From contig MU057377.1 in assembly GCA_013265495.1 (NCBI GenBank), forward strand, positions 526,939-590,938: a DNA stretch of 64,000 bases, in the 5' to 3' direction. The translations under genes were made by a program, and so were the position numbers. Below are positions 1 through 64,000 of this stretch, in pieces (positions within the stretch are counted from its first letter, which is position 1; each line of letters opens with the position of its first letter). This stretch comes from Vicugna vicugna. Its lineage: Eukaryota. The notes beneath the pieces were generated by a model. It did not search any database. It was not told where the DNA came from and worked only from the letters and a program-made list of their open reading frames with translations.

Positions 1-379
1 CAGGTAAGCTGCCATCATTATTATCTGACACCTACAAGTAAAATTAAAACCAAGACGTTATTCGTCAAGGGCAATGCCTGTCAGAACCATCACTGACGAG
101 TCACTGGGATCTCAGGTTTCGCCGGTTGATCTAGTTTTGCCCCCAGTATCCCGCGGTAAGAACCTGCCTGTAAAACTACCGCGGCCCGGCTGGGCTCAGT
201 CACTGAGGTCAGCACGTTCCCACTCCCTGTACATTTAATTGTCCGCATTTCCCCCCCTTCGGCCCCAGGAAACGCGGGGGGGAAGCTCGGGAACGTAACC
301 CCGGGCCGGAACTTGCGGGAAGAGGGAGGAGTGAGCCCATTCTGCCTACTTAACGGTTTTACCTAAGGCTGTCCCGGCA

Positions 380-1030
380 ACCGCAGTGACTGCTGCGTTT
401 ACTGTGGAAGTGCTGTTACTCTCTTCCCTTCAACCGACAGGTTCACAAACCAGCAGCGAGGTTCAAGTCTAAGCCCGGGTCTCAGGGGCACCGAGACCTG
501 CCGCCATTCTCGCCTGCTGCGCAGAGAGCGACGCGCGGCGTCGGCACGTTTAAATAAGGCGCCGTCGTCTGATTGGCTAGGCGAATGCCTGCTGATTGGT
601 CCCCCGCGGATGTGGGCGGGCCCTGACGCGCCCATTGGCCGAGGCGGGAAGTTTAAACGGAGCGCAGTGCCTCCGCCGTCCGCTCCTGAACTGGAGTTTG
701 CGATTCTGTGGGGCCGCCGCTTCCCCGGGGTCCCGGCCTCCCGACAAGAAAGGGGGCAAGTGCGCTCCAGGTCTCCGCGGCTCCCCCGAGGGGACGCGGT
801 CGGCGTTCCTGTAGGTGCCGCTCGAAGCAGCCTGGCAGGGCCCGAGGCCGCCATGGCGACCTGGCGTCGGGGGCGCGGCTGCTGGGAGCGGAGCCCGCCC
901 GAGCGGAGGCCGCCGGCGGGGCTGCGGGGCCGCCGGGCCGAGGAGGAGGCGGCGTCCCCACCGGTCCTGTCCCTCAGCCACTTCCGCAGGTCGCCCTTCC
1001 TCTGCTTCGGGGACGCTGCCTGTGGTCCAT
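380..1030 (+). promoter_or_regulatory. CpG island; ASPM-type cell-cycle promoter (orphan copy)
   Basis: Very CpG-dense. ATTGG (inverted CCAAT/NF-Y) at 572-576, 595-599 and 634-638; GC box GGGCGGG 614-620; CDE GGCGG 643-647, a 4-nt spacer, then CHR-type TTTAAA 652-657. Directly followed by ASPM exon-1-like coding sequence. Confidence 0.85.
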
Positions 1031-1032
1031 AA
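853..1032 (+). pseudogene. ASPM: Truncated duplicate of ASPM exon 1 (59-aa ORF; ASPM similarity ends near 1015)
   Basis: GCCGCCATGG Kozak at 853 encodes [54 protein letters not shown], matching the ASPM N-terminus (human [55 protein letters not shown], from memory), then unrelated AACGP and TAA. No exon-1 donor or exon 2 follows. Opposite strand to the intact ASPM in this window. Confidence 0.9.
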
Positions 1033-1699
1033 ACAGCTGTGTATGGTGGTTTATGGTTTCTGCTGTAAAACAAAACTTTAACTAGGTTTTGCTTTCCCTC
1101 TGCTTCAGGTTTGTGTGCTGATTCCACTCAACGTACCAAACCACTAAGTCAGTACGTACAAAAGTGATGTTTACTTTTTACAGATTCCTTTAAACTCTGT
1201 TGCCTTGTTTAATCACAACAAACTCACGGGGTCATTGTCCACATTTGCAGAGAAGGCAACACTGTCAAAGGGTCTGTGTCCGATGGGTCAGGGCTAGGCA
1301 AGGCAGCAGGCAGGTTCACGTCCTGAGTCTTCTGTGTGTCTCTTTTCTCATCTGTAACCTGGAACTCGTGCCAATGGCAGCAGTGCAGGGTGCTCAAATG
1401 AGAGAGCTTCAGGCAGAGGTCTTGACTCTGTGTCACGGATAAATGTTCTTCTCCCAATTTTTAATAGGAAATATGCTTAGGGGATATAAACATTTATGCA
1501 TGGTTTTAGTCCTGGCAGTTAACAACTGGGATCCCATCCAGGTCTTGTGGTTTGAAATGCCATGCACTTTCCCTTATACTGTTATAGGCACGTGGCGTGA
1601 TTCTTTCCTAAAGACGTCTGTCTGGAGGATGAGGGGAAAATTAGAAGAAGAAGAAGATGCTTCATCAAACAGCCCCTAAGGGTCTAGGGTTCTCTGAGG

Positions 1700-1890
1700 A
1701 GACAATGCTTGTCAAACTTAAGAGTGCATCAGAACCACCTGGAGGGCTGGCTAACCTGCTTTTGAGGCTCCACCCCCAGACTTTCTCAGGCCTTAGGCAT
1801 AGACTAGGGCTACAGTTTGCATTTCTAAGAAGTCCCAGGTGATGCCTGAGCTACTGGGTCCAGGGACCACCTTTGGAAAATCACTGTAGT
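1700..1890. mobile_element. MER5-type hAT-Charlie DNA transposon relic
   Basis: Motifs caaactt..gtgcatcagaaccacctggaggg, ttgcatttctaagaagtcccaggtgatgc, gggaccacctttggaaaatcactg typical of MER5A/B. Boundaries approximate. Confidence 0.6.
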
Positions 1891-3890
1891 GGAAAAGAAA
1901 TATTAGAATATCCCTTGAGTGAAACACCTCCCCCACCCTTGGTGAATGAGCATGTCACAGTGACAAACAGCATTTGTCTGAGATGAGGGCAACCACTTGC
2001 ATCAGACTTGTCTGGACTGCTTGTTAATTAAATCAGGGAAATTTCTACTCACCACTGCAGAATTACTAACGTGAATTTCTGGGGCTAAGTACAGAAAACT
2101 GCATGTCACACAGGTTTTATGTACAAAGATAACAGCTCAAGAACCACAGAGCTTTACTAGGTAAAGTGTTATATTTGCCACAGAGAGAGAGAAATTCACT
2201 ATTAGTATAAAAATGAATCTACAGGATTCATGAATCTAGGCCTAAAAAGGAATGAACGTCAGGAGACCTATGTTTTGTGGAGCAGGGTTATTGGGTAAAC
2301 TATCCGAGGAAAAATTTTAAGTGAAATTTGGGGTTTCTTTTAATCTTCTAAACATTTTTTTAATTGGATAGTATTGGTGTGTTAGAATCTCCATATGATG
2401 GTTGTAGTGTATGGGGTTGGTTGGTTTGTTTTTGAACAGAATAACTTGAGTCTTTTTGAGGACATTCAGTTAAAATCGCCACCCACCCTACTGAATCGGG
2501 TTGAGCTCCGTGGTGTTTGCTCCCTGACTGCAGCTGAAACCAGCCATTCGAGGGCCCCGCTGCAGCATCCCTCCTGGGGAGGGCTCAGGGCAGGGTCTGG
2601 GGTCTTTGCTTCTCACAAACCCCTCGAGTGAGCTCTGCAGCCCGTGCTGGGAACAACTCAGGTAGATGCTGTGTATCACAGGCTCCTTGGTGCCAGTTGT
2701 GGAAATAGAAGCTCCTGCTACAGACGAGTACGGGCTGTAACGTGAATTTCCCTTCTTAAGAAAATAAGTCTCCTGTCTTCTGTCTGCAATGAGTTTGATG
2801 CTGTTTTGATGTGACTGAAAGACTTGGCTGAAGTTGCCCTGGCTCTTCCCAGGCTCCTTCGCAGCCAGGTTTCTGGAAGTTGTGTCATTGCATGTATGGC
2901 CACAAGGTGGCGGGCCAGCTCCATCTGACAACAAGCAGCTTCATTTGACTGGCTACCCCTGTCACTTTCTGATGTGTCACTAGTAAAAGTGTGTCACCTT
3001 TCTGTAAACCATGACCACAGAATCTTAGGACTAGATGGAAATGTGAGAGAGCATCTTGTTTATTGATTGTCATCCTGAGGTTCATTCTTTAAAAACGCTC
3101 TAGAAATTTTTTGAGTCAAGTGTATGTGTCGTTTGGCATGGCTGCCTAAAATCTCACAAACTTAAATGTGATCATGTACGTATGTATAAGAGTAGAATTA
3201 TACCTTATTTAAGTTAACTTATTTCATGTAAGTGATTTTCCTTTTTTGCTACTGTTTTCTCTCCATGAAATTTTATTTACTGCCTCTATTTGACTAGCAG
3301 TGACCTCAGTTGTTTTTCACATGCATTTCCAGAGAACAGCTTAATTTCCTGAACTGACTGTTGTCATACAATCCTTTGTGAGTTGGCCTAGAGGTAAGCA
3401 CCCCATTCAGATTTTGAAAATAGATACCTTTTTTTGTTATATATTTTTAAAAGACTATTTAATAAAATATGGTTTCACTATAAAGGCATTTGGGTAGCTT
3501 GATCTTTCAGTATGAAATTTAAGATCCTTTAACAAATGCTTATTGGGTTAATAGACCATGTTGTTGTATGTTATTGCCATTTTTTTATGTAGCAATTTTC
3601 CTGTCAGTTTCTTAGATAAATATAATTTGGTACTGGATATAATAACAAGTAGAGTAAGCTCTTTTCTGAATATTTACGAATGACGATTCTAGGCTGTTTT
3701 AAATATATTTTCTAATTTAAACCTGTATAAAACCCAGTCAGGTGTGTGTCATTATTTCCACTTCACAGGCAGAACAGGGGCTTAGATGTTAAGTGACTTG
3801 CTGAATGCCAGTGACTGGTCAGGATTTGAATTACACCGGTCTGATGCCATTGCAACCATTTTGATGGAACCCTGCTCATTAAAACATCAT

Positions 3891-4020
3891 GGTGGGTAGA
3901 GGGCACAGCTCAGTGGTAGAGCGCAGCCTAGCATGCATGAGGTCCTGGGTTCAATCCCCAGTGCCTCCATTAAATGAATAAATAAACAAACAAACCTAAT
4001 TACCACTTTCCCCCATAAAA
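3891..4020 (+). mobile_element. tRNA-derived SINE (camelid Vic-1-like)
   Basis: A box (agctcagtggtagagcg) and B box (gggttcaatcccc), then an aataaataaacaaacaaacctaattacc tail. The same family recurs three more times in the window. Confidence 0.8.
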
Positions 4021-4529
4021 GTCATCGGAATTTGAGTTGTTCACACGGTGCACAGTCCAATAATATTTAGAATGTTAAAACTAATTGAATTAGAATACCA
4101 CTAGGAGGTGACTGTTTAAAAATATGCTTTTATTAAAAATCCTCACTGTTTTCATTTCCTTTAGTCTCTTCCTGGTATACTCATATTTTCTTTAGGCTTT
4201 TTACCTTTATCATGTCAGAAAATCTGATGGTCCTCCGGTAGAGAATGTTCTCGGGACTCTGCAGCAGGCTGGACAGAGAACACAGGATGTATCTGAGGTG
4301 CGTGGAATAAAACCAGGCAGAACTGACCTCTGCTGCTAGAAGTTGTGTTTACCCTGGGGGTGGGTGCACCAAGGCCATGGCTTCAGGCAGGATGGGTAGG
4401 GTGTATCCTACTTCTCCTTTGGATGCTGATTTCATAGATTTGTTCAGTTTGTGAGAATCCCTTGATCTGTGCATTCATGGCACATGTGCTTCTCTCTTCA
4501 TATGTTGCATTTTAATAAAAGTTCCCAAA

Positions 4530-4757
4530 TTGGGAGTTTGAGATTTACATATGTTAGCCACCAAAGATAAAAATAGATTTAAGAAATAAAAAAAAAATGT
4601 CCTCTGTATAGCACAGGGAACTATGTTCTATCTTGTAATAACCTTTAATGAAAAAGAACATGAAAAGGAATATACGCATGTATACGCATGACTGAGATAC
4701 TGTGCTGGGCACTAGAAAGTGACACATCGTAACTACTTCAACTTAAAAAAAAAAAGA
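4530..4757 (+). mobile_element. LINE-1 3' end fragment (cetartiodactyl type)
   Basis: tgggagtttgagattt...tgtatagcacagggaactat...aaagtgacaca...tacttcaa + A tail; same motif set as 27445, 31040 and 61471. Confidence 0.75.
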
Positions 4758-5229
4758 AATGATAGTAGTTCCCAGATCACAGTATTATTTTGTAGTTTAA
4801 ACTAAAACCCATTAGCATGTAAACTCCATGAAGGCCATCACTGGAATCTATTTTTTCACCTCTGTATACCCAAGATTAGAACATGTCCTGGTGCCTACTG
4901 GACGCTGAAAACATTTTACATAAATGATAATTTAGCACACCACTTATCTCATCGGCTATCATGGCATACAAGCCTCTCACCGGCAGACACTGCCATCAAT
5001 AGTATTACTGAAAGTACTCCATCACTGCTCGGGACAATCGCCTTTCCCTTTCTCAGTGCAGTCTAGACTGCACCGAATGTTAATATCAGGGACCCATTAT
5101 CTCACGTACCTAAGGTCATCCTTTCATTTGATCGATGGTGGTGAAGAAATCAATGGCCACAAGTGAACTTCACTCTCTGACCTTACAACAGGGAATTCAA
5201 GTTGAAAACGTGCCCTGTTTTTTATGCAG

Positions 5230-5504
5230 CCTGAGTTAATGATTTGTGCTGCTCTTACTGTCGCCCTGACCGCTTAGTGTGTTCTTCGTGGACGGTGGCA
5301 TGAAAAGTAATGTCAGTTAACACAACTGTGTATTTTCAGTATTCTTCTAAACTATTTTAAATGAAATGCAAGGCTTGTTACAAAGGGACTTAGACAGATG
5401 TCGTAAATAATTAACTTTTTTTTTCAGGAGAAGTACTGTGTACTTAACAAGGGGTCCCTGGTGCTGTAGCACTGGTAACACCTGTATTAAGCACACCGCT
5501 GAAG
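5230..5504 (+). promoter_or_regulatory. F13B liver-type proximal promoter with HNF1-like sites
   Basis: GTAAATAATTAAC at 5403-5415 (near-consensus HNF1 GTTAATNATTAAC) and GTTAATGATTTGT at 5235-5247, upstream of the F13B ATG. Confidence 0.55.
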
Positions 5505-5568
5505 ATGGGATCAAAAGACTTGGCTGTTATTATCCTATTAATCATCTCAGGAGAACTCTATGCAGAAG
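5505..5568 (+). CDS. F13B: F13B exon 1 (signal peptide)
   Basis: ATG 5505; MGSKDLAVIILLIISGELYAE; donor G|gtaaaa. Confidence 0.95.
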
Positions 5569-8500
5569 GTAAAACGAAGTTTTTAATATTCTTTATTCCC
5601 TAAAAATTATCAAGAGAAATTCTAACATTCATTTCTCTTGAGCATTTAATATAGTCTTTCGTTTACATATACCAATTTTATTAAGAACATATTTCTTATA
5701 AACATAATTTGTTGTAATATTTAGACAGGATTTTTTTCTTTGGGGAATATTACTAAACTATTTGCAGAGTAATATAACTTTGAAAACCAAAACAAGACAA
5801 AAAGAAAAATGAAACACCTTTTGCATGTCTAGTTTTGAGGGCATAGGAAACCAGGATCCACATACTTTAAAGAATTTTCAGGCTAAGAGTGCCAACACTT
5901 GGAAGTTGTATGTTAACCTTAATTCTAATTTCAGACTAGAATCCATTCCTAACAGTGCAAAGCTTGTACAATTTTAATTCTTGTTCTTAAAGTGAGTTAA
6001 TGTGGTAAATTTGAAAAAGAAATAACCGTAAATCATCAACAAGATTTTTGACTCTTGACACCTTGATTTTTATCCTAATTTATTCTTTGGTTGAAGACAT
6101 TAAGTAGTGAATAGTAGGAGAACCATAGGGTTGATTGTATCAACAAAGACACTTCTAAGAGTGGGAACGGGCTTTGTCAATACTCGTGTGGGAAAACGGG
6201 TAAATCAGGACTGTCCAGACAAGCGATACCTGTGGCCTCCCGTGCTGTGGAAGGCTTCACGGGTGGACTGCCTAGTGTGTGAGATGACTGTGTGAGTGAG
6301 GCCAGCTGGTGGTTACTTAGGAACAGTTAGTGGTGTTCTTGGTCTTCATGGATAAGAAACCAGGCAGGTCAGTGGGTGTCAGCAAAAGGCTCACCCCAAA
6401 TAGGAAACCACAGCAATAAGGCTCTTTTAAAATACTTTAGGGAATCTGTTGAAATAAAATACCTTACAAATTATAATCGTCTTTTAATTGAATAATTTAC
6501 TATAAATTTTCTACCAAAAAGGCCCTGAAATTGAAATTATGAAACTGAAATGAATAGCATTCATCTTAACTGACATATTTACTTCTACGATAAGAGAACT
6601 TTTGCATGAACAGTTTCTCTTGATTTTATTTTTCTGTTTAAATAGGGAAAAAGCAGCTAATACAACTGTCTATTATCTATACCATGAAAACATTGCAATA
6701 TTCTGGCTGATTTTCTAATTATTATGTGGATATGATATTAATGTTATATTCTTTACATTATATGTTATATTATTATACACATTAATATTATATTAAGAAT
6801 GTATATAATATAAGGAATGTAATATATAATGTAACGAATGTACTCTTCTTTCACACAAACAAAACGTGTCAGCTTCCTGAAGACAGGGACCACCATCTCT
6901 TATGCCCATGCTTTCCCCACCCTCATCGGGAAACTTAGGGGCCAGACTGAGTTAATTGTACTTCTCATTTCATACAGTCATCACTGGCCTATGAACGGTG
7001 TCACTTTTGCTTTTTTGATACATTTTCCCTCTTTATTCCAAACCCTGAATTCCATTTCTCGGAGGACCCATTTGGAGCCACTATAACGTGTTTGATCTAT
7101 CCTTAAATGTGCAAATATCTTTGTAAACTATGTCTGTGTTTTATATATTCTCATGAACAGAAGCTTGCCGTAGATTTTACCCCCTTACTGTTTCCATTTA
7201 CTTTTATTATATAAACATGTTTCCCTGCTGCTGAATCTAGTTTGTTGCTCTCGGTGTTATGTCGTGTTGTAGTGTTTCATGTATTTGCTTACCCACTCTC
7301 CTAATGGTGGCCACAGAGTTCCCTCGAATTTCCTCCTAACTACGAGCAACTCAGAAATGAATGCTGTCCTGTCATCACCTTATTTCACTGTGACACTTTT
7401 TCTGGCCAGTATCTACTCCTTTGTGGGACAATGGCTCAATTCTTTTTCTTGATTTCCTGATTTATATCAGATTAGCATTTTTCTCTGCCTTCTGCTTCTA
7501 AATAGTTGATTTGTGGGAGCTTTGCAGATTATACATTTTAACTTCCTGTCAGTTTTAGACATTGCAGTTTTTTTCTTCCTAACTGTGATGTGTGTGTTTT
7601 GTGAACAATGATTTTCATGGAAAGAAATCCTTAATTTTAATTTAATCAGATTCAACAATTTTGCCTTACAGTTTCTGTTCCCTGCCTCCCCCCATGCACG
7701 TCTGAATCAGACAGTGTGAATGGTGCCTTTGTAATTGTGCACATGGAGACCTTGGTGTCATAAACTTGGAATTTTCAAAGTTTATATTCTAGTGTGCCAA
7801 TTCGCCTACAACCATTCTGCAACTTCCCACATTTAATGGGGCTGTTTGCAGTAAGTAGCATGTTTCCATGCTTAGAGCTTCTACTTATTTCTTCTTTATC
7901 TCACCAGCACCTTCCTGTGTCTAGTTAAGGATATTCACTATGCAAATTTGAAATCCTTGATCCTGTTTTATTGCTTGTGCTCCATTGGGCATTGATTGTC
8001 CATTTGGCTGACTTTCTTTTGTTGTGGTTCAGCTCCTCCTGTTTCTCATTATGTTTTTCTTATAAATTCACCTTCCCCAAGACATATCTGCCACTTGGAC
8101 AGGTAACGAGCCTTCCTGGGGCAGGACGTGCCGCTGGACAGAGAGTCTTTGAAGCCACCACCTAGGATTGGCCCTTGTTTGCTCCCCTACCCCTTCTGTG
8201 TTCACCAGAGCACTGCTAGTTCTGAAGGGTCTTGGTTGTAAACCGTGGTGGTCTGGGTATGGAAAATGCCGAGAATCCTCAGGGTCGGGGGTGCCCCTGC
8301 ACATGCTCATGATCTGCTCTGCCCCTCCATCAGATTCTGGAGGGTTCTGTTATCCATAACTCCTTGCCCACGTCCCCCAGCCCTGCGCTGGCACTGCTGT
8401 TATTTTTTGTCTCCTGGGTAGCAGGAAGGTTGACTGTGACCCCCAAGGCATTGCAGGCAGGGGAGTCCCCGCTGCCCAGCCCTTCTTCCCCACACCTCTG

Positions 8501-11500
8501 TGCCCTCCCAGCCCAGCTCCGAGGAACTGCTCCAGGGTTTGTTTCTTTTAAGTGTTTTTATGATTTTTAAGGTCTCCATCGTTAAGGATGGATTTTTTTT
8601 TAAATAAATGTCTTATTTGGAGTATAATGTACACAGAAAAGTGCAAAAATATTGCAAAAATCGTAAGATCCCCTTCTGTAAATGGTTATGAAATCTTCCC
8701 GCACCCAGATCAATATATAGAACATTAATTAGCCAGAACCCAGGAGCCTCTTAAATTCTCCTCTAAGGATAATGCCCAAGTCGCCATCCTGACTTCTCTG
8801 ATCACGGACGACTTGGCCGCAGGGTGATGTGCCCACGGTTAGGTGGAAGGAAGCTTCCAAAGGGATGCTCTCAGGACTCAGGGCTGACGGGTCTTCCAGA
8901 ACAGGGGCGGTGCTGCCAAAGCCCAGCTCACCAGAGAGCAGGGGGAAGCCTGCCCCTCACCCCCTGAGCCGGAACACATTCCCAGAAAGAGGGCAGGAGC
9001 CTCAGGAGAGCTGCGGACTGGCCTGGGCCGACGCCCTCCCTGTGGCATCCTCCTCTTCATCCTGGCCAAGGGGCAGAGGACGGGAGGAGGGCCGTCTGCA
9101 GGGGACGCAGGCTCCGCAGACCACGTGCCCACAGCGTGGGCGGGGATGAGCGCCAAGGGTGGGGGTCAGGGCCTCCCCTCTGCCCACCTCCTGAGGCTGG
9201 GTGCGGGGTGCTGGCCCGAGGAACAGGCGACCTGCCCCCGCCTGGCCTGACTGCCGCCTCCAGAATCTACAGTCCTCGGCCTTTGGCCTCGATTCTGGTC
9301 CTTGCCTCTCAGGTCACCGAGGGCGCGTGGAGCCCAGGCCGCTGCCAGCCCAGCCCCTCCTGAGAAGCCAACCAAAGGCAAATAAAGTTATTGCATGTTT
9401 GAGTGGAGAGAAGAAAAAAAGAAAAGATCCAGCAGAGTTTCGCAGCGGGTCTGCCGTGCCGCGCAGGAGGGGCTCCGTTAGGTCAGCGTCCTCTGGGAAA
9501 GTCCTGCCCACAGCCCTGGGCACCGGGTCTTCCTCCCAGAGCCCACCCCCCACCCCGCCCACCGGGTCCTGCGTCTGCGTGGAGACGGGGGTAGGTGCAC
9601 AGCCTGCCCAACAGCGTCAGGCCCTACGGTCCACCGCCGACCAGCGGCAGCCTCGGCTCCATCACCCGCGGGCTGACTCCGGCTCCCGCCCGGCTCCGCT
9701 CGGCCGGCACAGCTCTCGGACCGCCCAGGGCATCACCAGAGGCCGAGTGGTACCAGCGGCTGGCTGGTAGTGCTGCCCACATCCTCGCTGGAGGAGGCCT
9801 TGCTGATTCCTCCTCCCATGAACGGGTTTCATGTTGCTCTGTGGTGTGGCCGGAGCCTTGAGGCATCAGAAGGGACTTCTCTGTGGTTCCCCTGGGCCCT
9901 GTCTGCTGCTGCCTGGGCACCCACATCCGGGCCCCGGCGGTGCTTCTGAGCAGCTGTGGTCAGAAGCACTGTCATCTCTGCTGGCCTAGGAGCCAGTCCA
10001 TCTCCTGCCCCATCCTGGGGCTCCTCCTTCAAACCACAGCCAAGTTCAGCCCAGCCGGAGCCACCCCACACCCAGCGTCCCCAGCTGGGTGCCTGGAGAT
10101 GGGGGTTAGGGGGGGTGAAACAGGTGAAGGGGGTCAAAAGGTACAAACTTCCGCTTATAAGTAAGTCCTGGATCTGTAATGCATAGCATGTTGACGATAG
10201 TTAATGATACTGTATCACATCGTTGAAAGTTGCTAAGAGAGTAGATTGTAAAAGTTCTCAGAATAAGAAAACAGAACTTGTAACTATATGTAGTGATGAA
10301 TGTCAACTAGACTTAATGGTGGTGATCGTTTCCAGTATATACAAATATTGAATCATTATGTCATATGCCTGAAACTAGTATAAAGGTCTATGTGAATTAG
10401 ATCTCAGTTTACAAATCACACATTTACTCATATGTGACTGGCTTCACTCAGTCGTGTGTCTGTGAGATCTGCCCTCAGCATCCACCATCCCTGTTGCTGT
10501 GCGGTACCTGCCATGTGCACAGTCTGAGGTGCGTTTATTTTCTGCTGTCGCTTGGCTGCTATGTCTGGCTGCACAGATCTGGTTTGTGCATATTCTGCTT
10601 TGACAAAAACTGCCCAACTGTTTTCTCGTTGAGATGTTGCACCAGTTCACACTGACTTGCAGTGGTCTGAGAGTTCCCTCTTCTCTGTGTGTTCACCAGC
10701 CACTGAGGGAGTCTCTGTTTTCCGTGTCAGTCATTTCAGTGGATGTGCGGACTACCTCACAGTCATTTAAACTTGCATCTCCCAGGTGACTGGTAAGGCT
10801 GAGCCTTCCTTACTAGATTTCTGACCACTTCAATGTGAAGTTCTCCCTCGAGTCTTTTAATTATTTTTTAATTGGTTGTCCGTCTTTTTCTTAAAAAGCA
10901 AAACAAAACAAAAGCCATTCATTTCAAAATCTGCAACTTCAAATATCTTAAGGAGAACCTCATCTATTCTAGAATTCTGTCCAATACTGGTGGCCACTAG
11001 TCACATGTGGCTCTTGAAATGCGGCTAGTCCAAATTGGGATGTGCTGTGTCAATGCACACTGGAGTTCAGACTTAGAAAGAAAAATACTTTTAATATATT
11101 GGGTCAAATAAAACCTGTTAGAAAAATTAACTTCAGCTGTTCCTTTGATTCATGTGGCTTCTAGAAATTTTAAAATTACACACGTGGCTTGTTATATTTC
11201 TATTAGAAAGTGCTGTTTGACAAAATCAGGAAAAGCTTCTCTGAGGAAGCAGCCTGCCCAGACTTATCTGACAGTTTAGTGCTCGGGTTGGTGGCAGATT
11301 AATTCTGATGGAAAAGGATTGTCACAAGCATGCTTTAAATATTTAGGTAATAAAAATAAGTACTGAAGTACATGCAAACACATGGAATTTTCAAATGTAT
11401 TGTGGCTTGATCACAAACTGTATGGTTTTAAATGTAGTTTTCAGTCTTCAGCTTGACATTTACTCATTTCAGAGAAACCCTGTGGTTTTCCGAGTGTGGA

Positions 11501-14500
11501 AAATGGACGGATTGCCCAATATTACTATACTTTTGAAAGATACTACTTTCCAATGAGCATAAATCAGCATTTGACCTTCTCCTGCTTGGCCGGTCACACA
11601 ACTAAAACGGGGAGACAAGAGGCTCGCATCGCGTGCACAGCAGCCGGCTGGTACCCAGAACCACGGTGCTTCAGTAAGTCGGTGAAGGGCTCCGCTAGTG
11701 TGCGAATGTGCAAACTGATCAGCTTGTAAAAACTGGGTCCAGTGAAATAAGGCAAGTGTTTAAACCTTTGGTAGATAAGAACAAAATCATCAGCCCATAG
11801 TCTTCTTTACAAAATGAAAGCATATCCTGAAATTCTGTAAATCAAGTCTTTCATTAAAATGTGATCTTTTCCATCTGTTTTTAATAATACCCTGTGAAAA
11901 GGATAAGGATAATTATTGAAATTGTTGTTATCACGTTGCAAGGAACAGCACTGAGTTACTTCAAGGAATGCAAACTTATGCAGATAATTGTGCAAAAGCC
12001 AGAAAAATACTTGACATTGGCCTAAGGATGAACAAATTATTATTCTAATGTTGAATCATTCAAAGCCTCACCTCTCCTTGGTATACCAACTGTCTTCTCT
12101 TCAAATACCCATTGAAAAATGTTTTTTTCTGAAATTTGAGGTCACACTTGTGAAAAGGAAGCCGATTAGTGCATCTCAATGTTTCACGTCAGTCTGTGCT
12201 GGAGTCAGACTGTCAGCTGGCTCTCACTGGGTCCGGTGGCCTCTCTCGATTGAAGGCTTCCCGAAGCCCTGTTTTGCAGAGGAAGGGGCTTTACTTGAGT
12301 CTGTTCCATTTAGAAGAGAAAGTGGATATGGTCAGTATGGCGGCTAAAATGTCCAGTAAATGTGTCCATGGGATAATTATCCATTCTATGACCTGAGGAC
12401 AGACTATGAATGTGAGCATTGCACTTTTAGTGTGAGCATGGACCATAGATTAATGCTAGAAAATAAATCTCACTTATATCTAGAGCATTAGGGTAAATTA
12501 AACACCCTAGGTTTATTGACTCTTTTAGATTGGAGGTGAGAGCAGTGAAGTAGGGGCCAAAGCAGGATGAGGCGGGTTTAGCACTGCAGTGTCGTGGTCA
12601 AGACACACCCTCTGCGAATGGACTGCTGTCTGTGAATCCCCCTCCACTACTGGGAAGTGGCTGAAACATTCTGAACCAGAGTTTCTCAGCTATAAAATGG
12701 GAATCATGCTGCTTCAATGAGATAATCCTTGTAAAGTGCTTGCCACACAGCAAGTATGACATCGATTTAAACAAATGTTAACCTTGGGCAAGTCTCTTTG
12801 CCTTTCTGGATTGATTTGTTATGGGGTCCATGAATGAGGCTTAAAAAATGATTGAACTCCATACAACACTAAGGCAAATGTGATATCCAACACATCACTG
12901 TTCCAAGTCTTTACTAAAATACTCCGGACTCATATGCTTTGAGTGACATGTCTGTGATTCAGTCACAGTCTACGTGGCCTGACTCTGTCTGAAGTCCTGC
13001 CACGCAGGTAGCCCATCAGACGTTGAAAAAAATGAATGAACACAGTTTTCACACTAAGTTGTCTGCAGAATGATTTAAGGATCCACACAGTAGGTGTATG
13101 TTCTTTAGTTACATGATGTTAAAAATTATCAAACACAGTGGACTCAAAAGTACCAAGAAAGTAAGTCCAAAAGAAATTCCTGTTATTTGCCATTAATGAC
13201 AATTAGTTAGAGGAAGAGCTCTGGATATATTTTCTAAAATAGTTGAGGCAGGGGTAGGAATGACTCTGAGAGCTGAAGTTAGTACATACCAAGAATTTCG
13301 GTGTCAAATTAAATCCACATTTAAAGAAATTTGATGCACAACATGCAGGGTATTTCCAAAATTAAACTAAATCAAGAACTTGTGGAGTGAACATTTTTTC
13401 CTCTCTCTCCTTAAAATTCCAAGAATAATGTTAAACATTTGAGAAACTTCATCAATTTAGAAAAGAAATTTTTTTTTCTCATAGAAAAATGCCCTAAGCC
13501 TGACTTAAGAAATGGCTACATCTTTGATACAAAATTATCTTACAACATTCAAGAGAACATGCGCTACGGTTGTTCGTCAGGATATAAAACCACTGCAGGG
13601 CAGGATGAAGAAGTGGTTCAATGCCTCCCTGATGGATGGTCCTCTCAGCCAGCCTGTAGGAAGGAGCATGGTACGTGCTTAAGAGTCATCTCCTAAATCT
13701 GTAGATAAGGGCCTGTGGGTTTAGTGCTTTCTTGTATTGGTAGGCATTTTTATTTAATATAATTGTTAATATAATTGTTCTGGATGCAGGAAGTTGTTAT
13801 ATTATTTCTCTCAAATGCTAAGTGTTTCCTTCATCCAGGAATTCCCAACGGCTACCACACCTACTCCAGGAGTTCCTACTTTCTACTGGTAAAAAAGGAG
13901 TTGGAGTGGAATAAAAGGAAAGAGTCTTAATGAACATATTTTTTGCAACATACATAATTATTATTTCCTTCATTAGAGAAGAATTCAAAACAATGCACAT
14001 TATTTTATACTATAAACCAATATCATATAAACTTAAAAATAATCCAATAATTTGTATATATATACACACATATATACAAACATATATATGTATACTTTGT
14101 TAACATGTTGTTAGTTATTTAAATTATACAAATCCACAGATGGGACATCATCAAGAAATACTGCAAAAGCCTTCTGTTGAATTATGGCTTTTGGTCAAAC
14201 ACACTGGACTAAAATTGTAAGAACAGAAGACGGCTGGGGTTAGGACACAAGGTGCATGAGGAAAGGGAAGCGAGAAGCAGAGGGAAACTTTGACTGTTTT
14301 TCAATGTTGCCAAGAGTTGCTTCTGTCATATATTCTTAAGATTCAGGGAGAACACTTTTTGAGATTTCTTTTTAATTACTCTAGGTTTCGTGATAAAGTT
14401 CATAAAACAAATGACTTTAATTTCTTTTTAGAAATGTGCTTGGCCCCTGAATTACATCATGGAAATTATTCCACAACACAGAAAACATTCAGAGTGAAGG

Positions 14501-17500
14501 ACAAAGTACGATATGAATGTGCCCCCGGGTACCACACAGCTTCCGGGAAGAGGACGGAGGAGGTGGAATGTCACTCGTACGGGTGGGCTCTCCCCCCACG
14601 ATGTGCCAGTAGGTTCTCACTTTGAACACAGCTGCTTTCACTCTGAAACTCCCTCTCGAACAGAAATGGGTACAAGTTGCCTGCTAATTATGTTCCTTTT
14701 TTTATACTTTGTTTCTGGTTTTAATGACGTTGACAGTAGGCTTTGATCATTTCAACGTCTCAAATAGGAAAAATTCTTTTTAGCTCAGATAATTTAAAAT
14801 CAAATAAGCTCAATGTTATTTAATAAATACATCAATTGACAAGCTTTTACTGTGAATAACAAAATATGGCAAATTTGCTGATTTCTAGTTCAGATGTGGC
14901 ACATAAGTAGGAGGTGGATTTTGTTCCAGCAAAAAATAACACTTCTTTGTATTTTTTATTCTTTCATTTTTAGAATTAAAATGCTCTTCCTTAAGATTAA
15001 TAGAAAATGGTTATTTTCATCCTGTAAAGCAAACCTATGAAGAAGGAGACGTAGTTCAGTTTTTCTGTCATAAAAATTATTACCTCAGTGGATCTGACCT
15101 AATTCAGTGCTATAACTTTGGTTGGTACCCAGAATCTCCTGTCTGTGAAGGTGAGTTTTAAAATTTAATACTCACACAAATAAAATGTCATGTCTGAATC
15201 AGCTTTAATTTCTATGAAAAAAAAGTCTCTGATGACATCTAATTCTTGTCCCAAGTGATATTTTTAAAAATAAATACTGCCTTTTAGATCAGTATTATTT
15301 TCTGCAATCTTTAATACATTTAATCTGAAGAAATCTTAAGTTTTATATTAGTTTGTAGAGTGGATATATGTTTTAAACATATTTTTAAAAATCTCATTAT
15401 AAATTTCAAATCTCTTACTATAAAGAAAAACTTTTCTTATTATAATTGATCCAGTTGTCCCCAGTTAGCAGCTATATGAAGGTACTTTCTTATTATTTGG
15501 CCACATGTTTTCTTATGTGAAAATACTGTTTTCAAAACAGTGGGGGAAAGAGTAAAAAAAGCAGCAGAATGTTTCCCAGAGTGAAAATGAAAAATGAGGT
15601 CATCTAGTAAGAGCTGCCCTAAAGTGGAATGTCTGTGTTACGTTGCTGTCACTGGATGTGTTCAAGCAGGTGGTGTGATCACCCGTTAGGAGACAGCAAT
15701 GCAGTCTCACGTGATCACACCTGCAGTGCTAAATGACGGAGGTCCTGGTCCAGCAGGGGAAACAGAGAGAACAGAGTAACTGATACAGTGTGACAAGCGG
15801 TAGAATAAAGTCAGGTGTAAAGTATTTGAACCAACATTAAAGACTCCGATTGATACTGTACGGGACAGCGTGACAGAGGTGATGGATGGTGTTTGACCTG
15901 AGCCTTAAAGGATAAATGAGAGTTTGAGGATTGGGAGGGAAGGGGGAGGTGGAGGGCGTGGTTGCCTCTATTTTCTCTGTAATGTAGAAAATAGTGCCAT
16001 TTTAACACGCAGGAGAAAGATGGGAAAGTAAAACTTGGAAGACAGTGGTGAGGATCTGAAACAGTTGCTGGAAGGCGTGAAAGAGGGGTGACCAAGAGCA
16101 CATAATGGGATTGCCCAGAACTGCCGTTATTTCTAAATGCACTGAACGATGACTAATTTTTGTTGTTAAAAATAGTCTTTTTAAAATTTCCAGTGGTCTA
16201 ATAGTAGAAAGGAAGATTATTAGCAAATTGTCTGTAGCATATTATTTCAAAAATAAATGGCAGACATACTTCTCACCAATTCCACACTCCCCCAACCCAA
16301 TTAGTCAGGTGCCAATGTTCCCGTTATGTTTTCTAGTCAATAGTCGTTAGATGCAGACTAGGCAGTGTAGTGGTTCGAATAACGCCTCCTGCCCTCCTGA
16401 CACACCCCCACCTCCCCAAAGACATCCAAATCCTAACCCCTGGAACCAGCGAGTGTTACCTTATATGGCGAAAGGGACTTTGCAGACGTGGTGAATGTAA
16501 GGAATGGCGGTGGGAATAACATCTGGGATGACCTGTGTGGGCCCTAAAGGTAGTCACACGCATCATAAGTATGAGAGAGGAAGAGGGAGATCTAACCAGA
16601 GAAGGTCGAGTGTGAGATGTGACTATGGGAGAAGAGGTCGGAGTGGAAGAGCAGAACTGAAAAGCCCAGGCTAGCGGGCAGCCCCCCAGAAGCTTGAAGA
16701 GGCAAAGACGCAGCTTCTGTCCTAAAGCCTCCCGAAGGAGTGCAGCTCTCCTGACTCCTCAGTGTCAGCCCAGTGAAACCGATCCTGGACTTTGGCTCCC
16801 AGAGCTGTAAGAGAATAGATTTGTGCTATTTTAAGGCACTACTTTGTGGTCATTTGTCACGGCAGCCATGGGAACTTAACATAGTCAGTATTTTAGAACA
16901 GATTAGAGCAGGAGATTTTAATTCAGACACGGGTTCAGGAATAGATCCACCACTTACTCATTATTCACTTACTTGGTAAGTTTTAGTTTCTCCGTCTATC
17001 AGATGGGAGATGTAATAGTCCCCACTTAGCAGTTATTTTAAGATTAAAGGAGGTAAAGAATGTAGAATGCTTGCTTCTTTTAGTTTTCTATTGGCACATG
17101 AACCACACACTCGGCAGCTTAAAAACCACACACTGACGTTCTTTCACAGTTTCCGTGGGGTAGGGTTCCTGGTGTGGCTGAACCAGCTCCGTGTCTGTGT
17201 CTAACCAAGCTGCAGTCAGGGTGTCAGGCAGGCCTGTGGTGTCATCTGAGGCTGGCATGGGGAAGAGTCTGCTTTCAAGTTCACTGAGGCTGCTGGCAGC
17301 TTTCAGGGCTTGGCAGGCTGCTGAGCAGAGCCTCGGTCTCTTCCTGGCTGCCCACCGGTGTGCCCCCTGCTCTGTGACCCTCGTCATTTGGAAGCTTATA
17401 AGGAGACAGCTTGCTTCCTTTCAAAATCTGCAGGGAGAGGGTCTCTGGGCAAGAATGGCCTTGCAATATTATGTTGCATCAGCACGTGTGTGTTATCACA

Positions 17501-20500
17501 CATCCCGCCCTCCAGGCTGTGTTCACTGGTTAGAAGCAGGTCCTACTTCCTGCTCTTGTTGGGGTGGGGGGGGCTTGACTCAAGGAAGTGCAGGTCAGGA
17601 TGTGGGGATCGAAGGGGTGACCCCAGTCTGTCTGCCACACTTCTTGTGGTCCTTGGCACGACAGACAGCTTACGAAATCTTAGGCTTTGTGCTCTAATTA
17701 TATGACCAAATACCCTGACGCTTTTCCGTAAGGAAGAAGAAGTCGGTGTGCCCCTCCGCCTCTGCCGGCCAACTCCAGCGTTCAAGCGCACGCGGCCACT
17801 TACCGCCACGGGGCAGCGGTGCGCGTGTCGTGTGAACTGCACTTCGAGATGCAGGGGCCGGAGGAGATGCGTTGTGAAAATGGAAAGTGGACAGAGCCTC
17901 CGAGATGCGTGGGTCAGCAACACCTCAAATCAGCCTTCCCGAAAATGAAATCCGTGGGTGGAGCTAAACGGTCTCCCCTCTTTAACTTGTCCCTGTTCAG
18001 AGGCAGGCGAGCGGGAGGCCTGCGGCGAGCCACCCTTCGTTGAGAACGCGGCGGCGCAGCCCTCCTCCGGGCGCTTCCACGGCGGGGATAAGGTGACGTA
18101 CGCGTGCGCAGCAGGGTACCACCTCCGTGGACCCCCGGAGATAGCCTGTCGCGGCGGGCAGTGGACCGCGCCCCCGGCGTGCGCGGGTAGGTGGGCGGCA
18201 GCGCACGCTGGGCCTGCGGTGAGCGTGTCCGTCCCGAGGCGCTCGCAGCGCCGGCCCGTTGCTCAGAGGCCTTCCAAGCCGGTGCCCTGGCACAGCACCA
18301 GCTCCGCTGCTCTTCGTGAGTGTGTGGCGCCTCTGTAGATCATAATCCAAGGTAAAGAGGTGGGCAACCGAAGCAAGTTTTGAATGTCCTGATGGTGGTA
18401 CTTTTGCGTCGGGCCAGGCTTGGCCCTAATAAGCCCTTGTGAGCCATACACCTGGTCGTTCTCTCCCCGAGGGGCACAGCCGGGCCACGGTACCGCTCCC
18501 GGCTGCTACCCTTCCTGTGAGCCTTCTCCTTTCTTGATCAGGTCCGGGAGGGACCGCCACAAACATGTTTACACAATAGAGAGAAGCTATTAAGCATGCT
18601 GGAGAAATGAGCAGAATGAGGGAAAGACTCTGAAGACAGAGAGGAAAACGGAAATTTTCATCCCTGGGTTGTCTGAGATCTGAGATGAATAAGGATGAAA
18701 AGGGAAAGATCAAAATGGATAGTGACTAAGGATAGTTTTAGAACTGACCATAATCTTCAGGTTAAAGAACACTGTTTACCTTTCTGTATGTCCTAAGATT
18801 ATCTATATTATGATTTCTTCATAAGCAAGGAAAGCGAAAAATATGCATACTTGTTCTTAGGCAAAACGTTCGCCGTTTACTTTCACTTAGTAAATTTTAA
18901 CAATACTTGAGCTGAACGTTTCTCTCATTTCTGGTGAATTTAGAAATCAGTTGTCCTAAATTACATAGTACAAATATCGAAGTGCTCTTGTATGGGTAAC
19001 TGTATTATATCATGATGTTCTTGTAAGTCCACGTTAACTTTAAAATAACCTCTTTTTCTTAGAAAATACTGAGAATTGTAATGCTCCCCCTGTTGTAATA
19101 AACGGGGCTGTTGTTGGTGAACCACTGACCAGCTACACAACGGGATCCTCGGTGGAATATAGATGCAATGAGTACTACCTGTTGAGGGGAGAAAAGCTGT
19201 CTCACTGTGAACAAGGAAAATGGTCACCCCCACCTGTTTGCTTAGGTAAGACAGAGAATGCATAGAACCAAAAGATTTTTTCCCTGGCTTTATTGAGATA
19301 CATTCGACATAACATTGTGTAAGTTTAAGGTGTACAATGTGATAATTTGATACACAAATATATTGCGAAATTATCACCACAGTAAGATTAGTTTACGTAT
19401 CCTTCACTGCATGTAATTTTCTTGGTTGTCGTGATGAGAGCATTTAAGCTTCTGGCCACTTTCAAGGGTACAAAACAATACTGCTGACTCTAGTCCTCAC
19501 GCTGTAATCAGATCCCCGGAACTTACTCTGTTTGTATAAGAACACATTGAATTTGTTTCACCCTTGTGTTTGTATTCTTTGTAATCTATTTAAACAAAAT
19601 TTTTCCTTCCAGTTTTATTGAAATATAATTGACATACAGCATCTATATACTTTTTGGAGGAGAGTGGTTGTATTAACAGATTTATTTTTTAAATGGAAGC
19701 ACTGGGGATTGAACCCAGGACCTTGTGCCTGCTAGGCAAGCACTGTGCCACGAGCTGTACCCTCCCCCTGTGTTTGTATCCTTATGTGATTTTCATGCAA
19801 TGTTTTATGCATGGAAAAAAATGATTTTGTATAAATTTTTTTCAAATATTTTCCCTTATAAGTTCTGTAAGCAAAAAATCCCTAATATCTTAGCGTTTAG
19901 GAGTGTACTAGTTGTTGCCCCACTACTTTTTAAAAAAATTGTGGCAAAATAAGAACAATAAAACGTTACCAGTTTAACTGTCATTAAGTGTGCATTTCAG
20001 TGGCGTTAAGTATTTTTATATTTTGGGGTCTGATTACATTGTGTTGCCTTTCTCCTAACTGAAGTTTCCCCTTAGTGCAGTCCTCAGGGTCTCTCAGCTA
20101 TCCTCAGAATGCTGAGGAGCACTGAGAAGAATAATCAGTCTACTGCTTTCCCCGGGAGAGCGTGGGGTTAGTAACTTCCTTTGCCACTGCTTCCTCGATT
20201 GAATGGTCACCTTTGTTTTCTCTTGTTGAGCAAATAAAAACGTGTTGTATTCACTGATGTGCACCGAGTGATAAGCGTTCCACAAATATTATACAACTAA
20301 ATGCATTTTCTAGCTCAAGAATTTTATTTTTTAGGAAGGAAATCATGATGAACCTAAGTGGTTGATGGTTCTAATTTTTTTGTTTGTTTTTAACGTTTCA
20401 AATTAAGTGGTTTTAATTTATGATACAATGAAGAGAATATGAAACAAATTCATTTGATAGCAATAAAGGATCTACTTTGTTATGTATGTGTGCAGAGAGC

Positions 20501-23500
20501 TTTAATGATGACAGATGGTCCATATAAAATACAGCTTTTGATGCTTATCATCATTTTTATCGTAACAATGTGTCACTTTCATATTTTTCCAATGAGTTTT
20601 AGAAAGAGCCTTTGTTTTACAGAGCCGTGCACTGTGAATGTGGACGACATGCACAGAAGTAACCTGGAGATGAAGTGGCAGTATGAAGGGAAGATCTTAC
20701 ACGGAGACTTGATCGATTTTGTGTGCAAGCAGGGATATGACTTGCCCCCACCAACTCCGCTTTCCGAGTTGTCTGTGCAGTGCGACAGAGGACGAGTGAA
20801 GTATCCCTTATGCGTTAGGAAAGGTAAACCAATAGCACTTCCTGACAATGTCTCAGCCGATCAACATCACCGCTTGGGTTCAAGGCAGAAGTCCGTCACC
20901 TGCTGCCCGCCTTGTCTGCACAACTGGGAACCATCTGGTCAATTTCCAGCCAGCACATACACTTAAATAGGGTGGTCCTGCTGACACCCTTCAATTCTAG
21001 GAGTCAGTTTTATAAAGGGAGAAGTCACGAGGCTTCGTAAGTGTCGCCGGACTGTCACAGGACGGCTCGCCCTCCTGCGAGCAGTCAGCACCCCTGTGAA
21101 CCTCGCTCTCTGCAGGGTGTCCTGGGGAGCGGTCGCAGGGAGGGCTGGATGTAAGGGGGAGATTCTGTGTACTCCCTGGATGCGGGACGGTCACTTTTAT
21201 CAAGAGAAAAGGGAAGAGAATACATACAGAAAGCATGGCTTCAAGAGGCGCCTTCCACACTTTCACTTTGGGCTGACGGAAACGGAAAGATGCAATCATG
21301 ATTGCTAATACTTTGCTAGTTTTAAATGTGCATTTCATACGACAAGATTCGAATTATCATAAATTTTATGGTATGAAGTTATGGCAGAAATGCCCTCAAT
21401 ATTTAAAAGTCACTTGAGCGTTGTCTTAAAACTGCCCTTACATGAAACACCTGCCCTTGTTTCTGCAGCAACTGTGAAGGTGCTGGGTGCCTGTCGTAGC
21501 GACTCATGACTTTAACAATTATTGTTGCAGAATTTAAAAGAACGTGTGCGTCTCCCCCACTTATTAAGAATGGAGTCATCAAGGGGTCAACGGCGGGCAC
21601 CTATGAAAACGGCTCCTCCGTGGAGTACAGGTGTTTCGAACACTATTTCCTGCAGGGGTCCCGGGAGGCCTACTGCTCAGAGGGCGCGTGGACGGCGCCG
21701 CCGCTGTGCTTAGGTACGTGCGCTCTCCGCTTAGCAAAACCAAACCGCGCCTTTCCCTTTCCCTTTCCCTTCTCTTTGAGTCGCTGTAACACTAACATGA
21801 TGCTCACTTCGGTGCATCTGTGTGGTTTTATTAGTGTGCCTGTTTAATGACTGGCTTCTCTTCTTTCCCGGAGACCACACATAACCAGAGCCCAGCTCGA
21901 TCTAGTGCTTTCTGAGCACAAACCGCACAGCGGGCTCTGGTTTGGTGGGGGCTTTGGATGAAGAAGCCGTTGGTGTGACTGGGGCGCCACGGAAAGCTCA
22001 AGGACCAGGCGGGGCGCGGGCAGAGATGCGCAGGGCCTGTTTTCAGGTTTTCCAGTTCTCAGGAGAAGTGCTGGTCTGGTACAGGCGTCTCTGTCACAGC
22101 TGAGAGCAGAAGTTCTGTGGATCAGTTTGTAACTAGTTTTAATTTAAACTGCATGTTTTGTAGAACAGTGACCTTCTACATGACAGCACCGTTTGGCCTC
22201 ATTTTCAAAACAATTTGGCTGCGACTTTAAAGACCCTATTAGACTCTTTCTAGTAATCCCTGTCCACTCGTCCTCCATCTGGAGCACGTCCGGTGCAACG
22301 TCGGACACGTGGCATCTGTGAATGCTTGTCGGGAGTGACTGGGTAGAGTTCTGATGTGTCACGGTTACACGATTGATCTGCTGTGTTAGCAAATCTGGAC
22401 CTTTCATTGCTCTCAGAAGCCACGGCTTAGTGCTGGGGCACCCAGGAGGCAAATGAGAACACAAGTCGCCCCCTTTTCTGAAATGATTTGATAGTTGACA
22501 TTTTAAAAATACCGATATTTTTATCTTAAAAAAACAAAAAAGTTTGTTGGGTATCCTTATACTTAAGTTTTTATTTTGTTTTGTTTTAATGCACAAGGAG
22601 AAGGTCACAATAATACTGTCAAAGCTTAGAATTTAAAGCATCTCAGTCCAGTCTTGATATTTCTTAATAAGGGGGAATTTAGAAGAGAAGAAATTGTCAA
22701 TTACTTTGGATACCCTTTATGCATCAGGTCATAAAGTCTGAGTCAGTGTTGAGTATGCAGCTTATTTCTGCATTTCCAAAAAAATACTGTCTGTCCAATA
22801 ATCAATGATTTGTCTCGTGGGTATTTTATTTGAACTTTCTGAAGAAGAAAAAGGAAAAAGAATGTGATTTCAGTGACTATGGGTAACTATCAGTATTCTT
22901 AAAAAAAAAAAAACGCCTGTTTTTGTTTTCTGTCTTTGAAAAACTCAGTAACTGACAGGATGTACCCTTTTTCCAAATTCAAGGCAACGGAGATAAATGG
23001 CAGACTGTTTTCTGTGAACTTTGAACATATTTTCTTTTAAATCTTATGTATGTATGTATGTTTTATTTGGGGGGTGGGAATTAGGTTTATTTGTTTGTTT
23101 GTTTATTTAATGGAGGCACTGGGGATCGAACCCAGGACCTCGTGCGTGCTAAGCACGTGCTCTGCCCCTGAGCTTTACCCTCCCGACCAGTGAGCATGTT
23201 TTCTGCCTTGAACATTAACCCTGACTAACTTACCGGCAGCTCTCATGCCTGGGAGCTCTAAGGTCGTCATGAAGGGGACTCAGTGGCTCCTGTTAGTGCT
23301 GAGGTGCATCAGGATAGTCTTCTGCTCCTTTTTCTTTTTTTCAGAGCCTTGCACCTTATCTCTCATCACAATGGAAAATAATAATTTACTCCTGAAATGG
23401 AATTTTGACGATAGGCCTTATATTTTCCACGGCGAGTATGTTGAGTTTCTTTGTAAGGGAAATACTTTCATATCCGACTTCCCTAGCATGGGCTCTGAGC

Positions 23501-24739
23501 TCCGAGTGCAGTGTGACCGAGGGCAGTTAAAGTACCCGAGGTGCATTCAGAGAGAAAGGTAAGAGAGGCTCGTGCCTGCAGCTGGTTTGTTTTGTTTGTT
23601 TGGTCAGACTTATTCATGAGATTTATTATGTTACACATTTCAGAAATATCACATTCTGCAGTACTCTTCCTTTATGGTTATTAAAAAGGAAAAAGTTATG
23701 TTTTGTTTAACTTTTTAAACCAAGTGAACTCCTAGAAGTATTAATTCAACAAGTTTTCTGAGTTGTCTAAAGTCAAGGCCCTGCTTGCTATTTGACATTT
23801 GTGACACTTTGGCAGTCGGGTAAATAAATCCAGTTATATGAGCAATATTTAATGTGGCAAAACTAACCTATATGTGCTGAGATAAGAGAGAAGCACATTT
23901 TCTCCCACTTCCCAGTCGAGGTTCAGGAATACATAGCAACATAGAAACGTTCTCCTGAAGGAAGAGCATGTTAGTAGCAATGATTAAAACTGTGGTACTT
24001 TGTTTCAGAAACACATTTCTATACAAGATTTTGGACTTTCCTTCTGGAGGGTTTCTCATGTACCAATTTAAAAAGTAATTTTCTACTACTTGATCAATCG
24101 AACATAATCCCTTTCCTTTTTAAGAAAAATATTAAAAGAATGTAGTGAAATAATGTCATTCATTTCATGGGATCATATTTTGATCCTTTTGAAGATACAT
24201 TATAAAATGGAAATTATACTCTGTGTTCAACTAAATATTTTTTAAATGATTTATGGCAAACTGCATATGGTACTTTTCTAGTGGCTATAAACAATGAGCT
24301 TTATGAACTACATAAGGAGGACAGCTTTTTAGAGACTTTGAACACTAGAAAAACTTTATAAGACAAACACAGGTGGAAACTTTTATTTTTAATTTTTAAT
24401 TGTGGTAAAAAGTGTGGTAGAAAAATTTATGTGTTATCTACATGTTTTAGTATATCCTGTCTTTCTCAATTCTTAGAGAAAAAGAAGTAAGTAACTTAGA
24501 CAAAAATTAAAATGTTATTGTAGTTAATTATAATGAGTTTTAAAAAGAAATTGGTGGTATAATTTACTAAGGATGGTTACTTGCTTTTGTCAGTACTTCC
24601 TTAAAACAAGGACTAATTATCTGAAATGTTGAAGGGCTAAGATTGTAATAAATACTTGATCAAAAATGATGTTTATTTCAACTCCTCCCTTTCTTTCCTA
24701 TCAAGGATGTTGTCTTATCAAGAACCCTTAAAGACATAA
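5505..24739 (+). CDS. F13B: Coagulation factor XIII B chain, complete 12-exon gene (signal peptide + 10 sushi/CCP domains)
   Basis: Exons 5505-5568, 11473-11673, 13485-13670, 14432-14608, 14974-15150, 17733-17912, 18001-18186, 19063-19245, 20623-20823, 21531-21713, 23345-23558, 24706-24739. All introns GT-AG; total 1986 nt = 661 aa + stop, open frame; N-term MGSKDLAVIILLIISGELYAEEKPCG, C-term LSYQEPLKT*. Confidence 0.97.
10100..10412 (+). mobile_element. L1M-type LINE-1 3' UTR fragment
   Basis: gggggtcaaaaggtacaaacttcc..ttataag, ttgaaagttgctaagagagtaga, cctgaaacta motifs of L1MA/MB 3' ends. Confidence 0.7.
10975..11217. mobile_element. MER3-like hAT-Charlie DNA transposon relic
   Basis: ctgtccaata...gccactagtcacatgtggct...gtggcttgttatatttctattag..agtgctg pattern. 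Confidence 0.6.
11473..11673 (+). CDS. F13B: F13B exon 2 (sushi 1)
   Basis: tttcag|AG AAA CCC TGT GGT; KPCGFPSVENGRIAQYYYTF...WYPEPRCF; donor gtaagt; 201 nt. Confidence 0.95.
13485..13670 (+). CDS. F13B: F13B exon 3 (sushi 2)
   Basis: KCPKPDLRNGYIF...GWSSQPACRKEH; 186 nt; ag/gt flanks. Confidence 0.95.
14432..14608 (+). CDS. F13B: F13B exon 4 (sushi 3)
   Basis: MCLAPELHHGNYSTTQKTFRVKDKVRYEC...PPRCA; 177 nt. Confidence 0.95.
14974..15150 (+). CDS. F13B: F13B exon 5 (sushi 4)
   Basis: LKCSSLRLIENGYFHPVKQTYEEGDVVQFFC...WYPESPVCE; 177 nt; absent from the ORF track, read directly. Confidence 0.95.
16366..16881 (+). mobile_element. MaLR (MLT1-type) solo LTR
   Basis: Starts TG; cctaacccctggaacc, gggactttgcagacgtg, gacttt..ctcccagagctgtaagagaatagatttgtg, tttgtcacggcagcc...aaca. 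Confidence 0.75.
17733..17912 (+). CDS. F13B: F13B exon 6 (sushi 5)
   Basis: RRSRCAPPPLPANSSVQAHAATYRHG...CENGKWTEPPRCV; 180 nt; donor gtcagc. Confidence 0.92.
18001..18186 (+). CDS. F13B: F13B exon 7 (sushi 6)
   Basis: ACGEPPFVENAAAQPSSGRFHGGDKVTYAC...WTAPPACA; 186 nt; preceded by an 88-nt intron. Confidence 0.92.
19063..19245 (+). CDS. F13B: F13B exon 8 (sushi 7)
   Basis: NTENCNAPPVVINGAV...GSSVEYRCNEYYLLRG...WSPPPVCL; 183 nt. Confidence 0.95.
19651..19768 (-). mobile_element. tRNA-derived SINE (Vic-1-like)
   Basis: Reverse-strand A/B boxes (ggggattgaacccagg; gagctgtaccctcccc). Confidence 0.75.
20623..20823 (+). CDS. F13B: F13B exon 9 (sushi 8)
   Basis: PCTVNVDDMHRSNLEMKWQYEGKILHGDLIDFVCKQGY...KYPLCVRK; 201 nt. 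Confidence 0.95.
21531..21713 (+). CDS. F13B: F13B exon 10 (sushi 9)
   Basis: TCASPPLIKNGVI...YENGSSVEYRCF...WTAPPLCL; 183 nt. Confidence 0.95.
   Translation, partial: NLKERVRLPHLLRMESSRGQRRAPMKTAPPWSTGVSNTISCRGPGRPTAQRARGRRRRCA
23060..23185 (-). mobile_element. tRNA-derived SINE (Vic-1-like)
   Basis: aattaggtttatttgtttg...ggggatcgaacccaggacctc...ctgagctttaccctccc. Confidence 0.78.
23345..23558 (+). CDS. F13B: F13B exon 11 (sushi 10)
   Basis: PCTLSLITMENNNLLLKWNFDDRPYIFHGEYVEFLC...QCDRGQLKYPRCI; 214 nt. Confidence 0.95.
24706..24739 (+). CDS. F13B: F13B exon 12 coding part
   Basis: tcaag|G ATG TTG TCT TAT CAA GAA CCC TTA AAG ACA TAA. Confidence 0.93.
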
Positions 24740-24899
24740 AAATGAATGGCAGAAAGAAGAATAGTATGTCAGCACATCACAAAATCCCTTATAAGACATA
24801 ATTGTTAGAAGAAAAATGTTGAATTAAAAACCTCTAAGTTTTCGCTTGCTTGAAGAGTTGAATCTAACGTGTTTATGCTGAACATTTTCTTTATTTATA

Positions 24900-24905
24900 A
24901 ATAAA
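24900..24905 (+). terminator. F13B polyadenylation signal
   Basis: AATAAA about 160 nt after the stop, followed by GT/T-rich sequence. Confidence 0.7.
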
Positions 24906-27444
24906 AGGCAGAACATGTTGTTTCATTTTTGGTCTGGATAATTTGACATGCGACCTAATCTTTGTTACATGTCTTTGATCTATTAAAAAATCGACCTGCA
25001 CATCAAAATATTTCTGGTTCCTAATGCCCACTCACTGGACTATACTGTTGTCGTGAATATCTGTGCAAAAATTCACATTTGACCTTATTGTCTTCACTAA
25101 TGTTAGCATCTTCTGCTACCTTCAACTTAATATTTATGTCAACACCAAAGAACCAAGCACACTTGGGCTGAGAAACTGTACGTTATGTTGCAGGACTTAT
25201 TTTATTAAATTCAGAAGAGACTGCCCTTCAGACTTCCTACGTGTAAAGAACTTTTGAAATTAACTGTTCTGTTAGTGCCAAGGCTAATAATCAAACTGTC
25301 CGTGAGTTAGCAAACCATCCTGAAATGAGATGCTTACAGGGGTTTTCACAAAGACACCACTGACTGCAGTGAGGACGGACGGGGCCGAAGGAGCAAAGTG
25401 CAGGCTGGGGGAAAAAGCTTAGGGAAATCATCATCCAAGGAAGACATGACAGCATTCCCACTGCGGGGGCGGGGGCGGGGCTGGTGCTAGGCAGCCTGGC
25501 GCAAGAGAGACTTAGGATGTGAAATCGTCACAGATGATTAGATGGGGTGGGAGGTGAGGTGGAGGACTGAGGTTTCTGGCTTGACTAAGGGGATGGGACG
25601 CCCACTGACGCGTGACAGGAGGAGCTGGCGGAAGACATGATGTGCGGGAGCGGGGGTTAGCACGAAGATGTTAGTTTCAGAAAGGTTCTGTTTAAGCTGT
25701 TTGTGGGGCGGTCAAGTAAACGTTATGAAGCAAGCCGTTGACGCCTGTGATCAGAGCTGTGGTCAACCACCCAGATTACCCTCAGAAACAAGACATAGCT
25801 CTCAGCTGCTGGGAGCTCTCCATGGTCGGCTCCGGAGGAGATGGCCTCATGGAAGAGAACCTTTTCTCCCAAGGTTATAACCTCTTTCCAGGGTGCCTGC
25901 ACCAATGGCTGGTCAACAGGCATTATAAAGACCCCACACTCCAACACAGGACAGCCCAGCTCGAGCTCCCCGGAGAGCTGGCTGATACCACTGGTTGAAA
26001 CTTCATTGCAGCTCACCCTCTCTTACCTGCTTCCTTCCTCTCCCATCCACAGGTGTGGATTCTAATAGTCCTCCCTGAAAACCTCCCTGGCTCTTAATTT
26101 CCATCGCAAAGCCTGTTTTCCTGGGAACCCAATGTGTTGCTTTTTAGAGAACTTTATGTTGCAGGACAGTTTTTATCACGGTGACTATGGAAGCACACTT
26201 TGCTTAGGTGATGTGCCGTCCTTGTGGGACAGGGTTGCTGTGACAAAGATGAAAGGGTGGCTAACCCAGGGATGCCCCTAGGGCGATCCAAAGCTCAGAG
26301 TGGCGTGGCCCGCTTCTGCACAGGGAAACTTTAATTTTTCAAAGGGAAGTTAAGAATTCATAGACAGCTGTCTATTTCTTTGTAAAAAAAAAAGATCAAA
26401 ACATTGGAGAACATCACACATTAAAACTGGATTCAGGGCAACTCAGCATGATTTCTTCGGAGGAAAAATGGAGAAAACGGGAAGAGTAAAAAGTCAAATA
26501 TAAACTGGGCAGGTTGCCTAATACTTCTTCTCAAACGCAAATTGAAGACCAGTTATTAGACAATAGGCTGGTTTCAATCTGACAGAGATTTTAACTTGTT
26601 TTTATATATGTTCAAAAATAACTTGAGAGAAAAATAAGAATTCAGTTATGTATTTATTTAGCAACAAGTCATTTTTTTATAACCAGATATCATAAGAATT
26701 CCAAGTTTTAAATTGATTTTTTCCCCAAATATAAGAGCTACTTGTCAGCATTGTAAACAGCTCAAACAATACAAATGTAAATAGAATAAAGAAAGAAAAT
26801 TTTCTTTATTCTTCCCAACACGCTGGATCTATTTCCTCAGTTCAGAGATTAGCCCTGAAAATAATTTGCTCCATGTCTTTCAGACGTAAATATACCCACT
26901 TCAGTGTGTATTTATATACACACATGCATATTTTAATTTATATATATGAAGTGAGATATATAAATATTATATATCATAGTGTGTATACTGTTCTAAGACT
27001 TTCATTTTTACCTATCACCTACAGACCTGTCACCTTATCAGTTTATGTGGATTGATCTATTCTCTGATTGATGGACTTCGCAATCGTTTTATCTTCCTCA
27101 CTTCCCTCCTTCCTTCCTCGCTCATAGGTTGTAAGTGGAAATCAAATAAAAATAATGTAAAGCTGAAATGAAATAGTAGAATCCTAAATATATTTAAAAG
27201 AACAAATGTAAACACCAAAAAAGATCTTAATATTCAATAAGCTTAGATGTTGGAGGAGAGGGAGGGGAGGAGAAGGAAGAAGTCGTGAGCCCATATTGTT
27301 TCCCAGGAGAGGAACAGACAGATGTTGCCCCAAAGTTGAGGTATTAGTAAAAGAATTAGCATAAAGATGACTCTTCTCTTACCTCTCAGGAAATTCCAAG
27401 GGTTTGGAGAGCTATGAGCCAGGAACTGTGGATAAAAACCAAAA

Positions 27445-27698
27445 CAGAAAGACATAGAAAACAAACAGAAGAAGAAAGTGGGTAGGGAGGGATAAATTGG
27501 GAATTTGGGATTTGCAGATATTAACTACTAAATGTAAAATAATAAACAGCAGGGAACTATCATCAGCACCTTATAATAGCCTCTAATGAAAAGAATATGA
27601 GAAGAAATACAGGTACGTATGTGTAACTGAGCCACTAAGCTGTGCACCAAAAGCTAACACAACATTGTAAGTAGGCTATACTTCAATTAAAAAAAAAA
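27445..27698 (+). mobile_element. LINE-1 3' end inserted in a probable MER21-like LTR fragment (about 27370-27770)
   Basis: L1 3' motifs ending in cttcaattaaaaaaaaaa; flanked by ctcaggaaattccaaggg...gccaggaactg and gaccaaat motifs of MER21-type LTRs. Confidence 0.6.
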
Positions 27699-29199
27699 CG
27701 ACAAATACGTATTTCTCATACATTTTTGGTCATCTGAATGACCAAATGTGTATTTTTCCTGTGACTAACACAAGCCCACTGTAGGACGCACACGAGTGAG
27801 CCCCAGCGTGAGCGTGGATGTTGCGCTGCCCTTGCCCCCTCATGCAGCAAGTACCCCGTCTGGGCTGGGAAGTTGGTAGTGAGGGAGGCTGCGGGTGTGG
27901 TGGGAGGCAGGGACTACATGGAAACTCTCCGTACTTTCTGCTGTTTTGCTGTGAGCTGCTTTAGAACATAAAGTTTATCTTTTAAGTGAAAGTAATCTGT
28001 ACGGTACATAGTATGATCAGCTTGTCCATTTTCCGTGCTGGACCGCCACCTAAGAACCCCTGTGGGGCCCAGCGGGTGGAGCGGTCTCTGTCTGGAGCTC
28101 GCCAGATAAAGGTGTTCTTGATCTGTTTTCTGCTGTGGATTCCTGGCAGTTTTGTGAAGCTCCTGGTCCCTTCCCAGAGCAATGTTTTCAAATATAATGA
28201 AACCACAATTACCATATTTAAGTACAGTTGCTATCAAAAGTGTTCAGTGTGTGGTATTTTAATACACCAAACCCTTGCTTGTCCCCCACCCCTAGATTTA
28301 GTGTTAGAAAATCCCCGTCTGATCTGGAGACGTGCCTTTCCAGCGAGAGGACGTTTCCAGCCTCCCTGGAGGCTGGTGGCCGCAGGACTACCCAGCGGTG
28401 AGCTGGTCACCTAAGGGGGCATCAGATTAGGAAAAAGTAAATTTTAACAACAACCAAATGTTTGTAGATTATGTTTTGAAATGTATAATTAATGTATATA
28501 TATAGTTGCATTTTAATAGAAAGCTTTTAGAAAGATTATGATTTTCTGTGGTTCTTCCACATTGTGGGCATAAGAGAAAAATATAAACATAGATTTAAAA
28601 TGGTGGAATGTTCATAAATTTGGAGTGTTTGTAACCACTGCTAGCTGAATGAGGAAAGGAGGAAAAAGGGCCATTTACCACATAGAACAGCTTAGCATGG
28701 CCTTGCTCCGTGTGCAGTCACTACTGTGGACACTACGTGTGTTAGAGACAGACAGTCAAGACTCTCCAGCTGAACTGCTGGGTCCACGTTTATCGTCCCC
28801 ACCTAACAGGCTGTGTGACCTTGGAAAGTGTAACTAGTTTTCTAGTGTATGAACTAGGAGTAACAACTTGACGAAGATGTTGTAAGGTTTTATACAGCTT
28901 ATACTTAATAAGGTGCTAAAAATAGTACTTGGCTAATGTTAACAAAAATTAGCTATTATGGAAAAGAATCTGAAAAAGAATATATATATATATTAAATAT
29001 AGATATATCTGAATCACTTTGTTGTATACCTGAAACATTGTAAATCAACTATACTTCAATAAAAAGACTAAACATTTTTAAATTAGCTATTTAGATTATT
29101 GCATAATCTTATTTTATCCTAAAATATTCATCAGGTTGATGTTTTATTAGTCCATAAAAAAGATTATGACTATTAATTAATATATTTTTCTACTTTCAG

Positions 29200-29394
29200 A
29201 TCCATATATAATATCTGAAGAAAACATGAATAAAAATCACATACAGTTAAAGCTGAAAATGACAAAAAATATTATGCAAAAACAGAGGAAATCATCGACT
29301 TTACGCATAATTGGGGTGTAGCGCAGATACGTTAATGCCACCATTTCGAGCAGTGTGTTGGGAAGGGGTGGGGGGCTGCCCCAGGTGTGTGTAA
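29200..29394 (+). pseudogene. Decayed complement factor H-related (CFHR3/CFHR4-type) terminal exon
   Basis: Acceptor tttcag at 29199, then DPYIISEENMNKNHIQLK / ENDKKYYAKTEEIIDFTH / LGCSADTLMPPFRAVCWEGVGGCPRCV* across two frameshifts. Matches the last SCR of CFHR4 (..CIITEENMNKNNIQLK..KYYAKTGDTIEFMCKLGY..FQAVCREGIVEYPRCE, from memory). Cys1>Tyr, Cys2>His; AATAAA at 29506-29511. Confidence 0.85.
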
Positions 29395-29809
29395 ACAGGC
29401 ACTGCCACCCAAATGTGAGGCCACCGCCCAGCCGGCCACCACGCTAACTCTCTTGCTAAGACCACTTTTGATATTTTTCTGCTGTTCACTACTTTATTTC
29501 AAGAAAATAAAACTGACATGAGTTTCTTTTTTCAACTTTGTATCTTCTCATGCTTATGTTAAAACAAATTAAACCATTAAACTTTGTACCAAGACGATAT
29601 TAACTATTTTTACCTTAGTCCCTGATACTAGACTACTTATCAACAGACTAATGAGCTCAGGAATGGTGGTGATGACTCTATGGCCTTCTCCATATTGAAC
29701 AGTACATTTAGACATTCAGACAAAACCAGTGAGCTTAGAATTTATTTGGGGAAATATTGCAAACATAAAATTAGGTATTAAAATAGCAAGTGAGAACATC
29801 CACACTGGG

Positions 29810-30957
29810 GCCTAGAAGAAGAAGGACGATCCAGTCCCGAAGTTAGCAGAAGGAAGGGAAGAGCAAAGACCAGGCAGAAGTAAATGCAATCATCATAGGT
29901 TACAAAATTGAGACTTGCTTTTTTAAAAAGATAAAATCAGCAAATCTTTAGCTAGACTAAGAAAAAAGATTTAAATACATAAAATCAGAAATAGAAGTGG
30001 CAACAGATATAACAGAAATACAGCAGCGCATAAGAGATTACTGTAAACAATTACATACCAACAAATTGGATGACCTAAAAGAAATGCATAAACTCCTAGA
30101 AAAATATGACCTAGAATCGCAAATAAATAGAAAATCTGAACAGACCAATAACAAATCAGGGTTTGAATTAGTAATCAAAATCTTCCAACAAAAAAATGCC
30201 CAGAACCAGATGGTTTCCCTGGTGAACTCCACCAAACATTTAGAGAAGAATTAATGTCAACCCTTCTCGAACTCTTCTGAAATACTGAAGAGAAGGGAAG
30301 GCTTCGAAACTTATTTTGAGGCCAGCATCACTCTAATATGAAAGCCAAATAAACGATGCTACAACAAAGAAAACTTAAAACCTAATTCCACTGATAAACG
30401 TAGATGCAAAAATCCTCACAAAATACTAGCAAACCAAGTTCAAGAGCACACCAGGAGGACCACTCACACTGATCAGGTGGGTTTGTTCACAGGTCGCTAG
30501 TTTGGTTTGAATATGCATATCAATACGTGTGACACACCATAACAACAGAGTCAAGGGTAAATATCATATGATACTCTCACCAGATGCAAAAAAGCACTTA
30601 AGTTTCAACATTTTTTCATGATAAAAATTCTCAAAAAATTAAATATAGAAGGAATGCACCTCGACATAATAACAATAATAAAAAAAAGCCCACAGCTACC
30701 ACCACACTTAACGGCAAAAGGTTAGAAGCATTTCCTTTAAGATCAGGAACAAGACAAGGGTGCCCACTCTCACCACTTCTATTTGACGTAGTACCAGAAG
30801 TGCTTGCCAGAGCAGTTAGGCAAGAAAAAGAAATAAAAGTCGTCCAAATCAGAAAGGAAGAGGTTAACTTGTCTGTTTGCAGATGACAAAATCTTATATA
30901 GAGAAAATCTTAAAGATTCCACCAAATAACTGTTAGAACTAATACACCAATTCAGTG
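29810..30957 (+). mobile_element. Degenerate LINE-1 ORF2 (reverse-transcriptase region) fragment
   Basis: ATDITEIQ..IRDY.KQL..NKLDDLKEM; tttaagatcaggaacaagacaagggtgcccactctcaccact; ctgtttgcagatgac (FADD); many stops and frameshifts. Confidence 0.9.
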
Positions 30958-31039
30958 TCCTTAAATGTGCTGTGGAACTGCTAAAAGATTTTGCTGCGAG
31001 TGATGATACACTGTACCCTAAAAATACCAGTTTTCAACA

Positions 31040-31450
31040 CAGATGGACCTAGAGATCATCATTCTAAGGGAAGTCAGCCAGAAAGAGAAAAATTCCATAT
31101 GATATCACTCATATGTGGAATCTTAAAAAAGAAAAAGAAAATAAAGGTCAGCATGAACTCACCTACAAAACAGAAACAGACTCGCAGACATAGTAAACAA
31201 TCTTATGGTTACCAAGGAAAGGGGGTGGGAAAGGATAAATTTGGGAGTCTGAGATTTGCAACTGTTAGCCACTATATATAAAAATAGATTTTAAAAAGTT
31301 TCTTCTGTGTAACAGGGAACTATATTCAATGTCTTGTAATAACCTTTAATGGAAAAGAATATGAAAACGAATACATGTATGTATATACATGACTGGGACA
31401 TTGTGCTGCCCACCAGAAACTGACACATTGCAACCGACTGTACTTCATGA
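31040..31450 (+). mobile_element. LINE-1 3' end
   Basis: atggacctagagatcatcattctaag...catatgatatcactcatatgtggaatc...tgacacattg...tacttca. Confidence 0.8.
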
Positions 31451-32339
31451 ACAAATACATCAGTTTTATCAATATCAGGAGCACTGTTTAAGGTCTTACC
31501 AAGGAAAGTAGGGGCCTGTCTTGGGATTCAAGAAAATTTGGCTAAGGGAGAAAAAGGAGAGTCAAGGACTTCTTCAGCATCCTGTTAAATACCTAAGTGG
31601 CTGCCACTTTCTCACCTGCCCAAGTGGAGTCATCTGGAGATGTTTGTCTCCCTAAACCACTTCCCACTATGATCTACTGAATTCAACAGTGTCACTGCGT
31701 GTGGATTTTTCCAAGCTCTGCTATGAAGACATTTCCCTCCAGGAGAGGAACAGAGGAGGATGGGAGCAGCCAATTTTTTTTTAACTGTATAAATATTTCT
31801 CAACAGTATGCTCTTTGACCAATTTTCAGAAGCTATAAATGCTTATTTTTTAAAAATAATTTTGCCCAGTTTTATTTCCACCTTTTGGGGAGAGACTATA
31901 TGAAATTCCTCATGTAGCCAGTCTTAAAGCCCCTCCTAAATAAATTGATTTTGAAATATAATTTTTTCAAAAATTTCACAAAGTATTATTCGGCAAAATT
32001 ATTCTTGACTAGATTTAAAAAAAAACTAGAAAAATACAAAGACGATGAAGAGGGAACCTAATACTTAGTGCCCCTTGAAGAGGAATTTATAATAATCACA
32101 AGACTGGGGCTGTGTTGGAATGAGGACCGAAGACCTGCACTTGGCTGTCTTCTGAAAAAGCTGACTCCCTGGTCAGCAAGAGGACAAGGGGCTCCACCTC
32201 TCCTCCTCAATGGTCCATTTCTGAATGCTTCCAAATCAGACGCTTAGTAACTGCAACAGCAAAGAAGGTGCATGGCTATTACCATGCTCAAATATCAAGT
32301 GATGAATTCAGATTATTAATGTGAAAACATGATAAGACA

Positions 32340-32585
32340 TTATTTAATTATTTCACACTACCCTCTGTGAACTTTGATATTTACCAAAAGGATTTCGTTA
32401 CACTAGCTTTCTGGTAGTGCACTGGATTCAAAGTCATGCTTATAACTGTAAATGAAAGCAGGATTCCAATCAACACTACGACTGCTGGACCATTTATAAT
32501 TACACACAACTGCAATAATCTAGCCTGTTGCTCTTAATTCATGTCCTTCTAATATGGATTTCTACTGTTGGGGGACAAGGTAAGT
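32340..32585 (+). pseudogene. Orphan CFHR (CFHR1/2/5-type) promoter and exon 1 with ATG>CTG
   Basis: 32525-32579 reads (CTG)LLLIHVLLIWISTVGGQ G|gtaagt, matching CFHR5 MLLLFSVILISWVSTVGGE (from memory). 5'UTR-like aactgtaaatgaaagcaggattc; HNF4-like TGAACTTTG 32368-32376; FOXA-like TATTTAC 32378-32384. No downstream SCR exons found before ASPM. Confidence 0.82.
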
Positions 32586-33029
32586 TGAAAACATGAAAAC
32601 AGATCTGAATATTTAGTTCCTCTCTCAAATGGGTGTACATCCATTTTTCAATGTGGTGAGAACATTGTGAATGAAGGATCATCATTTTAATGTATTTGTA
32701 TGAAAATATTTCTAGGGAAAACAGAATGAAATTAATTTTCTCTGCTCTTTGAGTTATAAAGAATAAATAGCCACCAAACACATTTGGAGAAAAATTAAAT
32801 GATGAAAAATCTGCATATAATGAAACTGAAAGGGCAAAGTACCAGTGTAATTCTGCACAAATCCTGCAATGCCACTAACCGGGAAAAGCATCCCAAGAAA
32901 ATTCGAAGACCTTCAAAATGTTTGGATATCTCAGATTTGTTAATTTAAGATTTAAATATTCTTAAAACCAGGAATTTTCTACTCTAATTTAATTACCATT
33001 TAACAAAGAAAGTTTCTTATTTATTCATT

Positions 33030-33610
33030 ATTTTTTAATTAAAATATAGTTCATGTACAATAGTGTGTTAGTTCCAGGCATACTACATAGTGATGGGGTA
33101 TTTGCATACAGTCATTTGCATAAGTGATCACCACACAAGTCTAGTAACCATCTGTCCCCAAATTATTACAATATTATTGTTCATATTCCTTATGCTGTAT
33201 ATTACACCCTTATGGCTTATTTATCTTATAGCTGGAGGTTTGCACCTCTTAATCCTCTTCATCTACTTCACACCCCCCAATGGCAACCAATCACTCTTTA
33301 GCTTTCTGTATCTGTGAGTCTGTTTTCATTCTGTTTTGTTTTTTAGATTCCACATGAGGTCATACAATATTGGTCTTTCCTTGTCTGACTTAGTTCACTT
33401 AGCATAATACCTGCTAGCTTCACCCACGTTGTCACAAATGACAAGATTACATTTTTTATGGCTGAGTAATATTCACATATATGTTTATGTATATTTCATG
33501 TTCTCTGTCCATTCATCTACCAGTGGGCACTTAGGCTGCTTCCACATCACACCTATTGTAAAGGCTGCTGCAGTGAACACAGGGGTGAAAATATCTTTTT
33601 GAACTATTGT
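33030..33610 (-). mobile_element. LINE-1 3' end (L1MA-type), antisense
   Basis: tagattccacat..gaggtcatac..tttccttgtctgacttagttcacttagcataatacc..tttttatggctgagtaatattc. Confidence 0.8.
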
Positions 33611-33829
33611 CTCATTTAATAAAACAATATAGTATATCCTTATTTTTATATGTAATAAAACCAGTGAAATATCAATAAGTTATTTGCCTTTTCTAAGTTT
33701 TTCAACAAATGTTGAAAGTGGAGAGAAATTGTACCTCACTTCCTCATCAACACTATAAAGTATGTCTCATAATATTTTAAAAATTGTTTCTTGTTTCTCC
33801 TTATTTCCTATTGAAATAAAACCTGTCAT

Positions 33830-34440
33830 ATTCATCTAATTGCAAATGAAGCCTCTAGCAAGGTCTGCCGGAACTACTTGTTCCGGGGACTCCCGCGTCT
33901 CTCCCCTGCTCAGCTCCGGCTGCCTATTTTCACTTCCATTTGGTGGAGACAGAAACTTGCATTTGAGATGAGCTGATGAGCTCCAGCACCAGGCTGCCCA
34001 CTGGACACGCACCAGGCATCCTCCTTCTGTGGCCAGTTGATTCGGACATGCGTCGGCCACTGAGGACTGTTGTGAGCAGCGCTTGGGTGAGGGGTGTGCT
34101 TTTGGATCAGTTGGTTCTGACGTGCGTGTGCCCCTGAGGGCCCTCTGCATTTAACAGAGTGCCTGATTATAGACTGATGAGAGCCCAGACTAGGCAGTCT
34201 GACGGCGTGCTTTGTTCTCTGTGCTCCGTGTTGATCTGTGGCTGTCACTCTCCCTGGGGAAATGGGAAATTCTGGTTCCATCCGTGAAACCATCTTGGAT
34301 GAATTCTGACTGGAAAGCTTTTAGCTATGAGCCTATCACTAAGAAAAAGATACTTTATTGTAACACTGTGTGGCCACAACATTCTTTAGACTCCAGAGAA
34401 AACTGGTTAAGGTGAAACTCTCGAAAATTCCACACTTTAT
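33830..34440 (+). mobile_element. Class I ERV (ERV1) leader/gag-matrix relic
   Basis: ATG GGA AAT (MGN) at 34262 and, in another frame, WKAFSYEPITKKKILYCNTVWPQHSLDSRENW, resembling the gammaretroviral MA motif (KKKLIFFCNTAWPQY.L...E.W). Frameshifted. Confidence 0.65.
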
Positions 34441-35278
34441 TGGAAGAAAAAAAAGGCAAAAAAGTTACCCCCAAATTTCCAGTTAATTTCACTATATTAA
34501 TATGTCAATAAGGTCTTTACATCTATTCTAACCAAATCTCAGACAGCTTCCCACTAATTGGGTTTAACCCTTCTTGCAACAAATTAATTAAGTAAGTAGT
34601 TAACTGGTCTCTCCATTTCTAACTACTACTGATATCTTTTAAACAGTTAAAAACGGTCTTGGCCAGCATATCGAGACGACTCTGGGACCCTATCAGATTT
34701 CACACAGCCCTGGCATCAGGCTTCTGTGGCCTTGGGCCCACATAATTCAGTACAGGTGACAGGGACCCAGAGCTACAGAAAATAACAAGTTGTGTTTTAA
34801 CACTGAGTTGTTTCCAGGCCCGTGCTGTGTTTCTAGACAAGTTTCCATTATAAGCAACAGCTTGCTCTTCCCAGGTCAGTGGTCACCCCACTCAGTTCAA
34901 AGTTGAGGATTTTCAGTATATGAAGGGATAGGTTGAATTCATCTAACTTACCCAAAGGGCTCACCTGCCTGTCTAGGTGGTCCCGTCAGTCAGGAGACAC
35001 AAGGATGTTTTCCAAGATATTGTGGGTTATTTTATCCTCTTCTCACTTCTAAGTGAGTTGGCAGAGTCTTACATTTCCAAGATTTATTTTAGATAAATGC
35101 CTCAATATACCTACAAAAAAGGAATAAAAAGCTAATCTTTTGCCTTTAGGAATGTGACTATATTCAAACTAATACAATATTTCAAGATGACAGACATGAA
35201 TAACTGTTGAGATCATTTTATAACATTAGTTTGTTACATGCGTAAAGCTATTAAATAAAAGAAACCAAGGGTATAAAG

Positions 35279-35284
35279 TTTATT
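35279..35284 (-). terminator. ASPM polyadenylation signal
   Basis: TTTATT on + (AATAAA on -) about 130 nt past the ASPM stop; a second one at 35083-35088. Confidence 0.65.
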
Positions 35285-35415
35285 TGTTATGTATCTTTTT
35301 TAAGTTTAATACAAAGTCAGATTTTAAAAGCTGTACAAAGAGAGCAAAAGACACTTTAGGTACGTGTCACCAGCTTTAAGCTTCTTTCACTGCCCACTCT
35401 GAAACGTCTGCGTCA

Positions 35416-35518
35416 CTAATAGGGGATGCCAAGCGTGTCCATCACCATCTGAATAGCTTTCAGAGGATTCATGCTTTCTTCCACCTTATCTCTTCTCAAA
35501 ACCCAGTCTGGCTTCAGT
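35416..35518 (-). CDS. ASPM: ASPM exon 28 (last coding exon)
   Basis: [33 protein letters not shown]; 103 nt. Confidence 0.95.
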
Positions 35519-38500
35519 CTGTGAGAAGAATAAAAACCTTGCATTAATCAGGGTCTTCTCTTAAAAGAGTTACCTCTACCGTTTTGTCTTAACTGAAACG
35601 TGGCTCCTCTGGACACCTCGCCTCCCTCACAATCTCTCACATTAGGTGGGAGGCTTCATATTCCTGCCTTTCCCGACTTGGAAACTATTTCTCTCCATCT
35701 TCCCTGAAAGATGACCCTGGCTCCTTGGAAGCTGAGGCTATTCAGCTACCAAACTCATGTGTTTGTAAACCTGGTTCTCCTTCTTCTCAACTCTGGTCCC
35801 ATCCTCCAAACGTCGGCCTCCTGCGGCCAGAAAGGCAGCAAACTCACCTGCCTGTTTTGCCCCCTTTCCTCGGATCACCCTCTGCCCACCCCTTCGCACG
35901 CGATCACGAGACAGTCGCCCTCAGGACGCGCACCCGCACCGACAGCGCGGTGTGAGGCTCCCGCGCTCCAGCGCCACTTCTGACTCGCCCCGCGCGCATC
36001 CTCCTCCCACGGCCACCTCCACCCGGCAGATCGCTGCCCTCTTCCCCCTTGTCTCGCCTGGGTCCATCAGCACAATCTCCTCCGCAAATGCCCTTAACTC
36101 TATTGTCGCTCTTTTCCACTGAACTCAACCGGAAAGTTCCATGCGGATTCCAAGTGAACCAAAGCTCTGCCTTCTCCGTTCCTGGACAGCTGAACGTGGA
36201 TAATGAAAAACTACAGAGCCAGGCTGGCTGCTTTGATGCCAGTGAGTGAAATTGCCTGGCAACTGCTTCCTCTCTCTTTCCCTAAGATGACTGTTTTATT
36301 CCTTCCTTCTTTTCAAAGATCCTCTCCACATCCTCCCAGATCTGCTTCTGAGCTAGTGTTCGCAGTCTCCCACTTCACTGAGAAGACAGCAGCCTCCGAG
36401 GGGAGCGCCTACGTCTTCCTCACACGGATCCCTACCCCTACGTGCAATTTCCATCTTCTTATTCTTTTGACTGGGGAGTGGCCAGAGGCCGGAGTGTGGT
36501 ATATCCACACAGCAGAACAGCACTCTGGGAGGTGAGAAGAAAATCTAAGCCATGCGCCGACACGGATGAACCTCAAAAGCATTCACCTAAGTAAGAGTCC
36601 GTCACAAAGAGCTACATTCTGCTTGACTCTACTTATGCGACAAAGCAGAAAAGGCAAAACTGAAAATACCGAATCATATCAGCAGTTTCCAGAATCTCCG
36701 GGTCAGGGGGAAACTGACTGCAAAAGGGCACAAGGGGGCTTTGCTGTGACAGAGATATTGAATCTTGGTGGTAGTGGTTTCACAGCTGAATACATTTGTC
36801 AAAACTCGCTGAACTGAACACCTATAAAACGGGGCATTTATGCTGTTGGGAGTTCTATCTCAGAAAACCTAACTGTCAAAAGTGGAAAAAGAAAGAATAT
36901 ATTCATTCATGTGTTACAGTTTTAAAAACATAATTAAAATTATAATTATTGAGCCCTTAAATAAAAATCATATTTAGAAATGGTTCCCATTAATAAATTT
37001 AAAGCAGATCTACTTTTATCCTGTAAAACATGCATGTGCAACACCAATTTACAACTATTATACAGCTTATGAGTAATTATAAAGCTAAACTGCTGTATAA
37101 CCCAGGTCATGAAATAGTGCATTGTCAACACTGTAGGATTTATACCTAGTGGAGAACTGCTGAGTCTCTGAAAGGGAAGGAGAGTGGAAGGGAGAGGGAG
37201 GGGGAGAGGGAAGAGAAGGGAGAGGGAAGGAGGAAAATTAAACGTGAGTTAACTTAGTTCATCAAAATCAATTAAATCATTGTTAGTAAGTTAAAATTAA
37301 CTTAATCAATTTGAAACACAATTTTACTGTCTGATTGAAATGTAAAGTCATAGCTGAAGTTCTAATGTAATAAATTCTGGACAGTAAGTGAATTCACGAA
37401 TAATAACAAATTTGTACCTTAAATCAATATAATAATTTTAATTTTATAGCATCTAATGAAAGAACGCTGCCAGAGATCTCTACAATAGAAGACCACTACT
37501 TCATAAAAAAATTTATCAGATATTACTCTTGAAAATAGTACAGTGAAAGGAATTCCACTGTATGTAAACTCGTGGGTTTATAACAACAGTAAAGGAATAA
37601 CTCACATGGCGAGCATCTCACATGGTGTTTCATTTTGGTCCTTGTTAATCTGCAGGCGCCACCAGCCCCCAGTGGCACCAAATCCACTTTTCACCCTCGT
37701 CTAGCCTCACCTCTCAGCAGTGTCCATTCTCTGTGATGTCTTCCCGTCTCAGGAACGATTCCCTTTCAGGGCTCTTGCCTGGCTCTTTCTCTACTTGATT
37801 TTTGAAGAAACAGGGGTTACCCTAGGCTGAGTTTGGGACTTTCTTTTCCATGTATTCCCTTCTTCTGAGGCTGTCAATTTCCTCTCCAGGCTTTAAATGT
37901 TATCTAATGACTCCTGAATGTAATGATTCCCCTAAATTAAATCTCTAGACAATTCTTCTGTGTAGAACCACAGATCTGATTTCCTAATGGCTGGTTTGTA
38001 TTTACCTCTGATTCATGTCATAGGCACCTCAGGCTTCCTGGAAACAAAACCCATGGTCAACATTCTAACCTTCCCCCACCCCTTCCCCCATCCTTCCCTC
38101 AACATCCCAGAGATAATGTGACGTCCCAGCCACCCTGTCTGCAGGCCCCCTGGTTATCCTCCATCCCAGCGGCTAACACAGGCTTTGTTACTTCATCCAC
38201 GTGGCTGCCTGTTGACTGTCATTCTCCTGAACTACTGATGCAGCTCCACACTGCACAGTGACACCAAGTCCACGGCCACAGTGGAGCAGCCGCCCCACAC
38301 GTCTCCACGCTCTGACAGCAAAGGTGCTATCTCTTTGGTTAACCAGCTCCACTAACACCTGTTTTTTTTAAACTTCTAAAGTTACATGTTTTAAGCTAGT
38401 TAAAGCCACTGTTACCTCCATAGGTCTGCTGTAAACTGAATGGTTGGCCTCCGAAAGATAAATTCACATCCTAATCCTCAGGACCTGTAGCTTGGTTGGA

Positions 38501-41500
38501 AAAAGGGTCTTTGCAGCTGAATTTAACTGAAGGATCCCAAGCTACAATCATCCTCAATACCTGGACTGACCTTAAACCCAACAACAAGTGTCCTGACAAG
38601 AGGCACGGGAGGAGGGGAAGTCTCGTGAAGACTGAGGCAGAGGACGGAGTTCCACAGCAACAAGCCAAGGATGCCGAGTCACCAGAGACAGGATGAGCCA
38701 ACGAAGGACCCCACCTGAGAGCCCCAGAAAAAGCGAGGCCCCACCGACAACTTGATTTTGAGCTTCTGGTTTCAGGAACCGTGGGAGAACAAGCGACTGC
38801 TGTTTAAGGCTCTAAGCTTGTGCTAATCTGTTACAGCGGCTGCGTCACTAATGCAAGGCCTCACAGAACTTCTCCAGAAGGAGAAATTCCAGGTGTCAGG
38901 GTGATCAGGAGAGGAGCTGGAAGCTGACGTTTTGGCCAACAAGGACTTTCGGCACCTCTCTGACAAGGCAGCTTGTCTCACGTGCAAGGAAGGGAACGAT
39001 ATGGCAGAGCTGATAAAAAGCCAGTTATTAGCCTTAGCACGTAACTATTTAATACCAGGAATTTATTGACTAATGACTAAATACTCAAAGCTGCAGGGTT
39101 ATTACTTCATCAACTACTGCAATTGTCTCCTGTTTTTTCACCAAAGGTTCTCCCTTGTTCACATGTGGTCTCTCCATCGTCAAGCGCCCTGTCTTGCTTA
39201 CAGGAGGTACTCAATGGATGTTTGCCAAGTGGATGAACGAATGAATTGACAGTGACACAAACTGTAGGGTACATTGACTGCTCACCTTGAAACTGTTCTG
39301 GTTCTTACAGGCGTTTCTGGAATGAAGTGAATGCTCATGGAAGAATTCTTCTTTTGGTTACAAAGTATTCTTTCAGTGTTCACTTTATGCTTATGAGCTG
39401 TAAGTCTGTAGAGACTATAAATACGGTCAACAACTTTGGACCTACTTCGAACATCCTAGAAAAGAAAGTGTATCTTTAAACTAGTAAGAAATAAATTTTG
39501 TATATCTTCTATGCTAGCAAAATCAATCACAAACACACCATGCAGTAAACTATAAACTTTTAACAATGAAAAGCCAAGCTCTCCAAGTTCAGCAGTTAGA
39601 TTGGTTTAAATTATGAATGAATTTATAGCAATTATGAAGGCAAATATTCAAAAATTATACACTTAACCCTATACTGAATAAAAAGCCAAACATTAAAGTC
39701 AAGATACCTATTATATATATAGTTCCAAGTCATATGAATTTTATGTCTTCAAAGCTTCCAGTTACTCACTGACCTCCGGTTTAGATCACCACATATCCAC
39801 ACCTGCCTCCTTCCTAGTGGTCTCGCCACATCCACACACATGCTCTCCCCAGACTGTTCTTCAATCAGCAGCCAAAGTGATATTCAAACTTAAACATATT
39901 CCAGTGTTTAAAATCCTTCAGTGGTTTCCCACTGTTCTCAGGATAAAAGCCACATGGCCTTTGGTCACCTCTACGCTGACTGTAATGCCTGGAGACAATA
40001 ACTCAGGCCTCACCAGAAAAATGTCTTCATGTTACAGCCGGAGGATGAGGAGTCAGATATGCCTGGATTTCTGCTTCCCTAGGACACCTGTTACTTCCCT
40101 CAAGGAGATGGGAAAGGTTTACGTGGACGGCTCTAATACACTCCAATTCCGTAATTCAGTCTCTCCAATATGTAAGAAACAACTCCAAAGTCAGCACAAA
40201 AAGCAGGTGTGAACACATACAAAACTCTATTTCAGTTGTGATAATTACTGAAAAATTATCAAAGTCTTAGACTTAAGAACATGTAAAAATAATCTCAAAG
40301 AAAGGAAACATTAACACTCACAGAAGCTCGATTTGTTGTCTTCAATAAAACAGCTAACAAACAGCAAGTTTTTGTGAAAATGCTTCTACTTTTGTCTGCA
40401 ACTTTGTCACCGGGCTTTTCCTGGTACATCTGCAGAAGCTCCAACAGTGTGTCTATACAGTTTTCCACCTCATAGACTGCTGAAGTCGTTTTCTCATACT
40501 GGACGAGAACAGAAGGAAAGTAGAAGTTATAACAAACACAGAAACTCCTAATAAGCAGTCCAGCCAAAATGAAAGCTTAGAGCCAAATCCTGGACCACGT
40601 GCAGCAGGTACTAAGGGCTTCGCGGAATGACTTTCTGACATTGTTCTCGTTTCTGAGCCCACCTTATATGCACCTGCATTTTACTGTTTTTCTTCCCAAT
40701 CTACTTTAAAGGTCCACAAAAAATGAATCAAATTTGAAATCTCTGAAAATGCGCATCTTGATGTACCTAAAAGCAAGCTTAAAGACAAGGCCATTTTAGT
40801 GAGAACCTCTCAAAAAAAGGTAACTTATCTGTGATAGTTAATCATAGGGTAAGATTCAATTAGCTACCCTGGAGAGGAAGGTGAGCTTGCTTAAAGTAAA
40901 ATAAATTTGATGATCATTAGTCTAGAATATATTTTTCATGCTTTAGTTTCATATTGGAATTTGCATGGTGACAGGTAATGCTAATGATACTAAGATAAAA
41001 ACAACAGGACAATATGAATACGGAACACGTGCCTGGTCTACGGTTCAGGTGCCTCACGCAGACTGACTCATTTAACCCTCACAGTGACATTGGGAGGTAG
41101 GTCCTGTCACTACGCTCACTTCACAGGTAAAGGAAGGGAAGCGGAGAGGCAAAGTAGCCTGTGGTGCGCGGCACAGCTGGGGCCTGAACCCAGGCAGTCT
41201 GGCGTCAGGGTCTGTGCTCTCAGCCACAACTCCTCAAAGAGAAACCCCCAGGTAAAGCCTCTACGTTACGGCTGAGGGGCTGGCAGAGGGGATGAATCTG
41301 TCATCTCAGTTCCTCTGCATGCATTATAGTTTAGCACAGATAACTGCCACCCATCCAAGGCCAACAGGCTTACCCCCTCACACCTGGAGTGTTACAGGGT
41401 GCCCAGGTTACAGCAGTAGCTTCATCATGTTTACCAGACATGATCAGAAGACGTTCTGCTGCTGACTCAGTGCAGTGGGTGCACGGACATCAGCTCTGAA

Positions 41501-44500
41501 GGCAGATCAACACGAGCCCCAATCCAGCTCCACCACTTATCACACTGGTCCTCAGGCAAGGGACCTACCTCCCGTAAGGATGACTACTCCTTCTCTATGC
41601 AATGAGCAGGGTGATAGGAGCTCCCTTGGAGGATTAATGTGAGAACTAAATTAGATGGTGTGTGAAAAGCACTGCACATGGTTAACAAGTACTCAACACA
41701 CGTTAGCCATCAGTGCTAGTAACATCATGAAAACAGAAGACGTAGTGTTTCTACGTACAGTCATGTTAACAGAGTAAACACGTCCCCCCGAGACTCCTGC
41801 ACCTAGTAGGTGAATTTGAGCTTGGATGGAAGTTCTAGTGATGAGCAAGCACAAACGAAATCCGCTGGGTCAGATTTCCTGACCGATGAACATTTCATTA
41901 TTAAAAAGCAAAACCACCTTGGCGACATTGAGCAAGACTTGCACAGCATATCCGATGACTTCCATACAAGGAACGCTACGATTACAACTTCGGATCAAGA
42001 CAAATATTTTTGAAATCGCTCCACTCTGGGCCATGTTCTCACAACAAAGTGAAGACAGTCTAGTAACTACCTCTGAAAGGGAAAAACAAGAGATACGTTC
42101 AAGGCAGCAAAATGACATCGTATTATCACAAAGCGCTTCGTGCACTCAAAGGTGAAAATGCACTTCTATCCTGTACAAGACACTGTTCAAACAAACCCAC
42201 CGAGGTGCTTCAGCGCCTCGAGAATAGCAGAGAGGTACTTGTACGTCAGGAGATGATGGAGAGCAAGAGCGGTTCTGTGGTACAGCTTGTTTTCCTCCCG
42301 AATCTCCCTGTTAACACACTGAAGTCTCTGTCGAATAGCTTTCATTTTTGCGCAGTCATTTTTCTTCCTCCAGGAATATCCTCTCCACAATGCCTTAAAG
42401 AGACAACACAGCACTTTTAAGGTTACAACCCCTGACGCTGTGAACTTATATCTACATCCACTTCCACAAAGTAAATATTTTCAGTCTAATTATATGATGT
42501 GATCAGATACTTTGCAATTAAAACTTCAAATCGGGTCCTAATAAATAGAAAAATCAATTTGCCTAGGCAGAAATACATATAATATTCCTGTATATAAACT
42601 AAAGCAGCATAATTGACCAAGATGTCCCAACCTATTCAAATTGCTAAAATACTTTTACAACTCTCAACATCAACTTCTTCTAGGGAATTTGAAAATAAAG
42701 GGCTTAACAATGAAATTATGGTTGCATAGTGTTTATGAATTATTCTATTGGCCAATCTCAGCTTTAAAATGTACATGACTGTGTTTTTTAAATGTTAGAT
42801 ATCACGTAGATGAATTGCAGACCACAATCTTGAACCAAAATCATAATATTTGCAGTTACCTGAATTTTAGTGATTCTGTCATTAAATTTTTCCTGCTTTC
42901 TACAGAGGAGAAAACGGCGTACTGCTTTCTGTATTACTGACGCAGCTCTGTTTTGCTGGCTTATACAATTTTGAGATTCATGCTGAATTTTTCTGATGCT
43001 ATGATCTTTCTGAAGACACCTCTTTTGCTGCAGTCTTGCTCGAAACCACCTCTGTTTGAAACATACGAAGTTTTTTTTTTTACTTCTGGTTTCTTAAAAA
43101 ATATATATGTATACATAAATGAAATAAATAGAACACTGTATTGAAATACTGGCCAACCACCCCCCGCCAGGGAGGTACGTTTCCACTCCACTTGGTGCAG
43201 CTCCTTCCAGGCCCCAGTGGGTGAGAGAGAGAGAGAATGTGTGTGTATGTGTGTGTGTGTGTGTGTGAGACAGAGAAAATTTAACACTGCACACCACAGT
43301 CCTCATTTCATAATTTATATAAGTCTTATCAAGCTATGTATCATTCTTCTATTTGTTTTAACTCGATGTTTTATATATAAGTATGTTAACATATACAAAC
43401 AAGACTCTTATCCAGGATACATAAAGAACTCCTGTAATCATAAGAAAAAAGAACTCAGCAGGAAAACGAGCAAAGTATATGAAAAAACTTTTTAAAGCAC
43501 ATCATACACAGAAAAGAATTTGAACAGCCAACACACATGAAAGTTTTTTACAATTGCTAGCAGTCAAAGGAAATCCAAAGCAAAAGTAAGACATAATTTT
43601 CTATTCATCAGAATGACAAAAATCAGTCTTCTGATGCCACGTGTTGGCAAGGATATCTAGAGAAACACACACCCTCAGATGAGCGAATAATCATAGCTTT
43701 GTCCTTGTACCAAAAAAATTAACTTATTTCTATTCCATCAAATCATCCTAACAGCTATATGGCAAAAGCTAAATATTATATGACTTTATTTATTAAATAT
43801 CAAATAATTTTAAACAAAAATTACATCATAGCTTTATTGTAAAGGAAAAGCTAACCTGAATACAGATGGCTGAGTTAACCTGTTTATTATTTGCATTCTT
43901 CTGAGCCACGTGAAGTTTATATGCTCTCTGAATCCGAACAGCAGACAGGTGGTAAAAGGCAGCTGCTGTGAAGCGAAGAAGCCTCGTCTTGGTTTTCTCT
44001 TCTAAAATCTAAAAGGGGGAAAAATTAACAACCAAATGTTTGACTCTTAAACAATCAACCAATGTTTATTTTTGTATATCCTCAATACCAAATTATATAA
44101 ATTAATAATAAGAAATTAACTCTTAATTATTAAAATTATTTCCATTGTAACTCAAAGTAATTATAATTCTTTACTATACAATTTTTTTCTTTTTTTTTTT
44201 TTTACCTCTTTCATGTGCACAATTTGTCATTGATTTATTTCTAATTGCAGAAATTATTCTGAGGGGGGAAGATAATTAGATTTATCTATCTGTCTAGCTA
44301 ACTAACTAGCTAGCTATGTATTTGGAGGTACTGAGGATTGAACCCAGGACCTCATGCATGCTAAACACGTGTCCAACCACTGGGCTATACCCTTCCCCAC
44401 TTACAATATTTTCAACTGTGTAACCTTTAAGTCAGAGTATAGAAAGTAAAATTATATTTGAGGAACTTCACTAAAGAATAATAGCAGTGAATTTAACTAG

Positions 44501-47500
44501 ACTACCCAGTAACGCCTGGCTAAGGCTTTGAATGTACTAACTATAGTGGGAGAAGTCTAGGAATATTAAACCCAGAATAGGTTAGAGTGTTCCAAGCAGA
44601 ACTGTTGAAGATGGTGATAGTAAAGCAGACAAGCACGTGAGGCGACTTCTCAGGTGTCGGACAGTTGCGCACACGCCTGGCATGAGACTCTTGCGGTGAA
44701 AGCTCTCTACGGTGGCTGCTGGCCTTCAGAGTTCCAACTTACACTCAAAAGAACAAAATACAAAAGATTTCTCCTTTACTTCAGTTACTTTGCCTCTGCC
44801 ACTGCCTCATACATTGGATGCCCCAGGCATCGCCGATTCCCTAGGAGGAATTCTCTCTCACTGAAGGTGCGGAAGTTATCCCAGGAACGGTCACACCCGC
44901 TCAAGGAGCAAAAGGCAACCTGAGTAACAACATCCTTCGCACGGAGCCTCCCTCCTGCCCCTTTCAGCTCCCTCGTGAAGATTTATTACGCAAGAGAAAG
45001 TGTATCTTGCGTTTTCAGTGGGCATCTATGGGAAGTGGGCTCATGGAACAGACATCTCTGGCACCATGACCTTGTGACACAGGGCCCTGCAGAAGCTGAG
45101 TGGGTTCAAGTAAGTGGTTATATCAGCTTTGAGATTATCCTCCAAAATCTCACATTTCTTAACACAATTTAACATCAAATATTTTCACTTCATGAGACTG
45201 TGATATTCTACTTAAAAACACCCTTTTCCTTACTAACCAACCACGCACCAGTGCTTGTAGAACAAGTGCAGATTTCTTTAATTAAACATACTTCCTCCTT
45301 TCACACCTCCCCGCCTTCCTGGCTCGTAGGTATCTTTGTATGGTCAGAGCAGCAGACTTCTGCCGGAGAAAGGCCTGCCTTCCTTTATACCCTCTAAAAT
45401 TTGCTTGGATCAAACAAGCAGCCTGATGTTTCTATAAGGAAAAATTTGCAAGTGACATTAATAGATAGAAATAATAATTCAACCTACTGAGGTGCTTGAA
45501 TTTCCTTTTGTAAAATAAGATGGTGTAATTATGATTTTTTTTTTCACTTTTAGTTTAAGAATGTCATGTTTCACACACCAGAAAAGGTGGTGTGATTTTG
45601 GAATTCATCGAGATCTAGAGTGAAAAATAAAGTTTTGATGAAGGTGCAAAACTGGAGCTTTTCCCCTTTTATCCTCTTGATACTTTTCATTGTGAACGAG
45701 AAAAGGACTAATGTCACGACAGGACAAATGCATTTGGTAAAAAGCCAGCTACACTCCAGAGAACGGAATGCGCATCACAAGCAGCTATGAGGGAAGCTGT
45801 TTGCAGCTTCAAGAACCACAGCGCGCCCCCAGCACATTCTAGATTCTTCAAACTTGTGCCATCCTTACAATCAAATACGAAGACACACAAAGTATCTGAA
45901 CTGAAATGGAAACTAGGTTTGTTTTACAACATAATACCCCACGTACTAGCTGATTGACCCTGAGCAAGACCCTTCCCCTCTCCAGACCTTGGTTTACTCA
46001 TCTATAAAATGGGAATGCTAATTGTAAGTACCTCATTGAGTTATTATGAGGACCCGATTGGTAAATACATAACACAGACACAATAATAATAATGCTATAT
46101 AATCACACATTGTGATTACCTGAGCATCAAAGTTTATAAGTATAATTTTAATTTTTATTTCTTTAATCAAAGACCATAGCTACTATAGCTATTCTAAAAA
46201 CTGATGTTAAATATTTTAAACAGATCACTAATTGTGGCTTAAAGAGTATATTATTAAGTGTTTGACTTACACAGGCATAATTACTACATCTATTAATGAC
46301 TTTCTCCAAATAAATTATTTATTCTAAAAGTCACTTTGAGAATATTTTATAAATACAGATATACAAACAGAAATACTCACAAATGTATTTTTACGAGTGA
46401 ATATAATTTTTAATTGACTGCAATGATGTATTTAAGATAAATGTATAGTTATTGACTTATTCGTTTTCTGTTTTCTAAAGAAGTTCTTTACAAATGAACT
46501 GTAGTTTTTTTTAACACCTACTTTCATCATTAAGAATTGTTCACGAGCTGTTCTTCCAGAAAGTATAGCTCTCCATTTTCTCTGAATGATAACTGTGGAT
46601 GCTCTCATATTCAAAAACCTAAAAAGTGATTATTGGAAAGCAATTTCAAATTACTTTAATTTATTCAGAAAGTATTATTGCCTCCCCCCATATAAATAGT
46701 AGAGGAGAAGGAAAAAATAAGAAAGACAATGAGAGAATAAAAGAAAGTGGAAAAATATAATTTATACTTAAGTTCTAGCAATCAGAATTTTACAAACACA
46801 CACACGTGTTAACACAATGCAAAAGAAGTTTTACAACTGGCAGTAATTACAGTGGTCAGGAAATACTATGTTCCACAATGAAAAAAGATTCTGAACAGGA
46901 TCAGAAGGAAGCAGGATCATCCAGATGTAGACAAAGCCTAGATAAAGGGGTGGTGTGCAAATGACGGCAGAGCAGGAACCCAAGTCCACACGGCAAGAGT
47001 CTGAGCAGACAGGGTGGTCACAGAGGGAGCTTGGGAGGGCGGGCCAGCGTCAGGCAGATGAGAAAAAGACGCTCGTTTGAAAGGAAAGATGGGCACCATC
47101 AAAAGATCTGAAAAAAAATATTCTGTAAACAGAATTGGAGAAAAATTCACGTTGTGAGGGCTGGAGATTAAACTTTAGGCATCAAAATAGTGGTAAGAGG
47201 TAACTGAGAAAGGACAGGCTGTTTGATCTGTTCATGGAAAAAGTGGAAAGATTAACTTAAGTCATGTTGCCACCTTTCTTAGAAAATAAGGCTGTCAACG
47301 GGAAAATTGGTATTTTGGTTCAGGAAAATTGGATACCGGTCCTTAATAGTGGAGTGTGGCAACTATATTTTTATTTGACAAGCCCTGATTCTATCTATGG
47401 AATTGATCAAGAAACTCTTCTAACACTAGGGTGCTCTCCTAAAATGATCTTTAAAATTGTCACTGTTACACTAATTCATCAGTTCTGGGGACTGAAGAAA

Positions 47501-59242: not shown

Positions 59243-60589
59243 CTAGAAAAAAAGCAAATATGAATTAAATACTTAATCACTTAAAATCTTAAATTATTAT
59301 TTGTAAGAAAATCATCTGTTAAGTATTAATCAAATTGACACTGGAAATAAAATACGCCCCAGACTTATTGTGTCACATGCTCATCTCTGTAGTACAGGTA
59401 CCTCTGGGCATGTTGAAATAGCTGATAGGTAGACTTGCAGATGAGACTTATATGATGAAACAAAGATTCCTAGGAAATATCATCCTAAGATAAGATCACA
59501 GACATGTTTGATTTATCACAGATCCTCAGTAATCAATATAAAGGCAATTTAAGTGTGGTACTTTTCTCAGATTATGGTGCAGTGAATTCATGCTTGATTT
59601 TTAGGAAAGCGATGAATTGTAGGAGGGAAAAAAAAAAAAGAAAGAGACCCTAAGATAAACAAAATGCCTTAGAGGAGAAGGTATTATTGCTTTGTTACAA
59701 TTTGAACAAGGAATTCACAAAAAGGGAGATGCAAAATATTCACCTCAGCACAGAACACACTGTGGCTTTCGGCCACAGAGGCTCAGGAGAGCAGAATGTT
59801 GGGTTGTGAGAAGTGGTGTCAGGACTGCTCCACTGCATCCGTGGCCACAGGGGCGTCAGCTGCCCCGGGAGCACCAGAGGCCAGTACCCTGCATATCTCT
59901 CTTACTTCTAATGAATTACTATGAATAACAGCACATTAAATACTAGGTTTGTGGCACTATTCTGAGCACTTCCTGAATGATCCCTCTAACCTGGCTACAA
60001 CCACAAAAACAGATGACCAGTACTTCTCTCTCTGGGCCATGGTCAAGTAGACACTCCACTGGGTAGGACAGCCAGAACTTGACACAGGCAGTCTGGCTTT
60101 AGTTTGTGCTCTTTACCACTTTGCTATAGTGGTAAAGGCTAGATTTATCACTTCGGTTCACCTGAATTGGAAACTAGAATATAAATTATTCCTCTGGGAT
60201 CATGTGGAAAGGAACAACTGATAGTGTGTCTGAGAACTTACAGCATGTTGCTGTCTGGGACAGCCCACCACGCAAGGGGGGGCTCCACACAGAAATTAGC
60301 CACAGATTCTAATTATTATCAGTTGTTAGTATCTCATTACAGAATGAGAACACAGCTATGGAAGGGATCAAACTGCTACTCTAGCAGAGGAAAAAGGCAG
60401 TTAATGAACTAAGGAATGGTGAGGGCCATATACTGGGTCATTTCTGGGTGATAAAAGACTAGACGGTTCCACAATCTGGCTGAGGAATTATGTCCAATGA
60501 GCTGACTAAGCCATCTGACATCACTGCAGTGCCCCTGTGAGCCTGTGGCCTGCAGGCTATAGGAATCCAGACTAAAAGCACACTCCTCG

Positions 60590-62510
60590 ACACCCACAAC
60601 TTCAAAACATATCACAAAGCTCCAATAATCAAACTGCGGTACCAGCATAAAGACAGACATGTAGACCAATGTTACAGAGTAGACAGCCCAGAAATAAACT
60701 CCATGTAACTGAGTAAATAATTGTTAAGTAGGATGCCCAGACCACTCAATGGGAAAAGAACACTCTCTTCAACAACCAGTGTTGCAAAAACTGGTGTTTG
60801 GATATCTTACACAGTATACATATATTAACTCAAAATGAATTAAAGCCCTAAATGTTTAGCTCAGAAGTATATAACTCTCAGTGGAAAGCATAAGGTAATG
60901 TTTCATAACATTGGGTTTAGCAATGTTTTATTAAATATGACACCAGAAGCACAAAAGCAAAAAATGGACAAATGGAATTATATCAAACTTAAAAAATTTT
61001 TGTTCCTCAAAGGACACAATCAACAGAGTGAAAAGGCAACCTACATATTGAAAAAAAGTTGTAAATCATATATATATTAAGGAACCTGTACCTAGAATAC
61101 ATAAATATTTCTTACAACTCAACAACAACAAAAAAATCAGATAACTCAATTAAAATATGGGCAAATGAACAGACACTTCTCCAAAGATGACATACAAATG
61201 GCCAACAAGAATATGAAAAGATGCTTAACAGTACTAATCATCAGAGCAATGTAAATCAACATCAAAATGAGGTATCTCTGAACTTTACAAACAAACAGAA
61301 AATGACAAGTGTTGGCAGGAATTGTGGAGAAGTTGCAATCTTTGTGTACTGTTGGTGGGACTGTAATATGTGACTATGGAAAAGAGTATGGTGGTTCAAA
61401 AAGTTAAAAACAGAACTGTCATATGCTCCTGCAATACCACTCATAGGTAGAGATCCAAAAGAACTGAAAACGTCCATCAACAGATGACTGGATAAAGAAG
61501 AGGTGGTATATTTATACAATGGAATACTATTCAGCTATAAAAACTGACAACATAATGCCATTTGCAGCAATATGGATGTCCCTGGAGAATGTCATTCTAA
61601 GTGAAGTAAGCCAGAAAGAGAAAGAAAAATACCATATGAGATTACTCATATGTGGACTCTCAAAAAAACAAAACAAAACAAAACAGAAACAGACTCACAG
61701 AAACAGAATACAAACTGGTGGTTGCCAAGGGGGTGGGGGGTGGGAAAGGGCAGACTGGGATTTCAAAATGTAGAATAGATAAACAAGATTATACTGTATA
61801 GCACAGGGAAATATATACAAATTTTGTGGTAGCTCACAGCAAAAAAAAATGTGACAATGAATATATGTATGTTCCTGTATAACTGAAAAATTGTGCTCTA
61901 CATTAGAATTTGACACAACATTGTAAAATGACTATTACTCAATAAAAAGTTAAAAAAAGACAAAAAAATTCATATAAAACAAAAAAAGAACTGAAAATGT
62001 TCCAAAAGAGATGTTTGTACACCCCTGTTCAAAGCTGCACTATTCACAACGGCCAACCTAATGCCCATTGAAGGATGACTGGGTAACAAAATGTGGTATA
62101 TACACACAACAGAACACCATGCAGCCTTAAAAATGAAAGGAACTCTGCTACAGGCTACAATGTAGATGACCCTTGAGGACGAATGCTAGGTGAAAGCTAG
62201 TCACACAAGGACAAACACTGTATGAGTCCACTTATATTAGGTACCTAAAGTAGCCAAATTTGTAGAAATAGAAATAGGAAAGTGGTTACCAGGGATAGGG
62301 GGAGGAGGAAATGGGGAACTGTGCTTTAATGAGTACAGATTCAGTTCTCCAAGTTGGAAAATCTCTGGAGATCTGTTTTATAATAATGTAAATATACTTA
62401 ACCCTACTGAATCATAGTGTTCAGCAAACTTGAAAAATATGAATAACTTAAAAACAGTTAAGGTGGTAAATTTTATGATGTGTTCTTTATCACAATTTAC
62501 AATAAAAAAC
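60590..62510 (+). mobile_element. Old L1M ORF2-end/3'UTR element containing a younger nested L1 3' end (61471-61983)
   Basis: L1 ORF2 C-terminal motifs; the younger insert (MEYYSAIK...MPFAAIWMSLENVILSEVSQ) is flanked by AAAAGAACTGAAAA at 61457-61470 and 61984-61997. Confidence 0.85.
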
Positions 62511-64000
62511 AATTCAGGGGGAGAAAAACACCCCATTTATTTGCTTTAAAAAAGTATGATGCTGTTCAAAAGTAGCATTTGAGTCTGAAGCTTAGAAAAA
62601 GGACCGGGGGCATTTTTGGATGCAATCAGCTGACATAAAATGAAACTTAACTCAGTTCGTAGATCATCTGAGTCTCTGGCAAACTGATGCGGAACAACCG
62701 TAGGTGACACTAGAGAAGCTACAGGAGGAAGGCAGATAGATCCAAAGAGCCAAATATACTATAAAAACTAGCAACTATTTGAAAACTTACATAAACTAAT
62801 GGCCGAAGCTCCGATACCTGCAGTCACTGACTCTGAGTCAGCCTGTATGCCCTATTTAATCCTGCACTGTGGCTGAGCCAGCCTGTTCCCTGTCTGTCTG
62901 TCTGTTTATTTTTTTGCTTTGTATATAGGCCAAATACAGGATTTACTTTGCTTTGGAGTTGGTGCCTACTCAATCAGGAAGAACTAAGAGGTAGAATGTG
63001 TCTGGGGACCCTTGGACAGGCCTGCTTCATTCATCAGGTAATTTGGGCCACCAGCCGCATCACTACAAGAGCTTGAACCATTCTATTTCCACACTTATGG
63101 TTTAAATAAATTACAATAATGACTAAAGAAAAATATAAAACTTGAAAAATAGCTACCACAAGGTAACGGTTATATGCTTACTAGTTTATAATACTTCTAC
63201 GAGAATATGAAAGGAGCCTGCTGTTTAATGTTCCAAACAGCAAATGAAATGGTACAGACGCACCTCAGTATAACTGCATAAGGAGCATGGTCACCTGGAG
63301 AAAGGAGAGAAGCAGTGGTTTTCAAAAAAAGGAAATTTCCAATACTTGGACCAAAGGAATAAATCAAGAAAAGGGATCTTGTGAGGATAAAGCTAAGAAA
63401 TTTCTGCAATTAATATGTGATTAATACAAGACTATCCTGAGCAGAAAATTAAGCAGATTTCATTATAAAAAAATTAATTGATACCTGTTTCTTAAAATCT
63501 TATAACTCTCTCATTTAAAGCCATATAATGAATTAACGAAATAATTTGAGGACTGGCCAGGAGAATGTCTTCCCTGAAAACTTTCCTAAAACAATTCTCC
63601 TAGAAGCCTCCAGAGGTACAAGTTATCCTCCAAAGATATGCGGGCAAGGAGGCAGATCCCAGGAAGATGAGGGGCAAGAGAAGGCACAGAGGACGTGGCA
63701 GCAGAGAAGACGACCTGTGAGCGTAAGTCACTGCCCGTCGCCCAAAAGTTACTACCAAGACTTCGAGTGGGGCAAGAGCAAGCTATTTCAGTTAGTGATG
63801 TTGCCAGGTCTGATACGGTGGGAGAGAACACAGGGCATGCTGAAGGGCTGCCAAAATTTAGCTATTTTACACAGCTACTGAGAACTTTATCACCAGTGCA
63901 CTGCGATTCAGAACTGAGGAGCAATCTTGGGTGAAATATGTTCTTTAATATCTGATAAGATTTATTAAGCATGCTGCTGCTATTATTTTGATTTTTCCAA

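Follow-up and report, generated by a model that had tools for sequence, protein, structure and literature searches.

The question raised by this locus is why the promoter and the beginning of exon 1 of ASPM should stand in front of F13B, while the body of ASPM is found on the other strand. We addressed it in a window of 64,000 nucleotides of Vicugna vicugna DNA, the whole stretch whose first lines are shown above and to which all coordinates refer. Positions 1–1014 of this window are the genuine ASPM promoter and the start of ASPM exon 1 of this animal. They lie in an unstranded CpG island (1–1015) delimited from GC content, CpG observed/expected ratio and CpG counts. In 200-nt steps up to base 1000, GC content rises from 0.50 to 0.79 with a CpG ratio of 0.79–1.03 (GC 0.59–0.79 and ratio 0.87–1.03 in 401–1000); in 1001–1200, GC content drops to 0.41 and the ratio to 0.47. 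Counted per 100 nt, there are 12, 13 and 13 CpGs in 701–1000 and 2 in each of the four bins of 1001–1400, so that the island ends abruptly at a junction at position 1015. On the + strand of the island, pattern scans identified three inverted CCAAT boxes (ATTGG at 572, 596 and 634, within 572–638), which are candidate NF-Y sites, and a CDE (GGCGG) separated by the 4-nt spacer GAAG from a CHR (TTTAAA, 652–657), the pair reading GGCGGGAAGTTTAAA at 643–657; a GC box (GGGCGGG, 614–620) was read directly. The island and all of these motifs had been described by the initial annotation, and each is present where it had placed them. The CDE/CHR pair is the single match in 64 kb, where 0.10 would be expected; one or more occur in 9 of 100 shuffles. 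The triple inverted-CCAAT pattern occurs twice in the window (expected, 0.30), and 3 of 100 shuffles reach that number. An extra TTTAAA hexamer occurs at 549–554, upstream of the CCAAT boxes, without a CDE-like GGCGG 4 nt before it.

A passage of the CHR literature describes TTTAAA as a functional CHR and one of the two strongest DREAM-binding variants, and places the CDE four nucleotides upstream of the CHR (PMC4176359); p53-DREAM target lists given in part of another paper include ASPM (PMC10581385). The element shares with G2/M promoters of the CDE/CHR plus NF-Y kind the TTTAAA CHR within a TATA-less CpG island, the G/C-rich CDE exactly 4 nt upstream of it and the several CCAAT boxes further upstream; it differs from them in its CCAAT spacings, here 24 and 38 nt. 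From these motifs, the promoter in 1–1014 is predicted to be of the NF-Y/CCAAT plus CDE/CHR late-cell-cycle type, that is, of the DREAM/MMB-FOXM1 class.

The coding sequence that follows begins with an ATG at 853 in the context GCCGCCATGG, which opens a 59-codon ORF. Among 135 candidate proteins, 65 match this ORF at E ≤ 0.001, and PF15780, the ASPM Pfam domain, is found in 65/65. Protein matches and alignment assign 853–1014 (+ strand) to ASPM codons 1–54: identity runs column by column through D54 (bases 1012–1014) and then gives way to the unrelated residues AACGP and a TAA stop (1015–1032), at the very point where other ASPM proteins continue with (V/L)(R/L)LGASRTL... after residue 54. Exon 1 of ASPM comprises 99 codons in other mammals and ends in ...FVLQ (gene models that read into the intron do so after ...VLQ); the exon in the window is short by 45 codons, 55–99, and by the splice donor, its stop coming 5 codons past codon 54. 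The break is located at the GC peak of the island (0.79–0.80). The perfect-Kozak start, the 54 ASPM N-terminal residues and the abrupt loss of similarity near 1015 claimed earlier are therefore confirmed, the last matching base being 1014. Neither residues 55–140 of alpaca ASPM (best E 0.51) nor residues 100–1294 (best E 0.14) are encoded in any frame of the 64-kb window, which rules out, within these 64 kb, a frameshift or a transposon insertion in exon 1 with the remaining exon lying behind it.

Comparison with other camelids indicated what this exon should look like. The window N-terminus equals that of alpaca ASPM (XP_031545999.2, hereafter P0193) at 53 of 54 residues and that of Camelus at 52 of 54. 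The sole difference from alpaca is residue 51, which is C in the window and in all other species and S in alpaca; W4 and P37 are common to the window and alpaca, and the camelid-specific R45 is found in all camelids and in the window. The exon is in these respects like the orthologous exon 1 of alpaca and camels, but it ends at codon 54 of 99 without a donor, and the gene body to which it should belong lies on the opposite strand, beyond F13B. In each of the 12 camelid ASPM proteins retrieved (11 members of one cluster plus P0002, from alpaca and three Camelus species), exon 1 is intact and the sequence runs on past FGD with (L/V)RLG(A/S)SRTLPLVLDNPNEE..., so that an uninterrupted exon 1 is what is normal for camelids. 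Short ASPM proteins, from horse and hippopotamus among other species, were considered as possible orphan copies and rejected, because they consist of the full exon 1 plus intron read-through.

Downstream of the junction, translation reading places exon 1 of F13B, encoding the signal peptide (MGSKDLAVIILLIISGELYAE), at 5505–5568 on the + strand, with a phase-1 donor (AAG/GTAAAA). It lies 4.47 kb downstream of the stop at 1032 and on the same strand, which confirms the position about 4.5 kb upstream of F13B previously assigned to the element. Its end, ...LYAE, abuts residues 19–21 (YAE) of PDB 8cmt_C, directly ahead of the exon-2 match. The exons of sushi domains 1–10 occupy 11457–23556 on the same strand, as determined from matches to 8cmt_C, from the hamster model P0181 and from an HMM scan: 8cmt_C residues 19–96 correspond to sushi 1 at 11.46 kb, residues 89–154 to sushi 2 at 13.4 kb, residues 210–270 to sushi 4 at 14.97 kb and residues 519–588 to sushi 9 at 21.5 kb, while sushi 4–8 and 10 were placed via P0181. 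The sushi 5 and 6 exons (17732–18182) are only ∼73 nt apart and sit in a block of 53% GC; at 59% and 54%, respectively, their agreement with the hamster protein is far below that of sushi 4, 7 and 8 (92%, 74% and 76%), and all four cysteines are retained in each. GC-biased gene conversion may be the cause of this divergence. Intron 1 of F13B also contains a GC-rich block (8800–10100, GC 0.61–0.73) with a mostly low CpG observed/expected ratio (0.26–0.73), directly followed at ∼10080–10400 by what we take to be the 3′ end of a LINE-1.

The far side of the window holds ASPM exons 17–28, which protein comparison places on the − strand from 59242 down to 35419. F13B (+) and ASPM (−) are convergent, and their 3′ ends are about 10 kb apart. 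Exon 18 is an ORF of 1460 codons (50378–54760) that is 98.8% identical to alpaca P0193, with 10 mismatches plus 7 gap positions over 1433 residues (50447–54724), 96.6% identical to Camelus bactrianus (47 mismatches) and 97% identical to the representative of the 11-protein camelid ASPM cluster; the remaining ASPM exons of the window are 95–100% identical to alpaca. The gap positions may stem from a true difference in the IQ repeats or from a difference between assemblies or gene models. Together with the N-terminal residues, these values place the window in a South American camelid that is near the alpaca reference yet distinct from it. The initial annotation had spoken of an intact ASPM on the − strand: the strand is correct for the exons 17–28 that we see, and the intactness of the gene is a matter for exons 1–16, which lie outside the window.

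This arrangement departs from the usual order of the two genes. The hamster protein P0181 (Cricetulus griseus, 2761 aa, ‘coagulation factor XIII B chain-like’) consists of nearly all of ASPM fused to F13B sushi 4–10. It is a read-through fusion, itself an annotation error; since it joins both genes in one protein, ASPM lies upstream of F13B on the same strand in hamster. We take human and mouse to have the same tandem order, ASPM then F13B. The order in the window is promoter (+), F13B (+), ASPM body (−). If P denotes the promoter with codons 1–54, A the rest of ASPM and F the F13B gene, the usual order is P-A-F and that of the window is P-F-A(inverted); the two differ by a single block, A, which is shifted across F and inverted and one end of which coincides exactly with the exon-1 break. 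We found no paper that combines ASPM and F13B with an inversion.

What the element is, exactly where its similarity to ASPM ends and how the genes are ordered in the window are established; the issue is whether the junction at 1015 exists in the animal. We infer that it more likely does not and is not biological and, with slightly better than even confidence, we favour an assembly that is mis-ordered or chimeric over a duplication or relocation that is real and recent. Under such an artefact, pieces would have been broken in the GC-richest part of exon 1, and the piece carrying the rest of ASPM would have been set beyond the F13B piece in reversed orientation, or a chimeric join would have been created at 1015. 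There would then be neither an orphan promoter nor a promoter capture, and the gene driven by the promoter in the animal would simply be ASPM. Several observations count for this explanation. The 54 codons are undamaged and include R45 and W4, as expected of the true orthologous exon, and an uninterrupted exon 1 is what 12/12 camelid proteins display. The break sits at GC 0.79–0.80 and cuts the island sharply. A single cause accounts for two anomalies, the interrupted exon and the unusual order of the genes. Finally, public protein sets show no trace of the junction.

What has been published on assembly errors is consistent with this explanation. In older Sanger and Illumina assemblies, according to PMC9516821, missing sequence peaks at the transcription start site, the 5′ UTR and the first exon of CpG-island genes, and the break described here likewise falls where the first exon of a CpG-island gene is richest in GC. 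The likeness is incomplete, however: errors at such GC-rich 5′ gene ends are usually gaps or missing sequence, whereas here the join is seamless and neighbouring blocks are rearranged. Purely as context, the blocks implied by the rearrangement measure tens of kb, the same size range as the contig N50 of 29–66 kb of published short-read alpaca assemblies (PMC6598621). The window contains no N at all, and this absence, together with the seamless join at 1015, counts against a plain scaffolding error, which normally leaves gaps; a false gap closure, an assembly merge or a chimeric contig must therefore be assumed. An artefact would also require a minimum of two erroneous joins within the window plus one more beyond it.

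The same seamless, N-free junction speaks for the principal alternative, a real and recent inverted duplication, or a relocation leaving a remnant, that carried 1 kb or more of the ASPM 5′ end to a position 4.4 kb upstream of F13B. We consider this possible but rather unlikely. Its boundary would have fallen at codon 54 by chance, and outside the window, on the minus strand, there would be an intact ASPM with a promoter of its own. Those ASPM coding exons that the window contains are indeed intact and conserved, which implies that an ASPM promoter exists somewhere; taken at face value, the window requires that promoter to be a second copy. On the other hand, two independent events are needed, one inverting F13B with respect to ASPM and the other producing the duplicate, and the chance boundary would have had to fall within ∼300 nt of the highest GC content. 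The second copy was not found in the window, although it is expected outside it. A copy that is young or unmethylated would agree with the CpG ratio of 0.87–1.03 and with the undamaged ORF, and the retained CpG density had earlier been taken to suggest that the duplicate is recent, or still unmethylated and active; ratio and ORF are equally expected of a sole genuine promoter, as is every other feature that supports the duplication, and they do not bear that conclusion. The anatomy then proposed stands, namely an NF-Y plus CDE/CHR ASPM promoter with 54 codons directed towards F13B and the gene body on the other strand; the duplicated orphan copy proposed along with it is a hypothesis. A textbook case of a duplicated promoter with first exons beside a neighbouring gene is pseudo-BRCA1 next to NBR1/NBR2. 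The likeness lies in just this adjacency of a partial 5′-end duplication to a neighbour gene, but in the BRCA1 case two copies are present in one genome, whereas a single copy is present within our window.

Repeats at the junction were also considered. The spacer from the junction to the F13B start (1016–5504, + strand) was scanned for copies of itself, poly(A) hexamers and splice donors. The sequence 1016–3898 has no further copy within the window, and the promoter has no second copy within these 64 kb, so that a repeat-mediated join was rejected on the grounds that each side is without another copy in the window. The only repeats common to the promoter–F13B spacer and the rest of the window belong to a tRNA-derived SINE family (GGGATTGAACCCAGGACCT core), with copies at 3926–4006, 19694–19767, 23111–23184 and 44323–44396.

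We then looked for independent traces of the junction. In 14 DNA runs, representing five organism codes and five studies, 83–93% of the sampled words of 380–1700 are present, a share that is blind to whether the two sides of the junction adjoin. Both sides are thus real camelid DNA, and the occurrence of both in many camelid runs agrees with a duplication. In the RNA runs X15–X20 the share of sampled words of 380–1700 is 0.08–0.21, which says nothing on expression or read-through. The exact 59-aa product is absent among about 15 billion protein sequences. Longer-protein, near-length and exact look-ups returned no database entry with the junction peptide or with an ASPM–F13B fusion, and the lack of the junction peptide weighs against the duplication. 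No match to the 59-codon ORF exceeds 91% identity in either length class, and the near-length search gave one match, the hippopotamus short isoform. A 26-nt camelid-specific word located just before the junction was found in 0 stretches of a metagenome scan.

The probability that remains beyond the artefact and the duplicate or relocation goes to rarer readings. The literal reading of the window is that, in this animal or its lineage, a real rearrangement left ASPM cut off from the one promoter it had. This we regard as exceedingly improbable: a promoterless ASPM would decay, and the exons are under evident constraint, exon 18 being open over 1460 codons at 98.8% identity to alpaca and the others standing at 95–100%.

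It had further been suggested that the promoter could drive F13B. Were the copy real, F13B might have been captured, transcripts starting at ∼660–720 running or splicing into it so that it would be expressed in proliferating cells. The promoter architecture is complete, lies on the same strand and is 4.5 kb away. The stretch that separates it from F13B is unfavourable to such a capture. Exon 1 no longer has its natural donor at codon 99, and only one consensus splice donor, at 3393, is available between the promoter and F13B exon 1. The spacer contains nine AATAAA/ATTAAA poly(A) hexamers (1015–5504), the first of them at 2027. From 853 to the ATG of F13B there are 97 ATGs, the first of which opens the perfect-Kozak 59-codon ORF. 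In addition, sushi domains occur in 0 of the 65 proteins that share the N-terminus. The suggestion is hence without support, and we hold a capture of F13B to be very improbable; the missing donor, the upstream ORF, the 97 ATGs and the nine hexamers make a productive one unlikely even if the junction is real. Judging by its complete set of promoter motifs, a real copy could fire in G2/M, and a short, early-terminated non-coding transcript is then much more likely than expression of F13B. The orphan copy postulated under the duplication may accordingly be pictured as giving in G2/M a short unspliced transcript that carries the 59-codon ORF.

If the junction is an artefact, as we favour, ASPM, a much-studied brain-size gene, would be mis-annotated here, lacking its first exon or credited with a spurious orphan promoter, and F13B would be falsely shown with a cell-cycle promoter upstream. 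A different conclusion would follow if the genomes of South American camelids did contain, 4.4 kb ahead of the liver gene F13B, the ASPM G2/M promoter and a strong 59-codon ORF as an inverted copy still rich in CpG, a proposition that we consider doubtful. The copy and the true ASPM promoter, ∼90–100 kb away, would then form a pair of inverted repeats on either side of F13B and ASPM. Recombination between them could turn the entire segment round, and the inverted copy could direct proliferation-linked transcription towards F13B. A real junction would be of moderate interest for promoter capture and for inversion-prone inverted repeats, and would offer a clean example from nature of a tissue-specific gene with a duplicated cell-cycle promoter set before it.

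What the first reader, a model, noticed from the sequence alone, without database searches (positions are those of the whole stretch)
853..35518. Rearranged locus: F13B convergent with ASPM, consistent with an inverted duplication and reciprocal gene loss
Seen order: ASPM 5' relic(+), F13B(+), CFHR last-exon relic(+), CFHR first-exon relic(+), ASPM(-). Recalled human order: CFHR genes(+), F13B(-), ASPM(-), with ASPM upstream of F13B on the same strand. Inference: the left part is an inverted copy of ASPM>F13B that lost the ASPM body. The right part is the original orientation (CFHR> ... <ASPM) that lost the last CFHR body and F13B. One event plus deletions explains all four relic and gene orientations. 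Predicted junctions: near 1015, within about 25000-29000, and within about 32900-35000.
Basis: partly seen in the sequence, partly recalled or inferred. Interest (0 to 1): 0.8.

Follow-up and report, generated by a model that had tools for sequence, protein, structure and literature searches.

The report
Rearranged F13B–ASPM locus, camelid-like genome
In this camelid-like DNA the clotting-factor gene F13B points towards the brain-size gene ASPM instead of following it, and broken gene fragments mark the rearrangement; it looks like a real but ordinary kind of lineage-specific reshuffle that I could not verify outside this one sequence.

Summary
They are:
- a copy of the ASPM CpG-island promoter plus the first 54 codons of exon 1 (853-1014, +);
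- an intact 12-exon, 10-sushi F13B (5505-24739, +);
- a frameshifted CFH-family terminal-SCR exon (29199-29391, +);
- a CFH-family signal-peptide exon with CTG in place of ATG, plus half an SCR1 exon (32525-32579 and 32771-32887, +);
- ASPM exons 17-28 (59242-35416, -).

F13B and ASPM are therefore tail-to-tail, with about 10 kb between their poly(A) signals.

The ASPM fragment carries a residue (RGRR) seen elsewhere only in dromedary ASPM, whose gene model has a complete exon 1. So the fragment is probably a camelid-age partial duplicate.

An assembly artefact is therefore unlikely but not excluded.

Unexpectedly, ASPM exon 21 carries an in-frame TAA.

Verdict: observation confirmed, interpretation partly supported, a new member of a known kind, modest interest.

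Nothing on F13B or this locus was found in earlier notes of this scan.

The parts
101..852 (+). CpG-island, promoter-like sequence directly upstream of the ASPM exon-1 fragment. Presumed to be a copy of the ASPM promoter and 5'UTR.
   Evidence: In 100-bp windows from 101 to 1000, GC is 56-80% and CpG o/e is 0.51-1.46. Motifs: ATTGG at 572, 595 and 634; GGCGGGAA at 643; TTTAAA at 652. Reading these as CCAAT/E2F/CHR cell-cycle promoter elements is from recall. No reference ASPM promoter was available for comparison.
853..1014 (+). ASPM exon-1 fragment: ATG plus 54 codons, truncated in mid-exon.
   Evidence: It is 52 of 54 residues identical to dromedary ASPM P0001. There are no stops or frameshifts within the 54 codons.
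1015..1032 (+). Junction J1. ASPM homology ends here; the frame reads AACGP and then TAA.
   Evidence: None of 65 ASPM N-termini share this continuation. There is a composition step at 1001-1100.
5505..24739 (+). F13B coding region, 12 exons: 5505-5568, 11473-11673, 13485-13670, 14432-14608, 14974-15150, 17733-17912, 18001-18186, 19063-19245, 20623-20823, 21531-21713, 23345-23558, 24706-24739. AATAAA at 24900-24905.
   Evidence: The ORF is intact at 661 aa, with 10 sushi domains, and is 96% identical to dromedary F13B.
29199..29391 (+). Pseudo-exon of a CFH/CFHR-type terminal (last) SCR, split over three frames. The first Cys is replaced by Tyr.
   Evidence: three collinear HSPs to the C-terminus of gecko P0066, E 3e-4; the best matches all fall on the last SCR of CFH-family representatives (P0141, P0210, P0173, P0204, P0265, P0280). 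These are named CFH-like, CFHR4 or CFHR5 by their sources.
29961..31281 (+). LINE fragment lying between the two CFH-family relics (context only, not part of the rearrangement itself).
   Evidence: RVT_1 hit, E 1.8e-5, at 30602-30883. ORFs.
32525..32579 (+). Pseudo-exon 1 (signal peptide) of a CFHR-type gene. CTG stands where the ATG should be, and a GTAAGT donor follows.
   Evidence: It aligns to residues 1-19 of bonobo CFHR4 (10 of 19, E 9e-5). It also aligns to an internal MLLLIHV... signal peptide in a tenrec CFHR4-like model (12 of 19, E 3e-6).
32771..32887 (+). First half of an SCR1 exon of a CFH-family gene. It has stop codons before and after and is cut off at about 32.89 kb.
   Evidence: It matches residues about 24-62 (the first SCR) of many CFH-like representatives, E 3e-4 to 0.06.
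35416..35518 (-). ASPM last coding exon (…[10 protein letters not shown], stop at 35418-35416). AATAAA signals at 35284-35279 and 35088-35083.
39285..59242 (-). ASPM exons 17-27. Exon 17 is 59242-59048; exon 18 is 54715-50450 (1422 open codons). The rest are tblastn matches: 48167-47988, 46620-46522, 45431-45207, 44008-43847, 43066-42860, 42399-42202, 42073-41918, 40507-40322, 39455-39285.
45282..45284 (-). In-frame TAA in ASPM exon 21 (…RRKYV*LKKS…).
   Evidence: The whale ASPM has E at this position in the alignment.

Best explanation
The window shows a real rearrangement at the boundary between the CFH-related gene cluster, F13B and ASPM. It arose in the camelid lineage and involved duplication of at least the ASPM 5' end.

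Inferred ancestral state: ASPM was followed by F13B on the same strand, with a CFH-related gene converging on F13B. This is the order recalled for human and mouse.

Shown here:
- F13B is intact but lies tail-to-tail with ASPM.
- 4.5 kb upstream of F13B, on the same strand, sits a copy of the ASPM CpG-island promoter and first 54 codons, cut off in mid-exon.
- Between the two 3' ends lie decayed exons of CFH-family genes: a last exon, then a first exon plus half a second exon. Both point towards ASPM.

An inverted copy of the ASPM-F13B segment was made. The ASPM body was then lost from one copy, and the CFH-related gene body plus F13B from the other. That leaves one working F13B and one ASPM body.

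Not shown: the duplication's extent, its age, and independent support for the junctions.
For: - All elements are mapped with strands.
- J1 is sharp. ASPM homology ends after codon 54, and none of 65 ASPM N-termini share the continuation. GC and CpG content step down at the same place.
- The fragment is camelid-type. RGRR is found only in dromedary P0001 among 65 N-termini. HFRR is found in P0001 plus 3 others.
- P0001 has a complete exon 1 joined to downstream exons. A second, full exon 1 therefore exists in at least one camelid.
- F13B is intact, with GT-AG at all 11 introns. The rearranged copy is thus the working gene.
- The CFH-family pieces are decayed: two frameshifts, a lost Cys, a lost ATG and stop codons. 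This is not what a recent assembler error would produce.
- The window is gapless.
- 14 of 24 listed sequencing runs hold 79-88% of the sampled 31-mers of window 1-10000. They carry three organism codes and come from five studies. This shows the sequence is widespread but says nothing about the junction itself.
- GC skew is positive from 10 to 30 kb and negative from 30 to 46 kb. The turn lies between the two relics.
Against:
- No outgroup or second camelid genome could be compared, so both the 'ancestral order' and the age rest on recall and on one shared residue.
- The second copy of ASPM exon 1 is not in the window.
- No F13B remnant lies on the - strand between 24 and 35.6 kb. Only chance-level hits with E 0.1-1 were found.
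- No significant ASPM remnant lies between 1015 and 5504. The best + strand hit has E 0.35-0.65. A formerly complete second copy is therefore unsupported.
- The ASPM body that was kept has an in-frame TAA in exon 21.
- The exact 59-aa and 140-aa ORFs that cross J1 are not in the 15-billion-protein collection.
Confidence: 0.55

Rival explanations
1. A one-step, replication-based complex rearrangement (template switching), or an inversion with staggered breaks. F13B was moved and flipped, and only a short piece (the ASPM promoter plus 162 bp of exon 1) was copied at a breakpoint. No large duplicate of ASPM-F13B ever existed.
For: No remains of a second F13B or of an ASPM body were found. The ASPM fragment is undamaged over 54 codons, while the CFH-family pieces are heavily decayed. 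This fits a small copied piece. Breakpoint duplications of this kind are known from other inversions (recalled, not checked here).
Against: It needs several switches in one event. The fragment and F13B keep exactly the ancestral tandem relation, which a deletion inside a full copy explains more simply. A weak ASPM-like, exon-shaped stretch lies at 3334-3399 on the + strand, at chance level; if real, it would count against this rival.
Confidence: 0.25
2. Assembly artefact. The true order is the standard tandem ASPM then F13B, and a piece was misplaced or flipped, or two loci were falsely joined inside a repeat.
For: J1 lies at the edge of a 73-80% GC island, where short-read assemblies often break. 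No read-level check could be made. A paper notes that New World camel assemblies remain fragmented (passage of PMC12127551).
Against: There are no N in 64 kb. Three separate odd adjacencies would be needed. The CFH-family relics on the + strand between the two 3' ends fit neither contig of a simple mis-orientation. The long open frames (F13B 661 codons, ASPM exon 18 1422 codons) argue for good base quality.
Confidence: 0.12
3. The tail-to-tail order is not camelid-specific. It is older and shared with other artiodactyls or wider.
For: I could not inspect any outgroup. The CFH-family relics look old.
Against: The ASPM fragment carries camelid-type residues and is undamaged. This points to a copy made after camelids split from pigs, ruminants and whales, unless gene conversion keeps it alike. 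Human and mouse have the tandem order (recalled).
Confidence: 0.12
4. No duplication at all. The ASPM body was cut away from its promoter and first 54 codons and re-inserted, inverted, beyond F13B, so ASPM is decapitated in this genome.
For: Only one copy of each block is visible in the window. ASPM exon 21 has an in-frame TAA.
Against: ASPM exons 17-28 are otherwise open and well conserved; for example 52 of 52 residues of one exon are identical to whale, and exon 18 has 1422 open codons. Dromedary has a complete exon 1 joined to later exons. Loss of ASPM would be expected to be harmful (established knowledge of human primary microcephaly MCPH5).
Confidence: 0.05

Closest known systems
Human and mouse arrangement of CFHR genes, F13B, ASPM and ZBTB41 on human 1q31.3
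   Same: Same neighbours: CFH-family sequence, F13B and ASPM within one 64-kb stretch. The gene order is as listed in PMC11942503 (passages). The fragment-F13B pair keeps the tandem relation.
   Different: Here F13B and ASPM are tail-to-tail. F13B lies on the far side of the CFH-family fragments. An extra ASPM 5' end sits upstream of F13B. The human and mouse strands are recalled, not tested.
Segmental-duplication-driven rearrangements of the CFH/CFHR cluster (deletions, hybrid genes; recalled from the human literature)
   Same: The same chromosomal neighbourhood, with birth and death of CFH-family exons. A last exon followed by a first exon is what the boundary of two tandem CFHR genes looks like.
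   Different: This rearrangement involves F13B and ASPM, outside the repeat-rich core. No long repeats were found in the window that could have mediated it: the longest self-match is 394 bp at 65% identity.
Inversions flanked by inverted duplications of breakpoint sequence, and duplication-inversion complex rearrangements (staggered-break and template-switch models; recalled)
   Same: A copied piece (the ASPM 5' end), in inverted orientation relative to its presumed source, at the edge of a re-oriented segment.
   Different: The second copy and the outer breakpoints are outside the window, so the defining layout could not be seen.

Membership tests
F13B orthologue | Signal peptide plus ten sushi domains, one per exon, with an intact reading frame | tested here: met
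   12 exons, GT-AG at all introns, 661 codons, 40 Cys. 10 sushi HMM hits with E 1.8e-12 to 6e-21.
F13B orthologue | Best database matches are F13B | tested here: met
   74 proteins with E<=1e-3 among 95 candidates. Almost all that carry a name are named coagulation factor XIII B chain. 634 residues are identical to dromedary F13B.
ASPM orthologue (3' part) | Collinear exons 17-28, including the large IQ-repeat exon 18 | tested here: met
ASPM orthologue (3' part) | Uninterrupted reading frame | tested here: not met
   TAA at 45284-45282 in exon 21. All other exons are open.
ASPM orthologue | Own promoter and exons 1-16 | not testable with these tools
   These lie beyond window position 64000, and no genome is held for this window.
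CFH/CFHR-family pseudo-exons | Similarity to the terminal SCR and to the signal peptide plus SCR1 of CFH-family proteins, at the matching ends of those proteins | tested here: met
   The scores are weak (E 7e-5 to 0.01 per query), but the positions are consistent across many representatives.
CFH/CFHR-family pseudo-exons | Pfam Sushi domain in an open frame | tested here: not met
   None of 133 ORFs of 40 aa or more between 24.0 and 35.6 kb hit Sushi. PDB searches found nothing. This is consistent with decayed fragments.
Inverted duplication with reciprocal loss | Two copies of the same segment in opposite orientation | tested here: inconclusive
   Only the ASPM 5' fragment is visible. A full exon 1 exists in dromedary (P0001), but its place relative to this window is unknown.
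Inverted duplication with reciprocal loss | Remains of the lost genes inside each copy | tested here: not met
   No F13B remains on the - strand between 24 and 35.6 kb. Only a chance-level ASPM-like stretch lies at 3334-3399.
Assembly artefact | Gaps at junctions, or junctions not spanned by reads | tested here: inconclusive
   There are no N. The read test was not possible.

The most novel reading that the evidence does not exclude
There is no second ASPM exon 1. The rearrangement cut the ASPM body off from its promoter and first 54 codons, and the TAA in exon 21 is the first visible decay. This camelid lineage would then carry a disrupted ASPM, a gene whose loss causes microcephaly in humans. 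A milder variant of this reading: the stranded, still CpG-rich ASPM promoter now fires towards F13B.
Probability: 0.05. Interest if true: 0.8.

Novelty: new member of a known kind. Interest (0 to 1): 0.3.

Why it matters
If real, this is a dated, breakpoint-resolved structural change next to the fast-evolving complement factor H cluster. It re-orients a clotting-factor gene without damaging it. It also leaves a stranded copy of a cell-cycle gene promoter 4.5 kb upstream of that gene.

It would be a useful marker for camelid phylogeny and a caution for annotation pipelines: a spurious 'ASPM-like' 5' exon, and pseudo-exons of CFH-related genes. It is also a small natural case for how duplicated segments resolve by complementary loss.

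It does not open a long-standing question. Rearrangements of this kind near gene clusters are common. The TAA in ASPM exon 21 deserves a check of its own.

Tried and rejected
- **Whole genome of the window:** none is held.
- **Earlier notes of this scan:** nothing on this genome, this sequence or F13B. The five ASPM notes concern protist IQ proteins and are unrelated.
- **PDB sequence searches of the CFH-family relics:** none or chance hits only.
- **Third large protein search**, using the relic read through with X at the stops: 110 candidates, none scored.
- **Exact look-up of the two ORFs that cross J1:** not in the collection.
- **Metagenome scans:** an exact 30-base J1 pattern gave 0 matches. 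A scan with the ASPM fragment as protein gave one locus at 50% identity over 32 residues, judged spurious and not used.
- **Laying reads:** There is therefore no read-level result of any kind, for or against.
- **Sequencing runs X15-X24:** these hold 0-12% of the words.
- **Per-exon identities from raw tblastn matches:** these were lowered by intron read-through and are superseded by the spliced comparison.
- **Splice reconstruction of ASPM exons 17-28:** it failed at exon 21, which is how the TAA was found.
- **Literature:**
  - F13B + ASPM + inversion: 0 papers.
  - At least 3 of F13B, ASPM, CFHR, synteny: 17 papers, 15 listed, none on this rearrangement by title or abstract.
  - F13B + camelid: 2 deer papers.
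  - ASPM + alpaca: 5 unrelated papers.
  - At least 3 of CFH-related, alpaca, camel, gene cluster: 84 papers, 10 listed, none on this locus by title.
- **Rfam:** only three tRNA-like SINE heads.
- **Tandem repeats:** three short arrays, none at a junction.

Full report
**What the window is**

The 64-kb window has no N. No whole genome is held for it. Its proteins match camels best but not exactly. The spliced F13B is identical to dromedary F13B at 634 residues of 661/658. ASPM exon 17 is 64 of 65 identical to a dromedary ASPM-like model. I therefore treat it as a camelid other than the Camelus records that were hit. The species was not determined.

**Checking the observation**

- *ASPM fragment.* On the + strand an ATG at 853 opens 54 codons that match ASPM N-termini. 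One search found 65 proteins with E<=1e-3 among 135 candidates; the best is dromedary P0001, E 6e-25. After ...FLCFGD the frame reads AACGP and stops. All 65 N-termini continue differently. GC falls from 80% to 45%, and CpG o/e from 0.81 to 0.40, across the same point. The 750 bp before the ATG are a CpG island with three ATTGG boxes, GGCGGGAA and TTTAAA. By recall this is the layout of a cell-cycle gene promoter.
- *F13B.* It follows on the + strand. There are 12 exons from 5505 to 24739, GT-AG at all 11 introns, a 661-codon open frame, 40 cysteines and 10 sushi domains. An AATAAA lies at 24900-24905.
- *ASPM body.* It lies on the - strand. AATAAA signals lie at 35284-35279 and 35088-35083. 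Exons 27 back to 17 reach 59242, and exon 18 (54715-50450) is open for 1422 codons.
- *Result.* The two genes are tail-to-tail, with about 10 kb between their poly(A) signals.

**The fragments between the genes**

None of 133 ORFs of 40 aa or more between 24.0 and 35.6 kb hit the Pfam Sushi family. One hit reverse transcriptase, a LINE at 30602-30883.

Translated searches found broken pieces instead. At 29199-29391 (+) there are three collinear pieces in three frames. They match the C-terminal SCR of a gecko CFH-like protein (E 3e-4).

I then searched 1.84 billion representatives with that protein (3936 hits, best 150 kept) and laid the 150 on the interval. The best matches to 29199-29391 again fell on the last SCR of each protein (P0141, P0210, P0173, P0204, P0265, P0280). 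Their sources name these complement factor H-like, CFHR4 or CFHR5.

At 32525-32579 (+) a signal-peptide-like exon ends in a G|GTAAGT donor. It has CTG where the start codon should be. It aligns to residues 1-19 of bonobo CFHR4 (10 of 19, E 9e-5). It also aligns to an MLLLIHV... signal peptide inside a tenrec CFHR4-like model (12 of 19, E 3e-6).

In the same frame, 32771-32887 matches the first half of the first SCR of many CFH-like proteins (E 3e-4 to 0.06). It contains stop codons.

PDB sequence searches and one further large protein search with these relics found nothing. The individual scores are weak. The case rests on position: last SCR to last SCR, first SCR to first SCR, across many proteins.

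**Is the ASPM fragment a duplicate, and how old is it?**

The fragment differs from dromedary ASPM at 2 of 54 residues. It shares RGRR with it, which no other of the 65 N-termini has. HFRR is shared with dromedary, hippopotamus (two entries) and a mouse lemur.

The dromedary model continues through the rest of exon 1 into later exons. A complete exon 1 therefore exists in at least one camelid.

The simplest reading is that the fragment is a partial copy made from a camelid-type ASPM, after camelids split from pigs, ruminants and whales. Alternatively, gene conversion may keep it alike. This is inference from one or two residues.

The fragment is undamaged, whereas the CFH-family pieces have lost a start codon and a cysteine and gained stops and two frameshifts. 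Either the events differ in age, or the CFH-family genes were already dead, or the fragment is preserved.

**Mechanism**

Name the ancestral blocks as follows:
1. ASPM promoter and start of exon 1
2. ASPM body
3. F13B
4. body of the neighbouring CFH-related gene
5. its first exons plus the last exon of the next gene

The window then reads 1, 3, -5, -2.

- The adjacency 1|3 is the ancestral tandem order with 2 removed.
- The adjacency -5|-2 is the ancestral order with 3 and 4 removed, seen from the other strand.

Two inversions cannot produce this layout. One inverted duplication followed by two deletions can. So can a single replication-based event that copies 1, skips to 3, switches strand to 5 and then to 2.

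I looked for leftovers that would favour a once-complete second copy. No F13B remains lie on the - strand between 24 and 35.6 kb. Between 1015 and 5504 there is only one ASPM-like stretch, at 3334-3399 (+). It has exon-like borders, but its score is at chance level (E 0.35-0.65).

The route is therefore unresolved.

**Artefact and outgroups**

- *Reads.* Fourteen of 24 listed runs hold 79-88% of the sampled 31-mers of window 1-10000. They carry three organism codes and come from five studies. This shows the sequence is common in related animals but says nothing about the junctions.
- *Other independent sources.* An exact 30-base pattern across the first junction was absent from the metagenome contigs. 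The exact ORFs across it are absent from the protein collection. Neither is informative.
- *Outgroups.* No mammalian genome collection was available.
- *Against an artefact.* There are no gaps. Three separate unusual adjacencies would be needed. The + strand CFH-family relics fit no simple mis-orientation. The very long open frames argue for good base quality.

I leave the artefact at about 0.12.

**Literature**

Five searches found nothing on this rearrangement. From PMC7768046 I read only two passages, which say that F13B, ASPM, ZBTB41 and CRB1 are conserved neighbours of CFH. From PMC11942503 I read passages that list the human genes in the order CFH, CFHR1, CFHR5, F13B, ASPM, CRB1. From PMC12127551 I read one passage noting that New World camel assemblies are too fragmented for structural comparison. 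Gene strands in human and mouse are from my recall.

**Unexpected**

ASPM exon 21 carries an in-frame TAA at 45284-45282 (...RRKYV*LKKS...). The whale protein has E at that position in the alignment. Everything else in exons 17-28 is open and conserved. The likeliest explanations are a polymorphism, a base error or exon skipping; the matched stretch is 225 nt long, a multiple of three. It keeps alive, at about 0.05, the bold reading that ASPM is disrupted in this genome.

**Verdict**

This is a new member of a known kind, a lineage-specific rearrangement with gene-fragment relics beside a duplication-prone cluster. Interest 0.3.

Noticed in passing
window 45282-45284 (- strand), ASPM exon 21: In-frame TAA (…RRKYV*LKKS…) where whale ASPM has glutamate. 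All other ASPM exons in the window are open. It could be a polymorphism, a base error, exon skipping (the 225-nt matched stretch is a multiple of three) or early decay.
   Followed up: partly
window 17500-18500 (F13B exons 6-7), 52500-53500 (ASPM exon 18) and 8000-10200 (F13B intron 1): GC-rich patches of 1-2 kb, in two cases also CpG-rich, sit inside DNA of 35-45% GC. F13B exons 6 and 7 are 63% and 75% GC. Only 33-42 of 60-62 residues are identical to non-camelid F13B, against 44-58 of 59-67 in exons 2-5 and 8-10. This looks like GC-biased gene conversion hotspots inside coding exons.
   Followed up: partly
window 3334-3399 (+): An exon-shaped stretch (…TTTCCAG| … |GTAAGC) translates to EQLNFLN*LLSYNP--L*VGLE, against ASPM [22 protein letters not shown]. 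The score is at chance level (E 0.35-0.65 in 4.5 kb). If real, it would be an internal ASPM exon relic between the exon-1 fragment and F13B.
   Followed up: partly
window 500-1014 (+): The stranded ASPM-type promoter keeps a full CpG island, three ATTGG boxes, GGCGGGAA and TTTAAA. It points at F13B, 4.5 kb away. Whether it is transcribed is unknown.
   Followed up: no
window 3899-3969 (+), 23111-23182 (-), 44323-44394 (-): tRNA-like Rfam hits that coincide with 70-125-bp repeats found by self-BLAST. They are probably heads of tRNA-derived SINEs. None lies at a junction.
   Followed up: no
window 1-9 (+): The window opens with CAG|GTAAGC, a splice-donor-like site on the + strand about 850 bp upstream of the ASPM-type ATG. 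It may be chance, or the end of an exon lying left of the window.
   Followed up: no

Follow-up and report, generated by a model that had tools for sequence, protein, structure and literature searches.

In the Vicugna vicugna assembly, F13B (coagulation factor XIII B chain) and ASPM are convergent (10.7 kb between stop codons), and this layout is explained, with a probability that we put at roughly 55%, by an inverted duplication of a unit made of the ASPM upstream region, ASPM and F13B, followed by complementary loss. The window, that is the whole stretch of 64,000 nucleotides analysed here, corresponds to G000:C44:526939-590938 in an assembly of 2.03 Gb and 12,405 contigs. Its best protein matches were Camelus ASPM (exon 18 query) and Camelus F13B (sushi-7 exon query), at 97% identity each, both values coming from single-exon queries. 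From left to right we found an ASPM 5' relic (+), F13B (+), the last-exon relic of a complement factor H or H-related (CFH/CFHR) gene (+), a CFHR first-exon relic (+) and ASPM (-). The tblastn exon matches and inspection of the sequence thus bore out the five features in the order and on the strands given by the original prediction. The order and the strands are observed in the assembly, as are the junctions, copy numbers and divergences reported below. The features are the following.

1-852, + strand: copy of the ASPM promoter CpG island (P'), matching contig C10547
853-1030, + strand: ASPM exon-1 relic, truncated (codons 1-58 present) and without its splice donor (tblastn)
1030/1031: junction J1, between the ASPM exon 1 and intron 1 pieces
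1031-3076, + strand: ASPM intron-1 piece (R_left), corresponding in inverted orientation to window coordinates 85315-83242
~3074: junction J2, between the intron 1 and intron 6 pieces
3072-4215, + strand: ASPM intron 6/exon 7/intron 7 relic, matching 73080-72119 on the minus strand (blastn)
4215: junction J3, start of the intron-18 piece
4215-4300, + strand: ASPM intron-18 piece, 85% identical over 87 columns to 48646-48560 on the minus strand
5505-24740, + strand: F13B, 12 coding exons, namely a signal peptide exon, 10 sushi exons and a short last exon (tblastn with P0121)
29205-29391, + strand: CFH/CFHR last-exon (SCR20) relic with two frameshifts and one stop (tblastn)
29961-31460, no strand assigned: old LINE-1 and SINE debris between the CFHR relics (RVT_1 match, repeat copies)
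32364-32577, + strand: CFHR promoter and first-exon (signal peptide) relic, splice donor kept
35422-64000, - strand: ASPM, from the last exon to about exon 17 within the window (tblastn with P0001)

F13B is apparently intact, judging from its reading frames. When Camelus F13B (P0121) was used as a tblastn query, 11 exon hits covered 651 of 658 residues, and none of the 11 has an internal stop. Exon 1 lies at 5505-5573 and the tenth sushi exon ends at 23559, while a 12th exon, found by eye at about 24707-24740, reads ...MLSYQEPLKT*, so that the signal-peptide exon, the ten sushi exons and the short C-terminal exon are all open. Identity to Camelus F13B ranged from 81 to 98% per exon, as measured on tblastn HSPs, some of which extend into intron. 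The sushi exons matched 10 places, all on the + strand of C44, and the 4 other matches were distant sushi genes at 29-40%; F13B is thus single copy in the assembly. No relic of a second F13B was detected in 24740-35400 at E values up to 1e-4 for DNA and up to 0.01 for protein.

ASPM is on the opposite strand and runs past the window. Its last exon is at 35422-35520, exon 18 at 50447-54724 and exon 2 at window coordinates 79883-80038, the contig ending at 85428. P0001 residues 96-3311 were covered on the minus strand of C44, except residue 729 (tblastn). Exon 3 gave one match in the genome and the ASPM body is single copy. Exon 1 is not on the right side of C44 and was found on the small contig C10547. 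What links this contig to the end of C44 is an overlap of 40 bases together with colinearity with paralogs.

Upstream of F13B, fragments of a second ASPM were found. Positions 501-1000 form a CpG island (73% GC, CpG o/e 0.99), and an ATG at 853 opens the exon-1 relic, in which residues 1-58 of Camelus ASPM (P0001) align to 853-1026 at 91% (tblastn). Over its last 80 bases the relic differs from the complete exon 1 of C10547 by 3 substitutions and by the loss of 23 bp between GGAC repeats; at base 1004 it has a Cys codon, as does Camelus ASPM, where C10547 has Ser. A junction had been predicted near 1015 and was located at 1030/1031, after the 23-bp deletion at about 1010; two more had been predicted within about 25000-29000 and 32900-35000, where no feature contradicts them. 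The intron-1 piece is 92.9% identical to the working ASPM over 2074 columns by blastn, and 94.3% in a global alignment (K2P 0.059). The intron 6-exon 7-intron 7 relic is more diverged, with 3072-3893 at 78% (835 columns) and 4014-4215 at 82% (208 columns) by blastn, a K2P of 0.150 over 941 aligned bases, and a 6-bp deletion in the exon-7 relic at about 3332-3393. Altogether, inverted matches make up five blocks: 1-1015 (99.7%, with C10547), 1031-3076, 3072-3893, 4014-4215 and 4215-4300. The ASPM pieces abut each other and follow the gene order on the + strand, their partners being exon 1 and positions 85.3k, 83.2k, 73.1-72.1k and 48.6k of the working copy, and the last one ends 1.2 kb before F13B exon 1. 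No further ASPM piece was found in 4300-11400 at E values up to 1e-4. For the intron 6-exon 7-intron 7 relic the working ASPM is the sole other copy genome-wide, and the ASPM partner of the intron-18 piece is likewise its sole other match. These inner pieces each match only an ASPM partner and are thus paralogous fragments, as opposed to dispersed repeats. The relic pieces differ by 6 to about 15% from the working ASPM, so they represent a separate decayed locus, not some part of ASPM that was placed wrongly. We also considered that the relics could be the same DNA placed twice and rejected it on account of the 6-15% divergence and of their own indels.

Between the two genes, the remains of CFHR genes were detected. 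The SCR20 relic appears as three colinear tblastn pieces in three frames, with a joint E value of 3.6e-10 against the C-terminus of buffalo CFH. No DNA-level copy of it was found elsewhere in the genome, and no SCR19 relic was found within 28000-29200 at E values up to 1. The first-exon relic at 32519-32577 reads LLLLIHVLLIWISTVGGQ followed by GTAAGT, with CTG at the position of the start codon, and the CFHR gene of scaffold C10886 reads MLLLTTVILPLWLSSAHGQ followed by an identical intron start. Colinear and upstream of it, 32364-32461 is a 100-bp stretch with 75% promoter homology; a genome search returned no other DNA-level copy of the first-exon relic. Between the two relics, an RVT_1 match lies in 30602-30883 (E 1.8e-5), and an element at 31020-31457 is repeated many times in the genome, at identities of no more than 88%. 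The right end of scaffold C10886 carries CFH and one CFHR gene, both on the + strand. On contig C1354, the exons of CFHR SCR18-20 precede 836 bases that copy, at 90%, the sequence just downstream of the ZBTB41-like gene left of the window, which indicates a second copy of the ASPM upstream region beside CFHR genes. Moreover, CFHR introns on both C10886 and C1354 contain a 2.9-kb piece of ASPM intron 1, and the copies of the intron-1 piece there are 87-89% identical (blastn).

In human and mouse the order is CFH - CFHR genes - F13B - ASPM - ZBTB41 - CRB1, with ASPM and F13B in tandem (ASPM>F13B) on one strand. That this tandem is the standard order is supported by a single hamster gene model, which fuses ASPM residues 590-2615 and then F13B residues 210-519 on a single strand. 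The conserved neighbourhood CFH - CFHR - F13B - ASPM - ZBTB41 - CRB1 is also named in a figure legend (PMC7768046). The result listings of a full-text literature search contained no earlier report of this F13B/ASPM rearrangement. The ASPM relics (+) directly upstream of F13B (+) keep the presumably ancestral ASPM>F13B relative orientation, and CFHR relics (+) facing ASPM (-) are what is expected from CFHR> <F13B <ASPM once F13B is lost.

We propose that the unit consisting of the ASPM upstream region, ASPM and F13B was duplicated in inverted orientation in an ancestor of the vicuña, beside the last CFHR genes. This would have produced a palindrome-like structure, each arm of which would then have lost what the other kept. 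The left arm would have kept F13B, at least 4 deletions trimming its ASPM to five scraps, namely the promoter, exon 1a, part of intron 1, intron 6-exon 7-intron 7 and 86 bases of intron 18. In the other arm, ASPM would have survived, and F13B would have been lost along with the body of the adjoining CFHR gene, a loss that would leave one CFHR last exon and the promoter and first exon of the next CFHR gene. The net outcome would mimic an inversion of F13B, making F13B and ASPM convergent. We infer here that one duplication carried the whole of ASPM and F13B, as well as the order of the deletions, the age of the event and which arm is the original. Inverted homology, colinearity and the survival of each gene in one arm were all found. 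An inverted ASPM>F13B duplication with reciprocal loss was the core of the original prediction. The colinear ASPM relics (+), the CFHR relics facing ASPM (-) and the single-copy genes agree with it, but relics were found in one arm only, for ASPM and not for F13B. The proposed history costs many events, one duplication and at least 5 deletions.

Identity between the arms is uneven: 99.9% over 1-950, about 95% over 951-1030, 94% in intron 1 and about 85% in the small inner pieces. Near identity over 1-950 next to sequence diverged by 5-15% is odd for one old duplication. Later gene conversion, acting between the longer of the inverted tracts, is the preferred reading of this unevenness, an assembly collapse being the alternative for the outermost part. 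It is quite improbable that the ASPM 5' copies, an inverted pair of ~3 kb each that spans promoter, exon 1 and intron 1 and lies ~80 kb apart, are still exchanging sequence, in which case the 950-base, 99.9% CpG-island core, with its CpG undecayed, would be a live conversion tract and the repeats could flip the interval in camelid populations. If so, a crossover in the promoter would keep ASPM intact, an intronic one would decapitate it, and exchange or flipping would account for the trouble that the assembler had at either end of the interval. As a side reading, the ASPM promoter copy, 4.6 kb upstream of F13B and on the same strand, may be active. The most diverged relics (K2P ~0.15) suggest that the event is old, possibly older than the living camelids and not camelid-specific. 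At neutral mammalian rates, the duplication would date to about 35-70 million years ago.

The left edge of the window is where the assembly is least reliable. A run of 4631 N directly precedes window base 1, and 1-1015 corresponds to C10547:6105-7119 in reverse complement (99.7% identity), with a single difference over bases 1-950 (99.9% identical). The flanks of C10547 belong to an unrelated duplicon family, and the ends of its ASPM 5' piece coincide with both ends of the gap-free stretch, so that this contig is probably a chimera of an unrelated duplicon and an ASPM 5' piece. C44 itself stops in ASPM intron 1, 113 bases past the repeat, and its overlap with C10547 is exactly 40 bases, which looks like a de Bruijn-graph (k-1) overlap and suggests a short-read assembly; in such assemblies, repeats like those shared by C44 and C10547 are hard to place. 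Left of the gap, at C44:487.8-517.5k on the + strand, a BTB domain (E 6.5e-21) followed by C2H2 exons was found in a gene that we take to be ZBTB41 from synteny, the database giving only generic zinc-finger clusters. ZBTB41-like sequence was present left of the window, where the original prediction had suggested looking for it, but its link across the gap is unsafe because of the gap itself and of the ~950-base near-identity with a probably chimeric contig; both the leftmost ~950 bases and the scaffold link are suspect. The gap, the near-identity with C10547, the end of C44 inside intron 1 and the hybrid make-up of C10547 could be taken to mean that the true order is tandem ASPM>F13B and that chimeric joins or a misplaced inverted contig created the layout. 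We hold this to be very unlikely, since C44 contains no N in the 85,428 bases that start at window base 1 and run to its end, and the relics, 6-15% diverged from the working ASPM, have their own indels, including the 3 substitutions and the 23-bp deletion in the 80 bases before the junction at 1030. Furthermore, with the relics 1.2 kb from F13B exon 1 and ASPM exon 3 single copy, at least 3 independent false joins would be needed, and the F13B-ASPM spacer is unique except for repeats of at most 88% identity, with no closer repeat that could mislead an assembler. Between 77 and 88% of the words sampled from window 1-10000 were present in 18 runs (7 studies, 4 organism labels), a result that is uninformative on adjacency.

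Alternatively, F13B may never have been duplicated, at least two inversions or an inverted transposition having flipped it and moved it past the CFHR relics and the ASPM fragments being a separate, smaller duplication. The lack of a second F13B relic fits this history, as do the other ASPM-derived duplications nearby (the 2.9-kb piece in the CFHR introns of C10886 and C1354) and the unequal divergence of the ASPM pieces, which could reflect unequal ages. We nevertheless find it unlikely, because four fragments spread across 37 kb of ASPM lie in gene order and on the F13B strand, as a whittled ASPM>F13B unit predicts, and independent insertions would have to match in order and orientation by chance. 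A single inversion cannot place CFHR relics (+) downstream of F13B (+); with that order confirmed, one inversion is insufficient. The layout could also pre-date the split of camelids from other even-toed ungulates, or be earlier still, relevant outgroups then being already convergent. In line with such an origin, the least-converted relics differ by a K2P of ~0.15 (intron 6-7) or ~15% (intron 18), and the CFHR relics are decayed, one being detectable only as protein and the other only through its 100-bp, 75% promoter homology. Set against the 97% protein identity of exon 18 and sushi-7 to Camelus, the divergence between the paralogs would, as a rough inference, be several times that between the two camelid tribes. 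This earlier date is rather unlikely, and an age of ~35-70 million years from neutral mammalian rates also allows an origin on the camelid stem.

If the inverted duplication with complementary loss is real, it would be a worked example of how these two processes imitate a clean inversion of single-copy genes, with the debris still readable. It would also mean an altered regulatory neighbourhood in camelids for two genes of medical interest, F13B and the microcephaly gene ASPM, and that ASPM-derived sequence was swept into CFHR duplicons. Draft camelid assemblies are unreliable at this locus, and comparisons of CFH-F13B-ASPM gene order need long-read confirmation. As in the standard mammalian order, F13B and ASPM are adjacent, a BTB and C2H2 gene lies by the ASPM promoter copy, and CFH and CFHR are on a nearby scaffold end; unlike in that order, F13B faces ASPM, has ASPM fragments upstream and is separated from ASPM by CFHR relics. 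The human CFH-CFHR cluster is known for segmental duplications, non-allelic recombination, CFHR deletions and hybrid genes. The vicuña locus likewise contains low-copy repeats of 87-96% identity, including CFHR paralogs and the repeated 2.9-kb block, but the duplication proposed here is inverted, concerns ASPM and F13B and would have ended in complementary gene loss, with no change in CFHR copy number. Inverted repeats and palindromes with gene conversion between arms and flip-flop inversion are known from the factor VIII intron-22 repeats and the sex-chromosome palindromes. Here too, two inverted ASPM 5' copies of ~3 kb flank ~80 kb and identity reaches 99.9% in one tract, although the observation comes from this one assembly, where the near-identity may be an assembly effect. 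Finally, duplication followed by reciprocal (complementary) gene loss can mimic a translocation or inversion of single-copy genes. In the vicuña, both genes are single copy, but fragments of a second ASPM persist beside F13B; of the presumed lost F13B copy no relic was found.

The organization of F13B and ASPM was studied in a mammalian assembly of 2.03 Gb and 12,405 contigs, in which C44, the contig carrying the window at 526939-590938, is 612,366 bases long and has its right end 21.4 kb beyond it (coordinates above 64000 continue along this contig). Camelus F13B (P0121) and ASPM (P0001) proteins were mapped onto the sequence. ASPM debris was searched for by self-comparison of the window and its flanks, and the spacer was searched by local tblastn with CFH, CFHR and F13B proteins. 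The following features were obtained:

853-1026, plus strand: ASPM exon-1 relic, residues 1-58, within a CpG island (P0001 mapping)
1031-3076, plus strand: ASPM intron 1 piece, an inverted copy of 85315-83242 (92.9% by blastn; 94.3%, K2P 0.059, by global alignment)
3072-3893 and 4014-4215, plus strand: ASPM intron 6/exon 7/intron 7, matching 73080-72119 in inverted orientation (78% and 82%; K2P 0.150)
4215-4300, plus strand: ASPM intron 18 piece, matching 48646-48560 in inverted orientation (85%)
5505-5573, plus strand: F13B exon 1 (P0121 mapping)
11457-23559, plus strand: ten F13B sushi exons, without stops (P0121 mapping)
about 24707-24740, plus strand: short last exon of F13B, ending in ...MLSYQEPLKT and a stop
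29205-29391, plus strand: CFH/CFHR last-exon (SCR20) relic, split into three colinear pieces, each in a different frame, with a single stop (joint E 3.6e-10)
32519-32577, plus strand: CFHR first-exon relic, LLLLIHVLLIWISTVGGQ then GTAAGT
35422-35520, minus strand: ASPM last exon (P0001 mapping)
79883-80038, minus strand: ASPM exon 2 (P0001 mapping)

The sequence thus contains, in the order and on the strands that the original prediction had proposed, an ASPM 5' relic (+), F13B (+), a CFHR last-exon relic (+), a CFHR first-exon relic (+) and ASPM (-). Exon 1 and the ten sushi exons covered 651 of the 658 F13B residues, one sushi exon being 97% identical to F13B of Camelus dromedarius. ASPM residues 96-3311, except residue 729, were found on the minus strand, and the large IQ-repeat exon (50378-54760, minus) is 97% identical to ASPM of Camelus bactrianus. 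These two identities place the animal among the camelids. When the genome was searched, the translation of ASPM exon 3 gave one match and the F13B sushi exons ten matching places, all on the plus strand of C44, indicating that both genes are single copy. DNA and protein comparison found no relic of a second F13B between F13B and ASPM; only the lost ASPM copy has left traces. Both working genes also contain GC- and CpG-rich coding islands encoding Ala-, Arg- and Gly-rich protein, one in the region of the F13B sushi-6 exon (18001-18500; 68% GC, CpG o/e 0.91) and one in the middle of ASPM exon 18 (52501-53500; 62-63% GC, CpG o/e 0.96-0.97), which look like hot spots of GC-biased gene conversion. 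F13B intron 1 reaches 59% GC over 8001-10000, an interval in which no tandem repeat was found, and up to 68% over 9501-10000 (CpG o/e about 0.5).

Upstream of F13B, the four ASPM-derived blocks, including the promoter/exon-1 piece, are all on the plus strand and keep the ASPM gene order. Neighbouring blocks meet at 1030/1031, at about 3074 and at 4215, and the series stops 1.2 kb short of F13B exon 1. The exon-7 relic is still recognisable in the alignment, with a 6-base deletion. Neither of the two inner blocks (intron 6-7 and intron 18) has a further copy in the genome, so they are not dispersed repeats. A transposable-element origin was ruled out for the 1031-3076 block as well, there being only four genomic copies, in two of which the homology continues into flanking ASPM intron 1. 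This pattern would be produced from a tandem ASPM>F13B unit (arrowheads give the strand) whose ASPM, here called ASPM', was reduced by four or more deletions: one of exon 1b and about 1.2 kb of intron 1, one of exons 2-6, one of exons 8-18, and one from intron 18 to just upstream of F13B. The three further colinear fragments strengthen the duplication model of the original prediction, which knew of the 5' relic.

A junction had been predicted near 1015, and the homology of C10547, a contig of 8820 bases (locus L011), indeed stops at 1030. On its minus strand this contig carries a complete ASPM exon 1 (MATWRRG...STFVLQ, with GT next) as well as the beginning of intron 1, and its reverse complement matches window 1-1015 at 99.7%. 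Only one difference was seen over 1-950, while 951-1030 has three substitutions and lacks 23 bases between GGAC repeats; moreover, at base 1004 the relic has a Cys codon, as has Camelus ASPM, where C10547 has Ser. The stretch beside the junction therefore forms a separate lineage, which argues that the 1030/1031 junction is real. The left edge of the window is, by contrast, unsafe, given the run of 4631 N directly left of base 1, the ends shared with C10547 and the unrelated flanks in that contig. C10547:4933-4972 is identical to the final 40 bases of C44, and C10547:7119 corresponds to window base 1, so that the limits of the ASPM 5' piece in C10547 coincide exactly with those of the gap-free 85.4-kb stretch; an overlap of 40 bases resembles one left by a de Bruijn graph. 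The flanks of the piece, X (1-4931) and U (7121-8820), are also found as a pair in C3419 (96-98%) and C2125 (93-95%), there on either side of an unrelated, AT-rich middle section some 2 kb long. Both flanks are part of a duplicon, at least 30 kb in size, with members C3419, C2125, C11346 and C10103, in which no CFH, F13B or ASPM content was found; for this reason U was rejected as true ASPM upstream sequence. In C10547 a 2.19-kb piece of ASPM intron 1, exon 1 and promoter replaces the AT-rich middle. Since this piece is bounded by the stretch ends and its flanks come from an unrelated duplicon, C10547 is probably a gap-fill chimera. The ASPM intron 1 paralogs on scaffold C10886 and contig C1354 are colinear across the joint between the end of C44 and C10547, supporting that the piece continues ASPM intron 1 towards exon 1. 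Bases 1-950 may represent a genuine second copy of the promoter that gene conversion has kept identical, or may be sequence borrowed from the true promoter.

The stop codons of F13B and ASPM are 10.7 kb apart, and this spacer is unique in the genome except for old repeats, the most repeated element (31020-31457) being at most 88% identical to its genomic copies. A false join between the two genes is therefore unlikely, on evidence internal to the assembly. Between the two CFHR relics, 29961-31460 contains remnants of old LINE-1 reverse-transcriptase sequence, together with a SINE- or LTR-like element whose numerous copies in the genome show 84-88% identity. CFH-type signal peptides were searched for over 23600-35500 with regular expressions and short peptides, a noisy approach, and a CFHR-type match at 32555-32584 led to the first-exon relic. 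This relic has CTG at the position of the start codon. The CFHR gene on C10886 reads MLLLTTVILPLWLSSAHGQ with the same intron start, and 100 bases of promoter upstream of the two exons are colinear at 75%. Two other CFH-like matches, at 28691-28768 (E 0.5-2) and 35002-35034 (E about 1), were discarded as chance.

Left of the window, beyond the gap, we found a plus-strand gene that ends at C44:517547 and encodes a BTB domain (E 6.5e-21), with exons for C2H2 fingers; its protein-atlas matches are generic C2H2 clusters only. We take it to be ZBTB41 from the conserved neighbourhood. According to PMC7768046, the conserved neighbourhood of CFH includes F13B, ASPM, ZBTB41 and CRB1. CFH itself lies at 15.99-16.05 Mb (+) of C10886, followed by a CFHR gene (+) at the right end of the scaffold, and C1354 (16.9 kb) carries CFHR SCR18-20 exons (+). 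About 5.5 kb past the CFHR last exon, C1354:15954-16762 is an 836-base, 90% copy of C44:521488-522307, which follows the ZBTB41-like gene immediately left of the gap, and the two contigs stop no more than 139 bases apart. The ASPM upstream region thus seems to be present twice, beside the ZBTB41-like gene and beside a CFHR gene. Two layouts fit: ZBTB41-like> ASPM' relic> F13B> CFHR relics> <ASPM, as scaffolded, and CFH> CFHR> (C1354) ASPM' relic> F13B> CFHR relics> <ASPM <ZBTB41-like, which preserves what we presume to be the global gene order. As F13B and ASPM share one gap-free stretch, they are convergent in both. A 2.9-kb piece of ASPM intron 1 also occurs in gene orientation inside CFHR-type introns, between SCR2-like and SCR18-like exons, at C10886:16087267-16090116 (loci L012/L013) and C1354:3426-6332 (L014). 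The four-copy tree joins the window copy to the ASPM copy, against those of C10886 and C1354 (78 versus 16 versus 5 informative sites).

The two arms have not diverged evenly: the difference is 0.1% over 1-950 and about 4-5% over 951-1030, K2P is 0.059-0.062 for intron 1 and 0.150 for intron 6-7, and the piece from intron 18 differs by about 15%. The small isolated pieces, not being convertible, give the best age estimate, and with neutral rates the rearrangement would date roughly to 35-70 million years. The CFHR relics are more decayed than the ASPM' pieces. The two living camelid tribes split more recently than this estimate, and the rearrangement is possibly as old as the camelid stem; at such an age it may be common to camelids as a whole or extend beyond them. 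Taken separately, a layout that is not specific to camelids we regard as doubtful. Among outgroups, a Chinese hamster model (P0115, 'coagulation factor XIII B chain-like') has ASPM residues 590-2615, most of the protein, followed by F13B residues 210-519, with four to five sushi domains. This fusion reflects a read-through in the annotation across two genes in tandem, which places both on one strand in that order, and is the sole hint from the analysis itself at a standard ASPM>F13B order; human and mouse presumably have the same tandem order.

An inverted duplication of ASPM>F13B with complementary loss, as originally predicted, is the best-supported reading, at a probability of about 0.55. 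Serial inversions with a separate duplication of ASPM fragments would account for the missing relic of a second F13B and leave the colinearity of the fragments to chance placement; we consider this unlikely. Less likely still is an assembly artefact, to which the unsafe left edge points and against which the junction and the spacer speak. Of 24 public runs, 18 (7 studies, 4 organism labels) contain 77-88% of the sampled words of window 1-10000, which attests presence, not adjacency. The region is known for segmental duplications. Among the entries returned by full-text literature searches there was no report of this rearrangement. The duplication with complementary loss would be of a type already known, and the F13B/ASPM case a new instance of it, of moderate interest.
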